Part shown: positions 1 through 64,000 of the stretch, piece by piece
How positions within the stretch are numbered: position 1 is the stretch's first letter
How the letters are laid out: the number at the start of each line of letters is the position of its first letter
Sequence record: MN445185.1
Length of the DNA: 64,000 bases
Direction: 5' to 3' (one strand)
Program-made: the position numbers and the translations under genes
The notes under the pieces: model-generated
Told to the model about the DNA's origin: nothing
What the model saw: only the letters and a program-made list of their open reading frames with translations
Database searches by the model: none

Positions 1-76
1 GCCGTTTAAGCCCAGCCCGTATTACACGATGGGACAACTGCGCGCTTCCTTCAAAGGGAAAGCACGCTAAAGTGTG

Positions 77-103
77 GGGGACTTCGGTCCCCTTTCTTTT
101 TTT
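77..103 (+). terminator. Rho-independent terminator
   Basis: GGGGAC-TTCG-GTCCCC followed by a T-tract. Confidence 0.9.
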
Positions 104-144
104 GCGTTTTAGGCCAGTGATATGACTACAACGAGGGACAGCTA

Positions 145-1647
145 ATGCAACAGTATTTTGAAATTCCATCGTTGGACAAGACCATGCGCAAAGCTGTGGT
201 CGACGGCGTCGTAGAACGTGTGCTAAACGAATCTGGTATTGAACGTGCCAGTGTTGTTTTCACGGATAGCTTCAACACCGCCCATCAGCCAGGCTCTACG
301 CTCGGCGATGAGACACCGGTGGACTATTCAGCACCGAACCGTGTCTACGTCGAAGTGGAAGAAGAACGTGATGAACGCGCACGCATTAACCGTCAAGTTG
401 GGTTAGCGGCAGAGATTCCATTCTTCCATAACCCCGAAGACCAAGTACGCGCCGCTCCTGTCCGCGTAATGTATAACGTGACTATCACGCTACGGCGTGT
501 CGGCCCATCGCGTGACGAATTGTTACGTTGGGCGAACCGCCTGGATTCACTTATCGACATGGGTCGCTATTCAACCATGACGGAATCCGAAGCGTACTAC
601 TTGATTCCAAAACCTGCGCTTAAGCTATTGAACGAATGCTATATCGCCGCAGGGACCCGTGTGCCGAAATACGATGACTTTAAAGATTATCTAAAGGCGC
701 ACTTCACACCCGACGTTTTCACCACAGGTAATGTTGCCGGTGGTCAGAATGTCTTAGCGGTACGCTACGCACCAACCCGTATCGAGACGGTTTACGATGT
801 TATCTCTCCTACCTGGGATAACGACGAAAACCGTTACGAGACCAGCTTCGTTATACGCTTCTCATATCAGCGACCCGAAGAGGTGGTGATTACCTACCCG
901 TACATTATCAACCAGACACCGTTGCCTGATGAATGGTGGCCTGAGATAGACCCACCGTTTGTGAGTAATGAAGAGGGTGTGCAACGTCACCAACAGCAAA
1001 AGAACCTCGACGGCACTTGGTGGATTAATGAATCTCGCCAGTTCTTACGCCTACCGTATCTGCTGTCACCGACAGAACAGTTTGAACGTACACACTCGCC
1101 GCTAAAAGCAAAGCTTCTGCATGTGTTCGGCACCGATGTAGCCTTCGGTGAAGAAAACATGATCGACCCTGAGGTTTGTAGTATCGATGATTTACCGTAT
1201 GTCTGGAATGCCGACGTGGTTCCTTATATCGAACACTGTCGCACGATAGACCCGACAGGTCAGACTGGCATTATCCGTATGGAATTGTTCGAGAATGGTC
1301 AAATCATTGAACCACGTTTCTACCATTGGGAAAACGGCGTCTTCTCGCTACGTAACCGTGAAGTTCATGTCGAGAAAGCGTACTACTTAACAGAGTCGGC
1401 AATACACGACTGGCGTAATATGGACTTATGGCCACTGCATCTTTATCCAAAAGCGGCAAAAGTGCTTATTGAGTGGTTATTCCCAGATTGGGATTGCCCG
1501 GATTGGTGGTGGGATAAACCTGTGTTACCACCAAGTGTGATTGATGAAATCACGAAGTTCTATCGCCGTGTCCTGTTGACGCAATTTAATACCACGATTA
1601 TAGCCATCAGAGGAGCCGATAATGCTCAAGGCGAACAAGAGGGGTGA
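145..1647 (+). CDS. Virion structural protein (phiKZ/SPN3US-like conserved block)
   Basis: 500-aa ORF with GAGG RBS and a TATG late-type element at 121; position in the structural block upstream of helicase/MCP. Confidence 0.6.
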   Translation: MQQYFEIPSLDKTMRKAVVDGVVERVLNESGIERASVVFTDSFNTAHQPGSTLGDETPVDYSAPNRVYVEVEEERDERARINRQVGLAAEIPFFHNPEDQVRAAPVRVMYNVTITLRRVGPSRDELLRWANRLDSLIDMGRYSTMTESEAYYLIPKPALKLLNECYIAAGTRVPKYDDFKDYLKAHFTPDVFTTGNVAGGQNVLAVRYAPTRIETVYDVISPTWDNDENRYETSFVIRFSYQRPEEVVITYPYIINQTPLPDEWWPEIDPPFVSNEEGVQRHQQQKNLDGTWWINESRQFLRLPYLLSPTEQFERTHSPLKAKLLHVFGTDVAFGEENMIDPEVCSIDDLPYVWNADVVPYIEHCRTIDPTGQTGIIRMELFENGQIIEPRFYHWENGVFSLRNREVHVEKAYYLTESAIHDWRNMDLWPLHLYPKAAKVLIEWLFPDWDCPDWWWDKPVLPPSVIDEITKFYRRVLLTQFNTTIIAIRGADNAQGEQEG

Positions 1648-2977
1648 TACTAAATTCGTTCCTGTTGAACCTGAAATTCCGATTATCAATAAACCGCAGG
1701 ACGGGGTGAAAGAAGCCAGCAACTTGGTAACGATTCCAACCCGCACCACGGTAACGGACTTCGACAGGATTCCGAAACAGTATCTCCTGCAATACAACGA
1801 AGGTTCTGAATGGCCGGTTGATTTTTATCACGCGTTGTCGGGTCGCAACGATCCGAAGACGATGTTCGATACTCAGAATGACAGCCCTACGCAACAGCTG
1901 CTTAAGATTGTTAATCTGTCATTACGTGTTAACGCACCGCTCGACCGTACGCAGGACGAACAACGTAAGACTTTCGAACTGACCGGGACGTCGACCCTGG
2001 TAGCATCGATTACACCGAACGAGGGTGACTTCTTTGTTGCGCCGATAGGCGACCATCGCCACGGTCTGTTTAACATCACTGCCGTTACCCGAATGTCGAA
2101 CAACAAAATTGCAACGTACCAGATACGTTACACGATGTTGTACGAGATTACACCGCAGATTGCAGAGACGATTCGTCTGTGCACTGTGAGAACGCTCCAT
2201 TACGTCCGTGAGCGCGCGTGGACCGGTGGTGATACCTTACTGACCCCCAACGAGTATCGTACGTTCCTGGAGCTGGGAGACCGCATTAAGGACATTGAGA
2301 CGACGTTTGTTCGCCGTTTCTACGATACCAGTTTAGAAACCCTCGCCTATCCACGTGACTGGAAACTCGACGGGTTAAAGGCGGGGGGTTATTACGACGT
2401 TTTCTTGGCGATGTTTGTGAAGGCTATTGGTCTTCGAACCGTTGGTAAAGATATCCGTATTTACCCGCACCCGCCGAAACCCGTGCAAGATATCGAAACG
2501 CTGTTCACGGTGTTGTTAAATCAACAGCCAGAACTGCTACCTTACGTCGAGAAAGAATGCAGCGCAGTTAACCCGCGCACGTTCAGAACGATGCAGACCC
2601 GCAACACTATTGCATGGTCACAGTTCAGTTCGACGCGTTACTTTACATCACAGATTCGTCAGTTGGCAACGTACGATGGGGAGTGGCCAGAGTTCGAAGC
2701 ATTCGAACCGGTTATGTTCCCTGAGTATCATGGCAACGCAGGCGAGGATATGGTGGCTTTTCTGCCGTTGACGTATAAACCCTACCTGTTAAGCGAAACG
2801 TTCTATAGCGGCTCGTACAGCTCGGTTCTGGAGCATTGTTTGTACCTGTATCTGAACAAACAACCAGTACCTAGTGAAGTGGCTGCGCGTTTAGCAGAAT
2901 TGGTGCTGGCTTTACCGAAGGACAGTCAGTTCTATTACGTCCCGATGGTCTACGTGATTTTGAAATACGCGAGGTAG
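1622..2977 (+). CDS. Virion structural protein
   Basis: 451-aa ORF overlapping the previous gene; same operon. Confidence 0.6.
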   Translation: MLKANKRGDTKFVPVEPEIPIINKPQDGVKEASNLVTIPTRTTVTDFDRIPKQYLLQYNEGSEWPVDFYHALSGRNDPKTMFDTQNDSPTQQLLKIVNLSLRVNAPLDRTQDEQRKTFELTGTSTLVASITPNEGDFFVAPIGDHRHGLFNITAVTRMSNNKIATYQIRYTMLYEITPQIAETIRLCTVRTLHYVRERAWTGGDTLLTPNEYRTFLELGDRIKDIETTFVRRFYDTSLETLAYPRDWKLDGLKAGGYYDVFLAMFVKAIGLRTVGKDIRIYPHPPKPVQDIETLFTVLLNQQPELLPYVEKECSAVNPRTFRTMQTRNTIAWSQFSSTRYFTSQIRQLATYDGEWPEFEAFEPVMFPEYHGNAGEDMVAFLPLTYKPYLLSETFYSGSYSSVLEHCLYLYLNKQPVPSEVAARLAELVLALPKDSQFYYVPMVYVILKYAR

Positions 2978-2979
2978 TA

Positions 2980-3519
2980 ATGTCGGAGAAGAAGCGCAGT
3001 GCAGCATTTATGCTGTTTAAAGCGTGGGTGTTCTTCCGGGTACCGGAATACGCAACCATCACAACCTACGCCAGTCAGGAACACGGATTGTTCTTGCCAG
3101 AAGACCCGAAGAAACGACAAGCGTTGTTACTGAACATGAAGCCTATCTATCTGCACCCCTCAGAAGCTGCCGAGTATTTAGCGACCGGTGGTGCGTTAGA
3201 TGTACACGACCCGCATGACGGGATTAAAGTGTACGGGTGGATTATGGAACACCTTGCGGACTGGCTGAACTATCTGGAGAACCCGACGCTGATTTACCGG
3301 GAAGTCCCTATCGAAGGGTTGCGTCAGTTCAATGTGCTGGCTTCGAAACTGTTTCCTGTGGCTAACCGCTACGGGTATTTCAAGAAACCCACTGCAACGA
3401 TGGCGGACTGTGTTCAGTCGTTATTTGGGCAGGTCCGCCTGGAGTCTAAACTCCACCGTTTTAATGATACGATTATGAAACGTATTGAGTACGCTTATAG
3501 AGCCCGAGGAGGTCGCTAA
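2980..3519 (+). CDS. Conserved jumbo-phage hypothetical protein
   Basis: 179-aa ORF, GAGG RBS, TAATG coupling to the next gene. Confidence 0.7.
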   Translation: MSEKKRSAAFMLFKAWVFFRVPEYATITTYASQEHGLFLPEDPKKRQALLLNMKPIYLHPSEAAEYLATGGALDVHDPHDGIKVYGWIMEHLADWLNYLENPTLIYREVPIEGLRQFNVLASKLFPVANRYGYFKKPTATMADCVQSLFGQVRLESKLHRFNDTIMKRIEYAYRARGGR

Positions 3520-4832
3520 TGTCGTTTGGTCGGTTACAACAGATGGCGAACGGTCACATCGCTAATGCTCGGGGGTTACCGGCTATCGACTACGGGATAT
3601 TCCTCACGGTACACGGTGCCCCAGTGACGGTGTTGAAGATGCTGTCTATCATTCACACCGGTCACTTTACGCGTGATATCTGTTTATTGACACATCTCAC
3701 CTTGGCTATACCCTACAGCCACATGCGAATGATCACGTCGTCCGCAGAAGGGGATTTGAAGGTAAAGCTGTTATTGCGTCGTGGACAGAAAATCGCGGGG
3801 GTCTTTAACTACCGCGGCATCGTGATAAATAACCGCGACCACAACGCGGAAACACCGACGATGTTCTTGAGTCAGTCTGATGAGAAATCTATCGCTTTGG
3901 TAACATTGGAGCTGATGGATGAGTCGATGTGGTTCCTGCGTAATCGTCAAGTGGGCGGCATCTACCACGAAACAGATGGGTTAACAGTGGCACGCTCGAT
4001 ACTGGCGGATACGTTGCCGGAAGGGGTGGCTGCAGAGGGGCAGTTGAAAGGGATTGAATACGATGAAGAAGAACAGCAGGCATATCGGGACATCGTTATA
4101 CCAGACTCCGAAGACTTCTTAAGCGTGTTTGATTATCTGCAGAACCATTACGGTGTTTACAGCAAAGGTATTGGGGTCTTCCAATACCTACAACGTTGGT
4201 ATCTGTATCGACCTTGGGACTCGTTGAAGTTTAATAACACAACGAAGCCTAAACTGGTCATTTATAACTTGCCTCGTGAACAGGCTGCTCACATTGACCG
4301 CACCACCGATATCGCGGGTAATGTTATCTATCTGATTTGTGGCGGCGACACCAGTAGTTTGGAATACCGTGACCAGACCGCGCTTAACCAGGGTACGGGT
4401 TACCGGGTAGGGTCTGTACGTGTGTTGGATGGGCGTAGTAGTTCATTTACGCCTGGCGACATCAGTATGACCACACCTGATAAATTTGTGGCACAGGCCG
4501 ACCCTGCTGCGTATCCAGGTGGTGTGGTTAACGCACCAATCGATCCTGATAAGCACTTTAGCGATACCGATAAGCCGCAGCGGTCTAAACTGGAGATGGG
4601 TCTGGGTACGATTGTGCAAACAACCTGGAACCGTTCAACGCACGGCATCCTATATCCTGGTATGCCAGTAAAATACGTTTTTGCCAACGAGTATGGGGTC
4701 TATACCCGCTACGGCACGTTGGTGGGGGAGGTGTTCCAGTCTGCTATCGACGGTCAAACGATGGCGTCCGGGCGCTATAACACCCAATCTCAACTGAGCC
4801 TTTGGCTCAAAGATGAAAAATTTACAGCTTAG
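3519..4832 (+). CDS. Virion protein, possibly baseplate hub (T4 gp27-like)
   Basis: 437-aa beta-rich ORF; FDYLQNHYGVYSKG segment and size resemble hub proteins (inference). Confidence 0.45.
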   Translation: MSFGRLQQMANGHIANARGLPAIDYGIFLTVHGAPVTVLKMLSIIHTGHFTRDICLLTHLTLAIPYSHMRMITSSAEGDLKVKLLLRRGQKIAGVFNYRGIVINNRDHNAETPTMFLSQSDEKSIALVTLELMDESMWFLRNRQVGGIYHETDGLTVARSILADTLPEGVAAEGQLKGIEYDEEEQQAYRDIVIPDSEDFLSVFDYLQNHYGVYSKGIGVFQYLQRWYLYRPWDSLKFNNTTKPKLVIYNLPREQAAHIDRTTDIAGNVIYLICGGDTSSLEYRDQTALNQGTGYRVGSVRVLDGRSSSFTPGDISMTTPDKFVAQADPAAYPGGVVNAPIDPDKHFSDTDKPQRSKLEMGLGTIVQTTWNRSTHGILYPGMPVKYVFANEYGVYTRYGTLVGEVFQSAIDGQTMASGRYNTQSQLSLWLKDEKFTA

Positions 4833-4844
4833 TCATCTAGTATG
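4822..4844 (+). promoter_or_regulatory. Bipartite TTAC-N15-TATG phage promoter candidate
   Basis: aaaaatTTAC-15 nt-TATG upstream of 4876; matches both the phiKZ middle (AAanntTAC) and late (TATG) motifs. Confidence 0.6.
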
Positions 4845-4875
4845 ACCCGTAAGTAACCTTAAGGAAAATATTGCA

Positions 4876-5673
4876 ATGAAAGCGATTCACACCTTTCGCA
4901 TGACCGGCCAAACTGTTCTCGACATTGATGCGTATGAAGCCGCTAACTTCACCAAACCGACCAAGCTCTGGGATCGCTTGGTTAAGGTACTGCCGCAAAG
5001 CGGTGAGGTGCAGTTGGATTTTGTCATGGCATCGACGTTGGATAAAACAGTGGCAGTTATTTATACTGCTGACGGTGTGCAGAGTAAGAAGGACCTGGCA
5101 ATCGAAGATAAAGGCGGGCTGGGTTATCACTTGTTCCTGCACTGCGTAACCACTGCACCGATTTCAGCTGCGCTGGCGGGACAGTACGGTTTCGCGAATG
5201 CGTATTTCCTGGCACAGAAACTCGCCGTGAATGTTATTCCGGGTGACGTGACCACTTACCCTGAATACGTACAGCGTATCCTGCCAGAGCACTTCGCTGC
5301 AGACGACTACGATTTCAACGTGTTCCGTTTCGCATTGATCGGCGAATCGCGCGATCCAGAATACACCGTTGGCTTGCGTGCCTGTCTGCGTCACTCCGTT
5401 ATCTCTTCGGATGAAGGGATGTCGAATAACGTGAACGAAGTGTTCCCGATGATGCAAGTCGGTCCGTATATCACTTTCAACTCGTACATTCCGTTCCCGG
5501 CACAGATTCTGCCGCCGCAGAACGATAACAGTGTACTGCCAATCGCCGACAAGTATTCACTGCGTGCGAGCGAAGCAGTTGAAGTGATTAACGATCGTCG
5601 CTTTACATTGTCAGTGACCAGCGGCATCAGTGAACCGGAAGTTGCGGTCTCTCAGAGCCTGGATTTGATGTAA
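4876..5673 (+). CDS. Probable virion structural protein
   Basis: 265-aa ORF, AAGGA RBS, own late-type promoter and terminator. Confidence 0.6.
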   Translation: MKAIHTFRMTGQTVLDIDAYEAANFTKPTKLWDRLVKVLPQSGEVQLDFVMASTLDKTVAVIYTADGVQSKKDLAIEDKGGLGYHLFLHCVTTAPISAALAGQYGFANAYFLAQKLAVNVIPGDVTTYPEYVQRILPEHFAADDYDFNVFRFALIGESRDPEYTVGLRACLRHSVISSDEGMSNNVNEVFPMMQVGPYITFNSYIPFPAQILPPQNDNSVLPIADKYSLRASEAVEVINDRRFTLSVTSGISEPEVAVSQSLDLM

Positions 5674-5680
5674 AAGTGTG

Positions 5681-5715
5681 CCTGGTCTCCTTGTGAGACC
5701 AGGTCTCTTTATTTT
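5681..5715 (+). terminator. Rho-independent terminator
   Basis: CCTGGTCTC-cttgt-GAGACCAGG followed by a T-rich tract. Confidence 0.8.
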
Positions 5716-5717
5716 AG

Positions 5718-5820
5718 CCCTCTAAACGCACTCACAACCTTCTAAAGCCTCTCTAACGGTAGAACGACCCTCTAAAGTGATAAAAGCTCTCAAAACGCGT
5801 TTGAGAGCGTTATAGAGGGT
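5718..5820. repeat. Array of YYYTCTAAA-like nonamers with nested inverted repeat
   Basis: Direct copies at 5718, 5738, 5749, 5768 and 5786; inverted copies at 5800 and 5811; stems 5767-74/5813-20 and 5786-94/5800-08. Confidence 0.75.
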
Positions 5821-5839
5821 ATACTCTGAATAAAAATAA

Positions 5840-5915
5840 TTTCAGATATATATTACCTAGGTGATAGAAGACAATCTATCAACTCAATCGACTATTAATC
5901 TAAAGGAGTATTGCC
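5840..5915 (+). promoter_or_regulatory. Early promoter-hairpin-leader cassette, copy 1
   Basis: TTTCAGATATATATTACCTAGG contains the phiKZ-type early motif TATATTAC (5849-56); hairpin 5862-81; AATCGACTATTAATCTAAAGGAG leader. Confidence 0.8.
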
Positions 5916-6059
5916 ATGTTAACTCGTAACCATAAACGTGCCATCTTCGCCATCGTTGCTGTTGTTGCTTTCGCGGTATTGTCTATCACTGTAACTCAAG
6001 ATTACAACAAATGCATCGATAACGGTAACTCTGTTGCCATGTGTACAGGTCGCGGCTAA
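5916..6059 (+). CDS. Small single-pass membrane protein (47 aa), not in ORF track
   Basis: AAGGAG RBS; MLTRNHKRAIFAIVAVVAFAVLSITVTQDYNKCIDNGNSVAMCTGRG; TAATG coupling to the next ORF. Confidence 0.8.
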   Translation: MLTRNHKRAIFAIVAVVAFAVLSITVTQDYNKCIDNGNSVAMCTGRG

Positions 6060-6241
6060 TGGACTTTTCTGATACGCAGTTTGCCGAGTTCTTATCTCAC
6101 CCGCGTGTTAAACGTGAGTGGGATAATCTCACTAACGGTGTTCGTCATCAGGACGAAGAAGAAATTGTTCACGTTACCGCGCAAGTCTTACTCGTCTCAC
6201 CGACAGGTAATGTGTTTCCAATGCAGCAGGAGATTTACTAA
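6059..6241 (+). CDS. Hypothetical protein (60 aa)
   Basis: Start overlaps the upstream stop (TAATG); coupled to the next ORF. Confidence 0.7.
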   Translation: MDFSDTQFAEFLSHPRVKREWDNLTNGVRHQDEEEIVHVTAQVLLVSPTGNVFPMQQEIY

Positions 6242-6429
6242 TGGGCGTTTTAGTTAATTACGATGGTAAAAACGGAATCGTGCTTCGCGAAGTGGAAGAT
6301 AACGAAACAGTAGAGGTGAATCCGCAAACCTCAGAACGTACGTTTATCGTGGGGCCGAAAAGCGCATTACCGAAGCCGGACTGGAAAGAAGAGCTGGCGA
6401 AGTTCCGTGGGGAACTCGGGAAGAAGTAG
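6241..6429 (+). CDS. Hypothetical protein (62 aa)
   Basis: AGGAG RBS, TAATG coupling, followed by a terminator. Confidence 0.75.
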   Translation: MGVLVNYDGKNGIVLREVEDNETVEVNPQTSERTFIVGPKSALPKPDWKEELAKFRGELGKK

Positions 6430-6441
6430 TATAGATAATTT

Positions 6442-6470
6442 AATACCACCTACGGGTGGTATTATTTTTT
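6442..6470 (+). terminator. Rho-independent terminator
   Basis: AATACCACC-TACG-GGTGGTATT followed by a T-tract. Confidence 0.8.
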
Positions 6471-6481
6471 GCCTAAGGAAC

Positions 6482-6904
6482 ATGAAAATGATTAATGAGA
6501 AGCTCCAAAAGTATTTAAAGAACGACACTGACTGGATGGTTCTTGACCAGTACGGACGATTTGTTCCGCTATCCAAGGATTCCCCTATACCCCGTGACAA
6601 GGCGATTTATATTCCTGACGGTAAGGGTGGCTATCGTTTCTGGGAAGGCCAGGAAGTAAAAGAGGAAATGTTCTACATGGAGCCGAAGTTCCGTGCAGCG
6701 TTCCCATCGAAAAATATTAACGGATATGTTTACAACGCAATTCCGCCAATCACGCATCCTAACTTTGAGGTTGTGAACTACCCCGCAACTGTTCTGGATT
6801 GGCAACGTGCCATTAGTGAACACTACACGATTCCGCTTGAAGGTGTTTACTTCCCATTCCGTGATATTAGTTTAGATGACTTTATTAACTCTCTTAAGGA
6901 CTAA
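6482..6904 (+). CDS. Hypothetical protein
   Basis: AAGGA RBS before ATG 6482; the ORF-track extension runs through a terminator. Confidence 0.7.
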   Translation: MKMINEKLQKYLKNDTDWMVLDQYGRFVPLSKDSPIPRDKAIYIPDGKGGYRFWEGQEVKEEMFYMEPKFRAAFPSKNINGYVYNAIPPITHPNFEVVNYPATVLDWQRAISEHYTIPLEGVYFPFRDISLDDFINSLKD

Positions 6905-6908
6905 AAAA

Positions 6909-7769
6909 ATGTACAGCATTACTGATTTTATCAAAAGTTCAGATTTCCCCCTACCTCCAGACCACGAAGTATTGGCTAGCGATCCGTTAACCGATGCGGC
7001 CATTGTCCAGCTGGACCGTGACAAACGTCGTACTTACGTCGTGTTGGTCGAAGGAAAGAGCTACGGCCTGTCTTCTTACGACCTGGAGCAGCAAGAGCGC
7101 TTCCTCGATGAAAACCGCAAAACGTCAATGTATAGCGCTATCTCGCGCGCGTTGTGCAAGGTAATGGCGACGATCACGGACAGCAAAAAGCGCGTCGCCG
7201 TGCTACAGGGTATCAATGCGCTAACGACCAAAATCCAACAACTTGAAGGTTTCCATTGCCCACGATTGGAAGCCGCACAGAAGGATGCTAAGGGTGATGA
7301 GGCCATGGTGCTGTTTGGAGGCAATACTGTCTTTGCAACAGCTGAAGCTTGTTATCTCACCTATCCAACCTTTAACTATACGCCAATCAGCGACACCGTA
7401 GACGGGATTAAAGTAGAGAACGTCGTGCAATGGGGTCGCGCAAATCTCAAGTTTGTGATGTCCCATGAAGAAGAAAATCAAGACGGCCTTGGCCAGAAGA
7501 TTCAACGTTGGTTCACGGCACGTTTGGACGCCGACTGGGAAGCGCATGTTAACGCACAGCTTCGTAAATTTCACGCGGTGGTCGCATTGTTAAAAGAAAA
7601 TACTCCTGCCCCGAAACAATCGAAGGCACCGGTGGTTGGCTGGACGTGTTCCGGCTGTAACCGCAACCATGTCGCCACAGTACCGAGAACCCATCGCTAC
7701 ACTTCGCAGACGATGAACATTGCTTGTCCGGCTTGCGGCAAGATCAACGAAGTTGATTATAAACCGTAG
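6909..7769 (+). CDS. Hypothetical protein with C-terminal zinc ribbon
   Basis: CSGC...CPAC pairs at the C-terminus. Confidence 0.7.
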   Translation: MYSITDFIKSSDFPLPPDHEVLASDPLTDAAIVQLDRDKRRTYVVLVEGKSYGLSSYDLEQQERFLDENRKTSMYSAISRALCKVMATITDSKKRVAVLQGINALTTKIQQLEGFHCPRLEAAQKDAKGDEAMVLFGGNTVFATAEACYLTYPTFNYTPISDTVDGIKVENVVQWGRANLKFVMSHEEENQDGLGQKIQRWFTARLDADWEAHVNAQLRKFHAVVALLKENTPAPKQSKAPVVGWTCSGCNRNHVATVPRTHRYTSQTMNIACPACGKINEVDYKP

Positions 7770-7775
7770 TAGTAC

Positions 7776-7810
7776 CCCCTCTTACCTTCGGGTAAGAGGG
7801 TTTTATATTT
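7776..7810 (+). terminator. Rho-independent terminator
   Basis: CCCTCTTACC-TTCG-GGTAAGAGGG followed by T-rich sequence; 26 nt identical to 34789-34814. Confidence 0.85.
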
Positions 7811-7818
7811 ATTTTCCG

Positions 7819-7857
7819 AAAAGAAAATAAAAGGCGCTCTCTCCCGAAGGAGAGAGC
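7819..7857 (-). terminator. Rho-independent terminator (minus strand)
   Basis: GCTCTCTCC-CGAA-GGAGAGAGC (UUCG loop on minus) preceded by an A-tract on plus. Confidence 0.8.
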
Positions 7858-7883
7858 TTATTCACATCCACTTAGAGGTTAAC

Positions 7884-8030
7884 ATGAATACCTTTATGCA
7901 ACAACTGCGTCAGCAACAGCTGAAACAAGTCGCTTTTCAACAACGTCTGCAAGAGGTTACCCGCCAACCGCAGACTTCCACCCGTACCATTAAAGGACTA
8001 GGAGGTGAGATAATACTCAACAAGAGATAA
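7884..8030 (+). CDS. Gln-rich small ORF (48 aa), not in ORF track
   Basis: GAGG RBS; MNTFMQQLRQQQLKQVAFQQRLQEVTRQPQTSTRTIKGLGGEIILNKR. Confidence 0.5.
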   Translation: MNTFMQQLRQQQLKQVAFQQRLQEVTRQPQTSTRTIKGLGGEIILNKR

Positions 8031-8040
8031 CATGAATATT

Positions 8041-8092
8041 TGCATGGACTAACTGTACCCGAGTGTTCACAGCACTCGGGTTATTCCATGCA
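8041..8092. other. Long intergenic stem-loop
   Basis: TGCATGGA(8041-48)/TCCATGCA(8085-92) and ACCCGAGTG(8057-65)/CACTCGGGT(8073-81). Confidence 0.7.
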
Positions 8093-8175
8093 TATAAATA
8101 GTTCGTCGTATTTTTTTTTGATCTTGGCAGGACGCATAAACTGCCCGTAGGGGAGCTTAGGCTCCCCAGTGTTCG

Positions 8176-9738
8176 TTAGAACAAATCATCACCCATTCCA
8201 CCGGTGAAGAAGTTGATAGACGACGCTGTTACGGTTTCTTCTTTATCACAATCCCAAGGCAGGATGCCAACATCCTGGAAAGGTATCACTGTGTAGTGAT
8301 AAGATTCTTTAGTATCGATAATGGTGCGGTGCTTACCGCGTTGAACTTCTAAGAAGCTATGGCCGTTGACCACACGCTTGTTAAAATACATTTCACCATC
8401 GGCCTCGTTATCAAGGCTCGAACAACTATCGTAAAGACCACGACCAGGTAAGTTCTTACAGAAACCTACCGGGTCTAACGCTTTTAAGCGCTTACCTTCT
8501 GGGGAAATCTGGTGTGGGGCAATTAAGAACCCACGGTTGCGTACCACTTGGATGTTACGAGCAATACGATAAATTTCTTTGATATCACTCCCGGCAATAC
8601 CGTTGCCGTGTCCTGCTTTGCTGATTGTGCCTAAGTAGTCTGCGCGAATGCCAACAACATGATAACCGCGACGACGTAAGTCGAGAATAAGGTCGTTGAT
8701 GTAGTGCACTTTAAAATCGGAGTTGGTGTGCTTTTGGAAAACGTAGTCCCAACCGTTTGCGCGAATCTTACCACAGAGGTAATCAGACATTGCTGTTGTG
8801 TGTGCTAACTTCTCTTCAGCGGTTGCATCCTGTGCAATGGTCATCTGTGGAACTTGTCCTTCAAAATGACCGTACAGTGCTTGATAGCCGTAAGCTAAGT
8901 TAACGTCGAGTTCGTTTTCTAAACTCAAGTCAAGAATAATTGGTTGCAGTGTGCCCTTCACATCCGCCATTACTTTCTCAGGCGTGTTGAAGATAGGAAT
9001 CGACAAGCTCAGTAAGAGACTGAACAAAGACTTACAGTTAAAAGGTAACGCCGGCATTAGCCACAGTTCTTCGGTAATCCCTTTGTTACAACCGAGCATT
9101 TGGTTAATGGCTTTCCAGCCCGTCTGCAAACCATTACCTGCTGCTTTCTTGTTAATCGAGTCGAACACTTTAACAAACGGAGCCCGATTATCTGTAACCA
9201 GCTCACCGACCAGCGATGGAATCTTATTATGAGAGCGTTCACCGAACGTAGATAGCGCCTCTTTGAGTTCGAGCACTGCGGTGTTCAGATCAACACGTGT
9301 CTCAGTTCCATTCAATGCTCCGAACGCGCGACCCATTTTTGTTTTGAGTTCGACGCTCTGTAAACATTGACGTAATTGGAAATAATATTGAGACAGTTGT
9401 CGATTAAGATGCTCGGTACGTTTGTCTTCTTCCTCGGGCAAATCGTCTTCGAGGAATTTGGTAATCGTATCGTATAGAGGACGTACTTGAGTGGTGGCCA
9501 GCTTCAAGCGCTTCATAACGCTCGCGTGGTCGTATTCCATGCCGCCGTCTATGATAGATGTGATAATGTCCTTGATCTCGATGAGTGCAAAGCGCTCTTC
9601 GCCATCTTCCGCATATTCCGGAAGCTTGATCTGCATCAGAACTTTTCTTATGACATCATGATCCTTGCTAGGGTCCGTCAGCATAGATTCTGTATACAGT
9701 GCGGCTAAGGCGGTTATCAACATCATTTTACTATTCAT
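8176..9738 (-). CDS. dnaB: DnaB-like SF4 replicative helicase (phiKZ gp118-like)
   Basis: TGWKAINQMLG, variant Walker A ALPFNCKS, Walker B GIRADYL, APHQIS, KHR motif; position next to MCP. Confidence 0.85.
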   Translation of the reverse strand: MNSKMMLITALAALYTESMLTDPSKDHDVIRKVLMQIKLPEYAEDGEERFALIEIKDIITSIIDGGMEYDHASVMKRLKLATTQVRPLYDTITKFLEDDLPEEEDKRTEHLNRQLSQYYFQLRQCLQSVELKTKMGRAFGALNGTETRVDLNTAVLELKEALSTFGERSHNKIPSLVGELVTDNRAPFVKVFDSINKKAAGNGLQTGWKAINQMLGCNKGITEELWLMPALPFNCKSLFSLLLSLSIPIFNTPEKVMADVKGTLQPIILDLSLENELDVNLAYGYQALYGHFEGQVPQMTIAQDATAEEKLAHTTAMSDYLCGKIRANGWDYVFQKHTNSDFKVHYINDLILDLRRRGYHVVGIRADYLGTISKAGHGNGIAGSDIKEIYRIARNIQVVRNRGFLIAPHQISPEGKRLKALDPVGFCKNLPGRGLYDSCSSLDNEADGEMYFNKRVVNGHSFLEVQRGKHRTIIDTKESYHYTVIPFQDVGILPWDCDKEETVTASSINFFTGGMGDDLF

Positions 9739-9752
9739 GGAGCATCCTTAAA

Positions 9753-10277
9753 ATGCAAATTCGTTTTAGTCCACCGTGGGAAGTTCAATCTAACATAGAT
9801 AAAGGGGCTGGCGTTAAAAAGTTGGAGGAACTCCAAGCAAGCTTCTTTAACTGGTTATATGACTGCTCGTCGGGCTTTAGTTCCATCATACTGCCAGTGA
9901 GTGACCCTATTTCGATTTATAAATCGATTATGGCACCACCTGCACTTCCGACTCTTTATTATGACCAGGTCTTAAACCTGGTTGAGAAAGGTACGAATGA
10001 AACCCTTGCTGATTTATATGGGGAATCATTCGACGGTCGTTTACGTTGGGTGTTCTCACAACGTGGCGATGTTGTTGTGGCGTCTTTTGCAGAAGCTAAA
10101 TCCGGACCGGGTTTTTCTTTAAGTGAAGACCACGCTGCGAAAAAGATGTTCTGCGCAGAACTTTTTAAATATATGCGTCCCAAGACTCGTGTCGTGGATG
10201 ATACGTTCAGTACGTCGACGCAGTTTGCTGCGCACGAAGTGCTGACGCAGTTGTACGCATGTCATTTATCTAAATAA
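9753..10277 (+). CDS. Conserved protein upstream of MCP (probable head protein)
   Basis: 174-aa ORF from ATG 9753; synteny with phiKZ-like helicase-X-MCP order. Confidence 0.6.
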   Translation: MQIRFSPPWEVQSNIDKGAGVKKLEELQASFFNWLYDCSSGFSSIILPVSDPISIYKSIMAPPALPTLYYDQVLNLVEKGTNETLADLYGESFDGRLRWVFSQRGDVVVASFAEAKSGPGFSLSEDHAAKKMFCAELFKYMRPKTRVVDDTFSTSTQFAAHEVLTQLYACHLSK

Positions 10278-10289
10278 GGTAAACTTGAA

Positions 10290-12590
10290 ATGAAAGATAC
10301 CCGTATCGCTAGTCTGGACCAGCTGGTTCAGCAGGGCAATGCTCTGGTCGCTGCTGCCAAGGCAGGCTCTTCCGCTAATGACGTATGGCAAACCGTAGCC
10401 GTTGGCGAATCTGTACGTAAAAATGCTGCCGGCTTCACCAACCTGCGTGACACTGCTCAGCAGCACTACGAAGCTGTAAACCCTGGCAAAACCATGAGCC
10501 ACGCTGCTCAGGTTGCTTCTGCGATGATTCTGGCTGCTGCCGGTCACGAAGACGACTTCATGACCCGTGTTGCTGCCGAGAGCGCGAAGCCGGAATACGC
10601 CAGCTACATGCCGATCGCTATTTCTGGTGCAGCATCTCTGGCTGCTGACTACGGTAAAACTCCGCTGGTCGCAACTGAATACTACACCAACAAAGACCTG
10701 GACAAAAACCTGGGTCTGACCTGGACGCTGAACGTGCGTGCTCTGGAAACTCAATCCAAGTTTGCAGAAACCCTGTTCCCGACCATCACTGTGGACACCA
10801 ACGACGTCGGCATCACCGTTCGTACCAAAGTTACTACTGTATCTCGTGGTATCCTGAACGCCCTGCTGACCAAAGACGTGGTTGAAGACAACCGTCAGCC
10901 GCTGCATAACGCGCTGTCTAACCACAAAGTCCTGCAGGACGATGCTATCCGTATCGTACCTTACGTGATGGAAACCGGTGAGAACGCGAAGTTCTTCGTA
11001 TCCGAAGACATCATCGAAAACGAAAACGTTCAGCTGGGTCGTGTGCCGGCGTATCCGACCAACTACCTGAGCTTCTCTGAACGTCGTCTGAACCTGTTCC
11101 AGCTGTCTGCCCATCCGGGTATCGTGCAGGAAGGTTACGATGAAACCGACGAAATCGCACCGGGTGCAGCGCTGGGTAGCCTGCTGCTGTCTGTGCGTAA
11201 GCCGACTGAAGAAGCGAAAGATGGCGCGCTGATCAAACTGAACGTACGCGACATGCAGTTCGCTACCTTCCAGCGTCCTCCTGAAGGTGATGGCCGTGAG
11301 CTGGTCCTGCAGTTCCGTCGCACTGTGTTCTCCCTGAACGCCAAGTCTCTGGACTGGAAAGGTGCTGAAATCCCGGCACTGGCCGCTCTGGCACAGAACG
11401 ATTACACCATTCGTTATTCCATGAACATCAGCATGTCTCTGTTCACCAACGGTCAGTTCTCTGGTCGTGTTGACGTGACTGCACCGTCTCTGGAAATCGA
11501 AGGTCTGTACGACGCAACTGGTACTGCTGTTGATATCGAAAGCGGCACCGGTAAAGTTATCATCGACAACCTGAAACTGGAGCTGCTGGGCTGGCGCTTC
11601 GACGGTACTCGTACCAACGAGAACCGGAGAACCCAGGGCCTTCTGCTCGACCCGATTTGGGAACAAGAGAACTACAAACTGCAGTACGGTTCTCCGATCA
11701 TGACCAAATCTCCGGTTGGCGTTGAATACGACGACACCGAACGTCTGGACGACCTCGTTTCTGCGGTTAACATCCGTAACGAAATGCTGGCTATCACTCA
11801 GACTCTGTCTTACACCGAAGCGGTTAAGAACGCAGCTGCGTCCATGATCACTCCGTGGGACAAACCTGCTATCCGCGGCCTGGGCCGTCACTGGGTTGCT
11901 CCGTGGTACAGCGAAAGCGACTACGAAGTGGACAAAGTGATCCAGTCTCTGGATACCAAAGATGCGCTCATCAACGCCCGTCAGGGTCTGGTACAGCGTA
12001 TCGGCGACCAGGTAACTCGTGCTATCCAGGATTCTCGTTTCATGCCGGCTCTGCGCCTGCTGACTGCGGACCCGAACGCACTGCCGAAAGTTGTTATCGC
12101 AACTGACGAACCGACTGCTGCAATGCTGCTGCTGGTTCAGGGTGACCAGCGTCTGCTGGGCGATCGCTACGAGTACGAAGTTATCACCACCAACGATGAC
12201 CGCTGGCGTGTGAAGAACGAAGCTGACGGCAGCTGGACTCGCCGCCTGCAGTGGGTTCTGAAAGTTCCAACCGCTGATGACGGTTCTTACTGTGTTCTGA
12301 ACTGGGGTAACCACTTCTGGTCTCCGATCATGGTAACCAACATCAACATCCAGCGTAACGGCGCTACCAGCAAAGAGCTGGCAGTACAGCCTCGTAACGC
12401 GCACATCTGCCACTGCCCGATCACTGGTCTGATCTGGATTAAAGGTATCACCAAGTTCGTGGAAGAGAAACTGGCGTTCAACGTCACTACTACTTCCAAC
12501 GGTACTGGCGGTACTAATGGCGGTAATGCGGGTGATGTTGGCGGCGGCGCTACCCAGCCAGGTACTGGCGGTGAAGGCGCTGGCGGCTAA
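10290..12590 (+). CDS. Major capsid protein precursor (phiKZ gp120/SPN3US gp75-like)
   Basis: 766 aa, strongly optimised codons, AxE protease site ATE at residue 130, strong terminator after. Confidence 0.9.
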   Translation: MKDTRIASLDQLVQQGNALVAAAKAGSSANDVWQTVAVGESVRKNAAGFTNLRDTAQQHYEAVNPGKTMSHAAQVASAMILAAAGHEDDFMTRVAAESAKPEYASYMPIAISGAASLAADYGKTPLVATEYYTNKDLDKNLGLTWTLNVRALETQSKFAETLFPTITVDTNDVGITVRTKVTTVSRGILNALLTKDVVEDNRQPLHNALSNHKVLQDDAIRIVPYVMETGENAKFFVSEDIIENENVQLGRVPAYPTNYLSFSERRLNLFQLSAHPGIVQEGYDETDEIAPGAALGSLLLSVRKPTEEAKDGALIKLNVRDMQFATFQRPPEGDGRELVLQFRRTVFSLNAKSLDWKGAEIPALAALAQNDYTIRYSMNISMSLFTNGQFSGRVDVTAPSLEIEGLYDATGTAVDIESGTGKVIIDNLKLELLGWRFDGTRTNENRRTQGLLLDPIWEQENYKLQYGSPIMTKSPVGVEYDDTERLDDLVSAVNIRNEMLAITQTLSYTEAVKNAAASMITPWDKPAIRGLGRHWVAPWYSESDYEVDKVIQSLDTKDALINARQGLVQRIGDQVTRAIQDSRFMPALRLLTADPNALPKVVIATDEPTAAMLLLVQGDQRLLGDRYEYEVITTNDDRWRVKNEADGSWTRRLQWVLKVPTADDGSYCVLNWGNHFWSPIMVTNINIQRNGATSKELAVQPRNAHICHCPITGLIWIKGITKFVEEKLAFNVTTTSNGTGGTNGGNAGDVGGGATQPGTGGEGAGG

Positions 12591-12620
12591 TAATCCGTAA
12601 GGATTACGTTGCCTAAGATT

Positions 12621-12658
12621 AGCTTACTCCCTTCGGGGAGTAAGCTTTTTCTTTTTTT
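12621..12658 (+). terminator. Rho-independent terminator of MCP operon
   Basis: AGCTTACTCCC-TTCG-GGGAGTAAGCT followed by a long T-tract. Confidence 0.95.
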
Positions 12659-12670
12659 CTAAAAATTTAT

Positions 12671-12693
12671 AGATAGATATTATCTTAGGGAGA
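12671..12693 (+). promoter_or_regulatory. Early-type promoter, AGATAGATRTTATC class
   Basis: AGATAGATATTATCTTAGGGAGA; same motif at 12869, 33175, 41718, 50118. Confidence 0.7.
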
Positions 12694-12725
12694 GAGTCAT
12701 TCGGTTTTAACTTAAGGAGACAGTA

Positions 12726-12869
12726 ATGGAAGTCAATTTAGAGAGATCAAGACTAGTTGCACCGATGTTTGATGGGCGCGGTTTTATGGCGAACGGTCAC
12801 CACGTTTGATACCCTAAAGTTTTTTACGTTAAGGGCACTGGGTATGAACCCGTGCCCAAAGTAATCTGA
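12726..12869 (+). pseudogene. 47-codon ORF interrupted by an in-frame TGA (12807-09); pseudogene or readthrough
   Basis: AAGGAG RBS; MEVNLERSRLVAPMFDGRGFMANGHHV*YPKVFYVKGTGYEPVPKVI*. Confidence 0.45.
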
Positions 12870-12890
12870 GATAGATATTATCTACGTGAA
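12869..12890 (+). promoter_or_regulatory. Early-type promoter, AGATAGATRTTATC class
   Basis: AGATAGATATTATCTACGTGAA upstream of 12923 and the RNAP gene. Confidence 0.65.
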
Positions 12891-12922
12891 TAATTCTTTT
12901 GGTATTATTACTGGGATGTTCA

Positions 12923-13927
12923 ATGAACCGTTATGATTTAGACGTTCAGCCAACGCTAACCCAGCGGCCCATGCACCGTGGTGCCGTGTCGAAGACTATC
13001 ACGTACGAAAATAATACCGGGTTTCCCATATACGTCACTGAACTCAGTGGCGGGCATTTTGTTTTAGCCCCGTCGTCCACCACAGCGGCGGAATTTGGGA
13101 TTGTGATTTACGTGACCTATACGGTGTTTGCGAACGGTGCTAACCTATCTGGTTTGCGCGACGCACATTCGCCAAAGCAGTATGCGCAGATATGTAAGGA
13201 ATTAACTACGAACGGCGAAACAACGCTGATGTATGTAGTTGATGATATCGGAGCGTTAATGCGAGGCGACTTGGTGGTGTTGAAGAAGCTAGGAATGGCT
13301 TTCTCTACCCAACCAGTAAAACTCGATTCTGAGGTTATTGGTAAGCCAGGAGGGGATCGTAAAGAATTTGCCTTGGGCGTGGTAGTTGTACAGAAGTACG
13401 AAGACCCAGCACCTTTAAAGTGGCTGAGGTTCTATACAACGATGTTGGAAGTCGAACCGATTCGATCGAAGTATTACGACGAGGGTATATACATGGTAAT
13501 CGGTGGTGCGGAGTGCGTCGAAGGGGGTAAGATGATAATGTACTCTTTCGATGACCCGATGTCCCCGTTCCGGGCGTTTGCATCTGAAGATGAAGCGAGG
13601 CGTTATCGGTGGCTCGATAACATTCCAGAGTTGCGAGATGTTCGTGCGAAGCTGGAAGCCACGTATCAGGCCAAGTTGCAAGATCTCGATGAGAAAAAGA
13701 ATCGGCAAGACCTCGATTATCGTACACAACTTAATAATCTGGCGCTAGAGAAGGAGAGGATTAACACCCTTAACACAATCCAGACGAATGAGCTTAAGTT
13801 GCGTTCCGATGTTCGTAAAGACCAATACGAGTCCCGAGCTTATCAGCGAAAAGATAGCTCGGAGTTCTTGAAATCCATTCCCGCGTATTTGGCTGCAGGG
13901 GTAGCACTCGTTGGGATGATTCTCTGA
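12923..13927 (+). CDS. Conserved protein with C-terminal coiled coil and terminal hydrophobic helix (phiKZ gp122-like position)
   Basis: Heptad-like region, then IPAYLAAGVALVGMIL at the C-terminus. Confidence 0.6.
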   Translation: MNRYDLDVQPTLTQRPMHRGAVSKTITYENNTGFPIYVTELSGGHFVLAPSSTTAAEFGIVIYVTYTVFANGANLSGLRDAHSPKQYAQICKELTTNGETTLMYVVDDIGALMRGDLVVLKKLGMAFSTQPVKLDSEVIGKPGGDRKEFALGVVVVQKYEDPAPLKWLRFYTTMLEVEPIRSKYYDEGIYMVIGGAECVEGGKMIMYSFDDPMSPFRAFASEDEARRYRWLDNIPELRDVRAKLEATYQAKLQDLDEKKNRQDLDYRTQLNNLALEKERINTLNTIQTNELKLRSDVRKDQYESRAYQRKDSSEFLKSIPAYLAAGVALVGMIL

Positions 13928-13938
13928 GGGAGGCCGGT

Positions 13939-15717
13939 GTGTTTAAAGATGCGATTAGGAAGATTAAAGAGGCAGGCGAAATAGTGCCTTTTAATCGTGC
14001 AATTGCAGAAGGAGTTGGGTACACACAAGCTAAAGACGGGATACATGATCGTGTGGCAACCATTCTACGTCGTGAGTTGACGTATGATGAAATCGATAAC
14101 CCGAAATTACCAGAAGGGTTAACGGTATTAGGTTGTCGCCAAATGTCGCCGTTTGAAGCTTTTATCTTTAAGTTATCGAAGTCGGATAACAATTCACGAA
14201 ATAATCGTGGCCGGTCAATTATTAACATCTCATCCACTGATACGTATATGGTAATGGCCTCGTTCCGAGTTCCAGGCGATCCTCGCCCGGTGCAACGACC
14301 AATGAGCTTACCATTTATTCGTCGTGGCGGCTTAATGAACTACTACGGTACAACGTACCACGTAGCACCTGTAATCCACCAACCTGGTATTTGTCGTGAG
14401 CACGGTGGTATCTTTATTAACTTTGACTTCACCCGCAAGGTGTCTATCAAGTTCTGTAAGAAACCAACGAAGATTCTGGTGAATGGTCGCCCTGAGCAGC
14501 TGTTCTTGCCAGGTACATCGAATCTGTTTGTCTCAACCGGACAGATTGGACACGACACCGATGAGAAGCCGTTGATGTATTGGCTCTTCGGGCGCTACGG
14601 CTTTAAACAAGCTGTGAAGCGTTATGCGGGTGTTGATGTGGCGATTTGGCCAGCGATTAAAGTACGTGATGTGGACTTAACGAAGTATGTGGTGATTCAG
14701 TCCGGTGAGCCACAACTCGCGAAGACCATCCAGTACGTACTGTTGGTTAAACGTGAAGATATGCCTAACACCGATGCAGGGCGTTGGGATCAGAATGAAC
14801 ATCTGTTGCTGGTAGCGACTGCCGCATTCTTCAAAGCAGCGCACTACTACGCAGGTAAACAGAACAGTAAGAACGGTCGTGCACCAACACTGCCGGGGCT
14901 GTTTACACAGATTAACGAAATGGCAATGGACGAAGATATTGCGAACCTCAATTCTGCAGCCTCCTGGCGCGAAGTGTTGGGTCGTAGTATTCGCGGACTG
15001 AAGCCTTCGGATATCGAACTGAGTCGCAGTATGGACAGCCACTTCCAGGAATGTGAACGCTATGTCAACAGCACCTTCCGTGGTGAGCTGATGGCAAACG
15101 ATCCGTCCATCCCTGATGATTTGGATATGTTTGATTTCCTCTGGTACACCACGCAGCTGATGGTGCGTACTCGTCTTACCAAACAAGATGATATTCCGTC
15201 TATGTACGGAAAACGTCTCACGGTAACCGATTACTTACTGTTGGGCCAACGTGGCTTTACCACAACGATCTCGAAAATACGTTGGAAGCTGGGGCAGTTG
15301 GAACATCGGACTCCAGAGACAGCGGCGAAGTCTATTCGAGACGCACTGAACAAACAGATCGTGCTCAATCTGGTGATGCGCACCATTACGAGCAACGGCG
15401 GTATCAGTTTCTTCAATGCCTCTACAGAATCAATGGTATTGGCAGTGTCTACGCACGCCATCGGTCAAACCGAAACCGATGCTAAGCGTTCGAAGAAAGG
15501 AGGCAAGACCGTTAACTTGAACGACCGTACTAAGCACGCATCTGCGTCGCATCTGGAATGTGGTAACGTCTACTATATTCCTAAGTCGGCACCGTTTAAG
15601 GCAAACATCCTCAACCCGTACATGAAGACCAACCCAAGTTTGGTAATGATGCGGAACCCTAAACTGGACCCGTACATCAGACCGACCGAAGAAGACATTG
15701 CTAAAATCGGCCGCTAA
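13939..15717 (+). CDS. Non-virion RNA polymerase beta subunit, N-terminal part (phiKZ gp123-like)
   Basis: 592 aa; SLPFIRRGGLMNYYGTTYHVAPV and HASASHLECG resemble RNAP beta segments; synteny downstream of MCP. Confidence 0.8.
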   Translation: MFKDAIRKIKEAGEIVPFNRAIAEGVGYTQAKDGIHDRVATILRRELTYDEIDNPKLPEGLTVLGCRQMSPFEAFIFKLSKSDNNSRNNRGRSIINISSTDTYMVMASFRVPGDPRPVQRPMSLPFIRRGGLMNYYGTTYHVAPVIHQPGICREHGGIFINFDFTRKVSIKFCKKPTKILVNGRPEQLFLPGTSNLFVSTGQIGHDTDEKPLMYWLFGRYGFKQAVKRYAGVDVAIWPAIKVRDVDLTKYVVIQSGEPQLAKTIQYVLLVKREDMPNTDAGRWDQNEHLLLVATAAFFKAAHYYAGKQNSKNGRAPTLPGLFTQINEMAMDEDIANLNSAASWREVLGRSIRGLKPSDIELSRSMDSHFQECERYVNSTFRGELMANDPSIPDDLDMFDFLWYTTQLMVRTRLTKQDDIPSMYGKRLTVTDYLLLGQRGFTTTISKIRWKLGQLEHRTPETAAKSIRDALNKQIVLNLVMRTITSNGGISFFNASTESMVLAVSTHAIGQTETDAKRSKKGGKTVNLNDRTKHASASHLECGNVYYIPKSAPFKANILNPYMKTNPSLVMMRNPKLDPYIRPTEEDIAKIGR

Positions 15718-15748
15718 TTATTACATCTCTTAAGGAGTATTATTTACA

Positions 15749-17419
15749 ATGAGCATTACTGTTGAACAAATCAAAAACGTCATCGTTAAACACCTCGATC
15801 AGGACGCGGTACTGTCGCAGCTGAATAATGTGATGCGCAGCCGTAGCATTCCGCCAGATCAGGCGTTAAAGATTGCGACGTATGTTGCGGCATGGGCAGC
15901 ATCCAAAGGGGGTAGTGAAGCACAGGTTATCGCATATGCGGTCGATGCGTATAAAGCAGCTGCCTATCAGCAGGTGCATAACGCAGGCGACGCGTATAAC
16001 GACGATCGTCACACCAAACTGGTTAATGCTTGGGAACAAGTCGGTAAGATTCTTGCCGAAATTCGTTCTCAGCAGTCTGGCGGTTTGGGTGGCAGTGGTG
16101 GTTTAGGTGGTGGTAGCAACGCAGGTGGGTTACTGGGCGGTAACAGTTCTGGCGGTGTTCGTGTTACTGATGGCCTGACCATGTCTTCTGCGCCATCTGG
16201 TGGTGTTAAGATTGGTAACACAGATGCGGCACTAACCGTGATTGCTGGCGGTGAAGGTCTTAACCTGGTCAATGATCCTATTCTGAACCCACAACCGGCG
16301 CAAGTAGCCCCAGCACAACAGCCCCGGCCTGAACCAGCACCGGTGCCTGTACAACCAATGCCGGTGTCTAATGCTACAGTTAATAACCCAGTGCTTTCCC
16401 CACTCGGCGCAACAGAAGAAACCGAGAAGGACACTATCAATGGCCCAATTAACAACATTCTGCAGGAGATTGATTTGATGGAAGACTACGCACTTCACGA
16501 GCTGAAAACCCCCGAGCTTAAAATGTCGATTCCAGCGAAGGAAGCTAACAGTCGCATTAAGCAATCTGTTTACGCGGAAACTCGTGATTGGGCTACACCG
16601 TTGCAAGATATCTTTAACGGTAATGAAGAGGTTGTTTTCTACGACGGGGCTGACCTGATTGTGCGTGCACGTGATAGCTATCGCGCGTATCTGGTCGGTG
16701 TTAACACTGACATGTGCGAACGCATGAAACAATTCGTTGCTAAGCACGATGCGCTGAAATCCGATCTCGACAACCTGGCACTGGTAGAAGATGTTGAAAC
16801 TATCATGGCTAAGGTGAAGCGTACGATCGATGAACTGCGTAAGAACACGAAAGAACTGCACGAATATGCGATTGCGAACAGCAGCGAAGCAGAAGTGGTT
16901 ATCAGTGAAATTTCTCGCTTTGCTAATGCGTACCTGGCGAATATCACTTTCCTGGTACACAACGCGCTGTCGCTGGGCACTAAGCGTGGTAAAGATGTGC
17001 CGAAGTTCAAAGCTATCGATTTCGAACGGAAAATCAGCGATATTGATTTCTTCGTAAAAGATCTGTTCACAGCAACCGCTGGCGACAACGGTGTAAGTGA
17101 ATATGAAGACTGGTTCCGTGACCTGTTCCTGATGGTAGCAAACTCTCTGCGCAAACTGACTATCAAGCTGAGCGATTCTGGCAAGGTGGTTAATCTGATT
17201 CAGAGCCAGTTCACCATCGTGATTCCAGGCATGTACCATTCTGTTGATAAACACGACGTAGTTACGGTAGCGTCTCTGGGCAATACCGCAGACCCAGTTG
17301 TGTCTATCTACGAAGCAGTACAGGAAAACGTGCCACATGCAATTGTGTTAATGCAGCTGCCGCAGCGCACCTACCTGCTTCTGAGCAATGGTGAGAAAAC
17401 TGCACCAGTGTTGTACTAA
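15749..17419 (+). CDS. Hypothetical protein with Gly- and Pro-rich linker
   Basis: 556 aa, AAGGAG RBS, GGLGGSGG and PQPAQVAP tracts. Confidence 0.75.
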   Translation: MSITVEQIKNVIVKHLDQDAVLSQLNNVMRSRSIPPDQALKIATYVAAWAASKGGSEAQVIAYAVDAYKAAAYQQVHNAGDAYNDDRHTKLVNAWEQVGKILAEIRSQQSGGLGGSGGLGGGSNAGGLLGGNSSGGVRVTDGLTMSSAPSGGVKIGNTDAALTVIAGGEGLNLVNDPILNPQPAQVAPAQQPRPEPAPVPVQPMPVSNATVNNPVLSPLGATEETEKDTINGPINNILQEIDLMEDYALHELKTPELKMSIPAKEANSRIKQSVYAETRDWATPLQDIFNGNEEVVFYDGADLIVRARDSYRAYLVGVNTDMCERMKQFVAKHDALKSDLDNLALVEDVETIMAKVKRTIDELRKNTKELHEYAIANSSEAEVVISEISRFANAYLANITFLVHNALSLGTKRGKDVPKFKAIDFERKISDIDFFVKDLFTATAGDNGVSEYEDWFRDLFLMVANSLRKLTIKLSDSGKVVNLIQSQFTIVIPGMYHSVDKHDVVTVASLGNTADPVVSIYEAVQENVPHAIVLMQLPQRTYLLLSNGEKTAPVLY

Positions 17420-17426
17420 GTAATAC

Positions 17427-17461
17427 GGAGACCTTCGGGTCTCCTATTATTATTTTTTATT
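17427..17461 (+). terminator. Rho-independent terminator
   Basis: GGAGACC-TTCG-GGTCTCC followed by a T-rich tract. Confidence 0.85.
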
Positions 17462-17484
17462 CTATCATGAAAAGGAGTATTAAA

Positions 17485-17751
17485 ATGTCTAGTGTTGAAG
17501 CAGTAATCTATTTTGAAAACGATGGGGTCGCAGGGTGTGGCTTCCCGAAGACAACAGGGGTTAAATCTCTGTTGGCAAAGTATAAAGAAGAGCTTAAGAA
17601 AACGGCAGGGCAGAACCCTGGCGTGCCACTGCGTAGTGTTTTTCCTGAGATGGAGAAGGCCGCAAAAACTGATCCGGTGTTGGATATGTTCTGCGGGATG
17701 ATCAAAGAGCGATTCCCTGACATTGATAAGTACCACATTACGCTGGCGTAA
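17485..17751 (+). CDS. Hypothetical protein
   Basis: AAGGAG RBS before ATG 17485. Confidence 0.7.
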   Translation: MSSVEAVIYFENDGVAGCGFPKTTGVKSLLAKYKEELKKTAGQNPGVPLRSVFPEMEKAAKTDPVLDMFCGMIKERFPDIDKYHITLA

Positions 17752-17785
17752 TTATTATAGAGTAGCTCTATAATGAGGTTCGAGC

Positions 17786-18088
17786 ATGGTAAAGTTCATT
17801 GTTGTCAACATGGATTTTGAGCGTAGTGTGCGTTTTCGCTTTGAGTTACCTGAAAACAAAGCGACTGAAGCTTTCTTAGCCGACTTCCACAAAGCCAAAA
17901 CAGCGATCAGTCATGGACGTCGCTGGCAAATCTTCTATAACGCCCGTAAAGGCCTCCTGAAGGCGTTAAAAGCAGCAAAGGATACAAAGGTATTGGAAAA
18001 GCTAGAACCTTTCCAGAACGACCCTCTGGCGATTGGTATCATGCTCGACGAACTGGTTAATAAACCCAAAGCTGCTACAGAAGATTAA
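17786..18088 (+). CDS. Hypothetical protein
   Basis: 100-aa ORF, GAGG RBS. Confidence 0.7.
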   Translation: MVKFIVVNMDFERSVRFRFELPENKATEAFLADFHKAKTAISHGRRWQIFYNARKGLLKALKAAKDTKVLEKLEPFQNDPLAIGIMLDELVNKPKAATED

Positions 18089-18148
18089 AAAAAGAAAAGG
18101 TACCTCTCCCCGAAGGGAGAGGTAAACCTTATTTCTTTTTCTTTTTTT
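18087..18148. terminator. Bidirectional terminator between convergent genes
   Basis: A-tract, TACCTCTCCC-CGAA-GGGAGAGGTA, T-tract. Confidence 0.9.
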
Positions 18149-18150
18149 GT

Positions 18151-20895
18151 TTAGAGGACGTTGTCTGGGTTGTCGTCGGTAGTTCCTTCACCACCTTCTG
18201 TGCCTTCCGTTCCCTCGGTAGTTGTTTCCGTGGTTTCGGTCGACTCAGTCGTTTCCCCTGTACTATCCCCGTCGGTTCCGTTATCCGTATCGAAATCGAG
18301 GTCTAAATCATCGTCACCCCCACCACCGAGATCTCCTTCGCCACCACCGGTGTCACCGCCCGCATCAAAACCACCGCTGAATCCGCCAGCAGATTCGTTA
18401 GGGTCAAGGTCAGCATTTTTCGCCAACGTTTCCAGACGACCTGTAAAACGTTTCGCCAACTGAATCAGCGTCTTCGAAGCAGCCATCGCTTCATCAGTCA
18501 TCATGGTGATGTTGTCTTGACGAGATTTATCGTCGTAAACCAGATCGAAGAAGTCAGTTTCAATGCCTTGTTTACGCAGCCAGTTGCGCGTATAGAAGGA
18601 TTTGATCATCGTCTTCAGATCGTTCGGGTCCATCGAGATGCCTTCTTGCTGGAGTTGCGCAGCAATGTCATCCGTTACAACCAGATCAGCCAGCTTCTCA
18701 AAGAACTCCGTACGTTTATCGAACAGCTCCATCTGCGAAGCTGCTGCAGAGGTGTCTGGCGGTGGTAAGGTTACTTTCATACCGTTGATAAACGCAGCCA
18801 GGTACTCAGAGACCTTTTTCGTAATCTGGTCAGTAGTCATCCCATTGCCGTTAGCATTGATATACTCTGCAATGATTTTAATCATCGCTGATTGCAACGA
18901 CGGGGAGGCCAACATCCCATTAACTACGTAACGTGTCAGTGGCTTAGAGAGAATCTCTTGCTTCTTAACAACTTGTTGCGTGACCAGCAACGATTTAGAG
19001 AAAATCTGTGAAGCGAATTCGATGTTCTCGGGGGTCATTACCAGGTCGGGGTCAACGCCAGCGATGTGACAAGTGCGACGTAACAGACCTTCGTCGAAAT
19101 CCTTATCCGGGTATTTATAATCCGGCGTAGTATCCGACACAGACACTTTGGTACTACCGTAGTAGTCGTTACCAATAACGTTAAACGCAATACCTGCGTT
19201 TGTCGTCATTGCCCAGGTGTCGTTCATGTCCCCCCACATCGGTTGACGACGGTTATAGGAGTTCATGATGTCTGTTTTCAGCTGGTCAATTGTTTTCTGA
19301 CCGTTCATGTCGTCTGGTGCCAACTCAATGTCGTACTGCATGTGACGTGCAGAGTTCAACACCGCAGAGTTCATGGTAGCGAACAACAGCGCCATACGGA
19401 CAGTAGAGATAACGAACGAGCGTTCGGTAATAGACACACCGATACCATCTTCATCAAAGTCCGTGGCAAAATAGCAAAGGTTTTCCGCAGGAATATAGAT
19501 AACCTGCGTGTGGCGTTTTGCCAGATGGCGCGCCAGCATGATACGGCTGAACGTTTCGGTTACCGTCATGCTAATCTCAGCACCACCCAACGCCTCACCC
19601 AACGCTTTTGTCAGCTGGTCTTCAGCAATCTCACCATAACGCGCTGTTAAGCGGTTAGCAATGTCTGGTGTGATTCGGGTTGTGTTGCCCATCCCCAGAT
19701 TCGCGCGGTTGATTGTCGAATCTACCATACCGTCGTTGTTCAGGTAGTTCATGAAGTTCGCATCCCCGTAAAGTGTGGAACGCGAGTTAATGAAGTTACC
19801 CATTTCGTCAACGATGGCCAGATAACCTATGGGGTTACGAACATCGTCACCGATAACGAGTGGGAGTGTGGACTCTGCTGGCAGTAATCGTTCCGTGTAT
19901 TCGATTTTGTTGGCATCGGAGAAACTCATCTTCGGTACTTCGCCGTAAAGCTTTTGCTCAGGCGTTTTCTGGTACGCTTCGTTGAGGTCGCCGATGTTGA
20001 TTAAACCGAGTTTTGCCTTCTCTTGTTCACTGTCTGTGAACTGGTCAGCGTTATACTCTGACGCACCTGTCGGCGTAGAAGGTTGTTCATATGCGTACTG
20101 CTCTAACTGACCGAACAGGCCGGTGCGAGCATTCTCCTGTGCTACACGGCGATAAGCCTCCGGTAGCAGGGTAATACGCGGGTTGTCGGTGATAACGATA
20201 TCCAGGGAAGCTAACATACCGTCTGCTTTAAACGGACTGTTAGGGGCTGCTGCAAAGTTAAGTTTAATGGTTTGTGGCTTGGTGGGCTTGTCAGCTCCAC
20301 GTGCACGACCCAGAATACTTTCTACACCAACCTTCGGTTTGTTCTCACCACCAATCTTGCCTAAAATACCCAACTGACGTTCAAAGAAGTCAGATTGGCT
20401 ACGGCGCAACGATTCGGTTGCAACAGACGGCTTTAAGCCGAAGAGTTCATCGAATCCGGTATCTGAAATCAGCAACACCGGGCTCGCGCCTTTGGATTTC
20501 AGTGCATCGTAAATCCACTGATACAGTTTGTTGGGTAACTGGCGCGTGTGGTCATGGAATTCACGCACAGGTTCCAACAACTGTTGACGCAGGTCGATCG
20601 GGATATCAGCCACGTTGTCGTAAATCAGCGTGGTGTTAATCAAATCTTTTGTGGACAGGAGTGAGGAGGTCGCGATGGTAACAATGACCTCTAACTCAGG
20701 GAGCGCATCAAAGATACGTTCGGCATTTTTAACGGTGCGAATGCGGCTACTCGCAATGCCCGTGAGTTCTGTACGGGTTGGTGTAACGCCACCATCTTCA
20801 CGCTTACCGCGTTGCTGCTGAGCCGACGGGCTCGTGGACTTACGCAGTATGGCAGCTACCGCGGGGTCGCCCGTTAATTTACTAATATCTTCCAT
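18151..20895 (-). CDS. Portal protein (phiKZ gp129/SPN3US gp81-like)
   Basis: 914 aa; AxE sites ATE161 and AQE254; acidic disordered tail; synteny. Confidence 0.8.
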   Translation of the reverse strand: MEDISKLTGDPAVAAILRKSTSPSAQQQRGKREDGGVTPTRTELTGIASSRIRTVKNAERIFDALPELEVIVTIATSSLLSTKDLINTTLIYDNVADIPIDLRQQLLEPVREFHDHTRQLPNKLYQWIYDALKSKGASPVLLISDTGFDELFGLKPSVATESLRRSQSDFFERQLGILGKIGGENKPKVGVESILGRARGADKPTKPQTIKLNFAAAPNSPFKADGMLASLDIVITDNPRITLLPEAYRRVAQENARTGLFGQLEQYAYEQPSTPTGASEYNADQFTDSEQEKAKLGLINIGDLNEAYQKTPEQKLYGEVPKMSFSDANKIEYTERLLPAESTLPLVIGDDVRNPIGYLAIVDEMGNFINSRSTLYGDANFMNYLNNDGMVDSTINRANLGMGNTTRITPDIANRLTARYGEIAEDQLTKALGEALGGAEISMTVTETFSRIMLARHLAKRHTQVIYIPAENLCYFATDFDEDGIGVSITERSFVISTVRMALLFATMNSAVLNSARHMQYDIELAPDDMNGQKTIDQLKTDIMNSYNRRQPMWGDMNDTWAMTTNAGIAFNVIGNDYYGSTKVSVSDTTPDYKYPDKDFDEGLLRRTCHIAGVDPDLVMTPENIEFASQIFSKSLLVTQQVVKKQEILSKPLTRYVVNGMLASPSLQSAMIKIIAEYINANGNGMTTDQITKKVSEYLAAFINGMKVTLPPPDTSAAASQMELFDKRTEFFEKLADLVVTDDIAAQLQQEGISMDPNDLKTMIKSFYTRNWLRKQGIETDFFDLVYDDKSRQDNITMMTDEAMAASKTLIQLAKRFTGRLETLAKNADLDPNESAGGFSGGFDAGGDTGGGEGDLGGGGDDDLDLDFDTDNGTDGDSTGETTESTETTETTTEGTEGTEGGEGTTDDNPDNVL

Positions 20896-20906
20896 TGGGG
20901 TCTCCG

Positions 20907-23090
20907 ATGCAGAGATTTAACATTTTTCGTGACCAGGCTATCCAGTTAGCGAAATCCCTGATTGTCAAATCAGAGAGCATCGCACAACAGATGAACCTGG
21001 CAATAACCAAAAACGGCGGTTTCGTTTCCGAGAACCGTGAGACGTGGCGGTATTACCTACACTTAGCAGGTAAACGACATGCAATCGACAAGCCGATATA
21101 CATTACGTCACTCGACACGCAAGAGCAGATAGAGTTAACGACGCAGAACCTCTCCCGTCATAAAAAGACCTCAAACGTATATCGTTCTAACCCGGAGTAT
21201 ATCGACGACTTAATCGCCGAGTATCCGGACTACGCAGTATATATTCGAGGCACTTTCAATCCGATTGATATTGCATACGCGATACGTGTCGATGACTGCT
21301 CAATTTTGTATTACGATCCTGCTTTAGTTGAACCGCAGGAGACGTCGTTAATTACACATATTGAGAACTTTATTCGTGCGGCACATGTGCGGTTCATGGC
21401 CGATGGCTGGAAAGTTCACAACGACTGTTTCGTACTGGCCTTTTACATGCAACAGTACCCGGTGTGGCCGGGGCTTATCATGTACATCCGCAAACGGTTA
21501 CAGTTTACGACCGAAACGCACTCCTACTACGTGACCGAGTTCTTGGCTTCACACCAAGAACTGCACGAGTTCATGCCGTACCTGACCCTCAAGCAGAAAT
21601 TCACACTGTATCGCAATATCCGTTACTGGGAACGTAACTCTGGTAAGGAAGAAATCTTTACCTGGATGATTGACACCCTGCTGACGGGTTGGGGTATGCC
21701 TGCTGTTGGATATAAGGTCGCCCAGCAGATTCACGACCCGACGACGGGCAGTGATGATGACCTGACACCACTCCCGATCGGCTACCAGTCATCGCTTAAC
21801 TATACTGAACGTGACTCGGGTCGTGACCTGGACATTGTTAGCACAACTGACATCATCCGGAAAGAAATCAATCTGGCGTACAATAACCCAGTGCACGAAC
21901 CTGACTATCAGGAAGACCTCGATCGGCGTTTGAGCTTGACGCAGTATCCGAACCTGCCAACGAAGTTAGTTGAGGTAACGGCGATTGACCCAGAGGCCAT
22001 CGAACGTTGGGAATTTATGCATGGCTTGTTCAACGAGTGGATGCATATCGTGGCACGTGGACAGTACAACATTTACCACGAAATTCTTAACCCAACGAAC
22101 GGGGATACGCTAAAGCTCACTTCAAAAGAGCTGCTGGCACTGTTCTTGTATGCGAGCTTCAAAGGTTATTCTGGCGTAGCACTGGATAAGATCCCGGTGT
22201 GGAACGTGTTTGGTGTGTTAATCAAACGCTGGGTTGGTTTTGATGAGATGGAGCAGTATCTGCCAAGCTCATGGCCCGGTCGTTTTAATGCGTTGATTAA
22301 CTATTACACGGACACGCATCATGAAGTTATCGGTAATTTGACGTCTGCAGATGAGTTGTACGATGAAATCAGCGAAATCATGGTGCAGAAGCGTCGTCGT
22401 TACCGTTACTCGTATAATCGACACAAGCTAGCCGACCGTGCTGCCGGCACAATGTTGTTTACCTACCACTACCGTGACTATAAGTGCGATCTTGACCTAC
22501 CTTACCGCGATTACGACGAGTTCTTCAAAACGTTTGGTTTTGATTACAAGTTAGTCTCCGCGGAAACCTGGCAGGACATCGCCACCGACGCTTTAAACGT
22601 GGCCACTAATCTGGAAACACGTGCGTCTGTCTCACAAGCTGAAATACAACGCGCGATGGTGCGGTTAATGACGAAACTCTCGTCGTATACTGTCCATTTT
22701 GCCGCACGTATGGGTTCTGACACCTACGATGTCACCGACCCAGTCATCCCGATTCTGGATGATATTCTCGCAGAGGCTGCCGATACAACAAATATCATTT
22801 ACCCTCTGACAGACGTGCAGCGTGTGAGCCGTAGTTCATTCATGACGACGGATAAGCCCATCCCTGTCGCTCCCGTGATAAAGGAAATGGCAATCCCGCA
22901 ACGTATTAAGTTGCGGATGAATGTCTACCCTGGTATCCGCGTGAAGGTCGAGCAGGATGTTGTGGTCGATATGGTACAGCCGCCTATTGATATTATCCGT
23001 GTGCGGACGTCATTTGAGGAGTGGACGCTTGCCGAGCGCGTGGCCGACCGTGACATGGATGGCTTCCGGTTAGACCAATTACCAAAGTGA
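20907..23090 (+). CDS. Virion structural protein, probable baseplate wedge (phiKZ gp128-like)
   Basis: 727 aa from ATG 20907; WRYYLHLAG and IRYWERNSGK segments recall this family; head-to-head with portal. Confidence 0.6.
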   Translation: MQRFNIFRDQAIQLAKSLIVKSESIAQQMNLAITKNGGFVSENRETWRYYLHLAGKRHAIDKPIYITSLDTQEQIELTTQNLSRHKKTSNVYRSNPEYIDDLIAEYPDYAVYIRGTFNPIDIAYAIRVDDCSILYYDPALVEPQETSLITHIENFIRAAHVRFMADGWKVHNDCFVLAFYMQQYPVWPGLIMYIRKRLQFTTETHSYYVTEFLASHQELHEFMPYLTLKQKFTLYRNIRYWERNSGKEEIFTWMIDTLLTGWGMPAVGYKVAQQIHDPTTGSDDDLTPLPIGYQSSLNYTERDSGRDLDIVSTTDIIRKEINLAYNNPVHEPDYQEDLDRRLSLTQYPNLPTKLVEVTAIDPEAIERWEFMHGLFNEWMHIVARGQYNIYHEILNPTNGDTLKLTSKELLALFLYASFKGYSGVALDKIPVWNVFGVLIKRWVGFDEMEQYLPSSWPGRFNALINYYTDTHHEVIGNLTSADELYDEISEIMVQKRRRYRYSYNRHKLADRAAGTMLFTYHYRDYKCDLDLPYRDYDEFFKTFGFDYKLVSAETWQDIATDALNVATNLETRASVSQAEIQRAMVRLMTKLSSYTVHFAARMGSDTYDVTDPVIPILDDILAEAADTTNIIYPLTDVQRVSRSSFMTTDKPIPVAPVIKEMAIPQRIKLRMNVYPGIRVKVEQDVVVDMVQPPIDIIRVRTSFEEWTLAERVADRDMDGFRLDQLPK

Positions 23091-23097
23091 GAGACTT

Positions 23098-23625
23098 ATG
23101 GGATACCGTATAGATTTATCAAAAACCCCGAAACAGATTCTGGTTGAGAGAATCAATTACGTTTTTAAGTTATCGTATAGTGAAAATAACTACGAGTTTA
23201 ACCCACGTGGGGTGTGGCCGTTAACCCAAGCAGAGCGACGCGCTAAAGGTGTGGAGTCTAAAGTTGCGGCGCGCTTTGTAAATGGGGTACACGGCACTCA
23301 AGAGTTTTACCTGACTCGTGCGGACTTAAACAAGTTACTTAAAGACGTAACGGTTGAAGTCCCGAAGGGTGCGGCAGAATGGAGCCATGAATTAGTTCCG
23401 TATATTGTCGATGAGCTGGGTCTCCAGCTTGACACCTACGATATCATGGTTGAACCGATTACCCCGGAAATGGAATCGTATGAGGCGCGCTTAATCCCGC
23501 ACCATCTATCTTTCAAAGGCACGATTGCGATTACTTTTGTTGACCCAACTCCCCGTAAGCTGGCGCAGCTGGTAACTAAACGGGCACTCGACGGGTTTCG
23601 CCCAGGAGAATTTTTAAATGGCTAA
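23098..23625 (+). CDS. Virion protein, distant member of the paralog family
   Basis: S..ILVERIN..F, FYLTRADL, ELGLQL...DI and terminal LVTKRALDGF motifs shared with the 55.6-63 kb array. Confidence 0.6.
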   Translation: MGYRIDLSKTPKQILVERINYVFKLSYSENNYEFNPRGVWPLTQAERRAKGVESKVAARFVNGVHGTQEFYLTRADLNKLLKDVTVEVPKGAAEWSHELVPYIVDELGLQLDTYDIMVEPITPEMESYEARLIPHHLSFKGTIAITFVDPTPRKLAQLVTKRALDGFRPGEFLNG

Positions 23626-24505
23626 CACCAAAGTTTACGACGGTAAACTGTCAACAGTGACTCTTAACGCGATGCGACTTACGACCGCGCTATTGACAGG
23701 TGCTGACGTGCAGTACCCACAGAAATCCACGATGAATGAGTTTTATAAACTCATGACCGCGAAGGTTCCCGATGGCGCTACACGTCCGCATTTAGGATAC
23801 ATGTGCGTGGGTAACCGTGGTCACATCGTTGATCAGTCTGATGTTGTGGCAGACGTTGTTCCCGTCGCGAAATCCCCGATTGCGTCAGGGATGTTCTCGC
23901 GCGTTCCATTGGTACTGCGTACGTTGGATAATGACTTGTCTGATGAGCAACGTAAACAGTACGCTTTCCGTACTCGTGAAACTATCGGCGCGCGGGATTA
24001 CTGGGCGTATTATCTGAAACGTATCGACATGCGCGCAGTGAAGACCACTGACCTGGATATCACTCGCGAAAACGGTGTTGAAACCGTCAAAGATTTCGTC
24101 TATACCGATGCGGAACTGAACCCGGTACCGAAAGAACTCCCAGACTACGATTACGACGATGACGGCACTGTAGAGATCCCCGACGGTCGTTATGTTGAAT
24201 CGGGCGCAGACCTGGTGATTCCATGGACTGAGTTTGATGTTCAGGAATACATGAACGTGACGGCGATTCTACGTGGTACGCCACGCAGTTCGATTATCTC
24301 TGAAATTGCGCTGTGCTCTGGCGTTGATACCCCTGAAACGGGTGAGTCGGCTACCGGTTCACAGTTCAGCTACGACGAAGCTATCGGTGTGCAGGCGTTG
24401 TACTACATCTCCCTGTTCACTAACCTGGCACAGACCAACGATCGTCTGTCACTGACCATCCGTATCGGCCAGCCGGCACCGTGGTTCTTAGGGACAGCTA
24501 ACTGA
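23618..24505 (+). CDS. Virion structural protein (baseplate; phiKZ gp139-like)
   Basis: 295 aa; YMCVGNRGH, PLVLR...NDL...R..YA.R, ISEIALCSG motifs typical of this family. Confidence 0.65.
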   Translation: MANTKVYDGKLSTVTLNAMRLTTALLTGADVQYPQKSTMNEFYKLMTAKVPDGATRPHLGYMCVGNRGHIVDQSDVVADVVPVAKSPIASGMFSRVPLVLRTLDNDLSDEQRKQYAFRTRETIGARDYWAYYLKRIDMRAVKTTDLDITRENGVETVKDFVYTDAELNPVPKELPDYDYDDDGTVEIPDGRYVESGADLVIPWTEFDVQEYMNVTAILRGTPRSSIISEIALCSGVDTPETGESATGSQFSYDEAIGVQALYYISLFTNLAQTNDRLSLTIRIGQPAPWFLGTAN

Positions 24506-25155
24506 TGCTGATTCCTGAGCCGAGGTTACCCGACAGTATGGTGAGGATTGCGGCTGTTGACCCCGGTACTGCCCATCTTGGGATGGCGGTTATCGACTGG
24601 GAATTTGGCCAACCTCAAGGTGAAGTTGTCTGGGCGGGCACGGCTCATGTTGCGGACCCTACGCACAATGGCTCTTTTGGTGAGTGCGTAGGGAAACGCG
24701 ATGCGCGTTTGGTAGAATTAGAAGAACGCTTTCGTGAGTTTTTAAAACTGGCAAGGCCGACTTTTGTCGCTACCGAAACTCCGTTCATGCGAAGAGCTAA
24801 GCTCTCAGCGTACGAGTCTGGGGTGGAGTTGCAACTGATGTTGCGGCGAACGCTTTGGGACGTGTTTCCCGAAAAATATCTCCATGGGTTTAATCCTATT
24901 ATTGTGAAGTCGTACGTTGGTGTGGAAGCAAAGGGTACAGATAAATCGCATATGCAGCAAGCGGTTACCAAGCTCTACGCTAACCATACCCGGTGCGACT
25001 TATCGGTATTGGATGAACACAGTATCGATGCCGTGGCGGTGGGTAATATCTTCGTCAGGGTCAACTTATTAAACCTAAATAGTCTCCTTCCGCCCAAGGT
25101 TAAAGTTCCTAAAGCTAAGGCTGGTAAGCGGAAAGGAAGACGCCGGAGGAAATAG
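24505..25155 (+). CDS. ruvC: RuvC-like Holliday junction resolvase
   Basis: IAAVDPGT (catalytic D), VATETPF (E), HSIDAVAVG (D); basic C-terminal tail. Confidence 0.85.
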   Translation: MLIPEPRLPDSMVRIAAVDPGTAHLGMAVIDWEFGQPQGEVVWAGTAHVADPTHNGSFGECVGKRDARLVELEERFREFLKLARPTFVATETPFMRRAKLSAYESGVELQLMLRRTLWDVFPEKYLHGFNPIIVKSYVGVEAKGTDKSHMQQAVTKLYANHTRCDLSVLDEHSIDAVAVGNIFVRVNLLNLNSLLPPKVKVPKAKAGKRKGRRRRK

Positions 25156-25157
25156 CG

Positions 25158-25730
25158 ATGTCGCAGTCTTTGCAAGAAGCCTCGACGGATGTGTTGGATG
25201 TTCTTATCCAGGCGGGCACCAATAAATTAAGCCTGGAAGAGAGTAAACGACTAAAAACAGCCGCCCAGACCGCCTTGGGAAGTGATGTTGAAATTGATGT
25301 CACTAAACCTGCTAACGTGATTCTTACTTCTTTACGCCCCCTCATCCTTGAGCAGGTGGGGAACATGGCGAAAACGTTTGAATCGCAAGCAAAAGCCGCC
25401 GTAGAAAGCATGGATGAAAAGCTCGCCAAAGAAACGTTATTGACCCTGTGGCCAAATTTGAAAGGTCCGCAGAAAGTCCTTATCGTTTTGTTGGTGCTGA
25501 CCACTGTGGTGATTACTGGCGTGATGGCCTGGGACACACACCTGCATTATCCACAAGAGTTAACGGATGTGCTGGTTGTGGCGCTCTTACCTTTGTTTGC
25601 TCAGGCCGTGTTCTTTACATGGCCGATTAAGACGCTTGCTTATAACTCGATGGCCATTGGTGCCAAAGTTGTTGAATACAAGCTGAATAAGAGCAACGCG
25701 AAGCAACAGACTACCGCACCTAAAGTGTAA
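25158..25730 (+). CDS. Membrane protein with two predicted TM helices
   Basis: VLIVLLVLTTVVITGVMAW and VLVVALLPLFAQAVFFTW hydrophobic stretches. Confidence 0.7.
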   Translation: MSQSLQEASTDVLDVLIQAGTNKLSLEESKRLKTAAQTALGSDVEIDVTKPANVILTSLRPLILEQVGNMAKTFESQAKAAVESMDEKLAKETLLTLWPNLKGPQKVLIVLLVLTTVVITGVMAWDTHLHYPQELTDVLVVALLPLFAQAVFFTWPIKTLAYNSMAIGAKVVEYKLNKSNAKQQTTAPKV

Positions 25731-25732
25731 TT

Positions 25733-25775
25733 AAGCCCTCTTCTCCTCCGGGGGAAGAGGCTTCTTATTTTTTTT
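25733..25775 (+). terminator. Rho-independent terminator
   Basis: CCTCTTCTCC-TCCG-GGGGAAGAGG followed by a T-tract. Confidence 0.85.
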
Positions 25776-25776
25776 A

Positions 25777-25799
25777 TTACGTCTACGTAAATTACTGTG
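25777..25799 (+). promoter_or_regulatory. TTAC-N15-TGTG promoter candidate
   Basis: Exact spacing; directly after the terminator U-tract and before 25828. Confidence 0.55.
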
Positions 25800-25827
25800 T
25801 AAGCACGACCCAAAAGGAATATAAAAA

Positions 25828-26466
25828 ATGCAATTACAATTTCGTCAACGGTCTGTACTACTACCGTTTAGCGCTATATTAGGTTCGTTTACCAAAATGC
25901 TGTCTGTGGATTTTACTGCAGCTGAGAAAGAAGCGCTGTTATTGGCGGCAGTCGAAGAAGTATTGTGGGAGGCATTTTACGTAGTGCCGTTTCGTAGCTG
26001 CTTAAACGCCCCGTATGTTGAAGGGCAGTTTGTCAGCGCGCTTTCCGCCGCGATTACCAAACGTAAACTAAATGCCATGGCGCATGTCAAAGAGATCACC
26101 GCGCAACGAGGACGGATATTCGCTGCCGTCAGAAATGTGTTAATTAAAGAAGGGTTTCTTGCAGATGCGTTAGGTCCCGAAGTTCCTTGGGAACCAGGCC
26201 ATCCGCCGCGTCAGTTTGACCACGGGTACAAGTTAAATATAATTATGCCACGCGGTAAGCGTGACGTCTCATTGGGGAAATGGTTACAGATAAGTTGGGT
26301 TCGTCCTACTATCGATTGGCAAGAAATGTCGGTCAATCGCTATCTGGAACACCTGGCAAAAACACCGGCACAGTTTCACCGTTCAACAATCCTGCCGCTA
26401 CACATGCTGTTAAAACCGTCCCTGTCATTGGCAGAAGCCAGATACCTGCTTAGTGGAGAGAAGTGA
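25828..26466 (+). CDS. Hypothetical protein
   Basis: 212-aa ORF, AAGGA RBS. Confidence 0.7.
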   Translation: MQLQFRQRSVLLPFSAILGSFTKMLSVDFTAAEKEALLLAAVEEVLWEAFYVVPFRSCLNAPYVEGQFVSALSAAITKRKLNAMAHVKEITAQRGRIFAAVRNVLIKEGFLADALGPEVPWEPGHPPRQFDHGYKLNIIMPRGKRDVSLGKWLQISWVRPTIDWQEMSVNRYLEHLAKTPAQFHRSTILPLHMLLKPSLSLAEARYLLSGEK

Positions 26467-26948
26467 TGCTTGTTATTAATGTGGTCGAGGATAAGATTCC
26501 CGCGAATGTTTATCCTGAACTGGTTGAATGGGTGCGCGACTTAAACAGTATCCGCGAGGAGCCTATTAAACTCACGATGTTTGTTGAGGATGATATCGTG
26601 CGTGGAATCATGGCATGGGAACCTGGCCATTTGGTCTATATGGTAGTGCCCGAAGAATCGCGGCGGGGCGGTGTCGGCAGATTTATGCTTAAGTATCTTC
26701 AGCAGAACTCCGATCGTAAACACATCAGCTGTCGTGTTCACCCGACCAACATTCCCGCGCTAGGATTCTTTCACCAACAAGGCTTCCAGATTGACCGATG
26801 GTATATTGCTGCTGACGGCCAACGGTATTTTCGTATGACGAACTACAATGTTATTTCGTCACACACGCCACCGGAGGAAAAGCTTTTAACTCATTACGCT
26901 GAAAGCGTTCCCATTTTTCTCTCGATGGCAGAAGGTCATTTCGTCTAA
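26463..26948 (+). CDS. GNAT-family acetyltransferase
   Basis: Motif A RRGGVGRFML; motif B NIPALGFFHQQGF. Confidence 0.85.
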   Translation: MMLVINVVEDKIPANVYPELVEWVRDLNSIREEPIKLTMFVEDDIVRGIMAWEPGHLVYMVVPEESRRGGVGRFMLKYLQQNSDRKHISCRVHPTNIPALGFFHQQGFQIDRWYIAADGQRYFRMTNYNVISSHTPPEEKLLTHYAESVPIFLSMAEGHFV

Positions 26949-26965
26949 ACGAGCGAGAGTGTATA

Positions 26966-27442
26966 ATGATACGTGTTGCTTACGAAACACGAGATACGGA
27001 TGGAACCCGTATAAACGTCATCCGCCGTGTGGAGCTTGTTCCTCAGCATGAACTGAATATTGCAGACAGTTCGCTTAGGGGCACTCCTGTTAAGATTCTG
27101 AATCTTACGAGACGTTCTTTTCATCACAGTAAGACTTCACCAGCAATACGGTCCAGTAAAAGAAAAAGTTATGCCGATTTAAAACATCGGTTGTCCCGGC
27201 ATTTTCGTCGGAGTGCCTGGAAGGCTTTAGTTGAGATTTTGGTTGACGAACACCTTATCCAGAAGTTGGAATGGGAAGAGGTTCTCAAGGAAGCGGGCTA
27301 TCCAACTAAACCTTTCTCTTATCACTGGCATCACTTCAAAAAACAGTTCCATGATACTTTACAGGTATCGCCAAACACTCGCAACATGATTCACCGTTTG
27401 GAGAAAATGGACTGGCTTCTACCCTATCTGGAAGAGGACTAG
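26966..27442 (+). CDS. Hypothetical protein
   Basis: 158-aa ORF in operon. Confidence 0.65.
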   Translation: MIRVAYETRDTDGTRINVIRRVELVPQHELNIADSSLRGTPVKILNLTRRSFHHSKTSPAIRSSKRKSYADLKHRLSRHFRRSAWKALVEILVDEHLIQKLEWEEVLKEAGYPTKPFSYHWHHFKKQFHDTLQVSPNTRNMIHRLEKMDWLLPYLEED

Positions 27443-27444
27443 AT

Positions 27445-27834
27445 ATGATGCGTGCTGTATTAGCTGTGTTTATAATTTGCGTTACTACGTCAGTATACGC
27501 GTTTACTGTTCAGGACTTCCCGCAATACAAACCAATGTGGGAAACTGACGCACCTGTGAAATTCAGCGACAAAGATGAACCAGTCGTGTCGGTGGAGAAG
27601 GGTGAGTTTGCCGTGGTCAACTACGGACGTTCTGAACTGTGTCCAGGCGGTGGCTTTTATCTCATTAACACAAAGCGTAAGACGTACCAGCCGATAGATG
27701 CCGGTACGTGTTCGCCGAAAGTTAAAGCGACAATTGTCCCGTCAGTACGAACACATCGCAGCGTTAATACCCACCAGTTAACTTTTTGGGTAGGTAAAGA
27801 AATTTCCGCGCGGTATCCTTTGTACGATTACTAA
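27445..27834 (+). CDS. Secreted/periplasmic protein with signal peptide
   Basis: MMRAVLAVFIICVTTSVYA signal (SPI-like VYA|F); Cys pair in the mature part. Confidence 0.7.
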   Translation: MMRAVLAVFIICVTTSVYAFTVQDFPQYKPMWETDAPVKFSDKDEPVVSVEKGEFAVVNYGRSELCPGGGFYLINTKRKTYQPIDAGTCSPKVKATIVPSVRTHRSVNTHQLTFWVGKEISARYPLYDY

Positions 27835-27841
27835 ACACAGC

Positions 27842-27878
27842 GTATAGGGGCTTCGGCCCCTATACTGTTTATTATTTT
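27842..27878 (+). terminator. Rho-independent terminator
   Basis: GTATAGGGGC-TTCG-GCCCCTATAC followed by a T-rich tract. Confidence 0.85.
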
Positions 27879-27884
27879 CCTGTG
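27862..27884 (+). promoter_or_regulatory. ATAC-N15-TGTG promoter candidate
   Basis: Overlaps the terminator 3' arm; upstream of 27892. Confidence 0.45.
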
Positions 27885-27891
27885 AAGTATT

Positions 27892-28542
27892 ATGACCCCC
27901 TTAATCAAATACCAGGAGCGAGGCATGTCTTTTGTTATTGACTTTAACCACCATCATAGTCAAACCTTGCTCGATTTAGTCAATGCTTTTAATGCTGAAA
28001 CCGTTTATACGCCCCTGACCACAGAACGTATCCGAGTGGAGAGTTATGGTCCACCGGAACCGGACGGTCGTGTAAGTGCTTTGCTGACTAATAAGAGTAA
28101 GCCAGATGACTATGTGGTTGTGCGTTACCGCAAATTGAGCTTAAATGATATAATCACGTTGAAGCCTGAACATCTCACATGGTTTGATTTGTCGAAAGGT
28201 AAACCGGCCGATTTGCGCGTATGGTCTGAACCTGCAATGGCCAGTTTTGAATCGGCGTGTGCAGAACGTGGCATCGTTGTAAGTAAGGCGTGGGAAAACC
28301 CCGCGCAATGCCACGTAGAGTACGACATCCCGACTGATCGATACGTCCTCGTCTATGAATGTGAATCATTTGTTTACGAATCGCGCACACGCATTACGCT
28401 ACCGTACCATATCGGCCAAGACTTAACCAAGACAACGTTGCCTGGTCTGGAATACGACTTGGCTGGTTTCTGGGGGCATAAGCTGTTAGAAGAAGTGACT
28501 ATCACGAAGCTTAACGGTTTTCGTTATCGTGAGTTTGTTTAA
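27892..28542 (+). CDS. Virion protein, paralog-family N-domain
   Basis: SQTLLDLVNAFN, VVRYRKLSLND, terminal TKTTLPGLEY and TITKLNGFRY motifs. Confidence 0.6.
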   Translation: MTPLIKYQERGMSFVIDFNHHHSQTLLDLVNAFNAETVYTPLTTERIRVESYGPPEPDGRVSALLTNKSKPDDYVVVRYRKLSLNDIITLKPEHLTWFDLSKGKPADLRVWSEPAMASFESACAERGIVVSKAWENPAQCHVEYDIPTDRYVLVYECESFVYESRTRITLPYHIGQDLTKTTLPGLEYDLAGFWGHKLLEEVTITKLNGFRYREFV

Positions 28543-28546
28543 GACA

Positions 28547-28588
28547 CTACCCTCGCCCGTTTAGCGAGGGTAGGTATTTATTTTTTTC
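28547..28588 (+). terminator. Rho-independent terminator
   Basis: CTACCCTCGC-7 nt-GCGAGGGTAG followed by a T-tract. Confidence 0.85.
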
Positions 28589-28623
28589 TTACGAATCGTC
28601 CACTCCGTATAGGAGGTAAGTCC

Positions 28624-29223
28624 ATGAAAAAGATTTATAAAATTGCGGTAATCGGTTCTCGGAAGACCGATGAAGATACCATGTCTGAAATGTACATGCG
28701 ATTGTTACGTGGGTTTAATGCGCTGCACGCCAAAGATTACACGATTCGTTTTTCTTCTGGCGGCTGCTGGTGTGGTCCAGACCAATTGCAATTCCGATTT
28801 GCCCGACAGTGGGCGAATACAATAGACCAAGATACCGGCAAGAAAGTGGCGTGGGATGATGAGTTCATTTGTTACCTACCCGATGAGAAAAAGCTCTGGC
28901 TCAGGAAACAGAATCCCAACGTAGAGTTCCGTGTAATCCCTCAGGATGACCGCTATCGTGAGATAGTAGGTAAGCTTCATCCCGCGCCAGAAAAGCTCCA
29001 GGAGTTCGCCTGGGCGCTTCACGGGCGTAATCTGAATATAATTATGGGCGATGATTTAGCAACGCCTGTAGACGCAGTCTATTACTCTGCGCCTTTAGAT
29101 AAACAAGGTAATCCGACCGGCGGTACTGCAATGGGCGTAAAATACGCTAAGCAGTGTGGTATTCCTTGTTACCACCATGCGCTTGAAGGACATCTGTGGC
29201 TTGAGAGCTTGTGCTTATTATGA
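28624..29223 (+). CDS. SLOG-superfamily (DprA/YspA-like Rossmann) nucleotide-binding protein
   Basis: IAVIGSR, SGGCWCGPD, LHGRN, GGTAMGVKYA..CGIP motifs. Confidence 0.75.
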   Translation: MKKIYKIAVIGSRKTDEDTMSEMYMRLLRGFNALHAKDYTIRFSSGGCWCGPDQLQFRFARQWANTIDQDTGKKVAWDDEFICYLPDEKKLWLRKQNPNVEFRVIPQDDRYREIVGKLHPAPEKLQEFAWALHGRNLNIIMGDDLATPVDAVYYSAPLDKQGNPTGGTAMGVKYAKQCGIPCYHHALEGHLWLESLCLL

Positions 29224-29253
29224 CCACGTTGCCTTTAATCAGAGGTCGCTATT

Positions 29254-29526
29254 ATGCAAACAACCGGTTTAGCTCGTCGTTTGTGGGAAGCCTTCTTCCC
29301 CACGCCATCAAAACCCATTAAGAAGGTGACTAGCCTTCGCTTGTTCCCAGGCACCGAGGATGAGTTCTTCGATTACCTGGAACGGCATGGTTTTGATTCG
29401 AAAGTTGCACCGCAGGAAAATGACCCAATTCAGACGGTCTACACTACACCGGATACGGGTGAAATATTTGCTTTGTGTGTTCGCTGGCCACATCGTAATT
29501 ATTACTACACTTTGACGCAGATATAA
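29254..29526 (+). CDS. Hypothetical protein
   Basis: 90-aa ORF, GAGG RBS. Confidence 0.65.
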   Translation: MQTTGLARRLWEAFFPTPSKPIKKVTSLRLFPGTEDEFFDYLERHGFDSKVAPQENDPIQTVYTTPDTGEIFALCVRWPHRNYYYTLTQI

Positions 29527-29536
29527 GGAGCAGGGG

Positions 29537-30670
29537 ATGTCGACGCTCGATTTAGATTTAGAAGTCCTGACTGACGACTACGATCGCCTGGTCGCACTCG
29601 AAGGTCTGGGAGTTAAGCCCGACTTCCCTGCGGTTTGCGCGATTCGTCAGCGTTGGTGCTTAACCGACGACGGTGAAGATATGTTGGTTGCTCGTGAATC
29701 GCGTGAAGCGATGGAGCGTGCTCAGTTTATGACTGATACCGACCCGCGAGCTGGTATCCATCGCGCAGCAGGGCGCATTACTGCGAAGGCTGTTAAAGGC
29801 GCTGGAAAGTTAGTGGGTGCTGGACTAGGTGCAACCGCAAAGGGTGCGGGTAAACTTTCGAAAAAGCTCGCATTACGCTTTTACGATTTCGCGGAAGCGC
29901 TAGCGAAAGAACAAGCCGACCGTTTGAAAGAAATAACTTCGAAAGCTGCTTTCATGGAACGTAAGCTCAATAAGCTTAAAACGCGAATGTCGCTGCTAGA
30001 TGAGCACAAAACACTCGCTGCAGTTGACGTTCACACTAGCAGCTGGACGTCTAAAATTTGTTTTGAAGATCGACCCGATTTTGAAGCGTGTGTTCGGTTT
30101 TCTAAACAAACAAATGCGTACGAAGGCGTCGTGCAAAAGTACACGGTTTACACACGCACTGCTCTGAAGAAAAGCAAAGCATTCGAAGGGCCGGGCTTAA
30201 AACAAATCAGCAAGTCCACAAACTGGGCAGTTAAGCGTGCCGCTGGATTGCTTGGCATCATCGATCCCTTTAAAAAGGTGGAAGCTTTTCCTGTTCCTGG
30301 AAATATCGTTGTGGTTGAGCACCATAGTGGTAAGATCAGTTGGGCAATTGCGCGTGACGGCGATTATGGTGAAACCATTAAATCGCTGGATATGCATCAG
30401 TGTGGGAAAGCAATAGAGGCTGTGGAAGCACTTATCAAATCTATTGCTGCGCGCGGAACAAAGAACCGTGTTGTAGGCTACACTGGTATCTACGAAGAAG
30501 TGGAAGCGATGAAGTCCGAGCTTAAGAACCTGGAAGGGGATGAGCTGAAAGAAGCCACTTTGCGCTACCGCAATGCAATGGCGATGGAAGACGCTTTTAC
30601 CACGGCATTGGTACGTGTGGCGGAGGGTCTAATGGAATGGACGAAGCAATCGCTGGCCGAGGTGAACTGA
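29537..30670 (+). CDS. Probable head/ejection protein with AxE-cleaved propeptide
   Basis: Acidic N-terminus then VALEG and VARES; helical basic remainder like phiKZ inner-head proteins. Confidence 0.55.
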   Translation: MSTLDLDLEVLTDDYDRLVALEGLGVKPDFPAVCAIRQRWCLTDDGEDMLVARESREAMERAQFMTDTDPRAGIHRAAGRITAKAVKGAGKLVGAGLGATAKGAGKLSKKLALRFYDFAEALAKEQADRLKEITSKAAFMERKLNKLKTRMSLLDEHKTLAAVDVHTSSWTSKICFEDRPDFEACVRFSKQTNAYEGVVQKYTVYTRTALKKSKAFEGPGLKQISKSTNWAVKRAAGLLGIIDPFKKVEAFPVPGNIVVVEHHSGKISWAIARDGDYGETIKSLDMHQCGKAIEAVEALIKSIAARGTKNRVVGYTGIYEEVEAMKSELKNLEGDELKEATLRYRNAMAMEDAFTTALVRVAEGLMEWTKQSLAEVN

Positions 30671-31131
30671 TGAAGATTATTACCATAGTGGGGCCAGACA
30701 CGGCTAACGGCAGGAAATATTCCACAGATATCCTCGCGCTTTATAACGAGCTGGACAAAAGCGAAATAGAAAGCTATCGAAAAGAGACGGGTATTAATGT
30801 CCGTTTTACGCCGGCTAAATCGTTAGCCGAGCGCTTCCGGGGTCGTTTACTGGCGGTCGTGGACGACGGTGTCTTGTATGGCTTTGCGCAATACCGCACG
30901 ATGACTGAAGAGGGTGTGACGATGATGTCGGTATCCTCACTGGTCGTTAGCAGCAGCGCACGTGGTAAAGGTTACGGCACCGCGTTGATGGATGCGGTAA
31001 AGAAATCCGCAACGGAAAAAGGGTGTACAGTTGTTCACCTGTCCGTGAACGCCGGTAACGCTGCCGCGAAGTCGCTCTACGACAAAGCTGGCTTTAAGGT
31101 AGGTGCTTACCAGATGTATTGGAGGGTGTGA
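30670..31131 (+). CDS. GNAT-family acetyltransferase
   Basis: ARGKGYGTALM; NAAAKSLYDKAGF; TGATG coupling to the upstream gene. Confidence 0.9.
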   Translation: MKIITIVGPDTANGRKYSTDILALYNELDKSEIESYRKETGINVRFTPAKSLAERFRGRLLAVVDDGVLYGFAQYRTMTEEGVTMMSVSSLVVSSSARGKGYGTALMDAVKKSATEKGCTVVHLSVNAGNAAAKSLYDKAGFKVGAYQMYWRV

Positions 31132-31595
31132 TGAAAATTGTTTTTGTCACCAAGCCCAACTCTCCGTATGGAAAGAAATACTACGCGGACTTGTTAGGAC
31201 TACACAACAAGTTATACGACGATCAGAAAATAAAACTTGCCGACTTAAACGGTCGTGAAGGGTTTAATCAAATCTCAAAACTGGAGGAGGTTTGGGGTGA
31301 AGGTACGCTGTGCGCTTGCGCCGTTGATGACCGTGGTGTGGCTGTTGGTTTCATCACCTTTGGCTACACCAAAAAGGGACAACGTTTCCTCTGGGTATAT
31401 AACTTTTTTGTAGATGAATCGGTTCGTTCACAAGGCGTTGGCCATGAACTGATCGAAGCCGTAGAGAACTATGGCAAATCAAAAGGCTGCGCATGGATGC
31501 AGCTTAACGTGCTCGGTAATAACGACCGTGCTATTGCGTTTTATGAACGTTTCGGATTCCGAACTGAATACCAGGATATGGTAAAGGAGCTTTAA
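31131..31595 (+). CDS. GNAT-family acetyltransferase (paralog of upstream gene)
   Basis: VRSQGVGHELI; NDRAIAFYERFGF; shared MKI....P....G.KY..D.L.L.N.L N-terminus. Confidence 0.9.
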   Translation: MKIVFVTKPNSPYGKKYYADLLGLHNKLYDDQKIKLADLNGREGFNQISKLEEVWGEGTLCACAVDDRGVAVGFITFGYTKKGQRFLWVYNFFVDESVRSQGVGHELIEAVENYGKSKGCAWMQLNVLGNNDRAIAFYERFGFRTEYQDMVKEL

Positions 31596-31596
31596 C

Positions 31597-32205
31597 ATGG
31601 TGGCTGTCCGCAGCGTGCCACATCAGACTGGCTCGCGATATACTTTTTGTGTAAAGCGTTTCGGGGCAAGAAATCGCCCTGGTTGGAAGGTGGTACGTGC
31701 GATGGGACAGTTCTGGCAATTACCACCTGGCACGTTAAAATATTTTTCAGTAGACAGAATAACCCGGTTCTTAAACGCGGCTGACCCAAGTCAACGCTCC
31801 AGTTTTATGGCAGGGATCGTTTGTCGTCCCGATGGGAAAACACGCGATGCAACCACTCGTGGAATCTACTGGACAGGACAGAACGCGTTTCAGGTTGGCT
31901 TACCTTGCCTGAAGTGTGAAGTGACACCGTTTAATGGTCCCTACGCCGATGCGCACTTCACCGGTATCTTTGTGTCGTTCCCAGACGACCCGTCTTTAAA
32001 CTACTTTTTATCAGTGGACAAAGACGTCAGTATTGATACCTTTTACAAATACTTGTTGTTTTACAGCCGGTATATCCGCGTGACTCCTGTGCATGAAGAT
32101 TGGTATTATAAAAATCCCTTGAACTATGGGAGGGACAGGAGACTAGAAGGATGTTCTATCGAGAGCTTCAACTCTGTACCGCAGCGCTCCATGGCGCTAA
32201 TGTGA
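31597..32205 (+). CDS. Hypothetical protein (start uncertain)
   Basis: 202-aa ORF between coupled genes. Confidence 0.55.
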   Translation: MVAVRSVPHQTGSRYTFCVKRFGARNRPGWKVVRAMGQFWQLPPGTLKYFSVDRITRFLNAADPSQRSSFMAGIVCRPDGKTRDATTRGIYWTGQNAFQVGLPCLKCEVTPFNGPYADAHFTGIFVSFPDDPSLNYFLSVDKDVSIDTFYKYLLFYSRYIRVTPVHEDWYYKNPLNYGRDRRLEGCSIESFNSVPQRSMALM

Positions 32206-32522
32206 GCAAGAACGGGGACCTGGAAGACGTCGCGCAAGCCTTACGGGCTGTGTCGGAGGTTGACCAGGTCGACATCGACGCTAAGTATTTAGGCGGCGGT
32301 GTAAAGCGTATTCAGTTGACCGTGCGAGCCAAACATGGCAGCTGCTCGTTACATTTTCGAGTCAGTGCGGATTATTTCCTGGTACTGCGCTCCACATTCA
32401 GTCACGATGGTCGGACTCACCGGGTTCGGTGGATGCACGACATTACTAAATTTGGCTACCCGCTTGCAGAACAACGTAAAGTCGTACATGACTTTATGGC
32501 TGCAGTCGTTGCGGGGTTTTAA
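32202..32522 (+). CDS. Hypothetical protein
   Basis: GTG start overlapping the upstream stop (GTGA). Confidence 0.6.
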   Translation: MSKNGDLEDVAQALRAVSEVDQVDIDAKYLGGGVKRIQLTVRAKHGSCSLHFRVSADYFLVLRSTFSHDGRTHRVRWMHDITKFGYPLAEQRKVVHDFMAAVVAGF

Positions 32523-32531
32523 GGGGAGACT

Positions 32532-33131
32532 GTGATGTCTGAGATGATTCTCGATTCGCTGTTTTTGATTACGGTTGCAAACATCAATAAAAACGGCAAT
32601 CTTCCAGAATACGTAGACATAAGTCGTCATGGCTTTAAGCGTCGTTATCAAATCGGTAAGGTACTAGAGATTGCCTGCTTAGTAACGAACATGCGTAGAC
32701 CGGTGGAAGGCTGTAGCGTTAAACATGCACAGATGATACTCGGGCGTGCTATTTCAGAAGTACGTCGTAAGCGTCGTCGTGCACCGTATCGCTTTTATCC
32801 TAACTCCACCAAACAGGTGGTCGGTGAGGGGGAAGGTGTGGTTGATTTGCGTGAGGCCAGTTGTAATGTAGGCGGTATTGCACGTGACTGGTTAATGAGC
32901 ATTATCAGTAAGCATCCACGTACACCTACGCCGCAAGAAGGACAGGCGGTACTCGCACTTATGCGTAAGACCCATTTGGTGATTACTGATACACCAAACC
33001 AGGCAGCACGAATGCAGCACTATTTGGCATGTCGTGGCTTCACCACACTTGCAGTACCTTCTGAATACACAGCTGATATTAAACTTCCGCCAGTCCCAGA
33101 TTGGTCTGAACCGACAGTTGATCATCAGTGA
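32532..33131 (+). CDS. Hypothetical protein with Arg-rich patch
   Basis: 199 aa, GGGGAG RBS, VRRKRRR. Confidence 0.7.
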   Translation: MMSEMILDSLFLITVANINKNGNLPEYVDISRHGFKRRYQIGKVLEIACLVTNMRRPVEGCSVKHAQMILGRAISEVRRKRRRAPYRFYPNSTKQVVGEGEGVVDLREASCNVGGIARDWLMSIISKHPRTPTPQEGQAVLALMRKTHLVITDTPNQAARMQHYLACRGFTTLAVPSEYTADIKLPPVPDWSEPTVDHQ

Positions 33132-33136
33132 GTTAT

Positions 33137-33174
33137 ACCCACTCCTTCGGGAGTGGGTCGACTCTATTTTTTTT
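33137..33174 (+). terminator. Rho-independent terminator
   Basis: ACCCACTCC-TTCG-GGAGTGGGT followed by a T-tract. Confidence 0.85.
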
Positions 33175-33197
33175 GGATAGATGTTATCTTAGGGAGA
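33175..33197 (+). promoter_or_regulatory. Early-type promoter, AGATAGATRTTATC class
   Basis: GGATAGATGTTATCTTAGGGAGA. Confidence 0.7.
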
Positions 33198-33291
33198 CGT
33201 GCAAAAATTACGTTTCATCCTTAGCATATGCTAGAAGCCGTTGTGAGTCGGTTAAAACTCACCAACTTAAACTTAAAAGCGAGTAAACAAA

Positions 33292-34056
33292 ATGTCAAAA
33301 CTCAATAAAGCAGCAACCAAAGAATGGCTTTCCGTACCTACCGCAGATGGTCAGTATCGCTACGTATTCACGTATGACGAAAATGACCTGACGGCAAAAG
33401 GTATTCCGCACATGTTAAGTCACAAACTGATTAACAGCGTGACCGGTGCCACCTTAGTAGGTTCCGGCGGAAGGACAATCTTTTGTGCCCCCAGTTGGGA
33501 TCAAACTGAACTGACCAAGAAAATGCTCGGTGAACTCCGGGCGGTTTCCGCACGTCTGTTCTTTAAGCTGATTGCCAGAAAACCGGCGCTATGGGATGCA
33601 TGGTCTCAACACAATCTCGAGGCATTGCGTGGGGAGTGTCTGAATTACGTATTGGTCGAAGAAGTGATTGATAACTTCTTCGCTAACGTGATGAAAACCG
33701 AACGACTGCGTAAGCCGAACACCGACGGTTATTCGTTTGTCTCCGTTAAGAGCAGCGAACTGATTCGGGGTGAGTTTGCAGGGCATGTCCTTTCGGTAAC
33801 TCGGAACCTGAGTTTCTTTGGCCAGCCTTTCAGTGAGCCAGTTGTTCAGGTAACTTATGATTTCCGTTTACCGTTTACTGTTCGGAATGAGTTTGACCCA
33901 GGTCAAGTTTCGTTGAAGTTTTTATATCCTCTCCAGTCATGGCCGTTATTGAAGAGGTTCTTAGCTGAGCCCCGTGTAGCTGCGGTGCTGCAAGCGTGGA
34001 TTGATTCATGGCCAGAAGGCATTGAGGAAAAATCGAAAACGCGAGTTGACTTCTAA
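33292..34056 (+). CDS. Hypothetical protein
   Basis: 254-aa ORF between a promoter and a terminator. Confidence 0.75.
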   Translation: MSKLNKAATKEWLSVPTADGQYRYVFTYDENDLTAKGIPHMLSHKLINSVTGATLVGSGGRTIFCAPSWDQTELTKKMLGELRAVSARLFFKLIARKPALWDAWSQHNLEALRGECLNYVLVEEVIDNFFANVMKTERLRKPNTDGYSFVSVKSSELIRGEFAGHVLSVTRNLSFFGQPFSEPVVQVTYDFRLPFTVRNEFDPGQVSLKFLYPLQSWPLLKRFLAEPRVAAVLQAWIDSWPEGIEEKSKTRVDF

Positions 34057-34062
34057 GTAAGC

Positions 34063-34095
34063 TAGGCACTCTTCGGAGTGCCTATTATTTTTTTT
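34063..34095 (+). terminator. Rho-independent terminator
   Basis: TAGGCACTC-TTCG-GAGTGCCTA followed by a T-tract. Confidence 0.9.
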
Positions 34096-34097
34096 CT

Positions 34098-34120
34098 TTA
34101 CGTATGCTCGCTATATTGTG
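34098..34120 (+). promoter_or_regulatory. TTAC-N15-TGTG promoter candidate
   Basis: Exact spacing after the terminator; upstream of tmk. Confidence 0.55.
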
Positions 34121-34159
34121 ACACCACTACAATTAATTAAACTTTTGGGGAAGAATAAA

Positions 34160-34783
34160 ATGTTAAACTCAGTGGCGCTGGATGGTCCAGATTTTTCTGG
34201 CAAATCAACACTCGCGAAAATGATTCAAGCGATGTTGCGCTCCGCTGGCGTTAATGTCATCATCGTCAATCACCCGACGAATACCACTGAAGCCGGTATT
34301 AGTGCACGTTCTCTGGTTATCCAGCACGCTTCTAACGAACGCATTGCTAAAGCGATGTGTCTGGATTTCCAATACACGATGGATTTCGTTGTACCAGAGC
34401 ACGATGTCGTTATTTTTGACCGTTTTTGTCAATCGACTATTGTCTACCAGGGCGTCGATGGTAAAGGGGAAGTTTTCCGTTCGCGGGTATTAGACCACAT
34501 TAACGCACCAAAGCTTTACGTGGCAACCGATGTATCTTACGAAACCGCCACAGAACGCTTTAAGAAGCGCGTAGAGGCACAAGGTAAGAACTGGGATGAT
34601 GAGGTACTGACAGCGAAGTATCTGCGCTCACAGACCGATTGGGACGCCTTACGCGACCATTACCGTTTTGCTTTCCACATCACCACAGATGGCGGCGATA
34701 AGTTCCCGCTGATGCGTGTTACGGCTGACGACGATATAGCGTTACAAGCCGCGCGTATCGTTGAACGTATTCTGGCAGGTTAG
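34160..34783 (+). CDS. tmk: Thymidylate (dTMP) kinase
   Basis: VALDGPDFSGKST P-loop, HPT, VVIFDRF..STIVYQG. Confidence 0.9.
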   Translation: MLNSVALDGPDFSGKSTLAKMIQAMLRSAGVNVIIVNHPTNTTEAGISARSLVIQHASNERIAKAMCLDFQYTMDFVVPEHDVVIFDRFCQSTIVYQGVDGKGEVFRSRVLDHINAPKLYVATDVSYETATERFKKRVEAQGKNWDDEVLTAKYLRSQTDWDALRDHYRFAFHITTDGGDKFPLMRVTADDDIALQAARIVERILAG

Positions 34784-34788
34784 TTGTA

Positions 34789-34827
34789 CCCCTCTTACCT
34801 TCGGGTAAGAGGGTATTGTCTTTTTTT
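34789..34827 (+). terminator. Rho-independent terminator
   Basis: Same 26-nt hairpin as 7776-7801, followed by a T-tract. Confidence 0.85.
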
Positions 34828-34848
34828 ACAGATCAGAACAGTCTTATG
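34826..34848 (+). promoter_or_regulatory. TTAC-N15-TATG promoter candidate
   Basis: Exact spacing, stacked upstream of early cassette copy 2. Confidence 0.55.
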
Positions 34849-34871
34849 CTTTTTGCTTCCACTCCACTAAA

Positions 34872-34947
34872 TTTCAGATATATATTACTTAGGTGAGAGT
34901 TACTACTAAACTCTCTAATCGACTATTAATCTAAAAGGAGTATTCTA
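34872..34947 (+). promoter_or_regulatory. Early promoter-hairpin-leader cassette, copy 2
   Basis: TTTCAGATATATATTACTTAGG; hairpin GAGAGTT/AACTCTC 34895-34915; TAATCGACTATTAATCTAAAAGGAG. Confidence 0.8.
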
Positions 34948-35313
34948 ATGCGTTTTAAACATCAAACCGTTGTGTTGGCAAAGAAAGCGTTTTTGGTTCG
35001 TCTTTCTTACATTATTACTCGTGTCACTGCGAAGGACGTTACGCAGAAAGACATTGCGTTATTAGTAGGCTGCTCACCGTCACAAATATCTGCGATTAAA
35101 AATGAACGTGAGAAGGCCGTGACTATCGAAACATTGATGCGGGTTGCTGATACACTGCGCCTGAATTACGAAATCGTCTACCGTTCCATCAACGGCAAAT
35201 GCCGCCATAGCTTTAAAATTGAATCATGCATCGATTACATGAACAACTGTCCTATCCGGGTACGAGAAACAGGACTTAAAGTCATGGCACGTAAACCTTC
35301 TGCAGTAATGTAG
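34948..35313 (+). CDS. XRE/Cro-family helix-turn-helix transcriptional regulator
   Basis: VTQKDIALLVGCSPSQISAIKN...TIETLMRVADTL. Confidence 0.85.
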   Translation: MRFKHQTVVLAKKAFLVRLSYIITRVTAKDVTQKDIALLVGCSPSQISAIKNEREKAVTIETLMRVADTLRLNYEIVYRSINGKCRHSFKIESCIDYMNNCPIRVRETGLKVMARKPSAVM

Positions 35314-35324
35314 GGAGCAAACGT

Positions 35325-35711
35325 ATGAATTGGTTTGTAAATGGTATCACCCGTCGCGTGATGACGGAAGAGGATGATCGATGTAAACATCTTAAAGTGG
35401 GCTCTATAGCCCCGCGCTATACGGCAGAGTGCGACCCATGGGGCCGCGAAACGTATTACATGTGCGAAGACTGCTGGGAAAAACTGCAGGCTGCAATTGC
35501 GGCGGAAGAAGTGGTCTGCGACGACTGCAAAGGTACCTTCCCGAAACGGGATACCGTTGAGTGGAAATGGTACGACTTTGACCCCAGTCAAGGGGATAAA
35601 GAACTCTGTATCTGTAATAACTGTGTGTCGTTACCGGTACATTTAAACCGTGTAGAGAATGACCGTCGGGCATTTGAACACGACTTTCCAGAAGCAACTT
35701 TCTGGGATTAA
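35325..35711 (+). CDS. Cys-rich probable zinc-binding protein
   Basis: CKH, CEDC, CDDC and CICNNC motifs. Confidence 0.7.
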   Translation: MNWFVNGITRRVMTEEDDRCKHLKVGSIAPRYTAECDPWGRETYYMCEDCWEKLQAAIAAEEVVCDDCKGTFPKRDTVEWKWYDFDPSQGDKELCICNNCVSLPVHLNRVENDRRAFEHDFPEATFWD

Positions 35712-36243
35712 CTAGTGTAAACCTTAAGGAGTATATCATGGCGAAGGCCCCTAAAACTGTAGCAAAAGATTCAACGGCAAGCACCGCGACTAAATCTGCA
35801 AAAACGTCTACTACAGAATTTCCACGTTCACCTACCATTCCTAAACCGGATGTAATTGTACCAATCAGTGAACGTCTGAAAACGATTCACATCGAACGTG
35901 AATTTCCGATTGACCTTGGTCAGGAAATCGTTGCGGTTAATCTTGGTAGTGATGTCCGCTTTACTATCTACAAGGGATTAACTAGTGTAAACCTTAAGGA
36001 GTATATCATGGCGAAGGCCCCTAAAACTGTAGCAAAAGATTCAACGGCAAGCACCGCGACTAAATCTGCAAAAACGTCTACTACAGAATTTCCACGTTCA
36101 CCTACCATTCCTAAACCGGATGTAATTGTACCAATCAGTGAACGTCTGAAAACGATTCACATCGAACGTGAATTTCCGATTGACCTTGGTCAGGAAATCG
36201 TTGCGGTTAATCTTGGTAGTGATGTCCGCTTTACTATCTACAA
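35704..36243 (+). repeat. Perfect-looking 270-bp direct tandem duplication
   Basis: 35704-35973 equals 35974-36243 by inspection; includes RBS and start codon. Confidence 0.95.
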
Positions 36244-36664
36244 AGGCGCGCATCTGAACAACATGGTGCTAACCCGCGGTGATGAAGTTATCGGTCTGTC
36301 TCGTTACGACACGCAAATCGAAAACATCTATCCGGTGTTTGCAGTAGCGATGTTGCGTTTGTTCATGCAGGATAAAGCCGACCTTTGTGGTCAGCTTGCG
36401 GGTATGGCGGATCGTGTTGGTCATATTCTGCCGACGCTGGTGAAACTGTACCCAGTTACGATTGACGTGGCGTTTACTACTGTAGACAACAACCACGGTT
36501 ATATCGTGCTGACCAAAGACGGTAAAGTTATCGCTGGCAATCTGACTGATAACGAAGTGCAGAAACATATGGACAAATTTGCGTTCATGGTGAATCGCTT
36601 AGCGCACGTCAGTGTCAAACATTCCGAAACTTGGACGGCGCTTGCCTCCAAACCGGAACTGTAA
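35738..36664 (+). CDS. Hypothetical protein with duplicated N-terminal 90 codons (internal restart at 36008)
   Basis: In-frame duplication; the second AAGGAG-ATG gives a 218-aa form. Confidence 0.75.
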   Translation: MAKAPKTVAKDSTASTATKSAKTSTTEFPRSPTIPKPDVIVPISERLKTIHIEREFPIDLGQEIVAVNLGSDVRFTIYKGLTSVNLKEYIMAKAPKTVAKDSTASTATKSAKTSTTEFPRSPTIPKPDVIVPISERLKTIHIEREFPIDLGQEIVAVNLGSDVRFTIYKGAHLNNMVLTRGDEVIGLSRYDTQIENIYPVFAVAMLRLFMQDKADLCGQLAGMADRVGHILPTLVKLYPVTIDVAFTTVDNNHGYIVLTKDGKVIAGNLTDNEVQKHMDKFAFMVNRLAHVSVKHSETWTALASKPEL

Positions 36665-36667
36665 TCA

Positions 36668-36705
36668 TTAAGGGGTCTTCGGACCCCTTAATTTTTTGTC
36701 TTTTT
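36668..36705 (+). terminator. Rho-independent terminator
   Basis: TTAAGGGGTC-TTCG-GACCCCTTAA followed by a T-tract. Confidence 0.9.
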
Positions 36706-36726
36706 ACGCATTATCCTCATGTTGTG
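36704..36726 (+). promoter_or_regulatory. TTAC-N15-TGTG promoter candidate
   Basis: Exact spacing; upstream of the GNAT-dam operon. Confidence 0.55.
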
Positions 36727-36753
36727 ACAGCAATACCTTTTGAGGGCATTACA

Positions 36754-37752
36754 ATGAAAACTGTGGCTAAATTGTTTCGCACCAGCATCCGCACTGCCGA
36801 GTTCCGAAATAACGTCGGTACCGATACTGTACGAGCACGCCGCCTAAAAGAGTTTCTAAAGGACGAGACTTATTCTGTTTACGTGGTGAAGAATAAAGAA
36901 ACCTGGGAGGGTTATTTAGTGGCCACCTATCGACACGGTGACCCTACACTAACCTGTCACTATTTTGAGGAGTTTGTACCTGGGGCGTTCGATAAAGTTG
37001 GTTTGGCCCTTGTGCTCGACCATACCGGATTCGAATATATGTCGTGCCCAGCACCTACTGACGATGTTGAACAAAAACTGGTCGAAAAAGGGTTTGTTCT
37101 TTCAGATATCGTTTGGGCATGTCATTCCAAACTGTTTGACAAAGTAATAACCGCACCGGAAATCAAGATTATTTCTGGTGATGCATACGCAGAACTTACC
37201 AAGGATGATAAAGACGTTATCCTGAATTTGATTAGCGGTGCAATTTGCGAAGAGCTAGAATACGATATGCGTGGCTACTATACGCACATTGGTCCGTTAG
37301 CAGAAACAGTAATAGCAAGAATTCAGCACGCTAATGTGGAGACTGCAATTTGGCGAGACGGTCATGATATCGTCGGTATTGCCCAGATGCGCTTGGTTAC
37401 ACCAGGCGTCGTTGAACTTTCTGGTTTAACCGTTGCACCCACGCACCGTAAACGTGGCATTGGTCGCCGGCTAATGGGCGCGCTATTCGATTTCGCACAA
37501 CGTCATTCCGACCAAGTCTATATTGAAACAGCTGCTGATAATAATCCAGCAAATCACCTGTATGGCAACATCTTACGTTGCAAGCAGGTACTGCGTACAC
37601 TAACGTTGAAACGCGATCCTGAACTTATTAGCTGGAAACGGGTGAATGGAAACCGCGCCGATCGTGTGCTGAAAGAAGAACCTAGCTTTCCGGTGGAGAC
37701 TACAACCAGGCTGACTATTAGTGATATGTTTCAATCTGGCATGAGAGGATGA
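36754..37752 (+). CDS. GNAT acetyltransferase with degenerate N-terminal GNAT-like domain
   Basis: C-domain: LSGLTVAPTHRKRGIGRRLM and NNPANHLY; N-domain ends QKLVEKGF. Confidence 0.85.
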   Translation: MKTVAKLFRTSIRTAEFRNNVGTDTVRARRLKEFLKDETYSVYVVKNKETWEGYLVATYRHGDPTLTCHYFEEFVPGAFDKVGLALVLDHTGFEYMSCPAPTDDVEQKLVEKGFVLSDIVWACHSKLFDKVITAPEIKIISGDAYAELTKDDKDVILNLISGAICEELEYDMRGYYTHIGPLAETVIARIQHANVETAIWRDGHDIVGIAQMRLVTPGVVELSGLTVAPTHRKRGIGRRLMGALFDFAQRHSDQVYIETAADNNPANHLYGNILRCKQVLRTLTLKRDPELISWKRVNGNRADRVLKEEPSFPVETTTRLTISDMFQSGMRG

Positions 37753-37758
37753 TAACGG

Positions 37759-38577
37759 GTGATAAGACCAATTTTAAAATGGATGGGTGGTAAGAGTCGT
37801 GTACTGCCCGAGCTGCTACAGGTGTTTCCGGATGCTGAGTATTTCGTTGAACCTTTTGTGGGCGCAGGGTCAGTGTTTTTAAACACTAAATACCCGAACT
37901 ATATTCTCGGCGACACGAACCCGGACTTAATCGAGTTACTGACCATGGCGCGCGATCGTCCGGAAGCGCTGATTCTGGAAGCAAAGGCGCTCTTTGCAAA
38001 TGGGACGGACCGCGGTCTGTACATGAAACGGCGTGAGGAATTTAACAGCGAGACAACCACGGGGAAACCTAATCTCCAGCGCGCCGCGATGTTCCTGTAT
38101 CTTACACGTCATGGTTACAATGGTTTGTGCAGATACAATCAGTCGGGTGGGTTTAACGTGCCCTATGGTCAACACCCGAACGGTGTCTATTTCCCTGAAG
38201 AGGAAATTCTGGCGTGGGCAAAACGTTGTTCGGAAACCAACGTCGAGCTGCTCTGCGCGGACTTCCGCGATATCCTAAATAAATGCCCATCTAACGCTGT
38301 GATATACGCTGACCCGCCCTATATCCCTCTTTCGGATACGGCTAAACACGCGCAGTATCACAGCAAAGAATTTTCACAAGCTGACCACCGCGAGTTAGCG
38401 AAACTTTTAAAACAACAAGCTGCCGATGGCAATAAGGTCGTTCTGTCAAACGCAGATACGTTACTCACACGCGATATTTATTACGGCTTTACTTGGCGCG
38501 AAGTTCAGGTAGGTCGATATATGTCTGCGGATGCGAATAAGCGTAAAGCGGTGACGGAGCTAATCGGCACCTTATAA
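37759..38577 (+). CDS. dam: DNA adenine methyltransferase (Dam/D12 class)
   Basis: LKWMGGK, FVEPFVGAGSV, NQSGGFNVPYG, IYADPPY, VVLSN. Confidence 0.95.
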   Translation: MIRPILKWMGGKSRVLPELLQVFPDAEYFVEPFVGAGSVFLNTKYPNYILGDTNPDLIELLTMARDRPEALILEAKALFANGTDRGLYMKRREEFNSETTTGKPNLQRAAMFLYLTRHGYNGLCRYNQSGGFNVPYGQHPNGVYFPEEEILAWAKRCSETNVELLCADFRDILNKCPSNAVIYADPPYIPLSDTAKHAQYHSKEFSQADHRELAKLLKQQAADGNKVVLSNADTLLTRDIYYGFTWREVQVGRYMSADANKRKAVTELIGTL

Positions 38578-38586
38578 GGTACCAAC

Positions 38587-39390
38587 ATGCAACTATTTAA
38601 TCTATACGGTATGGACAAAAATGACCTGACCGTAGAGTTTAGTGGTCGATTGACCACCTTGGGGCAACTCCGTGAACGGATTCAAGATTTGCGACCCGTC
38701 GCAGACCAAGAAGACGATCATTGGTTAGTGTTGAGCAATAGCGGTCGTGCGCAAATGTATTTTCGTGGATGTCGTTCAGGTATTGTTTACTACATCTACG
38801 AGTTGCACGTGCTTTCCGAGCCCCTGTTCCACGAGTGGAAGCGTTTAACGCGACTCCTGGAAGTGCAGATGCTCGATATTACCTGCTTTCCGCATGACAC
38901 TGAGCACGCAGCACTATACCAGCGCCTGGGGTTCGAAGCTGTAACGAAGCGTGTGGAGATTACTGTCAGTCCGAAATACGGCTTTACGTCAGACCCATCA
39001 GTTGTCCCGTTGGAGACATTGTCATTAGAACAAACCCAGGATGTTTGCTATCTGATGCGACCTACGCTAAAAGACGCAGGAACGCGTGAGATGTTGGGTG
39101 AATTAGCAAATGGTTTTGTCTCTGCGTTCGTGGGGTTGCACGGCCAGAAACCGTTTTCATTAATGCTTTATAAGGAATTCCCGAAGTGCATCATTACTGA
39201 GCAATTCTGCTGCCAAACTTTTGACCCGGTTGCTTACTCGGTAGAGTTTCTAAAACACTACCACGCTATTTTGCATTTGGCGGGACAGAAAGGTAAGAAG
39301 GTCAACATGGGTGTTGCGATAGAGCACGAGTTTCCTTCTATCGAAGGGTTAGAGTATCGTGTAATCACGCACCACTACACCCTTGCGTAA
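38587..39390 (+). CDS. Possible degenerate tandem-GNAT-fold protein
   Basis: EHAALYQRLGFEAV resembles GNAT motif B; no clear motif A. Confidence 0.45.
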   Translation: MQLFNLYGMDKNDLTVEFSGRLTTLGQLRERIQDLRPVADQEDDHWLVLSNSGRAQMYFRGCRSGIVYYIYELHVLSEPLFHEWKRLTRLLEVQMLDITCFPHDTEHAALYQRLGFEAVTKRVEITVSPKYGFTSDPSVVPLETLSLEQTQDVCYLMRPTLKDAGTREMLGELANGFVSAFVGLHGQKPFSLMLYKEFPKCIITEQFCCQTFDPVAYSVEFLKHYHAILHLAGQKGKKVNMGVAIEHEFPSIEGLEYRVITHHYTLA

Positions 39391-39399
39391 GGAGAGAAT

Positions 39400-40212
39400 A
39401 TGCTGAGAGTTATCGAACGCACGGAGAGGATTCTGGACCGAACGTGGTTGGAAGACCGTAAGGCGTTATCGTTGTTAAATGATATCGATCCTTCCACGTT
39501 ACAAGATGAACGTCGTCTTTACTACCGAATCTTTGAAGTGTTCAGTCGGGACACGGTTGAGCCTGACGCGATCGTGCTCTGTCTGGACCACGGATACATG
39601 TTAGAAGTTATCAATATGGTTCGTGCTTTAGACGCCCAGTTAACCTCGCTTGCGGATTCCTTACTTCGTGCAGCTGGGCGTAACTACGCGATGCATTTTA
39701 CTCGTTCTGAAGGGGACGAATATGCACGCATGGGCTTTTGTTGCGAAACGATAAACTACCGCAAAATTAATACATTGGTGCCTAGCCACGATGAGGATTT
39801 CTGTGGGGATGTCAGTTCGTTGTTCGATAGTAAGAAAGCGTTCTTGGATTGGGTTAGAATGCTTTACGGTAAAAGCTCTATCTACTCAACGCTCGTTACG
39901 GGCGGGAGGCTGATGTCGTGGCGAAACGCTGATAGCTACAAGTTGACAGTGCTTTCGCACCGTGGGCATCGCTGGGTTATCGGTGGATGGTTTACCGCAG
40001 AAGGGGTGGTTACTCTAAGCCGAGAGGAGTTCGGGCTGTTGATGCACTGTATCCAGTCTGAATTACCAGTGGGGGATGAACTGATTTACACCTACCACCA
40101 ATATACTGGGGGGCCTGCCGCAATGTGGTTATTAGAAAACGGTTGGCTACCCGAAAGTTATGTCTACGGACGTGCCCTGAAAACTACTAATGGAGAAAAT
40201 AATGCAAATTAA
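39400..40212 (+). CDS. Possible degenerate tandem-GNAT-fold protein
   Basis: DEYARMGF and AAMWLLENGW motif-B-like segments in each half. Confidence 0.4.
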   Translation: MLRVIERTERILDRTWLEDRKALSLLNDIDPSTLQDERRLYYRIFEVFSRDTVEPDAIVLCLDHGYMLEVINMVRALDAQLTSLADSLLRAAGRNYAMHFTRSEGDEYARMGFCCETINYRKINTLVPSHDEDFCGDVSSLFDSKKAFLDWVRMLYGKSSIYSTLVTGGRLMSWRNADSYKLTVLSHRGHRWVIGGWFTAEGVVTLSREEFGLLMHCIQSELPVGDELIYTYHQYTGGPAAMWLLENGWLPESYVYGRALKTTNGENNAN

Positions 40213-40480
40213 TCGTACAGTGTCGAAGTCTAAAGAAGTCGTTTACAACGTTGAAGACGGTGATGTAATGCAGTTCCGTGCCGTTATTGACGAACAGCAC
40301 GTACTCCAAGTTGTTTATTCGAAAGAAGAGATGACTCGTGCACATAGTCGCGTGTTGGAAAAACTCGTCGCGAAAGCCAAACAGCGCGACGGTATTAAAT
40401 CCTACAACGTCATGTACGGTTATCAGTTACGTGAGGTGGAAGGGGAGCTGTTAATCACCCCTGTTCCGGTAACGGCATAA
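40202..40480 (+). CDS. Hypothetical protein
   Basis: GGAG RBS before ATG 40202. Confidence 0.7.
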   Translation: MQINRTVSKSKEVVYNVEDGDVMQFRAVIDEQHVLQVVYSKEEMTRAHSRVLEKLVAKAKQRDGIKSYNVMYGYQLREVEGELLITPVPVTA

Positions 40481-40520
40481 TTCGCCATTGTATGACCCTT
40501 AAATACCGTTGAGGTTAACT

Positions 40521-41003
40521 ATGGATATGATCGAATTAGGTCAGCTCCCTCAGCACGATTTTGATTTAGGCGTGCGTCATGAGGAAGGGGCCGACGCGAA
40601 CACACTAATGGCCCGCTACTACGAGCTACTGACCGGTCAACCGTTGGACGATGAACACATCAACCGTTTTGAAAAACTGTTGGCACAACTCATCACCTCT
40701 AACGCAGAACGCATTGGCATGTTAAACGAAATGAACTTTGCTGATGTGGAGCCGTCTGACGCTCAGAAGATTCTTATCGATGGTCCTGTACCAAGCGATG
40801 AGGTACAAGACCTTCTGGCAGGTATCCGTGCAGGCTTCGATGAAGCTGCTGAGAAATACGCGGAAGAGCTGGCAGATGTCGATTTGGCTGCGCCGGTTGA
40901 CCCGAATCCGTCTGCAGAGGAGACTGCAGCTGCGAAATTGAAACTCGCACGCTTTATCTGTGCTGCTGTCCTGACAGACGACCGCGAAGAAAACCAACTG
41001 TAA
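40521..41003 (+). CDS. Highly acidic helical protein
   Basis: 35 D/E against about 12 K/R; GAGG RBS; TATG at 40491; own terminator. Confidence 0.7.
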   Translation: MDMIELGQLPQHDFDLGVRHEEGADANTLMARYYELLTGQPLDDEHINRFEKLLAQLITSNAERIGMLNEMNFADVEPSDAQKILIDGPVPSDEVQDLLAGIRAGFDEAAEKYAEELADVDLAAPVDPNPSAEETAAAKLKLARFICAAVLTDDREENQL

Positions 41004-41008
41004 GGTCT

Positions 41009-41046
41009 ACCTCCTTGCCCATGGGTAAGGAGGTCCCTTTTTATTT
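41009..41046 (+). terminator. Rho-independent terminator
   Basis: ACCTCCTTGCC/GGTAAGGAGGT stem followed by a T-tract. Confidence 0.8.
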
Positions 41047-41067
41047 ACATCAGTCCACTAACTTATG
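41045..41067 (+). promoter_or_regulatory. TTAC-N15-TATG promoter candidate
   Basis: Exact spacing after the terminator; upstream of 41100. Confidence 0.55.
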
Positions 41068-41099
41068 TGAAACAACCCACGTAATGAGGAATTAAGAGA

Positions 41100-41417
41100 A
41101 TGTGGTTAAGTGCTATTCATCGTGACCTGCCAAAACGTGAAGTGACTCTTTCTGTCGATGCGGAACCGATTACCGTTGGTGTCGCAAACTTCGACCGTAT
41201 GGAAGAAGGACAGTATGTCGTGGTGGACAACGATGAAAACGAATTCATGTTATTCCATCCCGAAGTTGATGCGTCTGAAATCCGCGAGGGTTCTATCTTG
41301 TTTTCTTGGCAAGACAAAGAAACTAAACAGTGGATGTGGTGCGTTGCTAACACAACCAATGAAAAAGGTACCGCGTATGCCCCAGGACAGCTTCATGTCG
41401 AACCTAAACCCCATTGA
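41100..41417 (+). CDS. Hypothetical acidic beta-rich protein
   Basis: 105 aa, GAGGA RBS. Confidence 0.7.
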   Translation: MWLSAIHRDLPKREVTLSVDAEPITVGVANFDRMEEGQYVVVDNDENEFMLFHPEVDASEIREGSILFSWQDKETKQWMWCVANTTNEKGTAYAPGQLHVEPKPH

Positions 41418-41709
41418 GCCCACGCTGACGCACCAGGAACTGCACGTCCGTTTTATTCGGGCGTTCACACCCCCGTTAGGTGGTGAGGTACACGATCGTT
41501 CCGTGGTTGCAGAAGTTAAAGGTATCGGCGAAGAACTAATGACACTGTCTAATATTGTGACGGGTGTTGAGTTCACGTTACCGTTAAACGTATTTCGGTT
41601 TATTCCGCGCGTAAACGAAACGCTGCTCATCGACCGTGTACATCATCGGATTATGGCGCAGGTACATCCTAGCCGTAAAGAGTATGTGCGCTTAGAGATG
41701 ATGGTCTAA
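41395..41709 (+). CDS. Hypothetical protein
   Basis: Probable start ATG 41395 within track ORF 41158-41709; AGGA upstream. Confidence 0.55.
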   Translation: MSNLNPIEPTLTHQELHVRFIRAFTPPLGGEVHDRSVVAEVKGIGEELMTLSNIVTGVEFTLPLNVFRFIPRVNETLLIDRVHHRIMAQVHPSRKEYVRLEMMV

Positions 41710-41717
41710 CGCACGAC

Positions 41718-41744
41718 TTTTCAGATAGATGTTATTTTACTGAA
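41718..41744 (+). promoter_or_regulatory. Early-type promoter, AGATAGATRTTAT class
   Basis: TTTTCAGATAGATGTTATTTTACTGAA. Confidence 0.65.
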
Positions 41745-41771
41745 CCTAACTGTAAAGAAAGGAAAAAGTAG

Positions 41772-42077
41772 ATGGCTAAACAATACATAATTGTTAAACG
41801 CGCAGGTACGACTCTGCTGTACGTGGAGAAAGGTTGTGAGAACACTGCAACCGCCAAGAAACTGAATCTGCAAGGGTTTCTGTATCAAGGTCTCCGCGCG
41901 GGTTTGACCATCACTTTTAAAGGCTTACCACAGGCGAAGAATCTGCGCGTCGTACGTGCAGACGGTGTAGAGCGTGCCTTGGTAGCCGACACCCCGGTTG
42001 ATACTATCCCTGCCAGTAAGAAGGCAGCGAAAGCAACCAAGAAAGTCGACGATAAACGCAAACGCGTTGTCGCTTAA
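41772..42077 (+). CDS. Small basic protein
   Basis: 101 aa, Lys/Arg-rich tail KKAAKATKKVDDKRKR. Confidence 0.7.
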   Translation: MAKQYIIVKRAGTTLLYVEKGCENTATAKKLNLQGFLYQGLRAGLTITFKGLPQAKNLRVVRADGVERALVADTPVDTIPASKKAAKATKKVDDKRKRVVA

Positions 42078-42083
42078 GTAGTC

Positions 42084-42123
42084 CCCTACCTAACTTCGGT
42101 TAGGTAGGGTTCTTTTTATTTTT
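42084..42123 (+). terminator. Rho-independent terminator
   Basis: CCCTACCTAAC-TTCG-GTTAGGTAGGG followed by a T-tract. Confidence 0.9.
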
Positions 42124-42143
42124 AACCCTCTGAGGGATATACC

Positions 42144-42596
42144 GTGTTTCAATGTTCAGTCGTCAATGATGCGGAATTGGCCGTGTACAAGCAGCGCACA
42201 ATCCGGGCGCTGGATGCTGAAAAACCAGTCGATGTTAAAACGCGTGCAATCATTAGGGCATTTAGCGAATGGCCGAACATCGCAACCGTTTGGGCATTCA
42301 CGGGAGAAGTTCGCAAAGACGGAGACAAGCTTCGTACACGTAGACACCACAGCTTAACATTTGTGGCAACCGAGGCGGGTCTTAAAGACATTAACCATTT
42401 ATTAGAAGGATGGCAGCCGCACGAGTACGGGAAACGTTTTCAGTTAAACTTTACTTGGCTGCGTCAAGAAGGCAATGCGAATCTCTGTTATCCAAGCTGG
42501 ACGTTTAGACTCAACTATCGACCCGACCCAGATGTGGTGGAAAGTGTGATGGAGCACTGGCTCGCACTCGCAATTTTTACAGAACACAACCATTAA
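42144..42596 (+). CDS. Hypothetical protein, likely paralog of 42625-43095
   Basis: VDVKTRAIIRAFSEWPNIATVWAFTG aligns with VEKGVRDACEVICSYPGATTMWSCHG. Confidence 0.6.
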   Translation: MFQCSVVNDAELAVYKQRTIRALDAEKPVDVKTRAIIRAFSEWPNIATVWAFTGEVRKDGDKLRTRRHHSLTFVATEAGLKDINHLLEGWQPHEYGKRFQLNFTWLRQEGNANLCYPSWTFRLNYRPDPDVVESVMEHWLALAIFTEHNH

Positions 42597-42624
42597 ATGA
42601 AGACACCCTTAAGGAGAATTAAAG

Positions 42625-43095
42625 ATGCCAGTTTTATACGGCGGCGTGGACCTGGATGTTCTGGGTCGGTTTAAACTACGAACGTCTAAGGCGCTCGTAA
42701 ACGGTTGGGTTGAGAAAGGCGTACGGGATGCGTGTGAGGTCATTTGTAGTTATCCTGGTGCCACGACAATGTGGTCGTGTCATGGACACGGACCATATTC
42801 TAAAAAGAACACACCGGGGGAATTTCATGTGGTGTTCGTTCTTGGCATCGGCTTTGAACACAAAGCACATGAGCTTGTCGCTGAGTTAATGAAAGCGGAT
42901 ATTCCGCCACTGTGGGATTTGTGCATGGCGAGACTCTTGTACCCTGATGAGGATTTCGTCTACGACCTCAGCGAGATCACCCTGAAGAACACGTATAACG
43001 CATGGAAAATAACGTATCGGCATCTGCATACCGAACAAACTCTTCGCGAAATTCGTAAAGTATTCCACACTGTCTGTAAAAAGGTTTTTAACTAA
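42625..43095 (+). CDS. Hypothetical protein with Tyw3-like T..SC.GH motif
   Basis: PGATTMWSCHGH; AAGGAG RBS. Confidence 0.6.
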   Translation: MPVLYGGVDLDVLGRFKLRTSKALVNGWVEKGVRDACEVICSYPGATTMWSCHGHGPYSKKNTPGEFHVVFVLGIGFEHKAHELVAELMKADIPPLWDLCMARLLYPDEDFVYDLSEITLKNTYNAWKITYRHLHTEQTLREIRKVFHTVCKKVFN

Positions 43096-43793
43096 TGGCT
43101 AAGCAAAAGAAACCCCGTAACAAAAAGTATAACCCAAAAGCTGCTACAGAGCGTACAGCGCACACCATCGCTGAAAACGCGCTGAACCGCATCACCTTTA
43201 TTGGCAGCTCCATTCGTCGCCTCGGACCGTACGCGGGCCGTGGTTTTCACTTTACGGCAAGTCCTCGTATTCGTGCTATCGCCACAGATATGTTAGTCGG
43301 TGGGCTGTTCGACCAACCGCGACCATGGCATCTTTGGGTGATGCACCTCACTGAACTCGACACCGGTGAAATTGTAACAGAAACCGCAGTTGCCACACTT
43401 GACGATTATACTTTGGCGGACTTCTGTGAACACGCTGAGAAGTTAGTTAAATCGCTACGTCCTGAACAGGAAGAAGGGAAATATTTCGGTTATGCGTTTG
43501 TGGCCGCCCCGAACGAGCGGTACGACTTCAAAGCGGAAGAAGACCAACTCATTGAAAACTTCATGCATTCTGGACTACTTGATACGTCGTTACATCTGTC
43601 GGAAGAACAACAGTTCGTTAGTCGTGCAGAAATGGCCAACCTGCTCGTTGGTTATACTCGGAAGTTTGACGTGACCGTTGAACACGTCAAAGAAGTACCA
43701 GAGATTGTGAGCAAGAAAGACGAGGTGGTGCTTCCGGTTGACGAGGTTGTCAGTAAAGTAGCGACTGCGATAGGGGCAACGGGGGATTACTGA
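43095..43793 (+). CDS. Hypothetical protein
   Basis: 232 aa, basic N-terminus KQKKPRNKKYNPK, coupled start. Confidence 0.7.
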   Translation: MAKQKKPRNKKYNPKAATERTAHTIAENALNRITFIGSSIRRLGPYAGRGFHFTASPRIRAIATDMLVGGLFDQPRPWHLWVMHLTELDTGEIVTETAVATLDDYTLADFCEHAEKLVKSLRPEQEEGKYFGYAFVAAPNERYDFKAEEDQLIENFMHSGLLDTSLHLSEEQQFVSRAEMANLLVGYTRKFDVTVEHVKEVPEIVSKKDEVVLPVDEVVSKVATAIGATGDY

Positions 43794-44002
43794 TGAATCT
43801 ACGTTGGCCGATCGCGGCTGCTGTGTTGTTTTGTATTTATATCGCCATCAGCACCAGTACCCGCACTGCAGAACGTCGCGAGACCGCAACCAGTACGTTT
43901 AGGATGTGCATTGACCGCGTAGACCCGAACAGTACCACTTATCCTGACGCGGTGAACGCGTGTCGCAAAGCGGTTGCTGAGATATTGAAAGAGGAAAAAT
44001 AA
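43793..44002 (+). CDS. Small single-pass membrane protein with Cys pair
   Basis: WPIAAAVLFCIYIAI TM segment; MCIDR...NACRK. Confidence 0.7.
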   Translation: MNLRWPIAAAVLFCIYIAISTSTRTAERRETATSTFRMCIDRVDPNSTTYPDAVNACRKAVAEILKEEK

Positions 44003-44229
44003 TGGAAAACCTTACGCCGATTGAGATAGTGGCGCTATTCGACCGTTACGTATACGGACAAACGCAGGCAAAGAAAATGCTGGCGATTGCGCTACGTAAT
44101 CGATATCGTGCCAATAAACTCAACGTAGTGGACCGTATGTCGGTCCACAAACAGAACCTTTTAATAGAAGGTCCAACAGGCACGGGTAAAACGGCGTTGA
44201 TGCGTGAAGAAAAACAGAAACAAAAGTGA
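44002..44229 (+). pseudogene. hslU: N-terminal fragment of HslU (ClpY) AAA+ ATPase
   Basis: LTPIEIV..FDRYVYGQTQAKKMLAIALRNRYR...NLLIEGPTGTGKT matches the HslU N-terminus; stops 11 aa after Walker A. Confidence 0.85.
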
Positions 44230-44237
44230 GGTAAAGG

Positions 44238-45245
44238 ATGGCGAAGCTCGTTTCGTTTTCAGCAGGGTTGGATTCCACCTGGATAATGTATCAGCTGCTA
44301 TGCAAAGCACCGGCCAATGAAGCACGACATGTCCGTCCTGCGTATTTCTCCATGTGGAATGGAGGTAACGCGAACTTCATGGAAATTCTTTGTAGCGTGG
44401 CCATTGTTGAACGGTTGATGGATAGACACCATGCACAAACCGAACATGTTACATGGGCGGTGCTCGGGGAAGAGAACTTCCAGCCTGTCGTTACCGCTGG
44501 ATATGCTAACGGCTGGTCGCCTCTGGTTCAGCAGGGCAATGTTGTTAACGGTCTCGCTAAACTGATGTGTGGTATTACGCGCAAACAGCACCACGCCTAT
44601 GCAGTTGTTGGTTGGAATAAGCTAGATGCGTTGGAGAATAGTCTAGAGCTGGGAGATTGGACATTAGACGAGTACGCTCGCTTAAAGAACCTCTATAGCG
44701 AATTGATGTATTTCCAAGATCATGCCGGTCGCGTTCCACCGCTTCTAACACCTGCGTGGGATAAAGAGAAACTGGAAATGTGGCAGGAGTTGCCGGAAGA
44801 TATTCGTAGGTTGGTACAGGTCAGTAACAACAACAACTACGAATTCGCGATAGACCGTGAGAATAACGTGCTCATCGTTTATGCCCATCCGTCGGCAAAG
44901 TCGCAGAATTATCGTAGTCTTGGTATTACACCGTCAGTGGGATGGGAGATTAAAATCAACGATGCTTACAGACGGGTATGGTGTTCTGCTCTCGGTAGTG
45001 CTATTTCTGCTATGGGTTTGGGCGTACCGGCTTTTGCTAACTTTAAGGACCCGGAAAGAAACCACACGACCTTTACGGTAAGTGAAGATACTAACCGGTT
45101 ATGTATCACATCGTTTACCGCGGAAGAGTGGTGCGCGTATGCGCCACATTTTAAAGCGCTTCAGGAGAAAGAAAAAGAGATAGCGAAAAATGCCAAAGCA
45201 AGTAAAGCTGTGGACGCTCCAACTGGCGAAGTGGCGGATAGCTGA
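44238..45245 (+). CDS. PP-loop (QueC/adenine nucleotide alpha-hydrolase-like) protein
   Basis: N-terminal LVSFSAGLDST (SGGxDS variant); LLTPAWDKEKLEMW. Confidence 0.7.
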   Translation: MAKLVSFSAGLDSTWIMYQLLCKAPANEARHVRPAYFSMWNGGNANFMEILCSVAIVERLMDRHHAQTEHVTWAVLGEENFQPVVTAGYANGWSPLVQQGNVVNGLAKLMCGITRKQHHAYAVVGWNKLDALENSLELGDWTLDEYARLKNLYSELMYFQDHAGRVPPLLTPAWDKEKLEMWQELPEDIRRLVQVSNNNNYEFAIDRENNVLIVYAHPSAKSQNYRSLGITPSVGWEIKINDAYRRVWCSALGSAISAMGLGVPAFANFKDPERNHTTFTVSEDTNRLCITSFTAEEWCAYAPHFKALQEKEKEIAKNAKASKAVDAPTGEVADS

Positions 45246-45573
45246 AAAACGGAATTTGCCAAAGCTGGATATAACGGTTAAGTCGGGGCTGAAATATTTG
45301 GCACCCGACTGGGACTTTCTGATGGACTACAAGAAGTCTGACAAAGGCCCCGACGCAGAAGCTGCGTATACCAAACGCTACCTGCAGAAACTTAGTCGGT
45401 TGTTTGATGAAGACACTGATAAGTTGATAGAGATTCTCCGCCAGGGCGAGGTCGTACTAATGTGCTATTGCCCACCGGGGAAATTCTGTCATCGCCACTT
45501 GCTAGTTTCTTACCTTATTGAAATCGGTGAGTGGTTCGGTTATGAAGTAATTTACATGGGCGAGTTATCGTAA
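45190..45573 (+). CDS. DUF488/YeaO-like protein
   Basis: DITVKSG, LAPDW, Y.KRY, VLMCYCPPGKFCHRHLL. Confidence 0.7.
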   Translation: MPKQVKLWTLQLAKWRIAEKRNLPKLDITVKSGLKYLAPDWDFLMDYKKSDKGPDAEAAYTKRYLQKLSRLFDEDTDKLIEILRQGEVVLMCYCPPGKFCHRHLLVSYLIEIGEWFGYEVIYMGELS

Positions 45574-45584
45574 GGAGAGTCCTC

Positions 45585-45980
45585 GTGAAATTGATTATGC
45601 CTAAAACCGTTCCTAATCAGGATATGGTTACGACTACACTGTTTTCTGAATCATTACGCAACTCTGTACGTCAGACCGCTTCACGTCTAGACGTGGCAGT
45701 TGAAGAACTCGACCCAGAAGTCTTCATGAAGTATGCGTTTATTGCAGAAGGTTACGCGATCGCCCTGAGTTATGCGCGGTATGTCGATGACGTGACAGAA
45801 GCTAAACGTTATTTAGAAGGCTGTTGTCAAGTTTTCCGTGAAGAAATCACCGAGATGGAGATGGTTGACCGTGGCTTACCTGAATTTGTAAAGGTGGGTT
45901 ACGATAAGCTGTTGCAATCCATCGCGGATGAGATCAAACGTCGCGGGTTAACTGTTGTGCACAGTGCTACACTGCACTAA
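45585..45980 (+). CDS. Hypothetical protein
   Basis: 131 aa, GTG start with AAGGAG RBS. Confidence 0.7.
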   Translation: MKLIMPKTVPNQDMVTTTLFSESLRNSVRQTASRLDVAVEELDPEVFMKYAFIAEGYAIALSYARYVDDVTEAKRYLEGCCQVFREEITEMEMVDRGLPEFVKVGYDKLLQSIADEIKRRGLTVVHSATLH

Positions 45981-45994
45981 CAGCGTACGAGTAG

Positions 45995-46036
45995 GCTACC
46001 ACACGATCATATGTGTGGTAGCTTATTTTTTTGTTT
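45995..46036 (+). terminator. Rho-independent terminator (loop contains TATG)
   Basis: GCTACCACAC-gatcatat-GTGTGGTAGC followed by a T-tract. Confidence 0.85.
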
Positions 46037-46048
46037 CTGGAGGCGTTA

Positions 46049-46588
46049 ATGGCAGACCGCTATCAGCCCGACCTAACACTGAGTTCAAAAGCGCTAGTCT
46101 TAGCGCTTATCAATCATGACAATAATCTGTCACTTACTGATAAAGAGATTGTGATTAGGGATATTGATGCGAACGCTTCACCAGACATCATCCCGAAGAA
46201 CACACAGGCAAGCGTGGCCAAAGCACGTAAGCCAAATGGGAAAACCGTGACAGTCTATTATGACCGGTTAAGTGCGTCTACCGTGCTAGACAGTTTTCAG
46301 CCGCTATTGGTGTCCTTAGACGGAACCGAAACGGACATTCAGCAAATTGCCAGTGTGATTAACGGTTACTGCGGTACAAACTTGTCAGCAGCAGACTTAC
46401 AGTCTGCGCCAATCGTGGTCAGCGACGATTTTACCCTGGTGAATATCACTGGCGATTCCCCAGCATGGCTTGGGACATTTATCGCAACCCTGTTTACCAA
46501 AAATGAGTACGTTCTTTCAACTGACACTGACACGGTGCTGTGTCTGGATGAGAACACTGTGCTCGTACTGACTGACGAGGAAGAGTAA
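46049..46588 (+). CDS. Virion adaptor, paralog-family N-domain only
   Basis: SSKALVLALINHDN, VTVYYDRLSA, INGYCGTNLSAADL, SPAWLG; acidic tail. Confidence 0.7.
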   Translation: MADRYQPDLTLSSKALVLALINHDNNLSLTDKEIVIRDIDANASPDIIPKNTQASVAKARKPNGKTVTVYYDRLSASTVLDSFQPLLVSLDGTETDIQQIASVINGYCGTNLSAADLQSAPIVVSDDFTLVNITGDSPAWLGTFIATLFTKNEYVLSTDTDTVLCLDENTVLVLTDEEE

Positions 46589-47073
46589 TGGCCAGCCCAG
46601 TTAAAAAGCAAACATTTGAGAGCTTACCATTTTATACCGATATCACCAACGTGAAAGATGGGATGTTCTTGTTTATCAAAGATGGGAAAGCGTATCAGTA
46701 CCCGCTCGAGATGTTGGGTGTCCAGAAGGTTGCTCAGGGTGTCGTTATTCGTGATGCGGCGTATGAGTTGGAAGCGGCAGCAGCCACTGATTGGTACCTA
46801 GGACTGTCGCAACCGGAAACCGATCTCACTATTAAACCTGATGGAGTATTGGGGGCATTTCGGTACACGCTCAACCTGACTATTCTTCAGGGAACGGGAG
46901 CCAACAAAATTAACTGGCCTTCCAACGTGAAGTTCCCCCATGATGCATACCCGGTGCTGTCGTACCAGAAAGGGAAATCGGACATGATTACCCTGACTAC
47001 AATCGACGGCGGTTACACCTGGAAAGGTGGCGTTAGTGGAACAGGATATACAGAATGGGTAGAAACTCCTTAA
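46588..47073 (+). CDS. Tail-fibre-associated small protein
   Basis: LTILQGTGANKINWPSNVKF...PVLS...G..D.ITL.T.DGG.TW.G, a motif seen in phage fibre/baseplate proteins. Confidence 0.6.
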   Translation: MASPVKKQTFESLPFYTDITNVKDGMFLFIKDGKAYQYPLEMLGVQKVAQGVVIRDAAYELEAAAATDWYLGLSQPETDLTIKPDGVLGAFRYTLNLTILQGTGANKINWPSNVKFPHDAYPVLSYQKGKSDMITLTTIDGGYTWKGGVSGTGYTEWVETP

Positions 47074-50072
47074 TCGCAGTACGGACAGGGATTAACAATG
47101 CCCTGTCGATGGCCTACGGTCATCAGGACTTCGTTCGTCGAAATACCGGCTTAACTAACGACGCCCACAATGACCATTATCTGATTAACCCAGAAGGGGT
47201 GCTATCTAATAACCGGCATTTCATTGCTGACTCCATGGCAGTGTATCAACCTAATGGTGACGCCACCACAGAAGGTCAATCGTTGCTGATTATTGGGTAT
47301 TGCCACATGTACATCGCTACCAAAAACCAGATGTGGTTAGATGCGGCGATTCGTGCATGGGAAGCGTACGCTACCTACTATTACGCAGGTCAGGCCATTC
47401 CTGAGTCACCGCAACGTTGGATTTGTAACTGGCTAGTTAACGGTAAAGAACCGGTGCTGTCAGACTATCCAGTGCATCCGTCCGAGCCAACCCACGGTGG
47501 TTACAAGTGTGTACCGGTGACGTTTACGAACGGGCGTTGCCAGATACCCCAAGGCGCACCATTCTTTGGTGAATATCTGAACAATTTCTTTTCTGCGCAT
47601 CGTGGCCATCCTACTTGGGGTGCGGTTAATGCCGACGTACAGAAAATTAAGGAATCGGAAGACGGGTTAATTGACTGGTCTAAAGTCCCTGATTACTTAA
47701 TCGTCAATCCAGAGAAACCTTACGATGTAAAAGCGTGGGTGGACTGGAACACGATGCTAAACGACCCAACCGGATATACACCAATGTGGGGCGGTTCTAC
47801 CTCGAAAGGTCCGTTGTACGAGCCTGACTGGTTTGTTGTGTGGACAGGTGAGAAGGTTCAGGATGGCGAGGTCATTGAATCTGGGTTGCCTGATGCCCAG
47901 AAAGGAACCGTACAATTAAAGGACACCAGTATCAACGGTGTGTATTTGATTAACTACGCTTCCCAGGTGCCAGTAGAGCACGGCGGGTATTTGTTTGGCC
48001 GTAATGAGCCATGGCACAACCGTCCTGTGCACACACCGTTAAAAGGCTCTGTCAACCAAATGGGTAACGCGGCAGATGCGGAAGTGTGGTTTATTGATGC
48101 CTGTTATCTGCTCTGGCGTATCACAGGTGAACCGCGCTATAAAGCCGCACTAGACTCTGTGTTCTATACAGCGCATGAATACACGTATATCGATGCGAAG
48201 GACAAGTTTTTCCGACGTTCTAAGCTAGCCGAAACACCATTTACAGATGGTATCTCGTACGACTATAAATACCCCAGCACTGTTGAGGTCGCTTACAGTC
48301 GTGATGAAAATGGTGATATTGTGTTCCGTTCTGAGAAAGCTGTGCAGAACTTTATGGAACAGCAAGCCGTGCGTTTCAGGATAAACAGTCAATCGAAGTT
48401 ACGTGTGACGTATGGCGGTGTTTGCGACAACGGTGATGCGCTTGCGTGTAAAGTGATGGTGGATATCAACCCCGTTAAAGCGGATACTGAAGAAGTAAAC
48501 TGGTACGGCTGTACGCTTCCAGGATCAACATCGATGGAAGTAAAACAGCATGACATCGGTTTAGGGCATCTGGCCAGAATGACTAATCCGGCCAACGGCG
48601 AAGATTACATCATTGCCGATGCGCGAGCATGTTCAGATTACGGTGGGTGTACGTGGCAGGAGAAGTTTGAGAGCAACATCTACGATGGTCGTTCAGGCAC
48701 AATCGTAGAAGCGTTATTCCCGAACGACGATGCGGGTTTCATTATCGGTTTCTGGTTAACCGATGCCGGTGTTGCACCCCCACAGTCAATTGTCTATCGT
48801 GCCGATGGTGATTTCAACTTCCGTTTCGAAGATACCGACAAGTGGCGTTGGTGGTGGATGTTGCCCGCGACTAACGGGGAATGGAAACAGGTTATTATTC
48901 GCCCTGAAGACGCAACACTCTCGGGCTATCAACCCGACCACGATACCGACGTCGAACCAAAACCGGCTGCGCCAAACTATACAACTATCGATCGGGTAAC
49001 CATACTGCCCGATTCGGCTGTGGAGAATGCGCACTTTAGCTGGTATTGCGTAAACGATGTTCCGCCACTGTTTAATGGAGACGATGGTTGGACGTTAACG
49101 TTCCGTATTGTAATTCGGGGAGGTTCTGCATTTACGGGTAAAGTGGGCGATTGTACGATAAAAGATTACCGTCTTGACTCGCTCGCGTATTGTCCAGGAA
49201 CGATACCGTTCTCGAACATTTATTCGGAAGGAACGTATCAGCTAGGTGCATGGCACGGGATGCCGTATCCTGGCTATCAGTATCCGTTTATGTACACCAT
49301 ACACACCGATGATCGCTACAAAGTCTGGCTCTTAAATCAGATTCGGTTTATGCACGATTCACAAACCAACTACCAGGCGCAGCTAGGTGAGTTAGGTCCA
49401 GGTTGTGCGGCGTATATTTGGAACCGTTGGGATAACTACTCTTACGGCCCGGCAGATACGTGGACAACGTTCCATTGGGGAGATGGACATCCGTGGGCAG
49501 GTTATCAGCCGCGCGCGTATAACGCCGCTGCGCGTTGTTGGTACGAATTAGTTGTGCGTGGTAAAGAGGTTCCACCTGAGCTAGTAGTGTACGTTGAAAA
49601 TTGGGCTAAGTGGCTCGTAGGGTTCTTAGACCGCTTTGACAACCACACTCCGAATGAATTCCCTACAGCACCAAATAAACCGGTATGGGTAGAGAACGAT
49701 TTCACAGCACATATGTGTGCGCTCTGGATAGCAGGCAGCGCTTATGCGGCAATGGCTGGCTGTACAGTGGAAGGGTTGAGCCGTATTATGGATATGGGGA
49801 TGAAAGAGATGGGTGACAACTTCACCGTCACAGACATTCCAGGAAAAGCCATTAACGGTGCCTGGTCTCCGTGGGCAAACCCTACCACGGATAACGGTCA
49901 GGCTTTTGGGTTTTATACTGGAGAAGCGATGCGTGCAATCGGGTTGTATCTCCTCTATAAAGAACACGGCCCAGGACATGATATTTATCGTGACTTGGCA
50001 ATACCCGACCACACAACAGCTTCACTCGATATAACGTTTACTATCCCAGACGATCCGCTCGAAACTAATTAA
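47055..50072 (+). CDS. GH8-like (alpha/alpha)6 glycoside hydrolase with CBM-like insert; probable virion appendage
   Basis: ATTEGQS (E73) and NAADAEVWFIDACYLLWRITGEPRY (D341) parallel BcsZ TTSEGQS and [25 protein letters not shown]. Confidence 0.65.
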   Translation: MGRNSLIAVRTGINNALSMAYGHQDFVRRNTGLTNDAHNDHYLINPEGVLSNNRHFIADSMAVYQPNGDATTEGQSLLIIGYCHMYIATKNQMWLDAAIRAWEAYATYYYAGQAIPESPQRWICNWLVNGKEPVLSDYPVHPSEPTHGGYKCVPVTFTNGRCQIPQGAPFFGEYLNNFFSAHRGHPTWGAVNADVQKIKESEDGLIDWSKVPDYLIVNPEKPYDVKAWVDWNTMLNDPTGYTPMWGGSTSKGPLYEPDWFVVWTGEKVQDGEVIESGLPDAQKGTVQLKDTSINGVYLINYASQVPVEHGGYLFGRNEPWHNRPVHTPLKGSVNQMGNAADAEVWFIDACYLLWRITGEPRYKAALDSVFYTAHEYTYIDAKDKFFRRSKLAETPFTDGISYDYKYPSTVEVAYSRDENGDIVFRSEKAVQNFMEQQAVRFRINSQSKLRVTYGGVCDNGDALACKVMVDINPVKADTEEVNWYGCTLPGSTSMEVKQHDIGLGHLARMTNPANGEDYIIADARACSDYGGCTWQEKFESNIYDGRSGTIVEALFPNDDAGFIIGFWLTDAGVAPPQSIVYRADGDFNFRFEDTDKWRWWWMLPATNGEWKQVIIRPEDATLSGYQPDHDTDVEPKPAAPNYTTIDRVTILPDSAVENAHFSWYCVNDVPPLFNGDDGWTLTFRIVIRGGSAFTGKVGDCTIKDYRLDSLAYCPGTIPFSNIYSEGTYQLGAWHGMPYPGYQYPFMYTIHTDDRYKVWLLNQIRFMHDSQTNYQAQLGELGPGCAAYIWNRWDNYSYGPADTWTTFHWGDGHPWAGYQPRAYNAAARCWYELVVRGKEVPPELVVYVENWAKWLVGFLDRFDNHTPNEFPTAPNKPVWVENDFTAHMCALWIAGSAYAAMAGCTVEGLSRIMDMGMKEMGDNFTVTDIPGKAINGAWSPWANPTTDNGQAFGFYTGEAMRAIGLYLLYKEHGPGHDIYRDLAIPDHTTASLDITFTIPDDPLETN

Positions 50073-50077
50073 GTGTA

Positions 50078-50120
50078 TACCAGCTATCCTTCGGGGTGGC
50101 TGGTACGCTTTATTTTATTT
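50078..50120 (+). terminator. Rho-independent terminator
   Basis: TACCAGCTATCC-TTCG-GGGTGGCTGGTA followed by a T-rich tract. Confidence 0.85.
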
Positions 50121-50143
50121 CAGATAGATGTTATCTCAGTGAA
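50118..50143 (+). promoter_or_regulatory. Early-type promoter, AGATAGATRTTATC class
   Basis: TTTCAGATAGATGTTATCTCAGTGAA, followed by hairpin CTCTGA/TCAGAG 50145-70. Confidence 0.7.
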
Positions 50144-50199
50144 CCTCTGAAATTTACGTTTCAATCAGAGCTTATGTCATGTATTAAGGAGCACTTAAA

Positions 50200-50532
50200 A
50201 TGTCTAAAGTCTATCACATTGCGGTATTGCGTCAGGCAACTGACCTTGAAAGCGACCGTGAACTTCGAATGCAGGAAGCCATTCTGAGCACTGTTAAAGA
50301 ACTTAACCAAGCAAACAATTTCGATGCACGCTTCGAAGCGTTACCAGTAAGCCGCAGTGCTTTCTACGGCAGTCAAATACTGGCAACCCAGTATGCGATG
50401 GCTTTAAGTGACTTGCGCAATAACCCTAGCCCAGAGACCGCGGCGAAGATGAACAAACTGTCGCTATGGATGAATAACCTGGATGTCCCCGCAGCATCCA
50501 CTGTAAGCGGTTTGGGGGTGGTCAATGGGTAG
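50200..50532 (+). CDS. Hypothetical early protein
   Basis: 110 aa, AAGGAG RBS. Confidence 0.75.
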   Translation: MSKVYHIAVLRQATDLESDRELRMQEAILSTVKELNQANNFDARFEALPVSRSAFYGSQILATQYAMALSDLRNNPSPETAAKMNKLSLWMNNLDVPAASTVSGLGVVNG

Positions 50533-50860
50533 AGTAATCCGTGTTGCCAGACCAATGCGTCTCAATAGGACACCAATGATAAATCGTGATATCGGTGAAG
50601 CTGTAAAACAGTTGTCGAATATCGACGGTTACACCTTTAAAGTGATAACACTGTACGACTACCCAGAAGGCAAAGTTCCGCAAGAGGCGCTGGATAAATT
50701 CGTTAATGTATTAGACGATTGCCTTAAGAGCCCAACGGACGTAAATCTTATCAAACTAAACACCATGTCCCTTGAACTGTACCGGCTGCGTAAAATGGGC
50801 ATTCATGCTCGCATCGGTAAAGGTGACCAAACGTTGGCCGAATACTGGGCTAAACAATAA
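50525..50860 (+). CDS. Hypothetical protein
   Basis: 111 aa, overlapping start. Confidence 0.7.
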   Translation: MGRVIRVARPMRLNRTPMINRDIGEAVKQLSNIDGYTFKVITLYDYPEGKVPQEALDKFVNVLDDCLKSPTDVNLIKLNTMSLELYRLRKMGIHARIGKGDQTLAEYWAKQ

Positions 50861-50887
50861 GCTATTTTAAATCCTAAGGAGCATTAA

Positions 50888-51406
50888 GTGAATATTATCA
50901 TGAACCTGTATACCAAACGGGAACGTAACGTTTTAGAATCTGGCGTTGCCCCGGAAGTATTGGCTGCGGGGGATATTAGTATCGACCCATTGAAAGTGAA
51001 AGTCGCAGAACTGTTCCCTCGCGACGAATGGGACATCTGGTATTTCCGTTGTTCGTCGGTATTGAATGCAATCAAACAACTGTCTGATTATCAACCTGGT
51101 CCGTATATCGGTACTTGGCACTGGTACGTTCCACGCACACCAAACTTCCTTTACCTGCACGACGATGATAAACGTACTCATATTCGCACTGTAGCGACGC
51201 CTGCGCGTTTGGAGCGTTATCTGGAGCTAATCCACGACCGGCCTCGTAACGAGCTGCAAAGCATCGTAGAGGTGCTCAGACAGGTACCTTTAGACGGTAT
51301 CCTGGAACTGGACATGAAAATCGCCGATCGTCCGAGACATTACTGGGAATTTTCCTGGGTAGACGCGAAGTACGAAAACCATAACGTTATCTATCTGAAG
51401 CGTTAA
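50888..51406 (+). CDS. Hypothetical protein
   Basis: 172 aa, AAGGAG RBS. Confidence 0.7.
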   Translation: MNIIMNLYTKRERNVLESGVAPEVLAAGDISIDPLKVKVAELFPRDEWDIWYFRCSSVLNAIKQLSDYQPGPYIGTWHWYVPRTPNFLYLHDDDKRTHIRTVATPARLERYLELIHDRPRNELQSIVEVLRQVPLDGILELDMKIADRPRHYWEFSWVDAKYENHNVIYLKR

Positions 51407-51416
51407 GGGGGACAGG

Positions 51417-51737
51417 ATGTTGAACCGGTTACTTGCGCTGATTAACAAGCGACAAAAACAACTGTACGAAGAAAATCGAGAATTAGCTGCCGCTATCCGT
51501 CGTGTACAGGCCGATAACTTGCAGTTAAGACACGACCTCGCGAAACTAGGTGTTAACGCGAGTAGGCTTTGCACGCACATTAGCCGCTGCCACGATATCA
51601 TCGAACGTATTGGACACTACCATCTTACGTCTCCTGCGCGTCGCGTCTATGACGCGGCCGTCCAGGGATTAAAAGATACCAGGAATGCGTACGACGAGAT
51701 GTTAGAAGAGTTTAGCAAACGTGAGGATAAATACTAA
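51417..51737 (+). CDS. Hypothetical coiled-coil protein
   Basis: 106 aa, heptad pattern. Confidence 0.7.
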   Translation: MLNRLLALINKRQKQLYEENRELAAAIRRVQADNLQLRHDLAKLGVNASRLCTHISRCHDIIERIGHYHLTSPARRVYDAAVQGLKDTRNAYDEMLEEFSKREDKY

Positions 51738-52120
51738 TGGAAATGCCAACGAACACCGACTTAGCACTGGCAATCGAACACATGAAAAACCATCAGCTGA
51801 CGTTACTGAATGCAGGCACAGAAGGGCAACGTCAAGGGTATGCGCTCGTTGCAAAAGCAGCGTTAGAACTTAACAAGATTCTACTCGCTAAACTTTACGG
51901 GCTGGAAAACAGCGTGCTCCATGCGTCGCACCTGGGCGAAGCCAGCGAGTTAGTTACGAATGTGCGGCTGTATGCAAGTCGTGAAATGGAACGTTTAACC
52001 AACGAATGGAATGTCCAGTGTAACGGCGAGCGTGCTGATAAAGATCCGCGTAAAGTCGCACTGACGCCGGGCGTGTACATCAAAGACGGCACCATTGACG
52101 AATACAGCGGATTTAACTGA
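51737..52120 (+). CDS. Hypothetical helical protein
   Basis: 127 aa, TAATG coupling. Confidence 0.7.
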   Translation: MEMPTNTDLALAIEHMKNHQLTLLNAGTEGQRQGYALVAKAALELNKILLAKLYGLENSVLHASHLGEASELVTNVRLYASREMERLTNEWNVQCNGERADKDPRKVALTPGVYIKDGTIDEYSGFN

Positions 52121-52143
52121 TCGGCGGATAAGGGTGATTGTGA

Positions 52144-52569
52144 ATGGTAACCATAGACGTAGCTATCTCTATCGAGCTTCAACGCATCGGTGTAGGTACA
52201 CTAAAACTTCGTTATCGTGATTTACCGCATTACAACAAGATGTTTGATGTTGGGGTGATAAAGTTTTATAACCGGTACGGGCCAAGAGAACTATGTCTAT
52301 GGTTTGTCGAGTTAGCGATAACTTATGGCGAGTTTTATCATCCTAATGTACCGCATGTCGAACATGTGTCAAGAGGGCACCTGGAAACTTCCAGAGAGTT
52401 CTATCAGCGATTGTATGGCGCGATGGAGGAGTCCGCACCCATCGACTACGACGTACCACCTGAACTGTTATTAATCGACCATGAAGGAGAAGCCGGTGTC
52501 TATTTCATTACGGGGACTGACTATTCACGAGATTCAGAAATATTTACTCGAGGGCGGGAAACTGACTGA
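52144..52569 (+). CDS. Hypothetical protein
   Basis: 141-aa ORF in operon. Confidence 0.65.
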   Translation: MVTIDVAISIELQRIGVGTLKLRYRDLPHYNKMFDVGVIKFYNRYGPRELCLWFVELAITYGEFYHPNVPHVEHVSRGHLETSREFYQRLYGAMEESAPIDYDVPPELLLIDHEGEAGVYFITGTDYSRDSEIFTRGRETD

Positions 52570-52801
52570 CGACTATCAAACCGCAGATATGTTGCTACAG
52601 TCATTTGTACCGTTACGTGCTGAGTATTACGAAATCGCGTTCCTGGGCGATGAATATTGTGTCCGCACGCAAGGGCGTGAATACGAAGCAGTACGCGTTC
52701 CACGCACACTCGGTGGGGTGATGATGCTCATCGCTAATATCGAAGCACTCAATGCGAAATGTGCGTTATACATCGCACAGGGAGGCCGCAATGGATTTTA
52801 A
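52481..52801 (+). CDS. Hypothetical protein (start uncertain)
   Basis: 106-aa ORF filling the operon gap. Confidence 0.55.
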   Translation: MKEKPVSISLRGLTIHEIQKYLLEGGKLTDDYQTADMLLQSFVPLRAEYYEIAFLGDEYCVRTQGREYEAVRVPRTLGGVMMLIANIEALNAKCALYIAQGGRNGF

Positions 52802-52949
52802 GTGGGAAGTGTTATCGTTAGCAGAAGTTCGTAACAGAATCGATAGAGCTATTGCAAGGAGAAAACATGTTCGGCCTGTTTCAGGAGAAAAAACAGTTGC
52901 GTCGCCAATTAGAAATACTGGAATTGGAACTCAGCCTATCAAAGACTGA
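52791..52949 (+). CDS. Possible small basic protein (52 aa)
   Basis: GGAGG RBS before ATG 52791; overlaps the next gene by 83 nt. Confidence 0.4.
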   Translation: MDFKWEVLSLAEVRNRIDRAIARRKHVRPVSGEKTVASPIRNTGIGTQPIKD

Positions 52950-53268
52950 GTTGGAAATTTCGAAAGAAGCGTGGAAAAGAAATCTTGATGAATCTTTCGA
53001 AGAACGCCGTAAGCTTACACGACTACTTTCTGAGGAACAGTCTAAGAACCGGAAACTCGAAGATGAGCTACGAGATGCCCGACGAGATGCGGATCTGCGT
53101 GACAAGATGTTAGGACGGAACCTGGGTGCCCTAATCTATTTCATAGAGCAACGTTGGGAACCAAAAACACTCCTTGAGTTGCTCTATGAAAAACTCTCCT
53201 GTGTAGGTAAACGTTCTGCGGCCATCGAGTATTTCCGTAGTCACGGTTTCGAGGTAAAAGATGAGTAA
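52867..53268 (+). CDS. Hypothetical coiled-coil protein
   Basis: AAGGAG RBS before ATG 52867; long charged heptad helix. Confidence 0.7.
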   Translation: MFGLFQEKKQLRRQLEILELELSLSKTELEISKEAWKRNLDESFEERRKLTRLLSEEQSKNRKLEDELRDARRDADLRDKMLGRNLGALIYFIEQRWEPKTLLELLYEKLSCVGKRSAAIEYFRSHGFEVKDE

Positions 53269-53346
53269 ATTAGAGGTTGGCAGGCTGTTCGTTAATCCTT
53301 AAAAAACAACAGTTTCAAATTAGTTACGACCATAAGGAGTATTAAA

Positions 53347-54150
53347 ATGTTAAAGCCACGCAAACAGAAAAGATTACAGTTTGTCAAAATAGTACATCCA
53401 CAGTCCCGTCGTGTTACAGGTGGACGTCTCTACGTGGGTAAACACCGTAGTCGTCTTATCACCTGGTCGGCAATGGCCAACGTAGCCACCCAACTCCAGG
53501 CAATGGTTGAAGACCGTTGCCAGTTAAAAGGGGATTTCTTTCAAGAGAAGAAACCCTATCGTGATATCTTCCGTACACTAAAAGCGTGCTGGGTACTCAG
53601 CTGGGTGCCTGGCCGCGAACAACTTTATTTTCTGCGTAAGTTCCCACGCCCTATGCCGAAGGAAAACATTAGCGTTTTCTTAGACAAACTAAAACGCTTT
53701 AATGACATCGGCATAAACGCTAATAAAGAGCAGGTTTCTGCTACAGTAGCAGCCCGAAAACACTTACGCGATTATGTGGCCGATCGAGATGTTGAGTTCG
53801 CTTATATGACGCCGACTGTACCGCTGCTAAACGGTGATGCATCGAAAGCGAAGATGGAAGAGATCGCGTTGAAGTTTCCTAACATCAGACACATCGCACC
53901 AGACGCGGTACTACAGCTGAACACTGAAGGCTGCACGCGTTTACCGACAGTCTCTGACACGGTGTTAGTATCAACACCTGATGTTCCTGATGGAAAGTCG
54001 TTCCTTGAAATGATAAAGAAACGTACAGAGGGTGGATATCAACCGATCTTTCTGGATTCCCTTTCACAACATCCTGAAGTAGAACAAGAATTTAACATGA
54101 ACACTAACAGCCCTTACGACTCCCTATACAAGGACGATAATGATGCTTAA
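53347..54150 (+). CDS. Hypothetical protein
   Basis: 267 aa, AAGGAG RBS. Confidence 0.75.
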   Translation: MLKPRKQKRLQFVKIVHPQSRRVTGGRLYVGKHRSRLITWSAMANVATQLQAMVEDRCQLKGDFFQEKKPYRDIFRTLKACWVLSWVPGREQLYFLRKFPRPMPKENISVFLDKLKRFNDIGINANKEQVSATVAARKHLRDYVADRDVEFAYMTPTVPLLNGDASKAKMEEIALKFPNIRHIAPDAVLQLNTEGCTRLPTVSDTVLVSTPDVPDGKSFLEMIKKRTEGGYQPIFLDSLSQHPEVEQEFNMNTNSPYDSLYKDDNDA

Positions 54151-54532
54151 GCCTAAGAAACGTAAAGATGGTGCGGTCATTTTCTCTCCGAGAATCGCTG
54201 TAGCAGTTGGTAAGAAATTACTGGTCCAGGACGGTAAGTGGGTCAGTGACGGATTCAGTCAGTACACCTCGCTATGCATCTCTTCCGAGATGAATCAGAT
54301 GCACGGGAAGAAAGTACGTGACCGACGATCTCAGATGCCAAAAGTTATCCGTGTTGTGGCCGGCTGGTATAAGCGATACATGAAAAAGAACTTCCCACAC
54401 GCAGCGCCGCCGTTTGAAGAAGGGTCTTTTGTTCGTACAGAACCCACCGAAGCGGGTGGCGAATTACCGGTGCGTACCGGCACGGCGTATTCGACGCTGA
54501 CTTCCTTGTGTCGTCAGTCGTACGAAAAGTAG
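54140..54532 (+). CDS. Hypothetical protein (possible frameshift; -1 frame open to 54573)
   Basis: 130 aa; N-terminus MLKPKKRK resembles MLKPRKQK of the upstream gene. Confidence 0.6.
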   Translation: MMLKPKKRKDGAVIFSPRIAVAVGKKLLVQDGKWVSDGFSQYTSLCISSEMNQMHGKKVRDRRSQMPKVIRVVAGWYKRYMKKNFPHAAPPFEEGSFVRTEPTEAGGELPVRTGTAYSTLTSLCRQSYEK

Positions 54533-54604
54533 AAGGCGTTGAAGGACACTCTACTCCACATCAACTAGGATGACGCTTATCCCAAGGGTAGCGAATAAAG
54601 CAGT

Positions 54605-54640
54605 ACCCTACTCCTTCGGGAGTAGGGTTTCTTCTTTTTT
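54605..54640 (+). terminator. Rho-independent terminator
   Basis: ACCCTACTCC-TTCG-GGAGTAGGGT followed by a T-tract. Confidence 0.9.
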
Positions 54641-54661
54641 GCCTAGTCCGATTACAATTAT

Positions 54662-54738
54662 TTTCAGATATATATTACTTAGGTGAGAGTTAACAATTAA
54701 CTCTTATCTAATCGACCATTATCTTAAGGAGTTTTAAC
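54662..54738 (+). promoter_or_regulatory. Early promoter-hairpin-leader cassette, copy 3
   Basis: TTTCAGATATATATTACTTAGG; hairpin 54684-54706; TAATCGACCATTATCTTAAGGAG. Confidence 0.8.
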
Positions 54739-55185
54739 ATGTACATTCTGAATAACGAACTTACTAAATACGCTAGCAAAAACCCGATTATGGTTTCTTT
54801 CCTAATCGTGATGGCGGCCAACAAACAAGACCCTAGCGAATTCACTACTGAGGACTTCGAAGAGATTATCGCCAACGCCAAAGAAGCCACGTTCCAGACT
54901 ACGGAACCCACACGTGACGAGTTCCCTCTAGGTGAAGCCGGTGACGTAATGTTTAACGACATGGTTGCTTCGTATTACATCAGTAGACGTGGTATGGAAA
55001 TCGAATACGACGAACTTCCTACTAGCAGCTTTGCTGAAATGATTCGTGATTATCGTCGTCAAGTTGTCTCTGACGATGTTGTAAAGAAATACATGGCACA
55101 AATCAGTCCATTCAGTCTTGAATTCGAAAACCGCGCGGTTGCCTTAGCGACGCATCGCCTGCGTTTAGAAAAAGAAGTACACTAA
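54739..55185 (+). CDS. Hypothetical acidic early protein
   Basis: 148 aa directly under the early cassette. Confidence 0.8.
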   Translation: MYILNNELTKYASKNPIMVSFLIVMAANKQDPSEFTTEDFEEIIANAKEATFQTTEPTRDEFPLGEAGDVMFNDMVASYYISRRGMEIEYDELPTSSFAEMIRDYRRQVVSDDVVKKYMAQISPFSLEFENRAVALATHRLRLEKEVH

Positions 55186-55246
55186 TAATAACCCGGCGGG
55201 CAAAGTCCCGCCAATTCACCCGCAATCTACAAAAAAGGAATATCCC

Positions 55247-55465
55247 ATGCGCAACCTGTTCTCCAAATCTGAAATCAAACCTGTTGTTGAAACCGCAGCC
55301 AAACGTAAGCCCGACATGATTGACCTGCTGCTGAAAATGTCTGCAGCAGAAGCCAAAGCTTTCATGAATACAATGAAAGACGACGAAAAAAAGATTGACA
55401 ATGTTGAAGTAACCTATGGTGTTAAAGACCGCCCAAAGAATAACGACCTTGTGTGGGTCTGTTAA
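55247..55465 (+). CDS. Hypothetical protein
   Basis: 72 aa, AAGGA RBS. Confidence 0.7.
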   Translation: MRNLFSKSEIKPVVETAAKRKPDMIDLLLKMSAAEAKAFMNTMKDDEKKIDNVEVTYGVKDRPKNNDLVWVC

Positions 55466-55494
55466 TCGACGATTGAGGATATAGTCGTGAAGAA

Positions 55495-55540
55495 AAGGGA
55501 GCTTCGGCTCCCCTTCTTTTTTTGTTTCCTTTTCTTTTTT
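55495..55540 (+). terminator. Rho-independent terminator
   Basis: GGGAGC-TTCG-GCTCCC followed by a long T-rich tract. Confidence 0.85.
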
Positions 55541-55562
55541 GTTTGCTCTTGTTCAGATTCTG

Positions 55563-55585
55563 GTACGCGCTACGCTTTTAATATG
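55563..55585 (+). promoter_or_regulatory. GTAC-N15-TATG late-type promoter candidate
   Basis: Upstream of the paralog array. Confidence 0.5.
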
Positions 55586-55643
55586 CTGGCAGGAGGTCTA
55601 AAAATCTTACGACCTCAATAATCCCTTAACTCGAGTTAACGCG

Positions 55644-56441
55644 ATGTCTTTTACTTCAAAACAGAATCTGCTAAAACTCATCAACGAAGAGAATAAGATA
55701 AGCCCACCGCTTACCTTTGACGATGTTGATATCGGACTGCCGGAGGTTGTGTCAGTAGACGGTCGTGATTCGGAGGTGGTACTAACCTCGAAAATGCGCG
55801 GTGATGAAGGTACGCAAGTGATTGTGGACTACCATCGTCGTCCATTAGAGGACTACCTTACAGGCGATGTTGCCTTTGGCGATGAAGATGTGCATACCAC
55901 GCACGACTTACTCGCGGCGATTAACGAGCGTTTTAATCTGTCTATCTTACCTGAGGATATCGAAGATAACCCCATTGAAGGACAGACGCACACAGTCGTT
56001 GCTGTTGAAACTTCCCACGAGTGGAGAAGTCAAGCGGTCATCGAGCTGAAACCTGCTACACCTCTGGCAGAAGTAATAACCAATACAGAGTTGAGCGGTC
56101 TTCTGTACCCGGATCACCAGGACATCCAGTTGGGTCAGGCGTATATCTATTCGCGCGACATCGATTGTAGCCACATCTCTCGTTTCCTGAGCCTCTTAGC
56201 GGTCGGTATCGAAGTAGATGACACGGCGTTAGCAATCGAACTCAACAAATGTGTTCCTGAGATTTGGGTGGCTGAAGATACCCCATCCCCGTATAACTTG
56301 CGTGGTGCTACTGTCGTATTCGACGGCGTACCTGCAGACTTACCGGGAGCAAATACGGCGTTCGCGAAAGTCGTGTCAGTGCAACTGACCGATAAATGTA
56401 CGAACTTCCAGGGCAGCCTCAACTTACACTTTAACAACTAG
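55644..56441 (+). CDS. Virion structural protein, paralog array member 1
   Basis: SKQNLLKLINEEN, VDYHRRPL, INERFNLSI..EDI, LSGLLYP, QAYIYS..ID, YNLRGATVVFDG, C.NFQGSLNLHFN. Confidence 0.8.
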   Translation: MSFTSKQNLLKLINEENKISPPLTFDDVDIGLPEVVSVDGRDSEVVLTSKMRGDEGTQVIVDYHRRPLEDYLTGDVAFGDEDVHTTHDLLAAINERFNLSILPEDIEDNPIEGQTHTVVAVETSHEWRSQAVIELKPATPLAEVITNTELSGLLYPDHQDIQLGQAYIYSRDIDCSHISRFLSLLAVGIEVDDTALAIELNKCVPEIWVAEDTPSPYNLRGATVVFDGVPADLPGANTAFAKVVSVQLTDKCTNFQGSLNLHFNN

Positions 56442-56451
56442 GAGGGTATAG

Positions 56452-57294
56452 GTGTCTATTTACGATAAGCCCTCGAAAGAGATGTTGTTAGATGCTATTA
56501 ACCGACAGAACGGATTAACGGCCAATCCACTCACATGGGAGCAGGTTGCAACTGGCTTCCCTGAGTCTGTCCAAACGCCTGGCGCTGACCGGAATACACG
56601 TGTACTCTTATACGGGTTGAACGGCAAGGGCTACAAAGGCAACGTTACGCTCGAATACGACCGTATCGAAATGGAAATTCTGTTCAGGAACGTAATACCG
56701 GTAGTCGTTGCCGACCCGGTAAATAAACTCTCTGAGTTGTTGCCGTTTCTGAATGCGAAATACGGCTTGTCTTTAGTTGCCGATGATATCGTTGACCAGT
56801 CAGTAAAAGATTTGGGAGAAAGCTGGTTAATCGATGTGACTATTAAGCCCGGTTGCTTGGCCTGGCAAGGTGGTTTCCGTTTACGCTTTGCGAAGTTCTT
56901 CCCGAACCTGGCGGATGTGGTGACGGATGTTGACCTCAGCGCAATTATCGCACCGTTCGTGGTTGCTAGTAAACCGCAGGCTGAATATGTGGCGTATGGT
57001 TACGATTGGACTGAACTGCAAAAACAGTTCACTACCGATTGGGCTTACAACCGTGCAATCACTGCAGCGGATGTTGAGTTGTTGAATGAAGTGGTGCCAT
57101 TAAAGTTTGCATATGTGACGGGGGCGAATGCGCAACCTGAACAAATTGCACTCCAAGGTGCACGATTTATGGGGATAACTTCAGTCACACCGAACGATAG
57201 TTACAACCCCGATTATCAGCGTGTGGCGATTATCAAGCTAGCTGCGGACAGCAACTACGCCGGTAATCTCATCCTTCATTATCTCCCGATATAA
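56452..57294 (+). CDS. Virion structural protein, paralog array member 2
   Basis: GYKGNVTLEYDRI, LNAKYGLSLVADDI, YAGNLILHY. Confidence 0.8.
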   Translation: MSIYDKPSKEMLLDAINRQNGLTANPLTWEQVATGFPESVQTPGADRNTRVLLYGLNGKGYKGNVTLEYDRIEMEILFRNVIPVVVADPVNKLSELLPFLNAKYGLSLVADDIVDQSVKDLGESWLIDVTIKPGCLAWQGGFRLRFAKFFPNLADVVTDVDLSAIIAPFVVASKPQAEYVAYGYDWTELQKQFTTDWAYNRAITAADVELLNEVVPLKFAYVTGANAQPEQIALQGARFMGITSVTPNDSYNPDYQRVAIIKLAADSNYAGNLILHYLPI

Positions 57295-57304
57295 GGATTT
57301 TGAC

Positions 57305-58150
57305 ATGCCACTTTTAGCCACAGCTGAAAAGATTATTATCGCGGAGGTTAACGTCGAAAACAATCTCGACTTAAAAGTCGAGGATGTTGTTTTTGGTGTC
57401 CCTGCGATTCCAACGTCTGACGAAGACTTGGCAAAAGCTAACGGTCACAACGCGATGGTGCGTATTCAGGCATTGGCCACGGCTAATGCTATCGGTGCCA
57501 CTACCGTGTACTACGATCGTGTTGACTTCGCAGACATGTTTACCGATCCGGACGGGATTCAACCTTTACGTGTTCCTGCACGTCTCGATGCTGTTTACCA
57601 GATGCATGACGTGGTCGGGTTAATTAACCAGTATTACGGTCTCAGCCTTAAACCTGCAGATGTGGTGAATACCGAAATCGACAGGAAGACATGGCGTGTG
57701 GATCTGATTGCCACGCCCTCTTCTTTAGGTTGGATAGGGCAACAACAGGTACAGCTGTTACCAGGCGATGCGTTGCTTCCTGCAAACTTCGAACCCTTAA
57801 CAGTGATGCCTTACGAGTATCCGTATTTCAACATCAAGGTCGGTCAAGGTGCAGTTTATTCGTATCCCTGGCGCTTTGATAATTTCGCGGAGGAATTTCA
57901 ACGACTAGGTGCTGCGATAACCACAGAACGTCTGGCACAGATTCTCAAAACGGTCACCGGTGATAACTGGACAACATACCGTAACCCTATCGACTTTAAC
58001 CTTCGTGAAGCCGTCGTCGTCTATAACGGGCGTAACAAAGCGGAATTACCAACCAACCCAGCAGTCGACAACGTGCTGATTGTGGAGCTGTCGTTGTACT
58101 GTCTGAATTTTGGCGGGCGTTTGTATTTGCATTACAACGACCCTGATTAA
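57305..58150 (+). CDS. Virion structural protein, paralog array member 3
   Basis: TTVYYDRVDF, INQYYGLSL, SLGWIG, FNLREAVVVYNG, CLNFGGRLYLHYN. Confidence 0.8.
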   Translation: MPLLATAEKIIIAEVNVENNLDLKVEDVVFGVPAIPTSDEDLAKANGHNAMVRIQALATANAIGATTVYYDRVDFADMFTDPDGIQPLRVPARLDAVYQMHDVVGLINQYYGLSLKPADVVNTEIDRKTWRVDLIATPSSLGWIGQQQVQLLPGDALLPANFEPLTVMPYEYPYFNIKVGQGAVYSYPWRFDNFAEEFQRLGAAITTERLAQILKTVTGDNWTTYRNPIDFNLREAVVVYNGRNKAELPTNPAVDNVLIVELSLYCLNFGGRLYLHYNDPD

Positions 58151-58171
58151 TCCTGAGTAAAGGAAGTAAGA

Positions 58172-59083
58172 ATGAAACCTTTAAACAAAACGTCCGATAA
58201 GCTGGTTCTGGATTTTATTAATGAGAAAAACCCAGACGCAGAACTGGAACTTTCTAAAATAACGCTCGGCACACCGACCCCTATTACCGATGAAGGTGCT
58301 GATCGCAATACCAGCATGACCCTGACTGCGAAAAAGAACTCCGGGTACATCGGTACTCAGGACGTGACTTATAATCGCCTGGAAGGCGGTGCGCTGTTCC
58401 GTAATGTAACCGCATACCTCGACGTTAAACTGCCGAAAACCACCACCGACCTGCTGACGACCCTGAACACCCAATACGGATTGAAGCTGACCGAAGACGA
58501 TATCGTTCCGGCGGCTATTCCGGAAAATACCAACCCGCCGCTGACTAACCCGAACGATCCGGACCCAGCACCGGTTGACCACGTCATTACCTTCAAAGAA
58601 GACTGCTACGCTTATCTGGGCAGCATCCCGGTTAAAATCGGTGCTAAGCCTCAGGTTGGTGAACGTCTGAGTCTGGTGGTAACACAAACCAAGCTCGACG
58701 GCTTGGTTTACCCAGATGGTCCAAGCGAAGCGAAGGGTCAGGGCTACATCTACTCTTACGGTGTAGACTGCACAGCAATCGCAGCATTCCTGAAAGTACA
58801 GGCGAAAGGTGTTATCGCTGGCGACTCTGCATTCCCGGTTGAGCTGAATAAAGTTGTGCCGGAACTGTGGGTTGCATCTGATGAGCCTGCGGATTATAAC
58901 CTGAAAGGCGCTAACGTGTTGTACGTTGGTTCTACTACTGACGATGGCACTGCTTCAGGCGACGAACCTAAGAAACCGGTTGAAGGTGCAAACACTGCTT
59001 ACAACCAGGTTCTGCTGCTGCAGCTGGATGACACTCTGTGCACCAACTTCCAGGGTATCATGTACCTGCACTTTAATGCCTAA
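58172..59083 (+). CDS. Virion structural protein, paralog array member 4
   Basis: GYIGTQDVTYNRL, LNTQYGLKL, LDGLVYP, YNLKGANVLY, CTNFQGIMYLHFN; highly optimised codons. Confidence 0.8.
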   Translation: MKPLNKTSDKLVLDFINEKNPDAELELSKITLGTPTPITDEGADRNTSMTLTAKKNSGYIGTQDVTYNRLEGGALFRNVTAYLDVKLPKTTTDLLTTLNTQYGLKLTEDDIVPAAIPENTNPPLTNPNDPDPAPVDHVITFKEDCYAYLGSIPVKIGAKPQVGERLSLVVTQTKLDGLVYPDGPSEAKGQGYIYSYGVDCTAIAAFLKVQAKGVIAGDSAFPVELNKVVPELWVASDEPADYNLKGANVLYVGSTTDDGTASGDEPKKPVEGANTAYNQVLLLQLDDTLCTNFQGIMYLHFNA

Positions 59084-59092
59084 TTAGGCCTC

Positions 59093-59136
59093 GCTGGGAG
59101 GAGGAAATCCTCCTCCTGGCTACTCCTTTCTTTTTT
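59093..59136 (+). terminator. Rho-independent terminator (internal to array)
   Basis: GGAGGAGG-AAAT-CCTCCTCC followed by a T-rich tract. Confidence 0.7.
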
Positions 59137-59152
59137 GGCCGAGGAGGCTATT

Positions 59153-59992
59153 ATGGCTTTATATAGTCTGTCTCAGCGACAATATCTGTACGATGCGATT
59201 AATGCCGAAAACCCGGATGCTGTGCTACCGATGGGTTTAGACAATGCTATCATCGGCACGCCGAAAGCAATCACACCGACAGCAAGCGGTGCCAATACTG
59301 AGATTATCATTCGTGGTCGTCAAGGTCGTGGCTATATCGGTCCTCAGACGTTCCGTTATAAGCGCTTGTCGCTGAACGACTTATTTAAGAACATGACACC
59401 TCAGGTAACTGCACCGAATGCCTACGGTTGGTTGAACGTGGAGTCGAAACGTACTGCGTTTGCGCAGAACCTGAACGGTCGTTATGGATTAAACCTGGTT
59501 GCAGATGATATCCCAGAACAATACGTTTATCTGAACGTAAACAACACGATGCGTATTAACGCTAGCTGTATCCAATACACTGGCAGCATCACCTTTATGT
59601 CTATCCGGGGTAAGAATAGCCTCGAAGACCTCGTGGTAAACGACATCTTGTTGGCTTTGAACCACCCTGCAGCAGCAAGCACTGGTAAGAAATACATGGG
59701 CTTCTTGACGTACGGGGAAGACTTTACTGACGAAGTGCAGGTTATGGCCTCGTTTAAGAACGGGCGAATGGACGTAGGAAGTAACTTTGATTTGGGTTAC
59801 ACGTCCAATCTGATGGCCACATTGGTCGCACGTGGGGTACCGTCGTTTGATCCGACGAACTGCACAATTACCCGCTACAAAACGAGTGAGTTGGCGACCG
59901 CCAATAAAGCGTACGATAACGTATTGCTGATTACCGGCATTCAGAACGACCCGAAAGTAATCGGCGAGTGTATGTTGCACTACAACAACTAG
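59153..59992 (+). CDS. Virion structural protein, paralog array member 5
   Basis: GYIGPQTFRYKRL, LNGRYGLNLVADDI, ANKAYDNVL, CMLHYN. Confidence 0.8.
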   Translation: MALYSLSQRQYLYDAINAENPDAVLPMGLDNAIIGTPKAITPTASGANTEIIIRGRQGRGYIGPQTFRYKRLSLNDLFKNMTPQVTAPNAYGWLNVESKRTAFAQNLNGRYGLNLVADDIPEQYVYLNVNNTMRINASCIQYTGSITFMSIRGKNSLEDLVVNDILLALNHPAAASTGKKYMGFLTYGEDFTDEVQVMASFKNGRMDVGSNFDLGYTSNLMATLVARGVPSFDPTNCTITRYKTSELATANKAYDNVLLITGIQNDPKVIGECMLHYNN

Positions 59993-60002
59993 GAATTAGC
60001 GA

Positions 60003-60890
60003 ATGGCTATTTATCAACCTTCTAAAGACGTCCTGTTGGCAGCAGTGAACGCACAGAACTCGCTTGCTGTTAAGATGACTGACATCATCTGGTCCTCGCC
60101 AAAGGACATCCGTGGTACGGAGAAGGAAACGCTGACTAACCGTAACACGCAAATTAAAATTACGGCAGATGGGGTAACGGGCTCTACCTGGTCGGGTAAG
60201 AAAAATGTCTTCTACAACCGCATGAAAGTCGAAGACTTGTTAGTGCTGATCGGTGACACGTTGGCGATCGGCCCATCCAACGAAACCTTGTATGCGGCCA
60301 TTCCTGGACTGAACCAACGTTACGGTTTTGTTCTGGAAGAAGCTGACCTGCAGGACGCAGATATCGAATGGAACGGTGATAAGACCGAAGGAACTGTGCG
60401 CGTTGTTGCACATCCGGAGTCTATCGGTTGGGTTGGACAGGCGACATTTAAAGTCGTGAAAGGTGATGAGTCGTTAGTCTCTGCAGTCACCACTAACGTC
60501 CTGACCGGTCTGAAATACCCGAACGGTCAGATGGGTTCCGAAAATGTTACTGCGGTCATTGCAGAGGTTTATTCCTACCCGTACAACTTCACCAAATACC
60601 GTGATACTCTGCTGGCATACACGCCAGGTATTCTGTCCGGACAGCCGTTGACGGATATGGTTAACATGCTGAAATATATTACGGGTACGGCATGGGTAGC
60701 GACCACCTCCGCTTCCTACGGTTTGGCGGGTGCGGAGGTTATCAGCGTTGGTCTGAATGACCCTGTTGCAATGCCGACAAACGCGAAGTACAAGTATGCG
60801 CTGGTGTTGAAACTGCCTGTTACCTGTACCACCATCGTCGGAACGTTGTATCTCCAGTTCAACGATCTGGACGATCCAAGCGAGGTATAA
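60003..60890 (+). CDS. Virion structural protein, paralog array member 6
   Basis: PSKDVLLAAVNAQN, VFYNRM, LNQRYG, SIGWVG, LTGLKYP, GTLYLQFN. Confidence 0.8.
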   Translation: MAIYQPSKDVLLAAVNAQNSLAVKMTDIIWSSPKDIRGTEKETLTNRNTQIKITADGVTGSTWSGKKNVFYNRMKVEDLLVLIGDTLAIGPSNETLYAAIPGLNQRYGFVLEEADLQDADIEWNGDKTEGTVRVVAHPESIGWVGQATFKVVKGDESLVSAVTTNVLTGLKYPNGQMGSENVTAVIAEVYSYPYNFTKYRDTLLAYTPGILSGQPLTDMVNMLKYITGTAWVATTSASYGLAGAEVISVGLNDPVAMPTNAKYKYALVLKLPVTCTTIVGTLYLQFNDLDDPSEV

Positions 60891-60893
60891 TTG

Positions 60894-61721
60894 ATGATCA
60901 ACTATGCTAAGCCGTCAAACGAGTTGGTCTTTGACCTCATTAACCGGGATAACCCAAACCTACCTATTAAAGCGTCGCCGGCAAACTGCTACGTGGAGAA
61001 AGTGACGCAGGTTCCCGTTAATGCAGCTTCCAACAACCGCAATACGTCGGCACGCTTGCGCGGTATTCAGGGTTCCGGATTTCGAGACGCAATCACCGTT
61101 TACTACGACCGTGTGAACTTAGCGCGGTTATTGCCGTGGGGTCCTTCTGTTCAGGCGCAGTTCGTCACGTTTGACGCGCCCAACCTCCACTCAGCCTTTT
61201 CGGTGCTCTTGGATACTTACGGAGTAAACTTCTCTGCAATCGATATCTATAACCTCCCACTGGCGGGTCCCAATACCCCAAATTACACCAATACACAGAA
61301 CATCGTAGCGCTATCGACATCTCCGGCTTATATCGGTTCTGCGACGTTGCGTTATAACCGTGGTTTACCGGTACTAGATACTTCGGTGAAAACGGATGTC
61401 TTGAATGCGATTCAAGAGCCTATTTCACCGTCTCTCGGTAAGAAGTGTATTGATTTGTTGACGTACGGTATTGACTTTACCGCGTATAAAAACCTACTGA
61501 CAGTAGATGCTTCTGGCCTACCGCAGTGGGCTGGTTTGCGTAAGGTGTTGGATGACCTGGGTATTCCGAACTACGCGGGGCCACTGAACAGTAACACCGT
61601 TCAGGATGTGCCGACATCCACCGCTCAGTTCGCTAACAAATCGTACGACCGCGTGGTTGTCCAAACGGGTATCGATGAGGAAGGCGTGAAAGGCGTGGCG
61701 TACTACCACTATAACAGCTAA
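60894..61721 (+). CDS. Virion structural protein, paralog array member 7
   Basis: PSNELVFDLINRDN, TVYYDRVNL, YGIDFT, ANKSYDRVV, AYYHYN. Confidence 0.8.
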   Translation: MINYAKPSNELVFDLINRDNPNLPIKASPANCYVEKVTQVPVNAASNNRNTSARLRGIQGSGFRDAITVYYDRVNLARLLPWGPSVQAQFVTFDAPNLHSAFSVLLDTYGVNFSAIDIYNLPLAGPNTPNYTNTQNIVALSTSPAYIGSATLRYNRGLPVLDTSVKTDVLNAIQEPISPSLGKKCIDLLTYGIDFTAYKNLLTVDASGLPQWAGLRKVLDDLGIPNYAGPLNSNTVQDVPTSTAQFANKSYDRVVVQTGIDEEGVKGVAYYHYNS

Positions 61722-61726
61722 GTGTA

Positions 61727-61751
61727 GGGGCTCTTCGGAGCCCCCTCTTTT
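61727..61751 (+). terminator. Rho-independent terminator
   Basis: GGGGCTC-TTCG-GAGCCCC followed by a short T-tract. Confidence 0.75.
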
Positions 61752-61768
61752 GGCGATGCGGAGTCCCT

Positions 61769-63181
61769 ATGCTATTTTACTCGAAGGAGTCGGCACTGCT
61801 TGTATACGACCAAGTCAATCGGGATAACCCTGATTTAGTTGTTAAGCTGACGCCGGCTATCGCTGCTTTAACCAGTGGCCCAACTTCAGTTACGTTAAAC
61901 CAACGTAACACCAAAGCTGTTTTCACCGGGTATCCAGGGACAGGTGTACAAGGTAATGTTACCGTGTACTACGACCGGATTAACCTGGCCTCTTTATTTA
62001 ATTTTGTGCCGACTGTGGCTATCAAAGATACAGTCTTAACGGTACGAGACGCGCTACCTGCAATAAACAACGCTTTGGGGCTTACATTAGTTGCTTCTGA
62101 TTTGCAGTCACCTGACGCAAGTTTACCTAAACCGAGCGCTTCGCCGCAGACGTTGAAATTAAATATCTCAGGTAATTGCCCTGCGTTTACAGGCAGCTTA
62201 ACGATACGTTATACCGTCCCGAGCGGTGCAATTTACCCCGATTCTGGACCTGGCCCTAAAACGTTGCTGCAAGGTAACACTATCGCGGGTTATTTCGGAA
62301 CAACCACAATTGCAGAGTTGTTTACACACTCTCAACTTCTTAATGCCACTATATCGGCCGGTGCGTTACCACCGGTACATTCTGGTGCCGAAGGTTGGTA
62401 CAAGTTCTTTTACCAGGGTAGGGTTATTTACCTTCCGATCAGTCCTGTCGCTAGCTCCATCTCCTGGAATACGTTATATACAAACGGACTCGTTTACGGA
62501 ACAGATGATAATGGTAAATACCCTGCGGCGACGCCCGTTAACCAGGGACGCATCATTAGCTTTACAGGCGCAGACAACAAAAGGTTTTACTTCCGTGTTC
62601 GTCTACCTAGTGCCGGGAAAGACCCATACGTCAGCGGCACCCCAACTGCCGCTGAGTTAGCAGGTAGTGAGTTTGAGATGTTCAACTTTCTGTATAATGG
62701 AACGTGGGACAAACCGATTAACAGTTACTGGACGCTGTTCTGTTTATTGAAAGATACACTGAAGACCAACGTCGCCAATCATCGCATGGCGACGTTGTCT
62801 GGAGCAAGTTGGACAAACTTAGAAAAATCATCGAGTGCGGGCAACTACTACTGGTTCCCGGTGCTGGAGTTGGTGGATAAGTCCACAGTTACCTTGGGTT
62901 TAGAAGATATCCATGGTGCGGTAGATTACAGTCTCCAACCGTGCAGCGTGTCCGCAGAAAACACATTTAGTCTCAAGCCGTTAGTGCTCGGTAATCCGGA
63001 TACTACCGATTTCGAACCGGTAGTTGTTACTTCAGAAAACAGTTTCGCACTGCATCCGCCTGCTTTAATGCTGCCGAAGACAGTCGACTTCCAACCTATT
63101 GCGGCTACCGCTGAAATGTATACGCCCCCTGACAAGACAACGTTAACGTCTCTTAACGGTGAACTGGACGGCTTTAAGTAG
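61769..63181 (+). CDS. Tail fibre/receptor-binding candidate: paralog N-domain plus a different C-domain
   Basis: N-domain motifs (VTVYYDRINL, INNALGL) fused to GYFG...WYKF...SW..LY..GLVYG...WFPVLEL domain. Confidence 0.7.
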   Translation: MLFYSKESALLVYDQVNRDNPDLVVKLTPAIAALTSGPTSVTLNQRNTKAVFTGYPGTGVQGNVTVYYDRINLASLFNFVPTVAIKDTVLTVRDALPAINNALGLTLVASDLQSPDASLPKPSASPQTLKLNISGNCPAFTGSLTIRYTVPSGAIYPDSGPGPKTLLQGNTIAGYFGTTTIAELFTHSQLLNATISAGALPPVHSGAEGWYKFFYQGRVIYLPISPVASSISWNTLYTNGLVYGTDDNGKYPAATPVNQGRIISFTGADNKRFYFRVRLPSAGKDPYVSGTPTAAELAGSEFEMFNFLYNGTWDKPINSYWTLFCLLKDTLKTNVANHRMATLSGASWTNLEKSSSAGNYYWFPVLELVDKSTVTLGLEDIHGAVDYSLQPCSVSAENTFSLKPLVLGNPDTTDFEPVVVTSENSFALHPPALMLPKTVDFQPIAATAEMYTPPDKTTLTSLNGELDGFK

Positions 63182-63192
63182 AGGTATCATCT

Positions 63193-64000
63193 ATGTCTTT
63201 TACTTTGCGTTGGAAAAATCCAAACGTAATCCCTACGGTAGTAAAAATCTACCGTGACGTTAAAGATATCACACCAAGCGCTTTGCCTGAACCGATTGCA
63301 ACGCTCTCAAATGGCGAGACAGAATGGCGTGATGCCACCGCCAAACCAGGCGCAATCTATTATTACCTTCTAACGGTAACCGCCAACGGTAAAACAGTAG
63401 CGTCGTCTAGCCAGAAATATACTGTTGAGGTAAAACGCGGGATAGGCCCAATGACTATTCTAAACGGTAACGACCGTTTAGGGTTTATGGGTGAGGTTCC
63501 TTACGACGAACAATGGCTTCCGTCGCAAATGCCACCTGCATTTTTGGCGATGTTCCCTAATCTATTAACCGATCGCGTGGCGTTGTATAAATTTACCCGA
63601 AACGGGAAGATCTATTACATGCTATCTAACACGTCGCAGTTCCCGAATACGCCTGTGGACTGGGCTTCCCTCTATCAAGCTGGTTTAGTCTATGGTACGG
63701 GCGATGCTGGCCCAGAGAACGGCCATGGAACGCTACCGGCCACTCCACAAGACGCTAAGATAGTCCACAAAGGGGATACGTACATCATGCGTCTTCCTCG
63801 CGGCCTGACGATGTCTAGCGAGCCTCCTGCGTATCCTTTCGTAGCTGACTATAATGGGAAAACCCATGATGAAATCGCTTCTCTAACCAACCCGTGTGAG
63901 TATAACGATTTACTTTACACGATGGTTAACGAGGTGCCGTGGAAACAGCGTTGGGCTAACTGGGCAACGAACAGTTATACTTTTCTGGGGCAGGGTACTT
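63193..64000 (+). CDS. Virion protein (partial, runs off the window): FN3-like N-domain plus the C-domain family of 61769
   Basis: LRWKNP...KIYR...YYY.LTV (FN3-like); GFMGEV...LYKF...W.SLYQAGLVYGTG; open to the window end. Confidence 0.7.
   Translation, partial: MSFTLRWKNPNVIPTVVKIYRDVKDITPSALPEPIATLSNGETEWRDATAKPGAIYYYLLTVTANGKTVASSSQKYTVEVKRGIGPMTILNGNDRLGFMGEVPYDEQWLPSQMPPAFLAMFPNLLTDRVALYKFTRNGKIYYMLSNTSQFPNTPVDWASLYQAGLVYGTGDAGPENGHGTLPATPQDAKIVHKGDTYIMRLPRGLTMSSEPPAYPFVADYNGKTHDEIASLTNPCEYNDLLYTMVNEVPWKQRWANWATNSYTFLGQGT

Follow-up and report, generated by a model that had tools for sequence, protein, structure and literature searches.

Which RNA polymerase transcribes the middle genes of phiKZ-like jumbo phages is unsettled, and a two-part intergenic signal in an SPN3US-type giant phage bears on this question. 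The signal lies in a 64,000-nucleotide stretch (hereafter the window) covering positions 62001-126000 of Escherichia phage vB_EcoM_EC001 (Seoulvirus SPN3US, phiKZ-like; MN445185.1). A sequence-only reading had proposed that TAC, 15 nucleotides and T(A/G)TG form a single promoter, often fused to the preceding terminator, thereby uniting elements described in phiKZ as separate middle and late classes. We therefore asked whether the pattern is real, what it most resembles and which enzyme might read it.

We first tested whether the pattern exceeds chance. All eight exact sites on the original list are present, although their coordinates began one base early, at the T before TAC, and its three near-matches are as described. 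The total count is not significant: the bare pattern gives 19 matches on both strands against 16.5 +/- 4.5 in shuffled sequence, in line with a caveat already attached to the proposal. The signal is instead specific to spacer, strand and location. Within the window, TAC-N15-TRTG gives 10 intergenic plus-strand hits, against 0-1 at every other spacer from 8 to 23 and 0-1 on the minus strand (mean of the other spacers 0.67; Poisson P about 3e-9 by our arithmetic). Across the whole genome, with 13,753 nt of intergenic DNA, N15 gives 25 plus-strand and 2 minus-strand hits, against 0-3 at the other spacers on the plus strand and 0-5 on the minus strand (plus-strand mean of the others 1.67; P about 1e-20). 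A refined pattern, TTACR-N14-TRTG, gives 11 matches against 2.7 expected, all on the plus strand, and 0 of 100 shuffles reach 11. Lastly, an unbiased dyad scan of about 90,000 trinucleotide pairs ranked TAC-N16-ATG, ACG-N15-ATG and ACG-N14-TAT near the top, behind only terminator dyads and a second promoter-like box. The observation thus holds. The absence of an N15 peak over neighbouring spacers had been named beforehand as grounds for rejection, but the peak is present in the window, in the whole genome and in three related phages, SPAsTU, Asesino and Machina.

Positions that were not used for selection are conserved as well. Among the 27 exact genome sites, T occurs at -23 in 20, T at -22 in 23 and G at -18 in 21, counting the final G of TRTG as +1, which gives the consensus wwwTTTACGt ... 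TRTGa. The upstream box spans -26 to -17 relative to this presumed start, whereas positions -16 to -4 carry at most 0.34 bits each. T, T and G at -3, -1 and +1 are fixed by construction of the search pattern, and -2 is A in 17 sites and G in 10. Orthologous sites persist in five other genera (SPAsTU, Asesino, Machina, Wellington and CR5), where both boxes are kept while the spacer drifts. Spacer identity is only 0.17-0.43, but the A/G choice at -2 is identical in all 7 ortholog groups and identity at +2 is 0.86.

Scoring with a position weight matrix (PWM; training median 21 bits, listing cutoff 9 bits) and comparing relatives led us to revise the list of sites, leaving eleven supported sites in the window (Table 1). 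Two of the eight exact sites (27862 and 55563) and the N14 near-match (23079) look like chance, three exact sites had been missed (12825, 33209 and 50155), and the near-matches at 102 and 28589 are variants conserved with N15 spacing in other genera. The statement that most sites begin in the preceding terminator holds for 6 of the 11 supported window sites but for only 12 of 28 genome-wide.

Table 1. Promoter-like sites, rejected matches and the putative reader gene in the window (all on the plus strand; scores are PWM scores).
Position	Feature	Context	Score	Comparison with relatives and other support	Sequence-only reading
103..124	tttttTGCg-N-TATGac, TGC variant of the upstream box	21 nt before ATG at 145; abuts terminator hairpin 77-92	18.9	Wellington ortholog also TGC-N15-TATG	near-match
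4823..4844	aaaattTACa-N-TATGaccc	32 nt before ATG at 4876; overlaps last codons of upstream gene	17.4	CR5 TAC-N15-TATG; Wellington AAC-N15-TATG	exact
12825..12846	gtttttTACg-N-TATGaacc	332-nt gap after the major capsid gene; early-type AT-box follows at 12869-12883; upstream of the operon holding the non-virion polymerase beta-like gene	21.1	Same TAC-N15-TATG plus AT-box arrangement in Wellington and CR5	missed
25778..25799	ttttatTACg-N-TGTGt	29 nt before ATG at 25828; fused to T-tract of terminator 25737-25760	20.3	SPAsTU, Asesino and Machina orthologs all TGTG	exact
28590..28611	cTTACg-N15-TATA, degenerate but conserved variant	Runs into the ribosome-binding site (TATAGGAGG) of the DprA-like gene at 28624; follows terminator 28547-28573	below 9 because +1 is A	SPAsTU TGC-N15-TATA; Wellington TGC-N15-TATA; Asesino TCC-N15-TATG	near-match
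33209..33230	aaaaatTACg-N-TATGc	62 nt before ATG at 33292; AT-box variant (GGATAGATGTTATCT) just upstream	24.4	Orthologs in Asesino and Machina	missed
34099..34120	tttcttTACg-N-TGTGac	40 nt before thymidylate kinase ATG at 34160; fused to terminator 34063-34084	24.3	Orthologs in three genera, all TGTG, diverged spacers	exact
34827..34848	ttttttTACa-N-TATGc	100 nt before HTH regulator gene at 34948; fused to terminator 34790-34813; AT-box follows at 34876-34890	18.7	Orthologs in SPAsTU and Machina; absent in Asesino	exact
36705..36726	tcttttTACg-N-TGTGacagc	28 nt before ATG at 36754 (acyltransferase, then Dam methylase); fused to terminator 36667-36692	22.0	Orthologs in three genera, all TGTG	exact
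41046..41067	tttattTACa-N-TATGtgaaa	33 nt before ATG at 41100; fused to terminator 41009-41034	22.9	Orthologs in three genera, all TATGtgaaa or TATGtcaaa	exact
50155..50176	gaaattTACg-N-TATGtc	24 nt before ATG at 50200; AT-box immediately upstream at 50122-50136	23.2	Orthologs in SPAsTU and Asesino with the same AT-box-then-TAC order	missed
27863..27884	TAC-N15-TGTG, probably chance	TAC inside terminator stem 27842-27865; lacks TT and G flanks	below 9	No N15 match in SPAsTU, Asesino or Machina orthologous gaps	exact
55564..55585	ctggTACg-N-TATGc, uncertain standing	Lacks T/A-rich flank; inside a doubtful annotated 44-codon ORF (55487-55621)	below 9	No counterpart in the Asesino and Machina gaps examined	exact
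23080..23100	N14 match, not a member	Its TATG contains the ATG start codon of gene 23098-23625		N14 shows no enrichment	near-match
13939..15717	Gene for the homologue of phiKZ GP123, non-virion polymerase beta-like subunit	Presumed reader of the TRTG box		Matches PDB chain 7ogp_E (PHIKZ123), E = 3e-20

The placement of the sites fits a phage promoter. All supported sites, and all 27 exact genome sites, point toward the next gene, and the final G lies mostly 21-100 nt before a start codon, in most cases 24-40 nt. None of the 28 first downstream genes is annotated as a virion protein; they include thymidylate kinase, an acyltransferase followed by a Dam methylase, an SMC-like protein, a nuclease and many small ORFs. 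A different, AT-rich box fills the early-promoter role. This motif, (C/G)AGATAnATATTAyCTnnGTGA, occurs in 8 copies in the window and matches the phiKZ early consensus CAGTATATTACAnnnGTGA, a highly conserved AT-rich box of about 10 nt centred near -10 and used by the virion polymerase. Both motifs are phage-specific, intergenic and co-oriented with genes, and both contain a TTAC and a TG(A) start context, but in the early box TAC lies about 4 nt, not 15 nt, from the GTG, and the two-part sites lack the conserved AT-rich box near -10.

We next compared the motif with the promoters of phiKZ. It is closest to the middle promoter, AAanTTACc about 22-24 nt upstream of the start, as at P78M, P62M and the second start site of gp54. 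In both phages a TAC-containing box lies at the same distance from the start, which, like the timing, is inferred here and measured in phiKZ, and both kinds of site occur before non-structural genes and sometimes in tandem with an early promoter. The A/T-rich lead-in is shared only in part: positions -26 to -24 are A or T here, but only the sites lacking a terminator have an A-rich lead-in as in phiKZ, reading aaaat or aaaatt before TAC, whereas terminator-fused sites read TTTTT. The premise that phiKZ keeps the two elements in separate classes proved only partly right. Yakunina 2015 (PMC4666361) already noted that P62M and P78M carry a correctly placed TATG, and P78M reads AAAATTAC-N15-TATG, the spacing found here. 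In our scan of phiKZ, A-rich TAC boxes are followed by TATG at N14 in 14 cases (10 non-coding), against 0-4 at every other spacer. The dominant phiKZ spacing is N14, not N15. The phages differ further in that the box is TTTACG with G at -18 here but TACT or TACC in phiKZ, that -2 may be G, and that about 40% of sites here (12 of 28 genome-wide) use a terminator T-tract as the lead-in. In the papers we consulted, the phiKZ class is described by its upstream box alone.

The start-site box, in turn, matches, apart from the G allowed at -2, that of phiKZ late promoters such as P119L, and is placed so that its G would be +1; in those promoters TATG has G as +1 and is read by the non-virion polymerase through the GP123 beta-lobe pocket, which binds non-template TATG from -3 to +1 (PMC12809450). 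Late promoters have no conserved upstream element and precede virion and lysis genes, whereas here the upstream box is conserved, is obligatory for any statistical signal and precedes genes not annotated as structural. TATG alone is not enriched in intergenic DNA (69 observed against 68.6 expected), and a shared late initiator class could therefore not be shown. In phiKZ, A is needed at -2 and every single substitution in TATG sharply reduced transcription (PMC4666361), which sits uneasily with the 10 of 27 sites that have G. In a six-genus alignment of the GP123 homologue, F151 and H331 are invariant, S330, S402 and Q466 are kept, Y406 and K158 are conservatively replaced by W and R, while the other seven of the 14 named pocket residues differ. 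A looser parallel is the T4 MotA-dependent middle promoter, which joins a MotA box near -30 to a -10 element. The outline is alike, a core recognition element plus a fixed-distance upstream box that needs an extra phage factor, but T4 uses host polymerase with sigma-70 remodelled by AsiA; here polymerase and any factor would be phage-encoded, the core element sits at the start site rather than at -10, and there is no sequence relation.

Together, these results support the sequence-only interpretation of a bipartite promoter, with the qualifications given here. With moderate confidence, we favour the view that these are promoters for the phage's own transcription machinery, most likely the SPN3US-group counterpart of the phiKZ middle promoter. 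In this view, the GP123 homologue of the non-virion polymerase would read the TRTG box, and RNA would start at the final G. The upstream box lies where the sigma-like GP68 subunit touches DNA in the phiKZ structure (-17 to -24; PMC12809450), and it would be read by the GP68 homologue or by a still unknown middle-stage factor that contacts the polymerase, a contact that would explain the rigid 15-bp spacing. About half the sites sit directly on the T-tract of the preceding intrinsic terminator, giving compact stop-start cassettes, and the tandem early-type boxes at several genes would extend expression from the early into the middle phase. Consistent with this model, middle transcription has been argued to occur inside the phage nucleus, and so to be performed by the non-virion enzyme plus an unknown factor (PMC10612078). 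However, purified five-subunit phiKZ non-virion polymerase did not transcribe P62M or P78M, the two middle promoters tested, despite their TATG, and grafting AAAATTACC into a late promoter lowered transcription 3-fold (PMC4666361). The upstream box is therefore not a simple activator for the core holoenzyme, and an extra factor is probably needed. Early-type boxes also end in GTGA, so a TG start context alone does not tell the two phage polymerases apart. Our analysis establishes the motif, its spacing, its strand and position bias, its conservation and the presence of the GP123 homologue; the start site, the timing class, the polymerase and the protein that reads each box are inferred, since the literature searched yielded no 5'-end or time-course data for SPN3US-group phages.

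The alternative that survives best, though we consider it unlikely, is a promoter read by the virion polymerase, either modified or as a second early class. Yakunina 2015 listed a modified virion polymerase as one scenario for middle transcription, early-type boxes also start in a (G/T)TGA context, and several sites lie at the left end of the genome among small, early-looking genes. Against this, the virion enzyme is excluded from the phage nucleus, where middle transcripts appear to be made (PMC10612078), the AT-rich -10-type box is absent from these sites, and the start box equals the one bound by the non-virion GP123 pocket. Similarly unlikely is that the motif is not itself a promoter but a binding site for a phage regulator, for example the Xre-type HTH protein encoded at 34948-35313 behind one of the sites, or an RNA processing signal that creates new 5' ends from read-through transcripts. 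Processing was raised for phiKZ middle transcripts (PMC10612078), and the phiKZ upstream box lowers transcription in vitro. Yet the element is asymmetric, always co-oriented with the next gene and at a typical leader distance from the start codon. At 12 of 28 sites the upstream box lies just past a terminator T-tract, so most upstream RNA would end before the box and could not carry it, and two rigidly spaced boxes with a free spacer are more typical of protein-DNA recognition than of a nuclease site.

Host sigma-70 promoters with TTTACG as the -35 element are very unlikely. TTTACG matches TTGACA at 4 of 6 positions and sites follow terminators, as host-type promoters often do, but a -10 hexamer 16-18 bp downstream would fall at about -1 to +7 (hexamer start -1 to +2), where no TATAAT-like sequence is conserved. 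None of the sites is among the 20 sigma-70-like hits in 24-43 kb, a count itself no higher than in shuffles, and phiKZ infection does not depend on host polymerase (PMC4666361). A by-product of base composition, with terminator T-tracts plus chance TAC and TRTG, would fit the unenriched bare pattern and the two chance-like exact sites, but it is contradicted by the single-spacer peak, by spacing conserved across genera with divergent spacers and by sites without any terminator.

More tentatively, and somewhat less likely than not, the rigid coupling of a TAC box to a TATG-type start box may be the general design of middle promoters in nucleus-forming jumbo phages, at N15 in the SPN3US group across six genera and at N14 in phiKZ itself. 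If so, middle genes are transcribed by the non-virion polymerase using the same GP123 start-site pocket as late genes. Class choice would then be made by a box-reading factor, or by the sigma-like GP68, positioned one and a half helical turns upstream, which would also explain how a four-base start signal gains specificity.

We examined positions 62001-126000 of Escherichia phage vB_EcoM_EC001 (MN445185.1; 100% identity), which belongs to the species Seoulvirus SPN3US, a phiKZ-like nucleus-forming jumbo phage. The window has a GC content of 48% and no N runs, nearly all of its genes lie on the plus strand, and by the record's annotation it holds 3,315 nt of intergenic DNA. A search against Rfam found no family in it. 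The sequence-only reading had proposed a two-part TAC-N15-T(A/G)TG promoter at eleven positions, and all eleven hold the sequences it described. As that reading had cautioned, the total count is uninformative, with 19 matches on both strands against 16.5 +/- 4.5 in shuffled sequences. The signal instead lies in spacer, strand and location. Scanning TAC-N(k)-TRTG yielded 10 intergenic plus-strand hits in the window at k=15 and 0-1 at every other k from 8 to 23, with 0-1 on the minus strand. We then repeated the tests on the whole genome (13,753 nt intergenic), where 25 plus-strand hits at k=15 compare with 0-3 at other spacers, and the 2 minus-strand hits at k=15 both precede minus-strand genes. 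The observation was therefore confirmed.

Additional analyses defined the full element. The slightly longer pattern TTACR-N14-TRTG occurs 11 times against 2.7 expected, always on the plus strand, and 0 of 100 shuffles reach 11. A random-seed EM motif search of upstream regions (40 seeds, width 27) recovered the ribosome-binding site, an AT-rich box and terminators, but not this motif. In contrast, a search over about 90,000 trinucleotide dyads with spacers of 4-25, run without prior assumptions, ranked TAC-N16-ATG (17 against 2.8), ACG-N15-ATG, ACG-N14-TAT and ACG-N14-TGT among the top, with only terminator dyads and dyads of a second box scoring higher. Positions that were not used for selection are also conserved, namely T at -23 in 20/27 sites, T at -22 in 23/27, G at -18 in 21/27, and A or T at -26 to -24. 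The full element is therefore wwwTTTACGt, a free spacer, then T(A/G)TG, often followed by A.

We evaluated individual sites with a weight matrix (listing cutoff 9, training median 21) and by inspecting orthologous regions of related phages. Nine sites are firm, three of which the sequence-only reading had missed, and two variants are supported by conservation. Two of its exact matches scored below the cutoff, and its N14 near match is explained by a start codon. Every supported site points toward the next gene, with the final G lying 21-100 nt before the start codon in the window and 24-40 nt before it in most genome sites. A hairpin plus T-tract ends just before TAC at 6 of the 11 supported window sites and at 12 of 28 sites genome-wide, while the remaining sites have an A-rich lead-in such as aaaatTTAC. 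The claim that sites are often fused to terminators is thus fair, but the claim that most are is not.

Positions of promoter-like sites and neighbouring features (window coordinates unless stated)
Position	Feature	Observation
103	TAC-N15-TRTG variant (TGC for TAC)	Weight-matrix score 18.9; Wellington ortholog also TGC-N15-TATG
4448	Intragenic match	Weight-matrix score 16.6; no match in Wellington; treated as chance
4823	TAC-N15-TRTG site	Firm
12825	TAC-N15-TRTG site	Firm; missed by the sequence-only reading; in tandem with the AT-rich box at 12869
23079	N14 near match	Uses the start codon of the next gene
25778	TAC-N15-TRTG site	Firm
27863	Exact match	Below the cutoff of 9; not conserved; TAC lies inside the terminator stem
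28590	TAC-N15-TRTG variant (TATA for TATG)	Runs into the ribosome-binding site; N15 spacing kept in SPAsTU and Wellington (both TGC...TATA) and in Asesino (TCC...TATG)
33209	TAC-N15-TRTG site	Firm; missed by the sequence-only reading; in tandem with the AT-rich box at 33187
34099	TAC-N15-TRTG site	Firm
34827	TAC-N15-TRTG site	Firm; in tandem with the AT-rich box at 34876
36705	TAC-N15-TRTG site	Firm
41046	TAC-N15-TRTG site	Firm
50155	TAC-N15-TRTG site	Firm; missed by the sequence-only reading; in tandem with the AT-rich box at 50122
55564	Exact match	Below the cutoff of 9; no counterpart in the two relatives examined
25799, 34120, 36726	TGTG	Choice fixed per gene across four genera
33230, 34848, 41067, 50176	TATG	Choice fixed per gene across four genera
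5844-5858	AT-rich box	
12671-12685	AT-rich box	
12869-12883	AT-rich box	
33187-33203	AT-rich box	
34876-34890	AT-rich box	
41723-41737	AT-rich box	
50122-50136	AT-rich box	
54666-54680	AT-rich box	
5886-5897, 34917-34928, 54710-54721	Conserved leader, AATCGACYATTA followed by TCTAAAGGAGTATT	Lies between AT-box promoters and start codons; 3 matches against 0.02 expected; also in Asesino, SPAsTU and Machina
12726-12809	Unannotated 27-codon ORF (MEVNLERSRLVAPMFDGRGFMANGHHV)	Good ribosome-binding site; directly behind the first AT-box in the 332-nt gap after the major capsid gene
13939-15717	Homologue of phiKZ GP123, the beta-like subunit of the non-virion RNA polymerase	Annotated as 'hypothetical protein' in EC001 and as 'polymerase' in relatives; E = 3e-20 to the solved chain
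34787-34895	Non-coding stretch (terminator, TAC-N15-TATG, AT-box) before the HTH regulator gene	About 75% identical in distant Erwinia phages (Machina, Huxley, Parshik), where flanking genes no longer align at the DNA level
34948-35313	Xre/Cro-type HTH protein	Pfam HTH_3, E = 2e-7
35704-35973 and 35974-36243	Perfect 270-nt tandem duplication	100% identity, 90 codons; covers the ribosome-binding site and start of CDS 35738-36664
55487-55621	Annotated 44-codon CDS	Runs through an intrinsic terminator hairpin and a long T-rich tract; probably not a gene
45470, 114922, 265939-273475 minus strand (phiKZ, NC_004629.1)	Examples of A-rich TAC(T) boxes followed by TATG(ta)	Fixed N14 spacing

We next asked whether the element is conserved. 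Syntenic 40-kb regions of Salmonella phage SPAsTU, Erwinia phage Asesino (Erskinevirus) and Erwinia phage Machina (Machinavirus) share only about 65-70% DNA identity with the window in this region, yet each shows the same N15-only peak. In seven ortholog groups, the spacer positions -17 to -11 show 0.17-0.40 pairwise identity, close to random, whereas -22 shows 0.86, -23 shows 0.74 and +2 shows 0.86. The A/G at -2, which the search did not fix, is identical in all members of all seven groups. That the choice between TGTG and TATG is fixed per gene suggests two functional grades or sub-classes of the promoter. Wellington and CR5, with 58-64% identity in the polymerase subunit, also keep orthologous sites. 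Goslar and a Vibrio relative show no clear signal in the 35-42 kb examined of each, although the Vibrio phage keeps TTTTTTTACG after the capsid gene, but with TATG at N9. Separately, SPN3US and most other relatives align across the 9 kb surrounding the 270-nt tandem duplication in three pieces with 91% or less coverage, and the break may or may not fall there; the repeat is either a very recent duplication or an assembly artefact.

Intergenic DNA also holds a second, near-palindromic AT-rich box, (C/G)AGATAnATATTAyCTnnGTGA. A strict pattern finds 18 copies in the genome and 7 in the window, plus one GGATAGATG variant. This box aligns with the one we found before phiKZ early genes, TTAAACAGTATATTACAnnnGTGA, fits the published rule that early promoters of these phages are a conserved AT-rich box near -10 (PMC7598289), and precedes the polymerase-subunit genes outside the window. 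It is probably the virion-polymerase early promoter of this phage group, though its palindromic core (AGATA-n-TATCT) could also be an operator for a dimeric regulator. The conserved leader that follows AT-box promoters may be a translation or stability element of early mRNAs. The TAC-N15-TRTG element is therefore not the early class. The two boxes occur in tandem, in either order, at four places in the window, and phiKZ gp54 likewise has both an early and a middle start (PMC8244752).

Comparison with phiKZ revealed that the two-box design is shared. Published descriptions give the phiKZ middle motif as AAanTTACc about 24 nt upstream (PMC4666361) or as a TACT motif centred 22 nt upstream after an A-rich run (PMC8244752), and the late motif as TATG with G as +1. 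The phiKZ middle promoters P62M and P78M carry a correctly placed TATG but were nevertheless not transcribed by the purified non-virion enzyme, and grafting AAAATTACC into a late promoter lowered activity 3-fold (PMC4666361). In the genome sequence, P78M reads AAAATTAC-N15-TATG. A bare TAC/TRTG scan of the first half of phiKZ showed no peak; one appeared only with the whole genome and an A-rich flank requirement. Over the complete genome, TAC preceded by at least 5 A in 7 nt is followed by TATG at N14 in 14 cases, 10 of them non-coding, whereas every other spacer gives 0-4 cases, with 0-1 non-coding. These sites include the one before gp54 and a cluster in the tRNA region at 265-274 kb, where middle starts were reported (PMC8244752). 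The middle-promoter box and the late start box are therefore coupled in the model phage too, a coupling not spelled out in the papers we could read. The SPN3US group differs in spacing (15 against 14), in box sequence (TTTACG), in tolerance of G at -2, and in frequent use of terminator T-tracts as the lead-in.

The phiKZ non-virion polymerase binds non-template TATG (-3 to +1) in a pocket of GP123, and its sigma-like GP68 touches the duplex backbone at -17 to -24 (PMC12809450), exactly where the TTTACG box lies here relative to the presumed start. Because pairwise mapping of pocket residues was unreliable, we compared the GP123 homologue encoded in the window across six genera in a six-sequence alignment. 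F151, which stacks on G+1, and H331, which stacks on T-3/A-2, are invariant. S330, S402 and Q466 are kept, Y406 becomes W and K158 becomes R, whereas H185, N186, K190, N398, Y399, S144 and S334 differ. We infer that the changes near -2 and -1 could underlie acceptance of G at -2. A 2023 localization study argues that middle transcripts are made inside the phage nucleus, hence by the non-virion enzyme with an unidentified factor (PMC10612078).

With moderate confidence, we favour a non-virion polymerase promoter that needs a box-reading partner and starts at the final G, and we are highly confident that this is a real phage promoter class of some kind. The motif and its conservation follow directly from the sequence comparisons, but the start site, the timing, the enzyme and any factor are inferred, and our literature searches found no promoter or start-site data for SPN3US-group phages. 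The localization study mentions RNA processing as the alternative (PMC10612078). The terminator-fused sites argue against it, because the upstream box would lie beyond the end of most upstream transcripts. We also looked for a TATG-only late class, for which candidates such as agTATGAcc lie before tail-sheath and other structural genes. However, TATG is not enriched in intergenic DNA (69 against 68.6 expected) and has no strand bias once TAC-linked sites are removed, so we make no claim for such a class in this genome. A sigma-70 reading was rejected on a scan of 24-43 kb, in which none of the sites is among the 20 sigma-70-like hits.

The interpretation offered by the sequence-only reading is thus supported at the sequence and comparative level. 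The element is best regarded as the SPN3US-group version of the phiKZ middle promoter, with an obligatory, rigidly spaced start box. It provides a usable rule for annotating transcription units in SPN3US-group genomes, for which we found no promoter map, and the compact terminator-promoter cassettes could serve phage engineering. Which enzyme reads middle promoters in phiKZ-like phages, and how the early-middle-late switch works, was stated as unknown in 2023 (PMC10612078), and a 2026 jumbo-phage review does not address middle promoters (PMC13282480). A middle-type box locked at a fixed distance to the start box of the non-virion polymerase, conserved across six genera and visible in phiKZ too, makes the question of who reads middle promoters directly testable.

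What the first reader, a model, noticed from the sequence alone, without database searches (positions are those of the whole stretch)
5840..54738. Three-copy early expression cassette with a covarying 5' hairpin and conserved pre-SD motif
Seen at 5840, 34872 and 54662: a near-identical TTTCAGATATATATTACYTAGGT, then a stem-loop whose sequence differs while pairing is kept (TGATAGA/TCTATCA; GAGAGTT/AACTCTC; TGAGAGTTAA/TTAACTCTTA), then AATCGACYATTA(A)TCTWAAGGAG before the start codon. Covariation argues for an RNA structure rather than a DNA operator. Each copy follows a terminator and heads unrelated genes. Inference: a portable regulatory unit (5' stabiliser plus a translational enhancer or protein-binding site, possibly relevant to mRNA export from the injection vesicle or nucleus), reminiscent of the promoter-stem-loop cassettes of T4-type phages.
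Basis: partly seen in the sequence, partly recalled or inferred. Interest (0 to 1): 0.7.

Follow-up and report, generated by a model that had tools for sequence, protein, structure and literature searches.

The report
Jumbo-phage early promoters with hairpin leaders
These are three strong copies of the early promoter read by the RNA polymerase that an SPN3US-like giant phage injects with its DNA, each followed by a small RNA hairpin at the very start of the message and a shared motif before the ribosome-binding site. The promoter type is already known from phage phiKZ, while I found no published description of the two leader features.

Summary
The window is Escherichia phage vB_EcoM_EC001 (Seoulvirus, SPN3US-like jumbo phage), genome positions 62001-126000. 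The 23-nt box is a phiKZ-type virion-RNA-polymerase early promoter. Its core TATATTAC-(6N)-G matches phiKZ's own early promoters and mirrors AR9's AAATATATATTAT-(6N)-G(+1). The predicted start (G at 5863, 34895, 54685) puts each hairpin at +1 of the RNA.

The three copies are the strongest members of a family of about 22 sites genome-wide (8 in the window, 7 with hairpins). Across 28 distinct leaders from related phages, the stem shows compensatory changes (89% paired against 74% shuffled, 0/500). G·U pairs outnumber A·C, which favours a sense-strand RNA structure.

The parts are separable. Most weaker promoters lack the hairpin. AATCGACYAT occurs 13 times on the + strand and never on the - strand, mostly about 32 nt before start codons of genes in early operons, with or without a promoter.

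Most likely mechanism: promoter, then a 5'-terminal stabilising stem-loop, then a leader element of unresolved function. This is the architecture of T7 gene 10. It is not a T4 PeSL. No start-site data exist for this phage. Moderate interest.

The parts
5680..5704 (+). Terminator-like hairpin (10 bp) with T-rich tail, ending the upstream unit before copy 1
5840..5862 (+). Class A early promoter box, copy 1 (core TATATTAC 5849-5856, then 6 nt, predicted +1 = G 5863)
5863..5880 (+). 5'-terminal hairpin of the predicted transcript, copy 1 (GATAGA agacaa TCTATC)
5886..5897 (+). AATCGACTATTA leader motif, copy 1. It is unpaired in the predicted fold. SD GGAG is at 5905-5908 and ATG at 5916
34790..34813 (+). 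Terminator-like hairpin (CTTCGG loop) with T-run before copy 2
34872..34894 (+). Class A early promoter box, copy 2 (predicted +1 = G 34895)
34895..34915 (+). 5'-terminal hairpin, copy 2 (GAGAGTT actacta AACTCTC)
34917..34928 (+). AATCGACTATTA leader motif, copy 2. ATG is at 34948, the start of a Cro/C1-type HTH protein gene
54605..54628 (+). Terminator-like hairpin (CTTCGG loop) with T-run before copy 3
54662..54684 (+). Class A early promoter box, copy 3 (predicted +1 = G 54685)
54685..54705 (+). 5'-terminal hairpin, copy 3 (GAGAGTTAA caa TTAACTCTT)
54710..54721 (+). AATCGACCATTA leader motif, copy 3. ATG is at 54739
12670..12690 (+). Class B member of the same promoter family (TAGATAGATATTAT-cttagg-G), no 5' hairpin
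12868..12888 (+). Class B promoter-family site (GAGATAGATATTAT-ctacgt-G), no 5' hairpin
33174..33194 (+). Weaker class B promoter-family site (TGGATAGATGTTAT-cttagg-G). Its predicted 5' end also folds from +1
41722..41742 (+). Class B promoter-family site (CAGATAGATGTTAT-tttact-G)
50121..50141 (+). Class B promoter-family site (CAGATAGATGTTAT-ctcagt-G)
52473..52482 (+). AATCGACCAT copy with no promoter or hairpin, directly before GAAGGAG and the annotated start of MGA_133 (52496)

Best explanation
The three sites are phiKZ-type early promoters of an SPN3US-like chimallivirus. They are read by the multisubunit RNA polymerase that is packaged in the virion and injected with the DNA. The conserved box holds the AT-rich recognition element (core TATATTAC, with an A/T-rich stretch upstream). 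Transcription is predicted to start at the invariant G six bases after the core: window 5863, 34895 and 54685. The first 18-21 nt of each transcript then fold into a stem-loop that begins at +1. Its sequence differs between copies, but its pairing is maintained. The most likely role (inferred) is to hide the 5' triphosphate end from RppH and from RNase E's 5'-end sensing, which would stabilise very early messages. After the hairpin comes a single-stranded leader carrying AAUCGACYAUUA, then a strong SD (AAGGAG) and the AUG. That motif is a separate module that marks the translation-initiation regions of a subset of genes in early operons. My best guess (inferred, weak) is that it acts on the RNA as a binding site for a translational regulator or enhancer factor. 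What is shown: the sequence family, its match to mapped phiKZ and AR9 promoters, stem covariation, and the distribution of the motif. What is inferred: the exact start site, stabilisation, and the motif's function.
For: Identity and promoter class.
- The window is 100% identical to phage EC001 (Seoulvirus SPN3US), which encodes split RNAP beta/beta' subunits.
- A review states that every RNAP-encoding jumbo phage has a conserved AT-rich motif of about 10 nt centred near -10 before its early operons.
- AR9's early consensus is AAATATATATTAT-(6N)-G(+1), and in phiKZ and phiR1-37 the start lies 6 nt after the consensus.
- phiKZ's own genome shows TATATTAC-(6N)-G, including the site before PHIKZ054, a gene with a mapped early-motif start site.
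- The family here has about 22 sites, all on the + strand. G at the predicted +1 is invariant in the 18 seed sites.
- Sites lie directly upstream of RNAP-subunit genes that are the non-virion set by elimination.

Hairpin.
- All 7 class A copies fold from +1 to +3.
- Stems of at least 6 bp occur in 64% of 39 distinct leaders, against 13% after shuffling.
- In the Infernal alignment of 28 distinct leaders, 89.3% of cells are paired against 73.6% shuffled (0/500). Four of 8 pairs change on both sides. The covariation score is 0.362, against 0.134 shuffled and 0.02-0.06 for slid partners.
- G·U extends stems in 20 leaders and A·C in 5.
- The hairpin is kept in MFE and centroid folds of all three full leaders, with the motif unpaired.
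- 5' structure blocks RppH and RNase E. The T7 gene 10 stem-loop stabilises mRNA.

Motif.
- There are 13 exact copies on the + strand and 0 on the - strand, against about 0.5 expected per strand. Eleven are just upstream of an SD and start codon.
- Twelve of 13 lie within 3 kb downstream of a promoter-family site, P about 6e-7.
- GACYAT precedes the SD at 27 of 286 sites in relatives, against a mean of 4 for random 6-mers.
- In two copies the motif starts at +3 of a transcript predicted from another promoter.
Against: - No start-site or expression data exist for this phage or any Seoulvirus that I could find. The +1 assignment rests on homology to AR9, phiKZ and phiR1-37.
- The hairpins are modest (-6 to -9 kcal/mol). 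Whole-leader z-scores are unremarkable (-0.2 to -1.05).
- About a quarter of related leaders lack a clean stem.
- Most class B promoters have no hairpin, so it is not required for promoter function.
- The covariation alignment was fitted to the structure and the sequences are related, so the shuffle counts are not probabilities.
- Much of the G·U excess comes from the terminal G(+1)·U pair, which lies next to a T-rich stretch.
- The motif's function is unresolved. It also sits directly after terminators with no visible promoter. That fits a second promoter as well as an RNA element.
Confidence: 0.75

Rival explanations
1. AATCGACYATTA is a second promoter, for the non-virion RNAP in the middle phase. 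The gene would then be transcribed early from the upstream box and later from a start just before the SD.
For: The motif sits directly after terminator hairpins and T-runs with nothing else before the SD (EC001 genome 166166 and 185338; relatives L019, L023, L042). Its distance to the ATG is short and fairly fixed. PHIKZ054 has early plus middle start sites. The layout AATC-(6N)-TA loosely recalls AR9's late AACA-(6N)-TA.
Against: At genome 25223 and 59578 the motif begins at +3 of transcripts predicted from a class B promoter and from a TTACG-N14-TATG site, so a promoter is already present there. A separate, more widespread candidate for the non-virion RNAP promoter exists and resembles phiKZ's TATG type. 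In Erwinia-phage relatives the motif abuts the SD (GACYATCAAGGA), which would leave a leader of only about 13 nt. The motif is absent from structural genes.
Confidence: 0.2
2. The similarity reflects recent duplication, gene conversion or cassette mobility, as in T4 PeSLs. Only the promoter is functional, and the hairpin and motif are passengers.
For: The same leader precedes unrelated genes within and between genomes. In divergent phages, only the cassette of about 80 nt keeps nucleotide similarity. The SPFM16 record is joined exactly at two promoter boxes.
Against: The pattern is conserved box, then variable but still-paired stem, then conserved motif. That is the signature of selection, not of recent copying. 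The modules occur independently. The SPN3US/EC001 indel next to copy 3 ends about 30 nt before the terminator, not in the cassette. The SPFM16 junction deletes the major capsid gene, so it is probably an artefact or a defective genome.
Confidence: 0.12
3. The inverted repeat acts in DNA as part of promoter recognition, as in phage N4 virion-RNAP hairpin promoters, with the start site downstream of it.
For: N4's injected RNAP recognises DNA hairpins (established knowledge; the N4 virion RNAP review appears's list but was not read). The repeat lies immediately next to the conserved box.
Against: The polymerase here is the multisubunit phiKZ/AR9 type, whose mapped start is 6 nt after the AT-rich core. 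About 12 family members have the same box and the invariant G but no hairpin. G·U pairs are favoured over A·C, so pairing holds on the sense strand only. Loop and stem lengths vary widely.
Confidence: 0.05
4. The +1 hairpin followed by a U-rich stretch is a pause or attenuation signal, or makes a short regulatory RNA, rather than a stabiliser.
For: Many stems are followed by TTTT(A). The class A copy at genome 164259 carries a true GC-rich terminator inside its leader. phiKZ and 201phi2-1 make abundant short RNAs by premature termination in 5' UTRs.
Against: The stems are AT-rich and weak for intrinsic termination. All three window copies continue into a strong SD and ORF only 10-20 nt later. 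Termination at +25 would abort expression of the genes that these strongest promoters serve.
Confidence: 0.1
5. AATCGACYATTA, read as (T)AAT-CGACY-ATT(A), is a DNA operator for a phage regulator such as the Cro/C1-type HTH protein encoded right after copy 2. Binding would shut off or retune early units.
For: The short flanking arms TAAT/ATTA are symmetric. An HTH protein is itself expressed from a class A cassette that carries the motif. The motif is restricted to early operons.
Against: The conserved core is asymmetric. All 13 copies have one orientation relative to transcription. The dyad arms are not kept in Erwinia-phage versions. Spacing tracks the start codon rather than the promoter.
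Confidence: 0.1

Closest known systems
phiKZ / AR9 / phiR1-37 virion-RNAP early promoters
   Same: Same core and geometry. phiKZ has TATATTAC-(6N)-G and AR9 has AAATATATATTAT-(6N)-G(+1). All have an A/T-rich upstream region, tens of copies on one strand, and positions before early operons including the non-virion RNAP genes. The phage encodes the same split multisubunit RNAPs.
   Different: Here the flanks are more extended and conserved (TTTCAGA..., YTAGGTGAG). The strongest subclass carries a +1 hairpin and a shared leader motif. In phiKZ only 3 of 8 sampled early leaders start with a stem. No experimental mapping exists for the Seoulvirus group.
T7 class III promoter with gene 10 leader
   Same: The order of parts is the same: phage-RNAP promoter, then a stem-loop starting at +1 that stabilises the mRNA, then a single-stranded leader with an enhancer, then a strong SD. 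This is what it most works like.
   Different: Unrelated polymerase (single-subunit) and sequences. The T7 enhancer is thought to pair with 16S rRNA (my knowledge), whereas AATCGACYAUUA shows no such complementarity.
5'-terminal stabiliser stem-loops of E. coli mRNAs (ompA type)
   Same: A stem with 0-2 unpaired 5' nucleotides. Both RppH and RNase E need a single-stranded 5' end.
   Different: Function is not tested here. The hairpins are shorter and AT-rich. The transcripts are made by a phage polymerase, possibly inside the early infection vesicle.
T4-type PeSL cassettes (promoter-early stem-loop)
   Same: Composite terminator-plus-early-promoter motifs of about 100 bp, repeated before small genes of unknown function and ending at the SD and start codon.
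   Different: PeSLs use sigma-70-like promoters and their stem-loop is the terminator or attenuator, usually GGGG...CCCC, placed within or upstream of the promoter. Here there is no sigma-70 match, the covarying stem is in the transcript, and cassette-mediated recombination was not demonstrated.
T4 RegA operators and RegB cleavage sites on early mRNAs
   Same: A short RNA signal in or next to the translation-initiation region of many early messages, allowing coordinated post-transcriptional control (my knowledge). This is a possible model for AATCGACYAUUA.
   Different: No homologue of either protein was identified, the sequence is different, and there is no functional evidence.
phiKZ and 201phi2-1 short RNAs derived from 5' UTRs
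   Same: Promoter plus structured leader plus terminator inside the 5' UTR. This matches the class A copy at EC001 genome 164259, outside the window.
   Different: The three window copies have no terminator in the leader.

Membership tests
phiKZ-type virion-RNAP early promoter | Host phage encodes virion and non-virion multisubunit RNAPs split into beta/beta' fragments | tested here: met
   EC001 annotation lists six RNAP beta-subunit genes. The SPN3US virion RNAP is gp240/241/218/42/244.
phiKZ-type virion-RNAP early promoter | Highly conserved AT-rich element of about 10 nt centred near -10, present in many copies | tested here: met
   The family AGATAKATATTAY has about 22 sites. The core is identical to phiKZ's TATATTAC.
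phiKZ-type virion-RNAP early promoter | Conserved start nucleotide 6 nt downstream of the consensus | tested here: inconclusive
   G is invariant at that position in the 18 seed sites, but the 5' end itself was not mapped.
phiKZ-type virion-RNAP early promoter | Located before early operons, including non-virion RNAP genes, with a strong strand bias | tested here: met
   All strong sites are on the + strand. Sites at genome 16651/16744 and 30360 precede the RNAP genes that are not in the virion set.
phiKZ-type virion-RNAP early promoter | Transcription within minutes of infection, independent of host RNAP and of new protein synthesis | not testable with these tools
   Needs RNA from infected cells with and without rifampicin or chloramphenicol.
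5'-terminal stabiliser stem-loop | Stem begins within about 0-2 nt of the 5' end of the primary transcript | tested here: inconclusive
   Stems start at +1 to +3 of the predicted transcript in 7 of 7 class A copies. This depends on the predicted start site.
5'-terminal stabiliser stem-loop | Pairing, not sequence, is conserved | tested here: met
   Covariation and controls. Seventeen distinct 5' arms. G·U exceeds A·C.
5'-terminal stabiliser stem-loop | Lengthens mRNA half-life in an RppH/RNase E-dependent way | not testable with these tools
   General mechanism. No data for these leaders.
T4-type PeSL | Sigma-70-like early promoter (-35/-10) | tested here: not met
   No sigma-70-type match on the + strand at any of the three cassettes. 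Definition.
T4-type PeSL | The stem-loop is a terminator or attenuator within or upstream of the promoter | tested here: not met
   A separate terminator lies 33-135 nt upstream. The covarying stem is downstream of the predicted start.
T4-type PeSL | Recombination between cassettes produces gene insertions, deletions or replacements among close relatives | tested here: inconclusive
   One record (SPFM16) is joined box-to-box but deletes the capsid gene. The indel next to copy 3 ends outside the cassette.
N4-type DNA hairpin promoter | DNA hairpin upstream of the start, recognised by a single-subunit virion RNAP | tested here: not met
   The RNAP is multisubunit. The hairpin is downstream of the predicted +1 and absent from most family members.
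rRNA-complementary translational enhancer (T7 epsilon type) | Leader motif complementary to 16S rRNA | tested here: not met
   The best duplex with E. coli rrsH is no better than shuffled motifs (fraction of shuffles at least as good: 0.49-0.95).
Any curated RNA family (Rfam 15) | Match at gathering score | tested here: not met
   0 matches in the whole window.

The most novel reading that the evidence does not exclude
The 5'-terminal hairpin and the single-stranded AAUCGACYAUUA element together form an identity tag for a subset of early chimallivirus messages. A dedicated phage or host factor would read the tag to give these mRNAs preferential translation, protection or routing during the first minutes of infection, when transcription happens inside the injection vesicle. 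On this reading the motif would be a new cis-acting RNA signal, not a promoter or a passenger.
Probability: 0.2. Interest if true: 0.7.

Novelty: new member of a known kind. Interest (0 to 1): 0.4.

Why it matters
The injected virion RNA polymerase of chimalliviruses has been studied far less biochemically than the non-virion enzyme, and its promoters have been mapped in only a few phages. This analysis gives a precise, testable promoter model for the SPN3US group, which is the genetic model for giant phages in Salmonella and E. coli. It predicts start sites at single-base resolution. It shows that the strongest early units carry a structured 5' end whose pairing is under selection. It also separates out a second, undescribed leader motif that marks early-operon genes. 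If the hairpin protects early mRNAs from RNase E and RppH, it adds a cis-acting layer to the known protein-level attack on the degradosome by phiKZ. If the motif is a regulatory RNA site, it offers a route to studying how early messages are selected for translation. Practically, the promoter and leader are compact parts for engineering these phages.

Tried and rejected
- 16S rRNA complementarity of the motif: no better than shuffles. Rejected.
- Rfam scan of the window: nothing.
- Sigma-70 promoter reading of the boxes: no + strand match at any cassette.
- MAFFT alignment of the leaders: ungapped, so the 3' arms were out of register and unusable for pair counting. I replaced it with an Infernal model and alignment.
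- Permutation of 3' arms among pre-selected perfect stems: circular by construction, so I do not use it as evidence.
- Literature search for the motif string TATATTAC and for a Seoulvirus transcriptome: nothing relevant.
- The primary phiKZ transcription paper was not held. I read the phiKZ genome directly instead.
- Pfam and PHROGs on the genes behind the cassettes and behind the motif: apart from one HTH protein, all of unknown function. Gene content does not explain the motif.
- PeSL-style shuffling: breakpoints in relatives were mapped. One is probably an artefact and the other lies outside the cassette, so the idea is not supported.
- Hairpin as a general feature of all family members: rejected, since most class B sites lack it.

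Full report
**1. What is there.**
The three sites exist exactly as described. The 23-mer TTTCAGATATATATTACYTAGGT occurs at 5840, 34872 and 54662 on the + strand and nowhere else in the window, even with three mismatches allowed. Shuffles give 0.00 expected. Each box is followed by a hairpin of different sequence, then AATCGACYATTA, then AAGGAG and an ATG. Each is preceded by a terminator-like hairpin with a T-run, 135, 58 and 33 nt upstream. The downstream genes are unrelated: a 47-aa protein, a Cro/C1-type HTH protein and a 148-aa protein of unknown function. The window has no N.

**2. Source.**
The window is 100% identical to Escherichia phage vB_EcoM_EC001 (MN445185.1) positions 62001-126000. 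EC001 is a 240-kb member of Seoulvirus SPN3US. SPN3US is a nucleus-forming chimallivirus. It packages a five-subunit virion RNA polymerase and also encodes a second, non-virion enzyme.

**3. The box is a phiKZ-type early promoter.**
- A review of jumbo-phage RNAPs states that every such phage has a conserved AT-rich motif of about 10 nt centred near -10 upstream of its early operons. Wherever this was tested, the motif proved to be the early promoter.
- AR9's mapped consensus is AAATATATATTAT-(6N)-G(+1). In phiKZ and phiR1-37 the start lies 6 nt after the consensus.
- I read the first 50 kb of phiKZ directly. Its early promoters are ...TTTAAAcAGTATATTAC-(6N)-G, including the site before PHIKZ054. 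That gene has a mapped early-motif start site.
- The box here is ...TTTCAGATATATATTAC-(YTAGGT)-G, with the same core and the same spacing.

I fetched the rest of EC001 and scanned it. The result is a family of about 22 sites, nAGATAKATATTAY-(6N)-G, all on the + strand. G at the predicted +1 is invariant in the 18 seed sites. Eight sites lie in the window: the three reported plus 12670, 12868, 33174, 41722 and 50121. Family sites sit directly before the RNAP-subunit genes that are not part of the SPN3US virion enzyme. That is what early promoters must drive. No sigma-70-type match is present on the + strand.

The reported copies belong to a 'class A' subset with seven members genome-wide. They have the exact phiKZ core and extended conserved flanks. 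The rest ('class B', ...GATATTATCT...) are weaker matches.

**4. The hairpin.**
With +1 at the G (5863, 34895, 54685), every one of the seven class A transcripts folds into a stem that starts at +1 to +3. Energies are -5.9 to -8.7 kcal/mol, with z of -1.7 to -3.6 against dinucleotide shuffles. Most class B leaders do not fold this way.

An exact-pattern scan of IMG/VR gave 41 further class A sites in about a dozen jumbo-phage contigs of 107-246 kb. These include Erwinia phages ChrisDB and Caitlin and unnamed metagenomic phages, and they supply 37 distinct leaders.
- Uninterrupted stems of at least 6 bp starting at +1 to +3 occur in 64% of 39 distinct leaders, against 13% when nt 5-36 are shuffled. 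There are 17 different 5' arms.
- MAFFT could not register the 3' arms. I therefore built a covariance model from eight leaders of one geometry and let Infernal align 35 sites, 28 of them distinct.
- On that alignment 89.3% of cells pair, against 73.6% in shuffles (0/500). Four of eight pairs change on both sides. The covariation score is 0.362, against 0.134 shuffled (0/500) and 0.02-0.06 when partners are slid by 1-3 columns.
- G·U extends the stems in 20 leaders and A·C in only 5. That favours a sense-strand RNA structure over a DNA cruciform.
- In folds of the full leaders the hairpin persists in both MFE and centroid structures.

Caveats:
- The alignment was fitted to the structure and the sequences are related.
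- Much of the G·U excess is the terminal G(+1)·U pair next to a T-rich stretch.
- The hairpins are modest, and whole-leader z-scores are unremarkable (-0.2 to -1.05).
- About a quarter of related leaders have no clean stem.
- In phiKZ, 3 of 8 sampled early leaders also begin with a stem, including PHIKZ054's. The feature is therefore neither unique to this group nor universal.

**5. Likely role of the hairpin.**
Both RppH and RNase E need a single-stranded 5' end, which explains the long-known stabilising effect of 5' structure. The +1 stem-loop of the T7 gene 10 leader stabilises mRNA and raises expression. A stem that begins at +1 on the strongest early messages fits that role. This is inference, since no decay data exist.

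**6. The AATCGACYATTA motif is a separate module.**
- Genome-wide, AATCGACYAT occurs 13 times exactly on the + strand and never on the - strand, against about 0.5 expected per strand. Eleven copies lie just upstream of an SD and start codon.
- Only four copies follow a class A hairpin, and three more class A leaders carry one-mismatch variants.
- Other contexts: one copy begins at +3 after a class B promoter (genome 25223). One begins 1 nt after a TATG (59578). Two follow terminator hairpins directly (166166, 185338). Three lie at the end of the upstream ORF, including window 52473.
- Twelve of the 13 lie within 3 kb downstream of a promoter-family site, while 25% of the genome does (P about 6e-7). 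For the eight copies not inside a cassette, seven do (P about 4e-4). The motif therefore marks translation-initiation regions of genes in early operons.
- In Erwinia-phage relatives the core GACYAT persists but abuts the SD (GACYATCAAGGA). It precedes the SD at 27 of 286 sites, against a mean of 4 for random 6-mers.
- It is unpaired in the predicted leader folds.
- It has no special complementarity to E. coli 16S rRNA.
- The genes it precedes have no known function.

Three mechanisms remain open: an RNA site for a translational regulator or enhancer factor (my preference, weak), a second promoter, or a DNA operator. The HTH protein made from copy 2 is a candidate binder for the operator reading.

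The second-promoter reading is weakened in two ways. The motif lies at +3 of transcripts predicted from other promoters. Also, a different motif (A/T-rich, then TTACG-N14-TATG) occurs 21 times against about 7.6 expected, mostly just upstream of genes. That motif resembles phiKZ's middle and late architecture.

**7. Is it a portable cassette?**
The conserved box, variable paired stem and conserved motif argue for selection on each part rather than recent copying. The parts also occur independently.
- In divergent phages only the cassette of about 80 nt retains nucleotide similarity to the SPN3US group. Strong constraint explains this equally well.
- Most close relatives lose homology just upstream of copy 3. 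Mapped against SPN3US, EC001 has about 790 extra bp (window 53788-54575), ending about 30 nt before the terminator and not inside the cassette.
- The SPFM16 record joins copy 1's box to the class B box at window 12670. That deletes 6.8 kb, including the major capsid gene, so it is probably an assembly artefact or a defective genome.
- T4 PeSLs are defined by sigma-70-like promoters and a terminator stem-loop, and recombine to shuffle ORFs. Two of those three features are not met here and the third is inconclusive.

**8. Verdict.**
- The element is a known kind, the phiKZ-type virion-RNAP early promoter.
- It is a family of about 22 sites, not three copies.
- It is modular, not a single unit.
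- It works most like the T7 gene 10 promoter and leader, not like a T4 PeSL.

I found no published description of the +1 hairpin under selection for pairing, or of the early-operon leader motif, in the literature I could search. These features give the finding moderate interest.

Noticed in passing
window 12824-12846, 33208-33230, 50154-50176 (also EC001 genome 330, 3144, 3190, 59554, 167419, 171651, 187145, 195837 and others): A recurring A/T-rich stretch followed by TTACG-N14-TATG occurs 21 times in the genome against about 7.6 expected, mostly just upstream of genes. It resembles phiKZ's middle and late promoters (a motif about 22 nt upstream plus TATG at the start), so it is a candidate non-virion RNAP promoter. 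At 33174/33208 and 50121/50154 it lies about 30 nt downstream of a class B early promoter, suggesting tandem early and middle promoters as at PHIKZ054.
   Followed up: partly
L005:4259-4360 (EC001 genome 164259-164360, outside the window): A class A promoter and +1 hairpin is followed inside the leader by a GC-rich terminator (GGCTACCCTCGGGTAGCC plus a T-run), before AATCGACTGT and the gene. This could yield a short RNA of about 50 nt or act as an attenuator, like the short RNAs derived from 5' UTRs reported for phiKZ and 201phi2-1.
   Followed up: no
window 5718-5833: Between the terminator and copy 1 there are three to four direct repeats of CCYTCTAAA at spacings of about 20-30 nt, an inverted copy (TAGAGGGT), and a 12-bp inverted repeat at 5783-5811. 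A similar GTTATAGAGGGTAT lies upstream of a class A promoter in Erwinia phage ChrisDB (L011). This may be an array of protein-binding sites.
   Followed up: partly
window 5858 and 12660-12790; L049 (Salmonella phage SPFM16, LR535915.1 65943-66073): The SPFM16 record joins copy 1's promoter box directly to the class B box at window 12670. That removes about 6.8 kb, including the helicase and major capsid genes. It is probably an assembly join at the short repeat or a defective genome.
   Followed up: partly
window 12791-12808: Between the two class B promoters at 12670 and 12868, EC001 keeps only the first 65 nt or so and the last few nt of a 699-bp gene that is intact in SPFM16 (SPFM16_00067). 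This is an internal 625-bp deletion that leaves an orphan promoter, SD and ATG.
   Followed up: partly
window 53270-54575; L048 (SPN3US 113041-113895): There is module replacement upstream of copy 3. SPN3US has a gene (SPN3US_0133) that EC001 lacks. EC001 has about 790 bp (the 3' part of MGA_136 plus MGA_137) that SPN3US and most relatives lack. The right-hand boundary is about 30 nt before the terminator of copy 3.
   Followed up: partly
window 34431-34440: An exact AATCGACTAT lies inside the thymidylate kinase gene with no SD or start after it. It is one of only two intragenic exact copies in the genome; the other is at genome 222069.
   Followed up: no
L017:2065-2100 (- strand) and L019:7960-7995: Two different jumbo-phage genomes carry nearly identical class A leaders (GAGAGTTAATACAAATCTCTY...AATCGACCATTTAACCTAAAGGAA), but the coding sequences that follow differ from the first codons. 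This could be leader-bounded gene replacement.
   Followed up: no
L046:31194-31240 (phiKZ): One phiKZ early-type site (TATATTAT-gtgggg-G) is followed from +1 by a very stable GC hairpin (GGGACCC...GGGTCCC, -16 kcal/mol) in the long leader before PHIKZ038.
   Followed up: no

What the first reader, a model, noticed from the sequence alone, without database searches (positions are those of the whole stretch)
46049..50072. Three-gene module: adaptor, connector and a BcsZ-like GH8 glycanase (candidate virion-mounted cellulase)
Seen: a late-type operon bounded by terminators, with coupled genes. The first gene has only the N-domain of the 55-63 kb virion paralog family, the second has a fibre-connector motif, and the third is 1005 aa with ATTEGQS (E73) and NAADAEVW..ACYLLWRITGEPRY (D341). 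Established: GH8 enzymes such as the enterobacterial cellulase BcsZ use TTSEGQS (catalytic Glu) and [22 protein letters not shown], and Salmonella/E. coli biofilms contain (phosphoethanolamine-)cellulose. A Trp-rich beta segment near aa 560-630 (FRFEDTDKWRWWWMLP..GEWKQVII) looks like a carbohydrate-binding insert. Inference: the virion may carry a biofilm-cellulose or EPS endoglucanase on a modular appendage. Such ORFs are usually labelled only as tail fibre.
Basis: partly seen in the sequence, partly recalled or inferred. Interest (0 to 1): 0.8.

Follow-up and report, generated by a model that had tools for sequence, protein, structure and literature searches.

The report
Phage tail glycan-enzyme-like appendage with adaptor

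Summary
The window is Escherichia phage vB_EcoM_EC001, an SPN3US-like jumbo myovirus. The three coupled genes between two strong hairpins are real, and they are the orthologues of SPN3US gp122, gp123 and gp124. Published proteomics already places gp124 and gp123 in the tail.

AlphaFold2 (pLDDT 88.6) gives the 1005-aa protein a split six-hairpin (alpha/alpha)6 core. Two beta-rich inserts interrupt it, one with CBM-like matches. E73 and D341 are invariant and sit at the starts of alternate helices.

GH8/BcsZ kinship failed every test. There was no Pfam GH8 hit in 42 members and no sequence or profile hit to any solved structure. The only structural GH8 match was rank 25 at E 0.6, behind GH48, GH116 and GH76. 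Cellulose as substrate is untested.

The module is really two genes. The conserved C-terminal domain of gene 2 sits directly upstream of gene-3 homologues in unrelated phages, or is replaced by a fused P2 gpI domain, so gene 2 is the adaptor. Gene 1 is a lineage-specific half-copy of a head-protein paralogue.

Gene 3 occurs in 529 phage records. Best reading: a tail-mounted glycan-binding, probably glycan-cleaving, module of an undescribed family.

The parts
45989..46028 (+). Upstream terminator-like hairpin followed by a T-run. It closes the preceding transcription unit. RBS GGAGG and the ATG of g1 follow.
   Evidence: 17-pair stem. (-24.3 kcal/mol, z -6.18). (sequence).
46049..46588 (+). g1, 179 aa. 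Orthologue of SPN3US gp122. It carries only the N-terminal half of DUF7941 (SPN3US head paralogue family B). Lineage-specific, and not part of the portable cassette.
   Evidence: domain. (49% identity to gp122). (32 phage records only). (gp122 has about 7 PSMs in wild type, 0 in tailless particles, called 'Non-virion').
46588..47073 (+). g2, 161 aa. Orthologue of SPN3US gp123, a Phi92 gp140-like small 'tail fiber protein'. Proposed adaptor that docks g3 on the tail.
   Evidence: phrog_9017, E 8e-32. (Phi92_gp140 label). (41% identity to gp123). (gp123 has 18 PSMs in wild type, 0 in tailless particles, 'Tail').
46804..47040 (+). Conserved C-terminal domain of g2 (residues 73-151). It travels with g3 homologues in unrelated phages.
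   Evidence: 41% and 35% identity to the gene just upstream of g3 homologues in a Pseudomonas P2/HP1-like prophage and a Rosemountvirus. (present directly upstream in 21 of 31 full-length genomic loci).
47055..50072 (+). g3, 1005 aa. Orthologue of SPN3US gp124, a tail protein. Split (alpha/alpha)6 core with two beta-rich inserts. Putative glycan-binding or glycan-cleaving appendage.
   Evidence: phrog_2871, 1505 bits. (97% identity to gp124). (tail by mass spectrometry). (AF2 pLDDT 88.6, pTM 0.85). (fold matches).
47055..47381 (+). g3 residues 1-109: variable N-terminal helix (2-29), a conserved loop, and helical hairpin 1 (72-89, 92-109) with invariant D69, E73 and Q75 at the helix start.
   Evidence: (sub-threshold GH76 match to the equivalent region of homologue P0043).
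47382..48059 (+). g3 residues 110-335: beta-rich insert 1, with 28 invariant columns.
48060..48182 (+). g3 residues 336-376: helical hairpin 2 (340-357, 360-375) with invariant N338, D341 and W345.
48183..49319 (+). g3 residues 377-755: beta-sandwich insert 2. The stretch 456-592 (48420-48830) has no invariant column. Residues 518-672 form a module also found in other tail fibres. The Trp-rich stretch 589-615 (48819-48899) lies inside it.
   Evidence: strands. (conservation; W597, W599, W601, W610 at >=95%). (phrog_23426, E 1e-45, residues 518-672). (Erwinia MM7 tail fibre, 44% identity over 182 columns). (CBM11, CBM22).
49320..49979 (+). g3 residues 756-975: C-terminal part of the (alpha/alpha)6 core. 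Helices 756-777, 817-834, 841-860, 885-901, 908-921 and 952-971.
   Evidence: (nearly all of the 50 listed Foldseek PDB matches are (alpha/alpha)6-barrel proteins, none significant)..
50078..50105 (+). Downstream terminator-like hairpin followed by a T-run, 6 nt after the g3 stop codon.
   Evidence: (-21.8 kcal/mol, z -6.13)..
46159..47093 (.). Allelic replacement block relative to SPN3US. No nucleotide similarity inside it, and 95-96% identity on both flanks. It covers g1 from about codon 37, all of g2, and the first ~13 codons of g3.
   Evidence: Protein identities of 49%, 41% and 97%. The EC001-type allele is shared by JN03 and Lh1B.

Best explanation
g2 and g3 form a portable two-gene tail-appendage cassette. 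g3 is a 114-kDa tail protein whose core is a six-hairpin (alpha/alpha)6 toroid built from three separated parts of the chain. Two beta-rich inserts sit on it, the second containing a variable, Trp-rich, CBM-like sandwich. Conserved polar and aromatic residues (D69/E73, N338/D341/W345, Y817/R820, H886, F953/E957) lie at the starts of alternate helices, where this fold places its sugar pocket. g3 therefore most likely binds, and probably cleaves, a surface or matrix glycan common to many Gammaproteobacteria, helping the virion reach its main receptor. g2 is the adaptor: its phage-specific N-terminal part would sit on the tail and its conserved C-terminal domain would hold the variable N-terminal helix of g3. 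g1 is a lineage-specific, low-abundance accessory derived from a head-protein paralogue. Shown here or in print: gene structure, tail location, predicted fold class, conservation pattern, and the g2-g3 linkage across phages. Inferred: the pocket, catalysis, the substrate, and the g2-g3 contact. The protein does not belong to any described glycoside hydrolase family by the tests run here.
For: Tail location: SPN3US gp124 and gp123 are present in wild-type virions and depleted or absent in tailless particles. My arithmetic on the table gives PSM per kDa of 1.55 and 1.11, roughly equimolar. Fold: the AF2 model has pLDDT 88.6 and pTM 0.85, with 11 long helices in hairpin pairs plus two beta regions. 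Whole-model Foldseek hits include GH116 and GH48 catalytic barrels and CBM11/CBM22. For the C-terminal 271 residues, nearly all of the 50 listed PDB matches are (alpha/alpha)6 proteins: GH48, GH116, transcobalamin, AGE-type epimerases, GH8, GH76, GH88, GH105, GH63 and a polysaccharide lyase. Pocket signature: 5-7 of 10 positions are >=90% conserved at the starts of helices 72, 340, 817, 885 and 952, against 0-3 at helices 92, 360, 841 and 908. Weak recurrent Pfam hints go only to alpha/alpha-barrel glycosidases: GH76 in 2 members (best E 0.0016) and GH47 in 4 members. Conservation is enzyme-like: 40-60% identity over ~1000 aa across phages of Escherichia, Salmonella, Erwinia, Pseudomonas, Acinetobacter, Aeromonas, Serratia and other hosts, falling to 26-30% in Vibrio phages and Vequintavirinae. 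The stretch 456-592 of the distal sandwich has no invariant column. Adaptor: the g2 C-domain is encoded directly upstream in 21 of 31 loci. In Serratia prophages the g3 body is instead fused to a ~176-aa N-terminal extension, and same-length (1097-aa) family members carry PF09684 Tail_P2_I. g1, g2 and the first 13 codons of g3 are exchanged as one block between EC001 and SPN3US.
Against: No fold match is statistically significant for the barrel: best E is 0.066 for the half-barrel and TM is 0.13-0.17 for the whole model. For the same reason I could not measure whether E73 and D341 face one pocket. No known catalytic family matches by sequence. (alpha/alpha)6 toroids also occur in non-enzymes such as transcobalamin. 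TraDIS on two Salmonella Seoulviruses that carry this gene found LPS/O-antigen genes, not any other glycan pathway, as susceptibility factors. No activity or binding data exist for any family member in the literature I could search.
Confidence: 0.55

Rival explanations
1. One reading: g3 is a BcsZ-like GH8 endoglucanase that cuts biofilm (phosphoethanolamine-)cellulose, with E73 as the catalytic acid and D341 as the GH8 signature aspartate.
For: The fold class, (alpha/alpha)6, is the same as GH8. A GH8 endoglucanase from Pseudomonas putida (4q2b) is among the half-barrel matches. E73 and D341 are invariant. Circumstantial: Rosemountvirus SPLA2 carries a g2-g3 cassette with g3 about 47% identical, and cellulose-synthesis genes (yhjL, N, Q, R, S, U) are its susceptibility genes in TraDIS. 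Cellulose synthesis is widespread among the Gammaproteobacteria whose phages carry the family (my own knowledge).
Against: Pfam Glyco_hydro_8 never hits at E<=10 in 42 members. PDB searches with the single sequence, the full profile and the C-terminal profile find no GH8 chain, even at E<=10 for the two profile searches. GH8 is absent from the top 50 whole-model matches. It ranks 25th for the half-barrel (E 0.6, 146 columns), behind GH48, GH116 and epimerases, and GH76 has the best TM. The barrel is split by ~225-aa and ~380-aa inserts, unlike a compact GH8 domain. SPLA11 has a g3 homologue 97% identical to SPLA2's, yet the authors call it LPS-dependent, so the cellulose phenotype is not tied to g3. 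The Seoulviruses SPLA1a and SPLA5c showed no bcs dependence.
Confidence: 0.08
2. g3 is a non-catalytic appendage: a lectin-like receptor-binding protein or a structural tail protein that uses the toroid and beta-sandwiches only for binding or assembly.
For: No catalytic family is matched. (alpha/alpha)6 non-enzymes exist among the matches (transcobalamin). GenBank records label the family almost always 'tail protein' or 'tail fiber'. A variable sandwich (456-592) and a module shared with other tail fibres are typical of receptor-binding proteins.
Against: For a pure receptor-binding protein, 40-60% identity across hosts from Escherichia to Acinetobacter and Pseudomonas is unusual. The invariant acidic, His, Arg and aromatic residues concentrate at the starts of alternate helices, as in active-site pockets. 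Two GenBank records already call it a glycosyl hydrolase.
Confidence: 0.25
3. g3 is glycan-active but not a hydrolase: a polysaccharide lyase or a sugar epimerase/isomerase-type (alpha/alpha)6 enzyme acting on an acidic exopolysaccharide.
For: The half-barrel matches include a polysaccharide lyase (5noa), GH88/GH105 unsaturated glucuronyl hydrolases and AGE/cellobiose 2-epimerases. Distant family member P0206 has a sub-threshold C5-epim_C hit. Invariant His, Arg and Tyr (H886, R820, Y817) are common in lyase chemistry (my own knowledge).
Against: These matches are no better than the hydrolase matches and none is significant. The Pfam hints are to GH76 and GH47.
Confidence: 0.1

Closest known systems
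Salmonella phage SPN3US gp122-gp123-gp124 (Seoulvirus type phage)
   Same: Same locus, gene order and flanks. g3 is 97% identical to gp124. gp124 and gp123 are assigned to the tail by proteomics.
   Different: A 935-bp block (window 46159-47093) is replaced. As a result g1 and g2 are only 49% and 41% identical, and the first ~13 codons of g3 differ. No function has been published for any of the three proteins.
GH8 endoglucanases (BcsZ of enterobacteria and Pseudomonas, CelA of Clostridium)
   Same: (alpha/alpha)6 fold class. Conserved Glu and Asp at helix starts.
   Different: No sequence, profile or Pfam match. The only structural match is a non-significant rank-25 partial one. The barrel is interrupted by two large inserts. 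The protein is 1005 aa and tail-borne.
Other six-hairpin glycosidases: GH48 (Cel48F/ExgS), GH116 beta-glucosidase, GH76 alpha-1,6-mannanase
   Same: These are the best structural neighbours. GH116 has a beta-sandwich-plus-barrel layout, E about 1e-4 for the whole model. GH48 has probability 0.99-1.0. GH76 has the best TM (0.49, rmsd 4.8 A over 228 columns) and the only recurrent sub-threshold Pfam hit.
   Different: All are below significance or below the Pfam gathering score (18.3 against 25.9 bits). No alignment establishes equivalent catalytic residues.
Classical phage tailspike depolymerases (P22 tailspike, K1F/phi92 endosialidase, phi92 gp150 colanidase)
   Same: A virion-borne protein expected to act on host surface glycans. 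It is attached to the tail through a small N-terminal part or an adaptor. In 4MG and SSE121 it sits beside a gene annotated 'colanic acid degradation'.
   Different: Those enzymes are trimeric beta-helix or beta-propeller proteins that vary with host serotype. g3 is predicted alpha/alpha-toroid plus beta-sandwich and is conserved across host genera.
P2 baseplate wedge protein gpI (Pfam Tail_P2_I) as a fibre attachment point
   Same: In Serratia prophages the g3 body is fused to a ~176-aa N-terminal extension, and same-length family members carry a Tail_P2_I domain. In a Pseudomonas P2/HP1-like prophage the order is Baseplate_J, gpI-like, g2-like, g3-like, tail fibre.
   Different: EC001 has no such fusion. 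Attachment is presumed to go through g2. The site on the jumbo-phage tail is unknown.

Membership tests
GH8 (Pfam PF01270; BcsZ/CelA) | Match to the family HMM at or above the gathering score | tested here: not met
   No Glyco_hydro_8 hit for g3 at E<=1, nor for any of 42 family members at E<=10.
GH8 (Pfam PF01270; BcsZ/CelA) | Detectable sequence or profile similarity to solved GH8 structures | tested here: not met
   phmmer with g3 (E<=1), hmmsearch with the 42-sequence profile (E<=10) and hmmsearch with the C-terminal profile (E<=10) against all PDB chains gave no GH8 chain.
GH8 (Pfam PF01270; BcsZ/CelA) | GH8 structures are the nearest structural neighbours | tested here: not met
   No GH8 in the top 50 for the whole model. 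4q2b is rank 25, E 0.6, 146 columns for residues 735-1005.
GH8 (Pfam PF01270; BcsZ/CelA) | Catalytic Glu (acid) and Asp (base) in the family's positions | tested here: inconclusive
   E73 and D341 are invariant and lie at helix starts.
GH8 (Pfam PF01270; BcsZ/CelA) | Beta-1,4-glucan cleavage with inversion | not testable with these tools
   No biochemical data were found for any family member.
Six-hairpin (alpha/alpha)6 toroid fold class | About twelve helices in six hairpins closing a barrel | tested here: inconclusive
   AF2 gives 11 long helices in hairpin pairs plus one short helix. Nearly all of the 50 listed half-barrel Foldseek matches are (alpha/alpha)6 proteins, but the best E is 0.066. 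Barrel closure could not be inspected without coordinates.
Six-hairpin (alpha/alpha)6 toroid fold class | Conserved pocket residues at the N-terminal ends of the inner (alternate) helices | tested here: met
   5-7 of 10 positions are >=90% conserved at the starts of helices 72, 340, 817, 885 and 952, against 0-3 at helices 92, 360, 841 and 908.
Phage tail protein family PHROG 2871 | Full-length match to the family profile | tested here: met
   E 0, 1505 bits, residues 6-993 against profile positions 113-1070 of 1456. 529 phage records carry a homologue.
Phage tail protein family PHROG 2871 | Physical presence in the tail | tested here: met
   From published data, not from my tools: SPN3US gp124 has 177 against 6.7 PSMs (wild type against tailless) and is classed 'Tail'. 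Not measured for EC001 itself.
Beta-helix tailspike depolymerases | Right-handed parallel beta-helix catalytic domain | tested here: not met
   The AF2 secondary structure and the fold matches show a helical core plus sandwiches. No tailspike is in the PDB matches.
DUF7941 / SPN3US paralogue family B (g1) | Full-length domain, and presence in heads | tested here: not met
   Only profile positions 3-151 of 276 are matched. SPN3US gp122 has 0 PSMs in tailless (head) particles. g1 is related to the family but is not a full member.
Phi92 gp140-like small tail-fibre proteins, PHROG 9017 (g2) | Match to the family profile and a conserved C-terminal domain | tested here: met
   E 8e-32, residues 3-154 against profile positions 11-158 of 159. 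The C-domain is shared with genes upstream of g3 homologues.

The most novel reading that the evidence does not exclude
g3 represents an undescribed family of (alpha/alpha)6 glycan-cleaving enzymes, absent from Pfam and, as far as these tests show, from described glycoside hydrolase families. A dedicated adaptor carries it on the tails of hundreds of sequenced phages, from P2-like prophages to jumbo phages. Its target would be a glycan shared across Gammaproteobacteria, for example cellulose or phosphoethanolamine-cellulose, PNAG, or a conserved LPS core element. The bcs dependence of Rosemountvirus SPLA2, which carries the cassette, would then be a first phenotypic trace.
Probability: 0.3. 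Interest if true: 0.75.

Novelty: new variant of a known kind. Interest (0 to 1): 0.5.

Why it matters
Virion-borne glycan-degrading enzymes decide whether phages get through capsules and biofilm matrix. Nearly all described ones are serotype-specific beta-helix tailspikes.

This family differs in three ways:
- It is predicted to have an alpha/alpha-toroid core rather than a beta-helix.
- It is conserved at 40-60% identity across many host genera, falling to 26-30% in Vibrio phages and Vequintavirinae.
- It is present in 529 phage records and in many prophages.

That pattern points to a conserved target rather than a variable one. The BASEL authors raised the same question for the conserved part of Vequintavirinae fibre loci.

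Defining the fold, the pocket and the position on the tail would add a new enzyme or lectin family to phage-host biology. It would also explain a gene that is now labelled only 'tail protein'.

Tried and rejected
1. Sequence routes to a known enzyme family all came back empty.
- Pfam, NCBIfam and phmmer/hmmsearch against PDB, with g3, with the 42-sequence profile and with the C-terminal profile.
- A profile search restricted by length to 149-474-aa proteins, meant to exclude the family and catch stand-alone barrels. It returned only fragments of the same family.
- Pfam scans of 30 divergent or short family members. They gave only sub-threshold hints to GH76, CBM_5_12 and C5-epim_C.
- The exhaustive HMMER scan of 1.84 billion representatives. 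It found 371 proteins at E<=0.001, and the 150 listed all look like family members, many of them fragments or multi-domain proteins.

2. Whole-model Foldseek was muddied by the inserted sandwiches. I therefore modelled the contiguous C-terminal piece on its own.

3. I considered fetching a BcsZ sequence for a profile-profile test. I dropped this because no tool or paper had shown me an accession with coordinates, and the direct searches were already negative.

4. I tested whether the SPLA2 (cellulose) against SPLA11 (LPS) difference maps to g3. It does not resolve. The g3 homologues are 97% identical (31 differences), the tail fibres 97.7%, and the largest difference is in a Big_2-rich tail protein.

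5. g1 as part of the portable module was rejected.

6. Literature searches for a characterised member found none.

7. Slip: while thinking I once wrote a GH8 signature pattern from memory.

Full report
Identity of the window. The region 46000-50100 is 100% identical to Escherichia phage vB_EcoM_EC001 (MN445185, 240 kb). It is 96-98% identical to other Seoulvirus (SPN3US-like) jumbo myoviruses. The three genes are the orthologues of SPN3US gp122, gp123 and gp124.

Check of the observation. The ORFs are as described: g1 46049-46588 (179 aa), g2 46588-47073 (161 aa) and g3 47055-50072 (1005 aa). g1 and g2 share one base in TAATG. g2 and g3 overlap by 19 nt. In 45000-51000 the only + strand terminator-like sites are 45989-46028 and 50078-50105. 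Both are strong hairpins (-24.3 and -21.8 kcal/mol, z about -6.2 and -6.1, none of 200 shuffles as stable) followed by U-runs. All quoted motifs sit at the stated residues. E73 and D341 are invariant in 42 homologues of 44-83% identity. g1 matches only positions 3-151 of the 276-position Pfam DUF7941, while the ORF at 60003 matches the whole profile. g1 is weakly but significantly similar to the N-terminal ~165 residues of four ORFs in the 57-63 kb array. Only 'late-type' remains untested.

What was already known. The array at 55-63 kb corresponds to SPN3US paralogue family B. Its members are head proteins, and the authors had suspected gp122 of being an extra member (PMC5694885). In the 2023 proteome (PMC10052503, Table S2) the average PSMs were as follows:
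- gp124 (113.7 kDa): about 177 in wild-type virions against about 7 in tailless particles, classed 'Tail'.
- gp123 (16.5 kDa): 18 against 0, classed 'Tail'.
- gp122 (18.8 kDa): 7 against 0, classed 'Non-virion'.

My arithmetic gives PSM per kDa of 1.55, 1.11 and 0.39. This is compatible with roughly equimolar gp124 and gp123 and a minor gp122. So 'virion-mounted' is established for the 97%-identical orthologue, though not measured for EC001 itself. I found no paper that discusses gp124.

The large protein, sequence level. g3 matches PHROG 2871 'tail protein' over its full length (1505 bits), and residues 518-672 also match PHROG 23426. It matches nothing in Pfam, NCBIfam or the PDB sequence set. 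A 42-sequence profile and a C-terminal profile also find nothing in the PDB at E<=10, apart from one chance hit. Scanning all 42 members against Pfam at E<=10 never returns GH8. The only recurrent hints are GH47 (4 members, E>=0.24) and GH76 (2 members, best E 0.0016). The GH76 hit is 18.3 bits against a 25.9-bit cut-off, on the region equivalent to the E73 hairpin.

The large protein, structure level. AlphaFold2 with the 42-sequence alignment gave a confident model (mean pLDDT 88.6, pTM 0.85).
- Long helices lie at 2-29, 72-89, 92-109, 340-357, 360-375, 756-777, 817-834, 841-860, 885-901, 908-921 and 952-971.
- Residues 110-335 and 377-755 are beta-rich.

Foldseek with the whole model against the PDB gave only weak, composite matches: GH116 beta-glucosidases (E about 1e-4, TM 0.13-0.17), the GH48 cellulase CelF (probability 1.0, 330 columns), CBM11 (TMt 0.52-0.54) and CBM22. 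No GH8 was in the top 50. The helical core is discontinuous and I had no coordinates. I therefore modelled the contiguous C-terminal 271 residues separately (pLDDT 76). Nearly all of its 50 listed PDB matches are (alpha/alpha)6 proteins: GH48, GH116, transcobalamin, AGE-type epimerases, GH8 from Pseudomonas putida (rank 25, E 0.6), GH76 (best TM, 0.49), GH88, GH105, GH63 and a polysaccharide lyase. None is significant; the best E is 0.066. The fold class is therefore supported, and no single family is.

Conservation supports a pocket. Positions that are >=90% conserved pile up at the starts of helices 72, 340, 817, 885 and 952 (5-7 of 10). They are scarce at the starts of helices 92, 360, 841 and 908 (0-3). 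That alternation is what a six-hairpin barrel with a pocket at the N-terminal ends of its inner helices would show. By contrast, residues 456-592 have no invariant column. It lies in a module shared with other tail fibres.

Distribution.
- tblastn finds g3 homologues in 529 phage records, 520 of them near full length.
- They include Seoulvirus (97%), Erwinia phage Asesino (78%), 84-kb phages such as phiEa104 and SE5 (55-57%), Rosemountvirus (45-47%), 121Q/PBECO4 (43%), Phapecoctavirus-type phages (41%), 4MG/SSE121 (39%), Serratia PCH45 'tail protein I' (36%), Vibrio phages (30%) and Vequintavirinae (26-27%).
- A pattern scan of species-representative genomes found 34 prophage loci, nearly all in Gammaproteobacteria: Pseudomonas, Serratia, Acinetobacter, Aeromonas, Stenotrophomonas, Halomonas and others.
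- The exhaustive HMMER scan of 1.84 billion representatives found only 371 proteins at E<=0.001. The family is compact and self-contained.
- BFVD matches are family members named 'tail fiber' at best.

What the module really is. The C-terminal ~80 residues of g2 are 35-41% identical to the protein encoded directly upstream of g3 homologues in a Pseudomonas P2/HP1-like prophage and in a Rosemountvirus. A g2-like C-domain lies immediately upstream in 21 of 31 full-length genomic loci. In the Serratia loci no g2-like gene was found. In the one whose ORFs I listed (L020), the g3 body is part of a 1097-aa ORF with a ~176-aa N-terminal extension. Family members of the same length carry Pfam Tail_P2_I. 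In the Pseudomonas prophage the order is Baseplate_J, gpI-like, g2-like, g3-like, tail fibre. This is the pattern of a portable appendage with an exchangeable attachment part, so g2 is the adaptor. g1, in contrast, is found in only 32 records, all SPN3US-like or related jumbo phages. It has no counterpart upstream of the Rosemountvirus cassette.

Between EC001 and SPN3US a 935-bp block (46159-47093) shows no nucleotide similarity, while the flanks are 95-96% identical. The block takes in most of g1, all of g2 and the first ~13 codons of g3. I read this as a sign that these parts work together (inference). The EC001-type allele also occurs in Salmonella phage JN03, so it does not simply follow host genus.

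Substrate. Nothing identifies it. TraDIS in S. Typhimurium found LPS/O-antigen genes as susceptibility factors for the Seoulviruses SPLA1a and SPLA5c, which carry 96%-identical g3. The same study found cellulose-synthesis genes as susceptibility factors for Rosemountvirus SPLA2, which carries the g2-g3 cassette at L042 11792-15372. That keeps cellulose on the list. However, SPLA11, which the authors call LPS-dependent, has a g3 homologue 97% identical to SPLA2's, so the phenotype is not tied to g3. For Vequintavirinae the BASEL authors noted that conserved fibre-locus genes probably target conserved glycans, and proposed ECA. ECA cannot be the general answer for a family that also occurs in Pseudomonas, Acinetobacter and Vibrio phages (my inference). 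The phi92 cryo-EM paper lists gp140, the label automated annotation gives to g2, only as an unplaced putative fibre protein.

Verdict. It is wrong or unsupported in its specifics: GH8/BcsZ membership, cellulose as substrate, and g1 as adaptor. Best explanation (confidence about 0.55): a two-gene portable tail appendage made of the g2 adaptor plus a g3 glycan-binding, probably glycan-cleaving, module of an undescribed family. The main rival is a non-catalytic binding or structural role (0.25).

Limits. No model coordinates were available. The barrel matches are not significant. No biochemical or localisation data exist for any family member beyond virion proteomics.

Slip. In my reasoning I once wrote a GH8 signature pattern from memory.

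Noticed in passing
window 46159-47093: Sharp allelic replacement relative to SPN3US. There is no nucleotide similarity inside the block and 95-96% identity on both flanks. It spans most of g1, all of g2 and the first ~13 codons of g3. The EC001-type allele is shared by Salmonella phage JN03 and Escherichia phage Lh1B.
   Followed up: partly
window 55644-63181: Tandem array of at least seven co-directional 265-470-aa ORFs. Those tested carry DUF7941 (SPN3US head paralogue family B). g1 is a half-length relative placed ~9 kb upstream.
   Followed up: partly
window 44002-44229: A 75-aa ORF ending in a P-loop (GPTGTGKT), with only sub-threshold AAA/ResIII/T2SSE Pfam hits. It looks like an N-terminal fragment of an ATPase.
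   Followed up: no
window 45190-45573: A DUF488-N3a family protein (E 7e-12). Its start overlaps the end of the preceding 335-aa ORF by 56 nt.
   Followed up: no
L042 11792-15372 (Salmonella phage SPLA2, Rosemountvirus): Here the g2-like/g3-like cassette lies between the head-tail joining genes and the tail body genes, not in the baseplate cluster. This phage's infection depends on cellulose-synthesis genes in a published TraDIS screen.
   Followed up: partly
L020 3473-6766 (Serratia proteamaculans). Nine further loci lack a g2-like gene upstream: L017, L018, L021-L024, L026, L028, L034.: In L020 the g3 body is fused in one 1097-aa ORF to a ~176-aa N-terminal extension, and no g2-like gene is upstream. 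Family members of the same length carry Pfam Tail_P2_I. The ORFs of the other nine loci were not listed.
   Followed up: partly
P0013-P0016, P0025 (metagenomic proteins, about 1690 aa): Long versions of g3 with a C-terminal extension carrying Big_2 Ig-like domains. The PHROG 2871 profile (1456 positions) also extends beyond g3 at both ends.
   Followed up: no
L029 (contig labelled 'MAG: Bacillota bacterium'): Carries a g2-like gene 99% identical to the Rosemountvirus one, next to a g3 homologue. This is probably a Salmonella/Escherichia phage contig binned into the wrong genome.
   Followed up: no
GenBank LR535901 (SPFM1) and LR535907 (SPFM9), region matching window 46000-50100: The match is split into about 40 pieces per record, and small fragments of g3 are annotated as separate proteins in SPFM9 and SPFM12. 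This probably reflects sequence-quality indels, not real gene decay.
   Followed up: no
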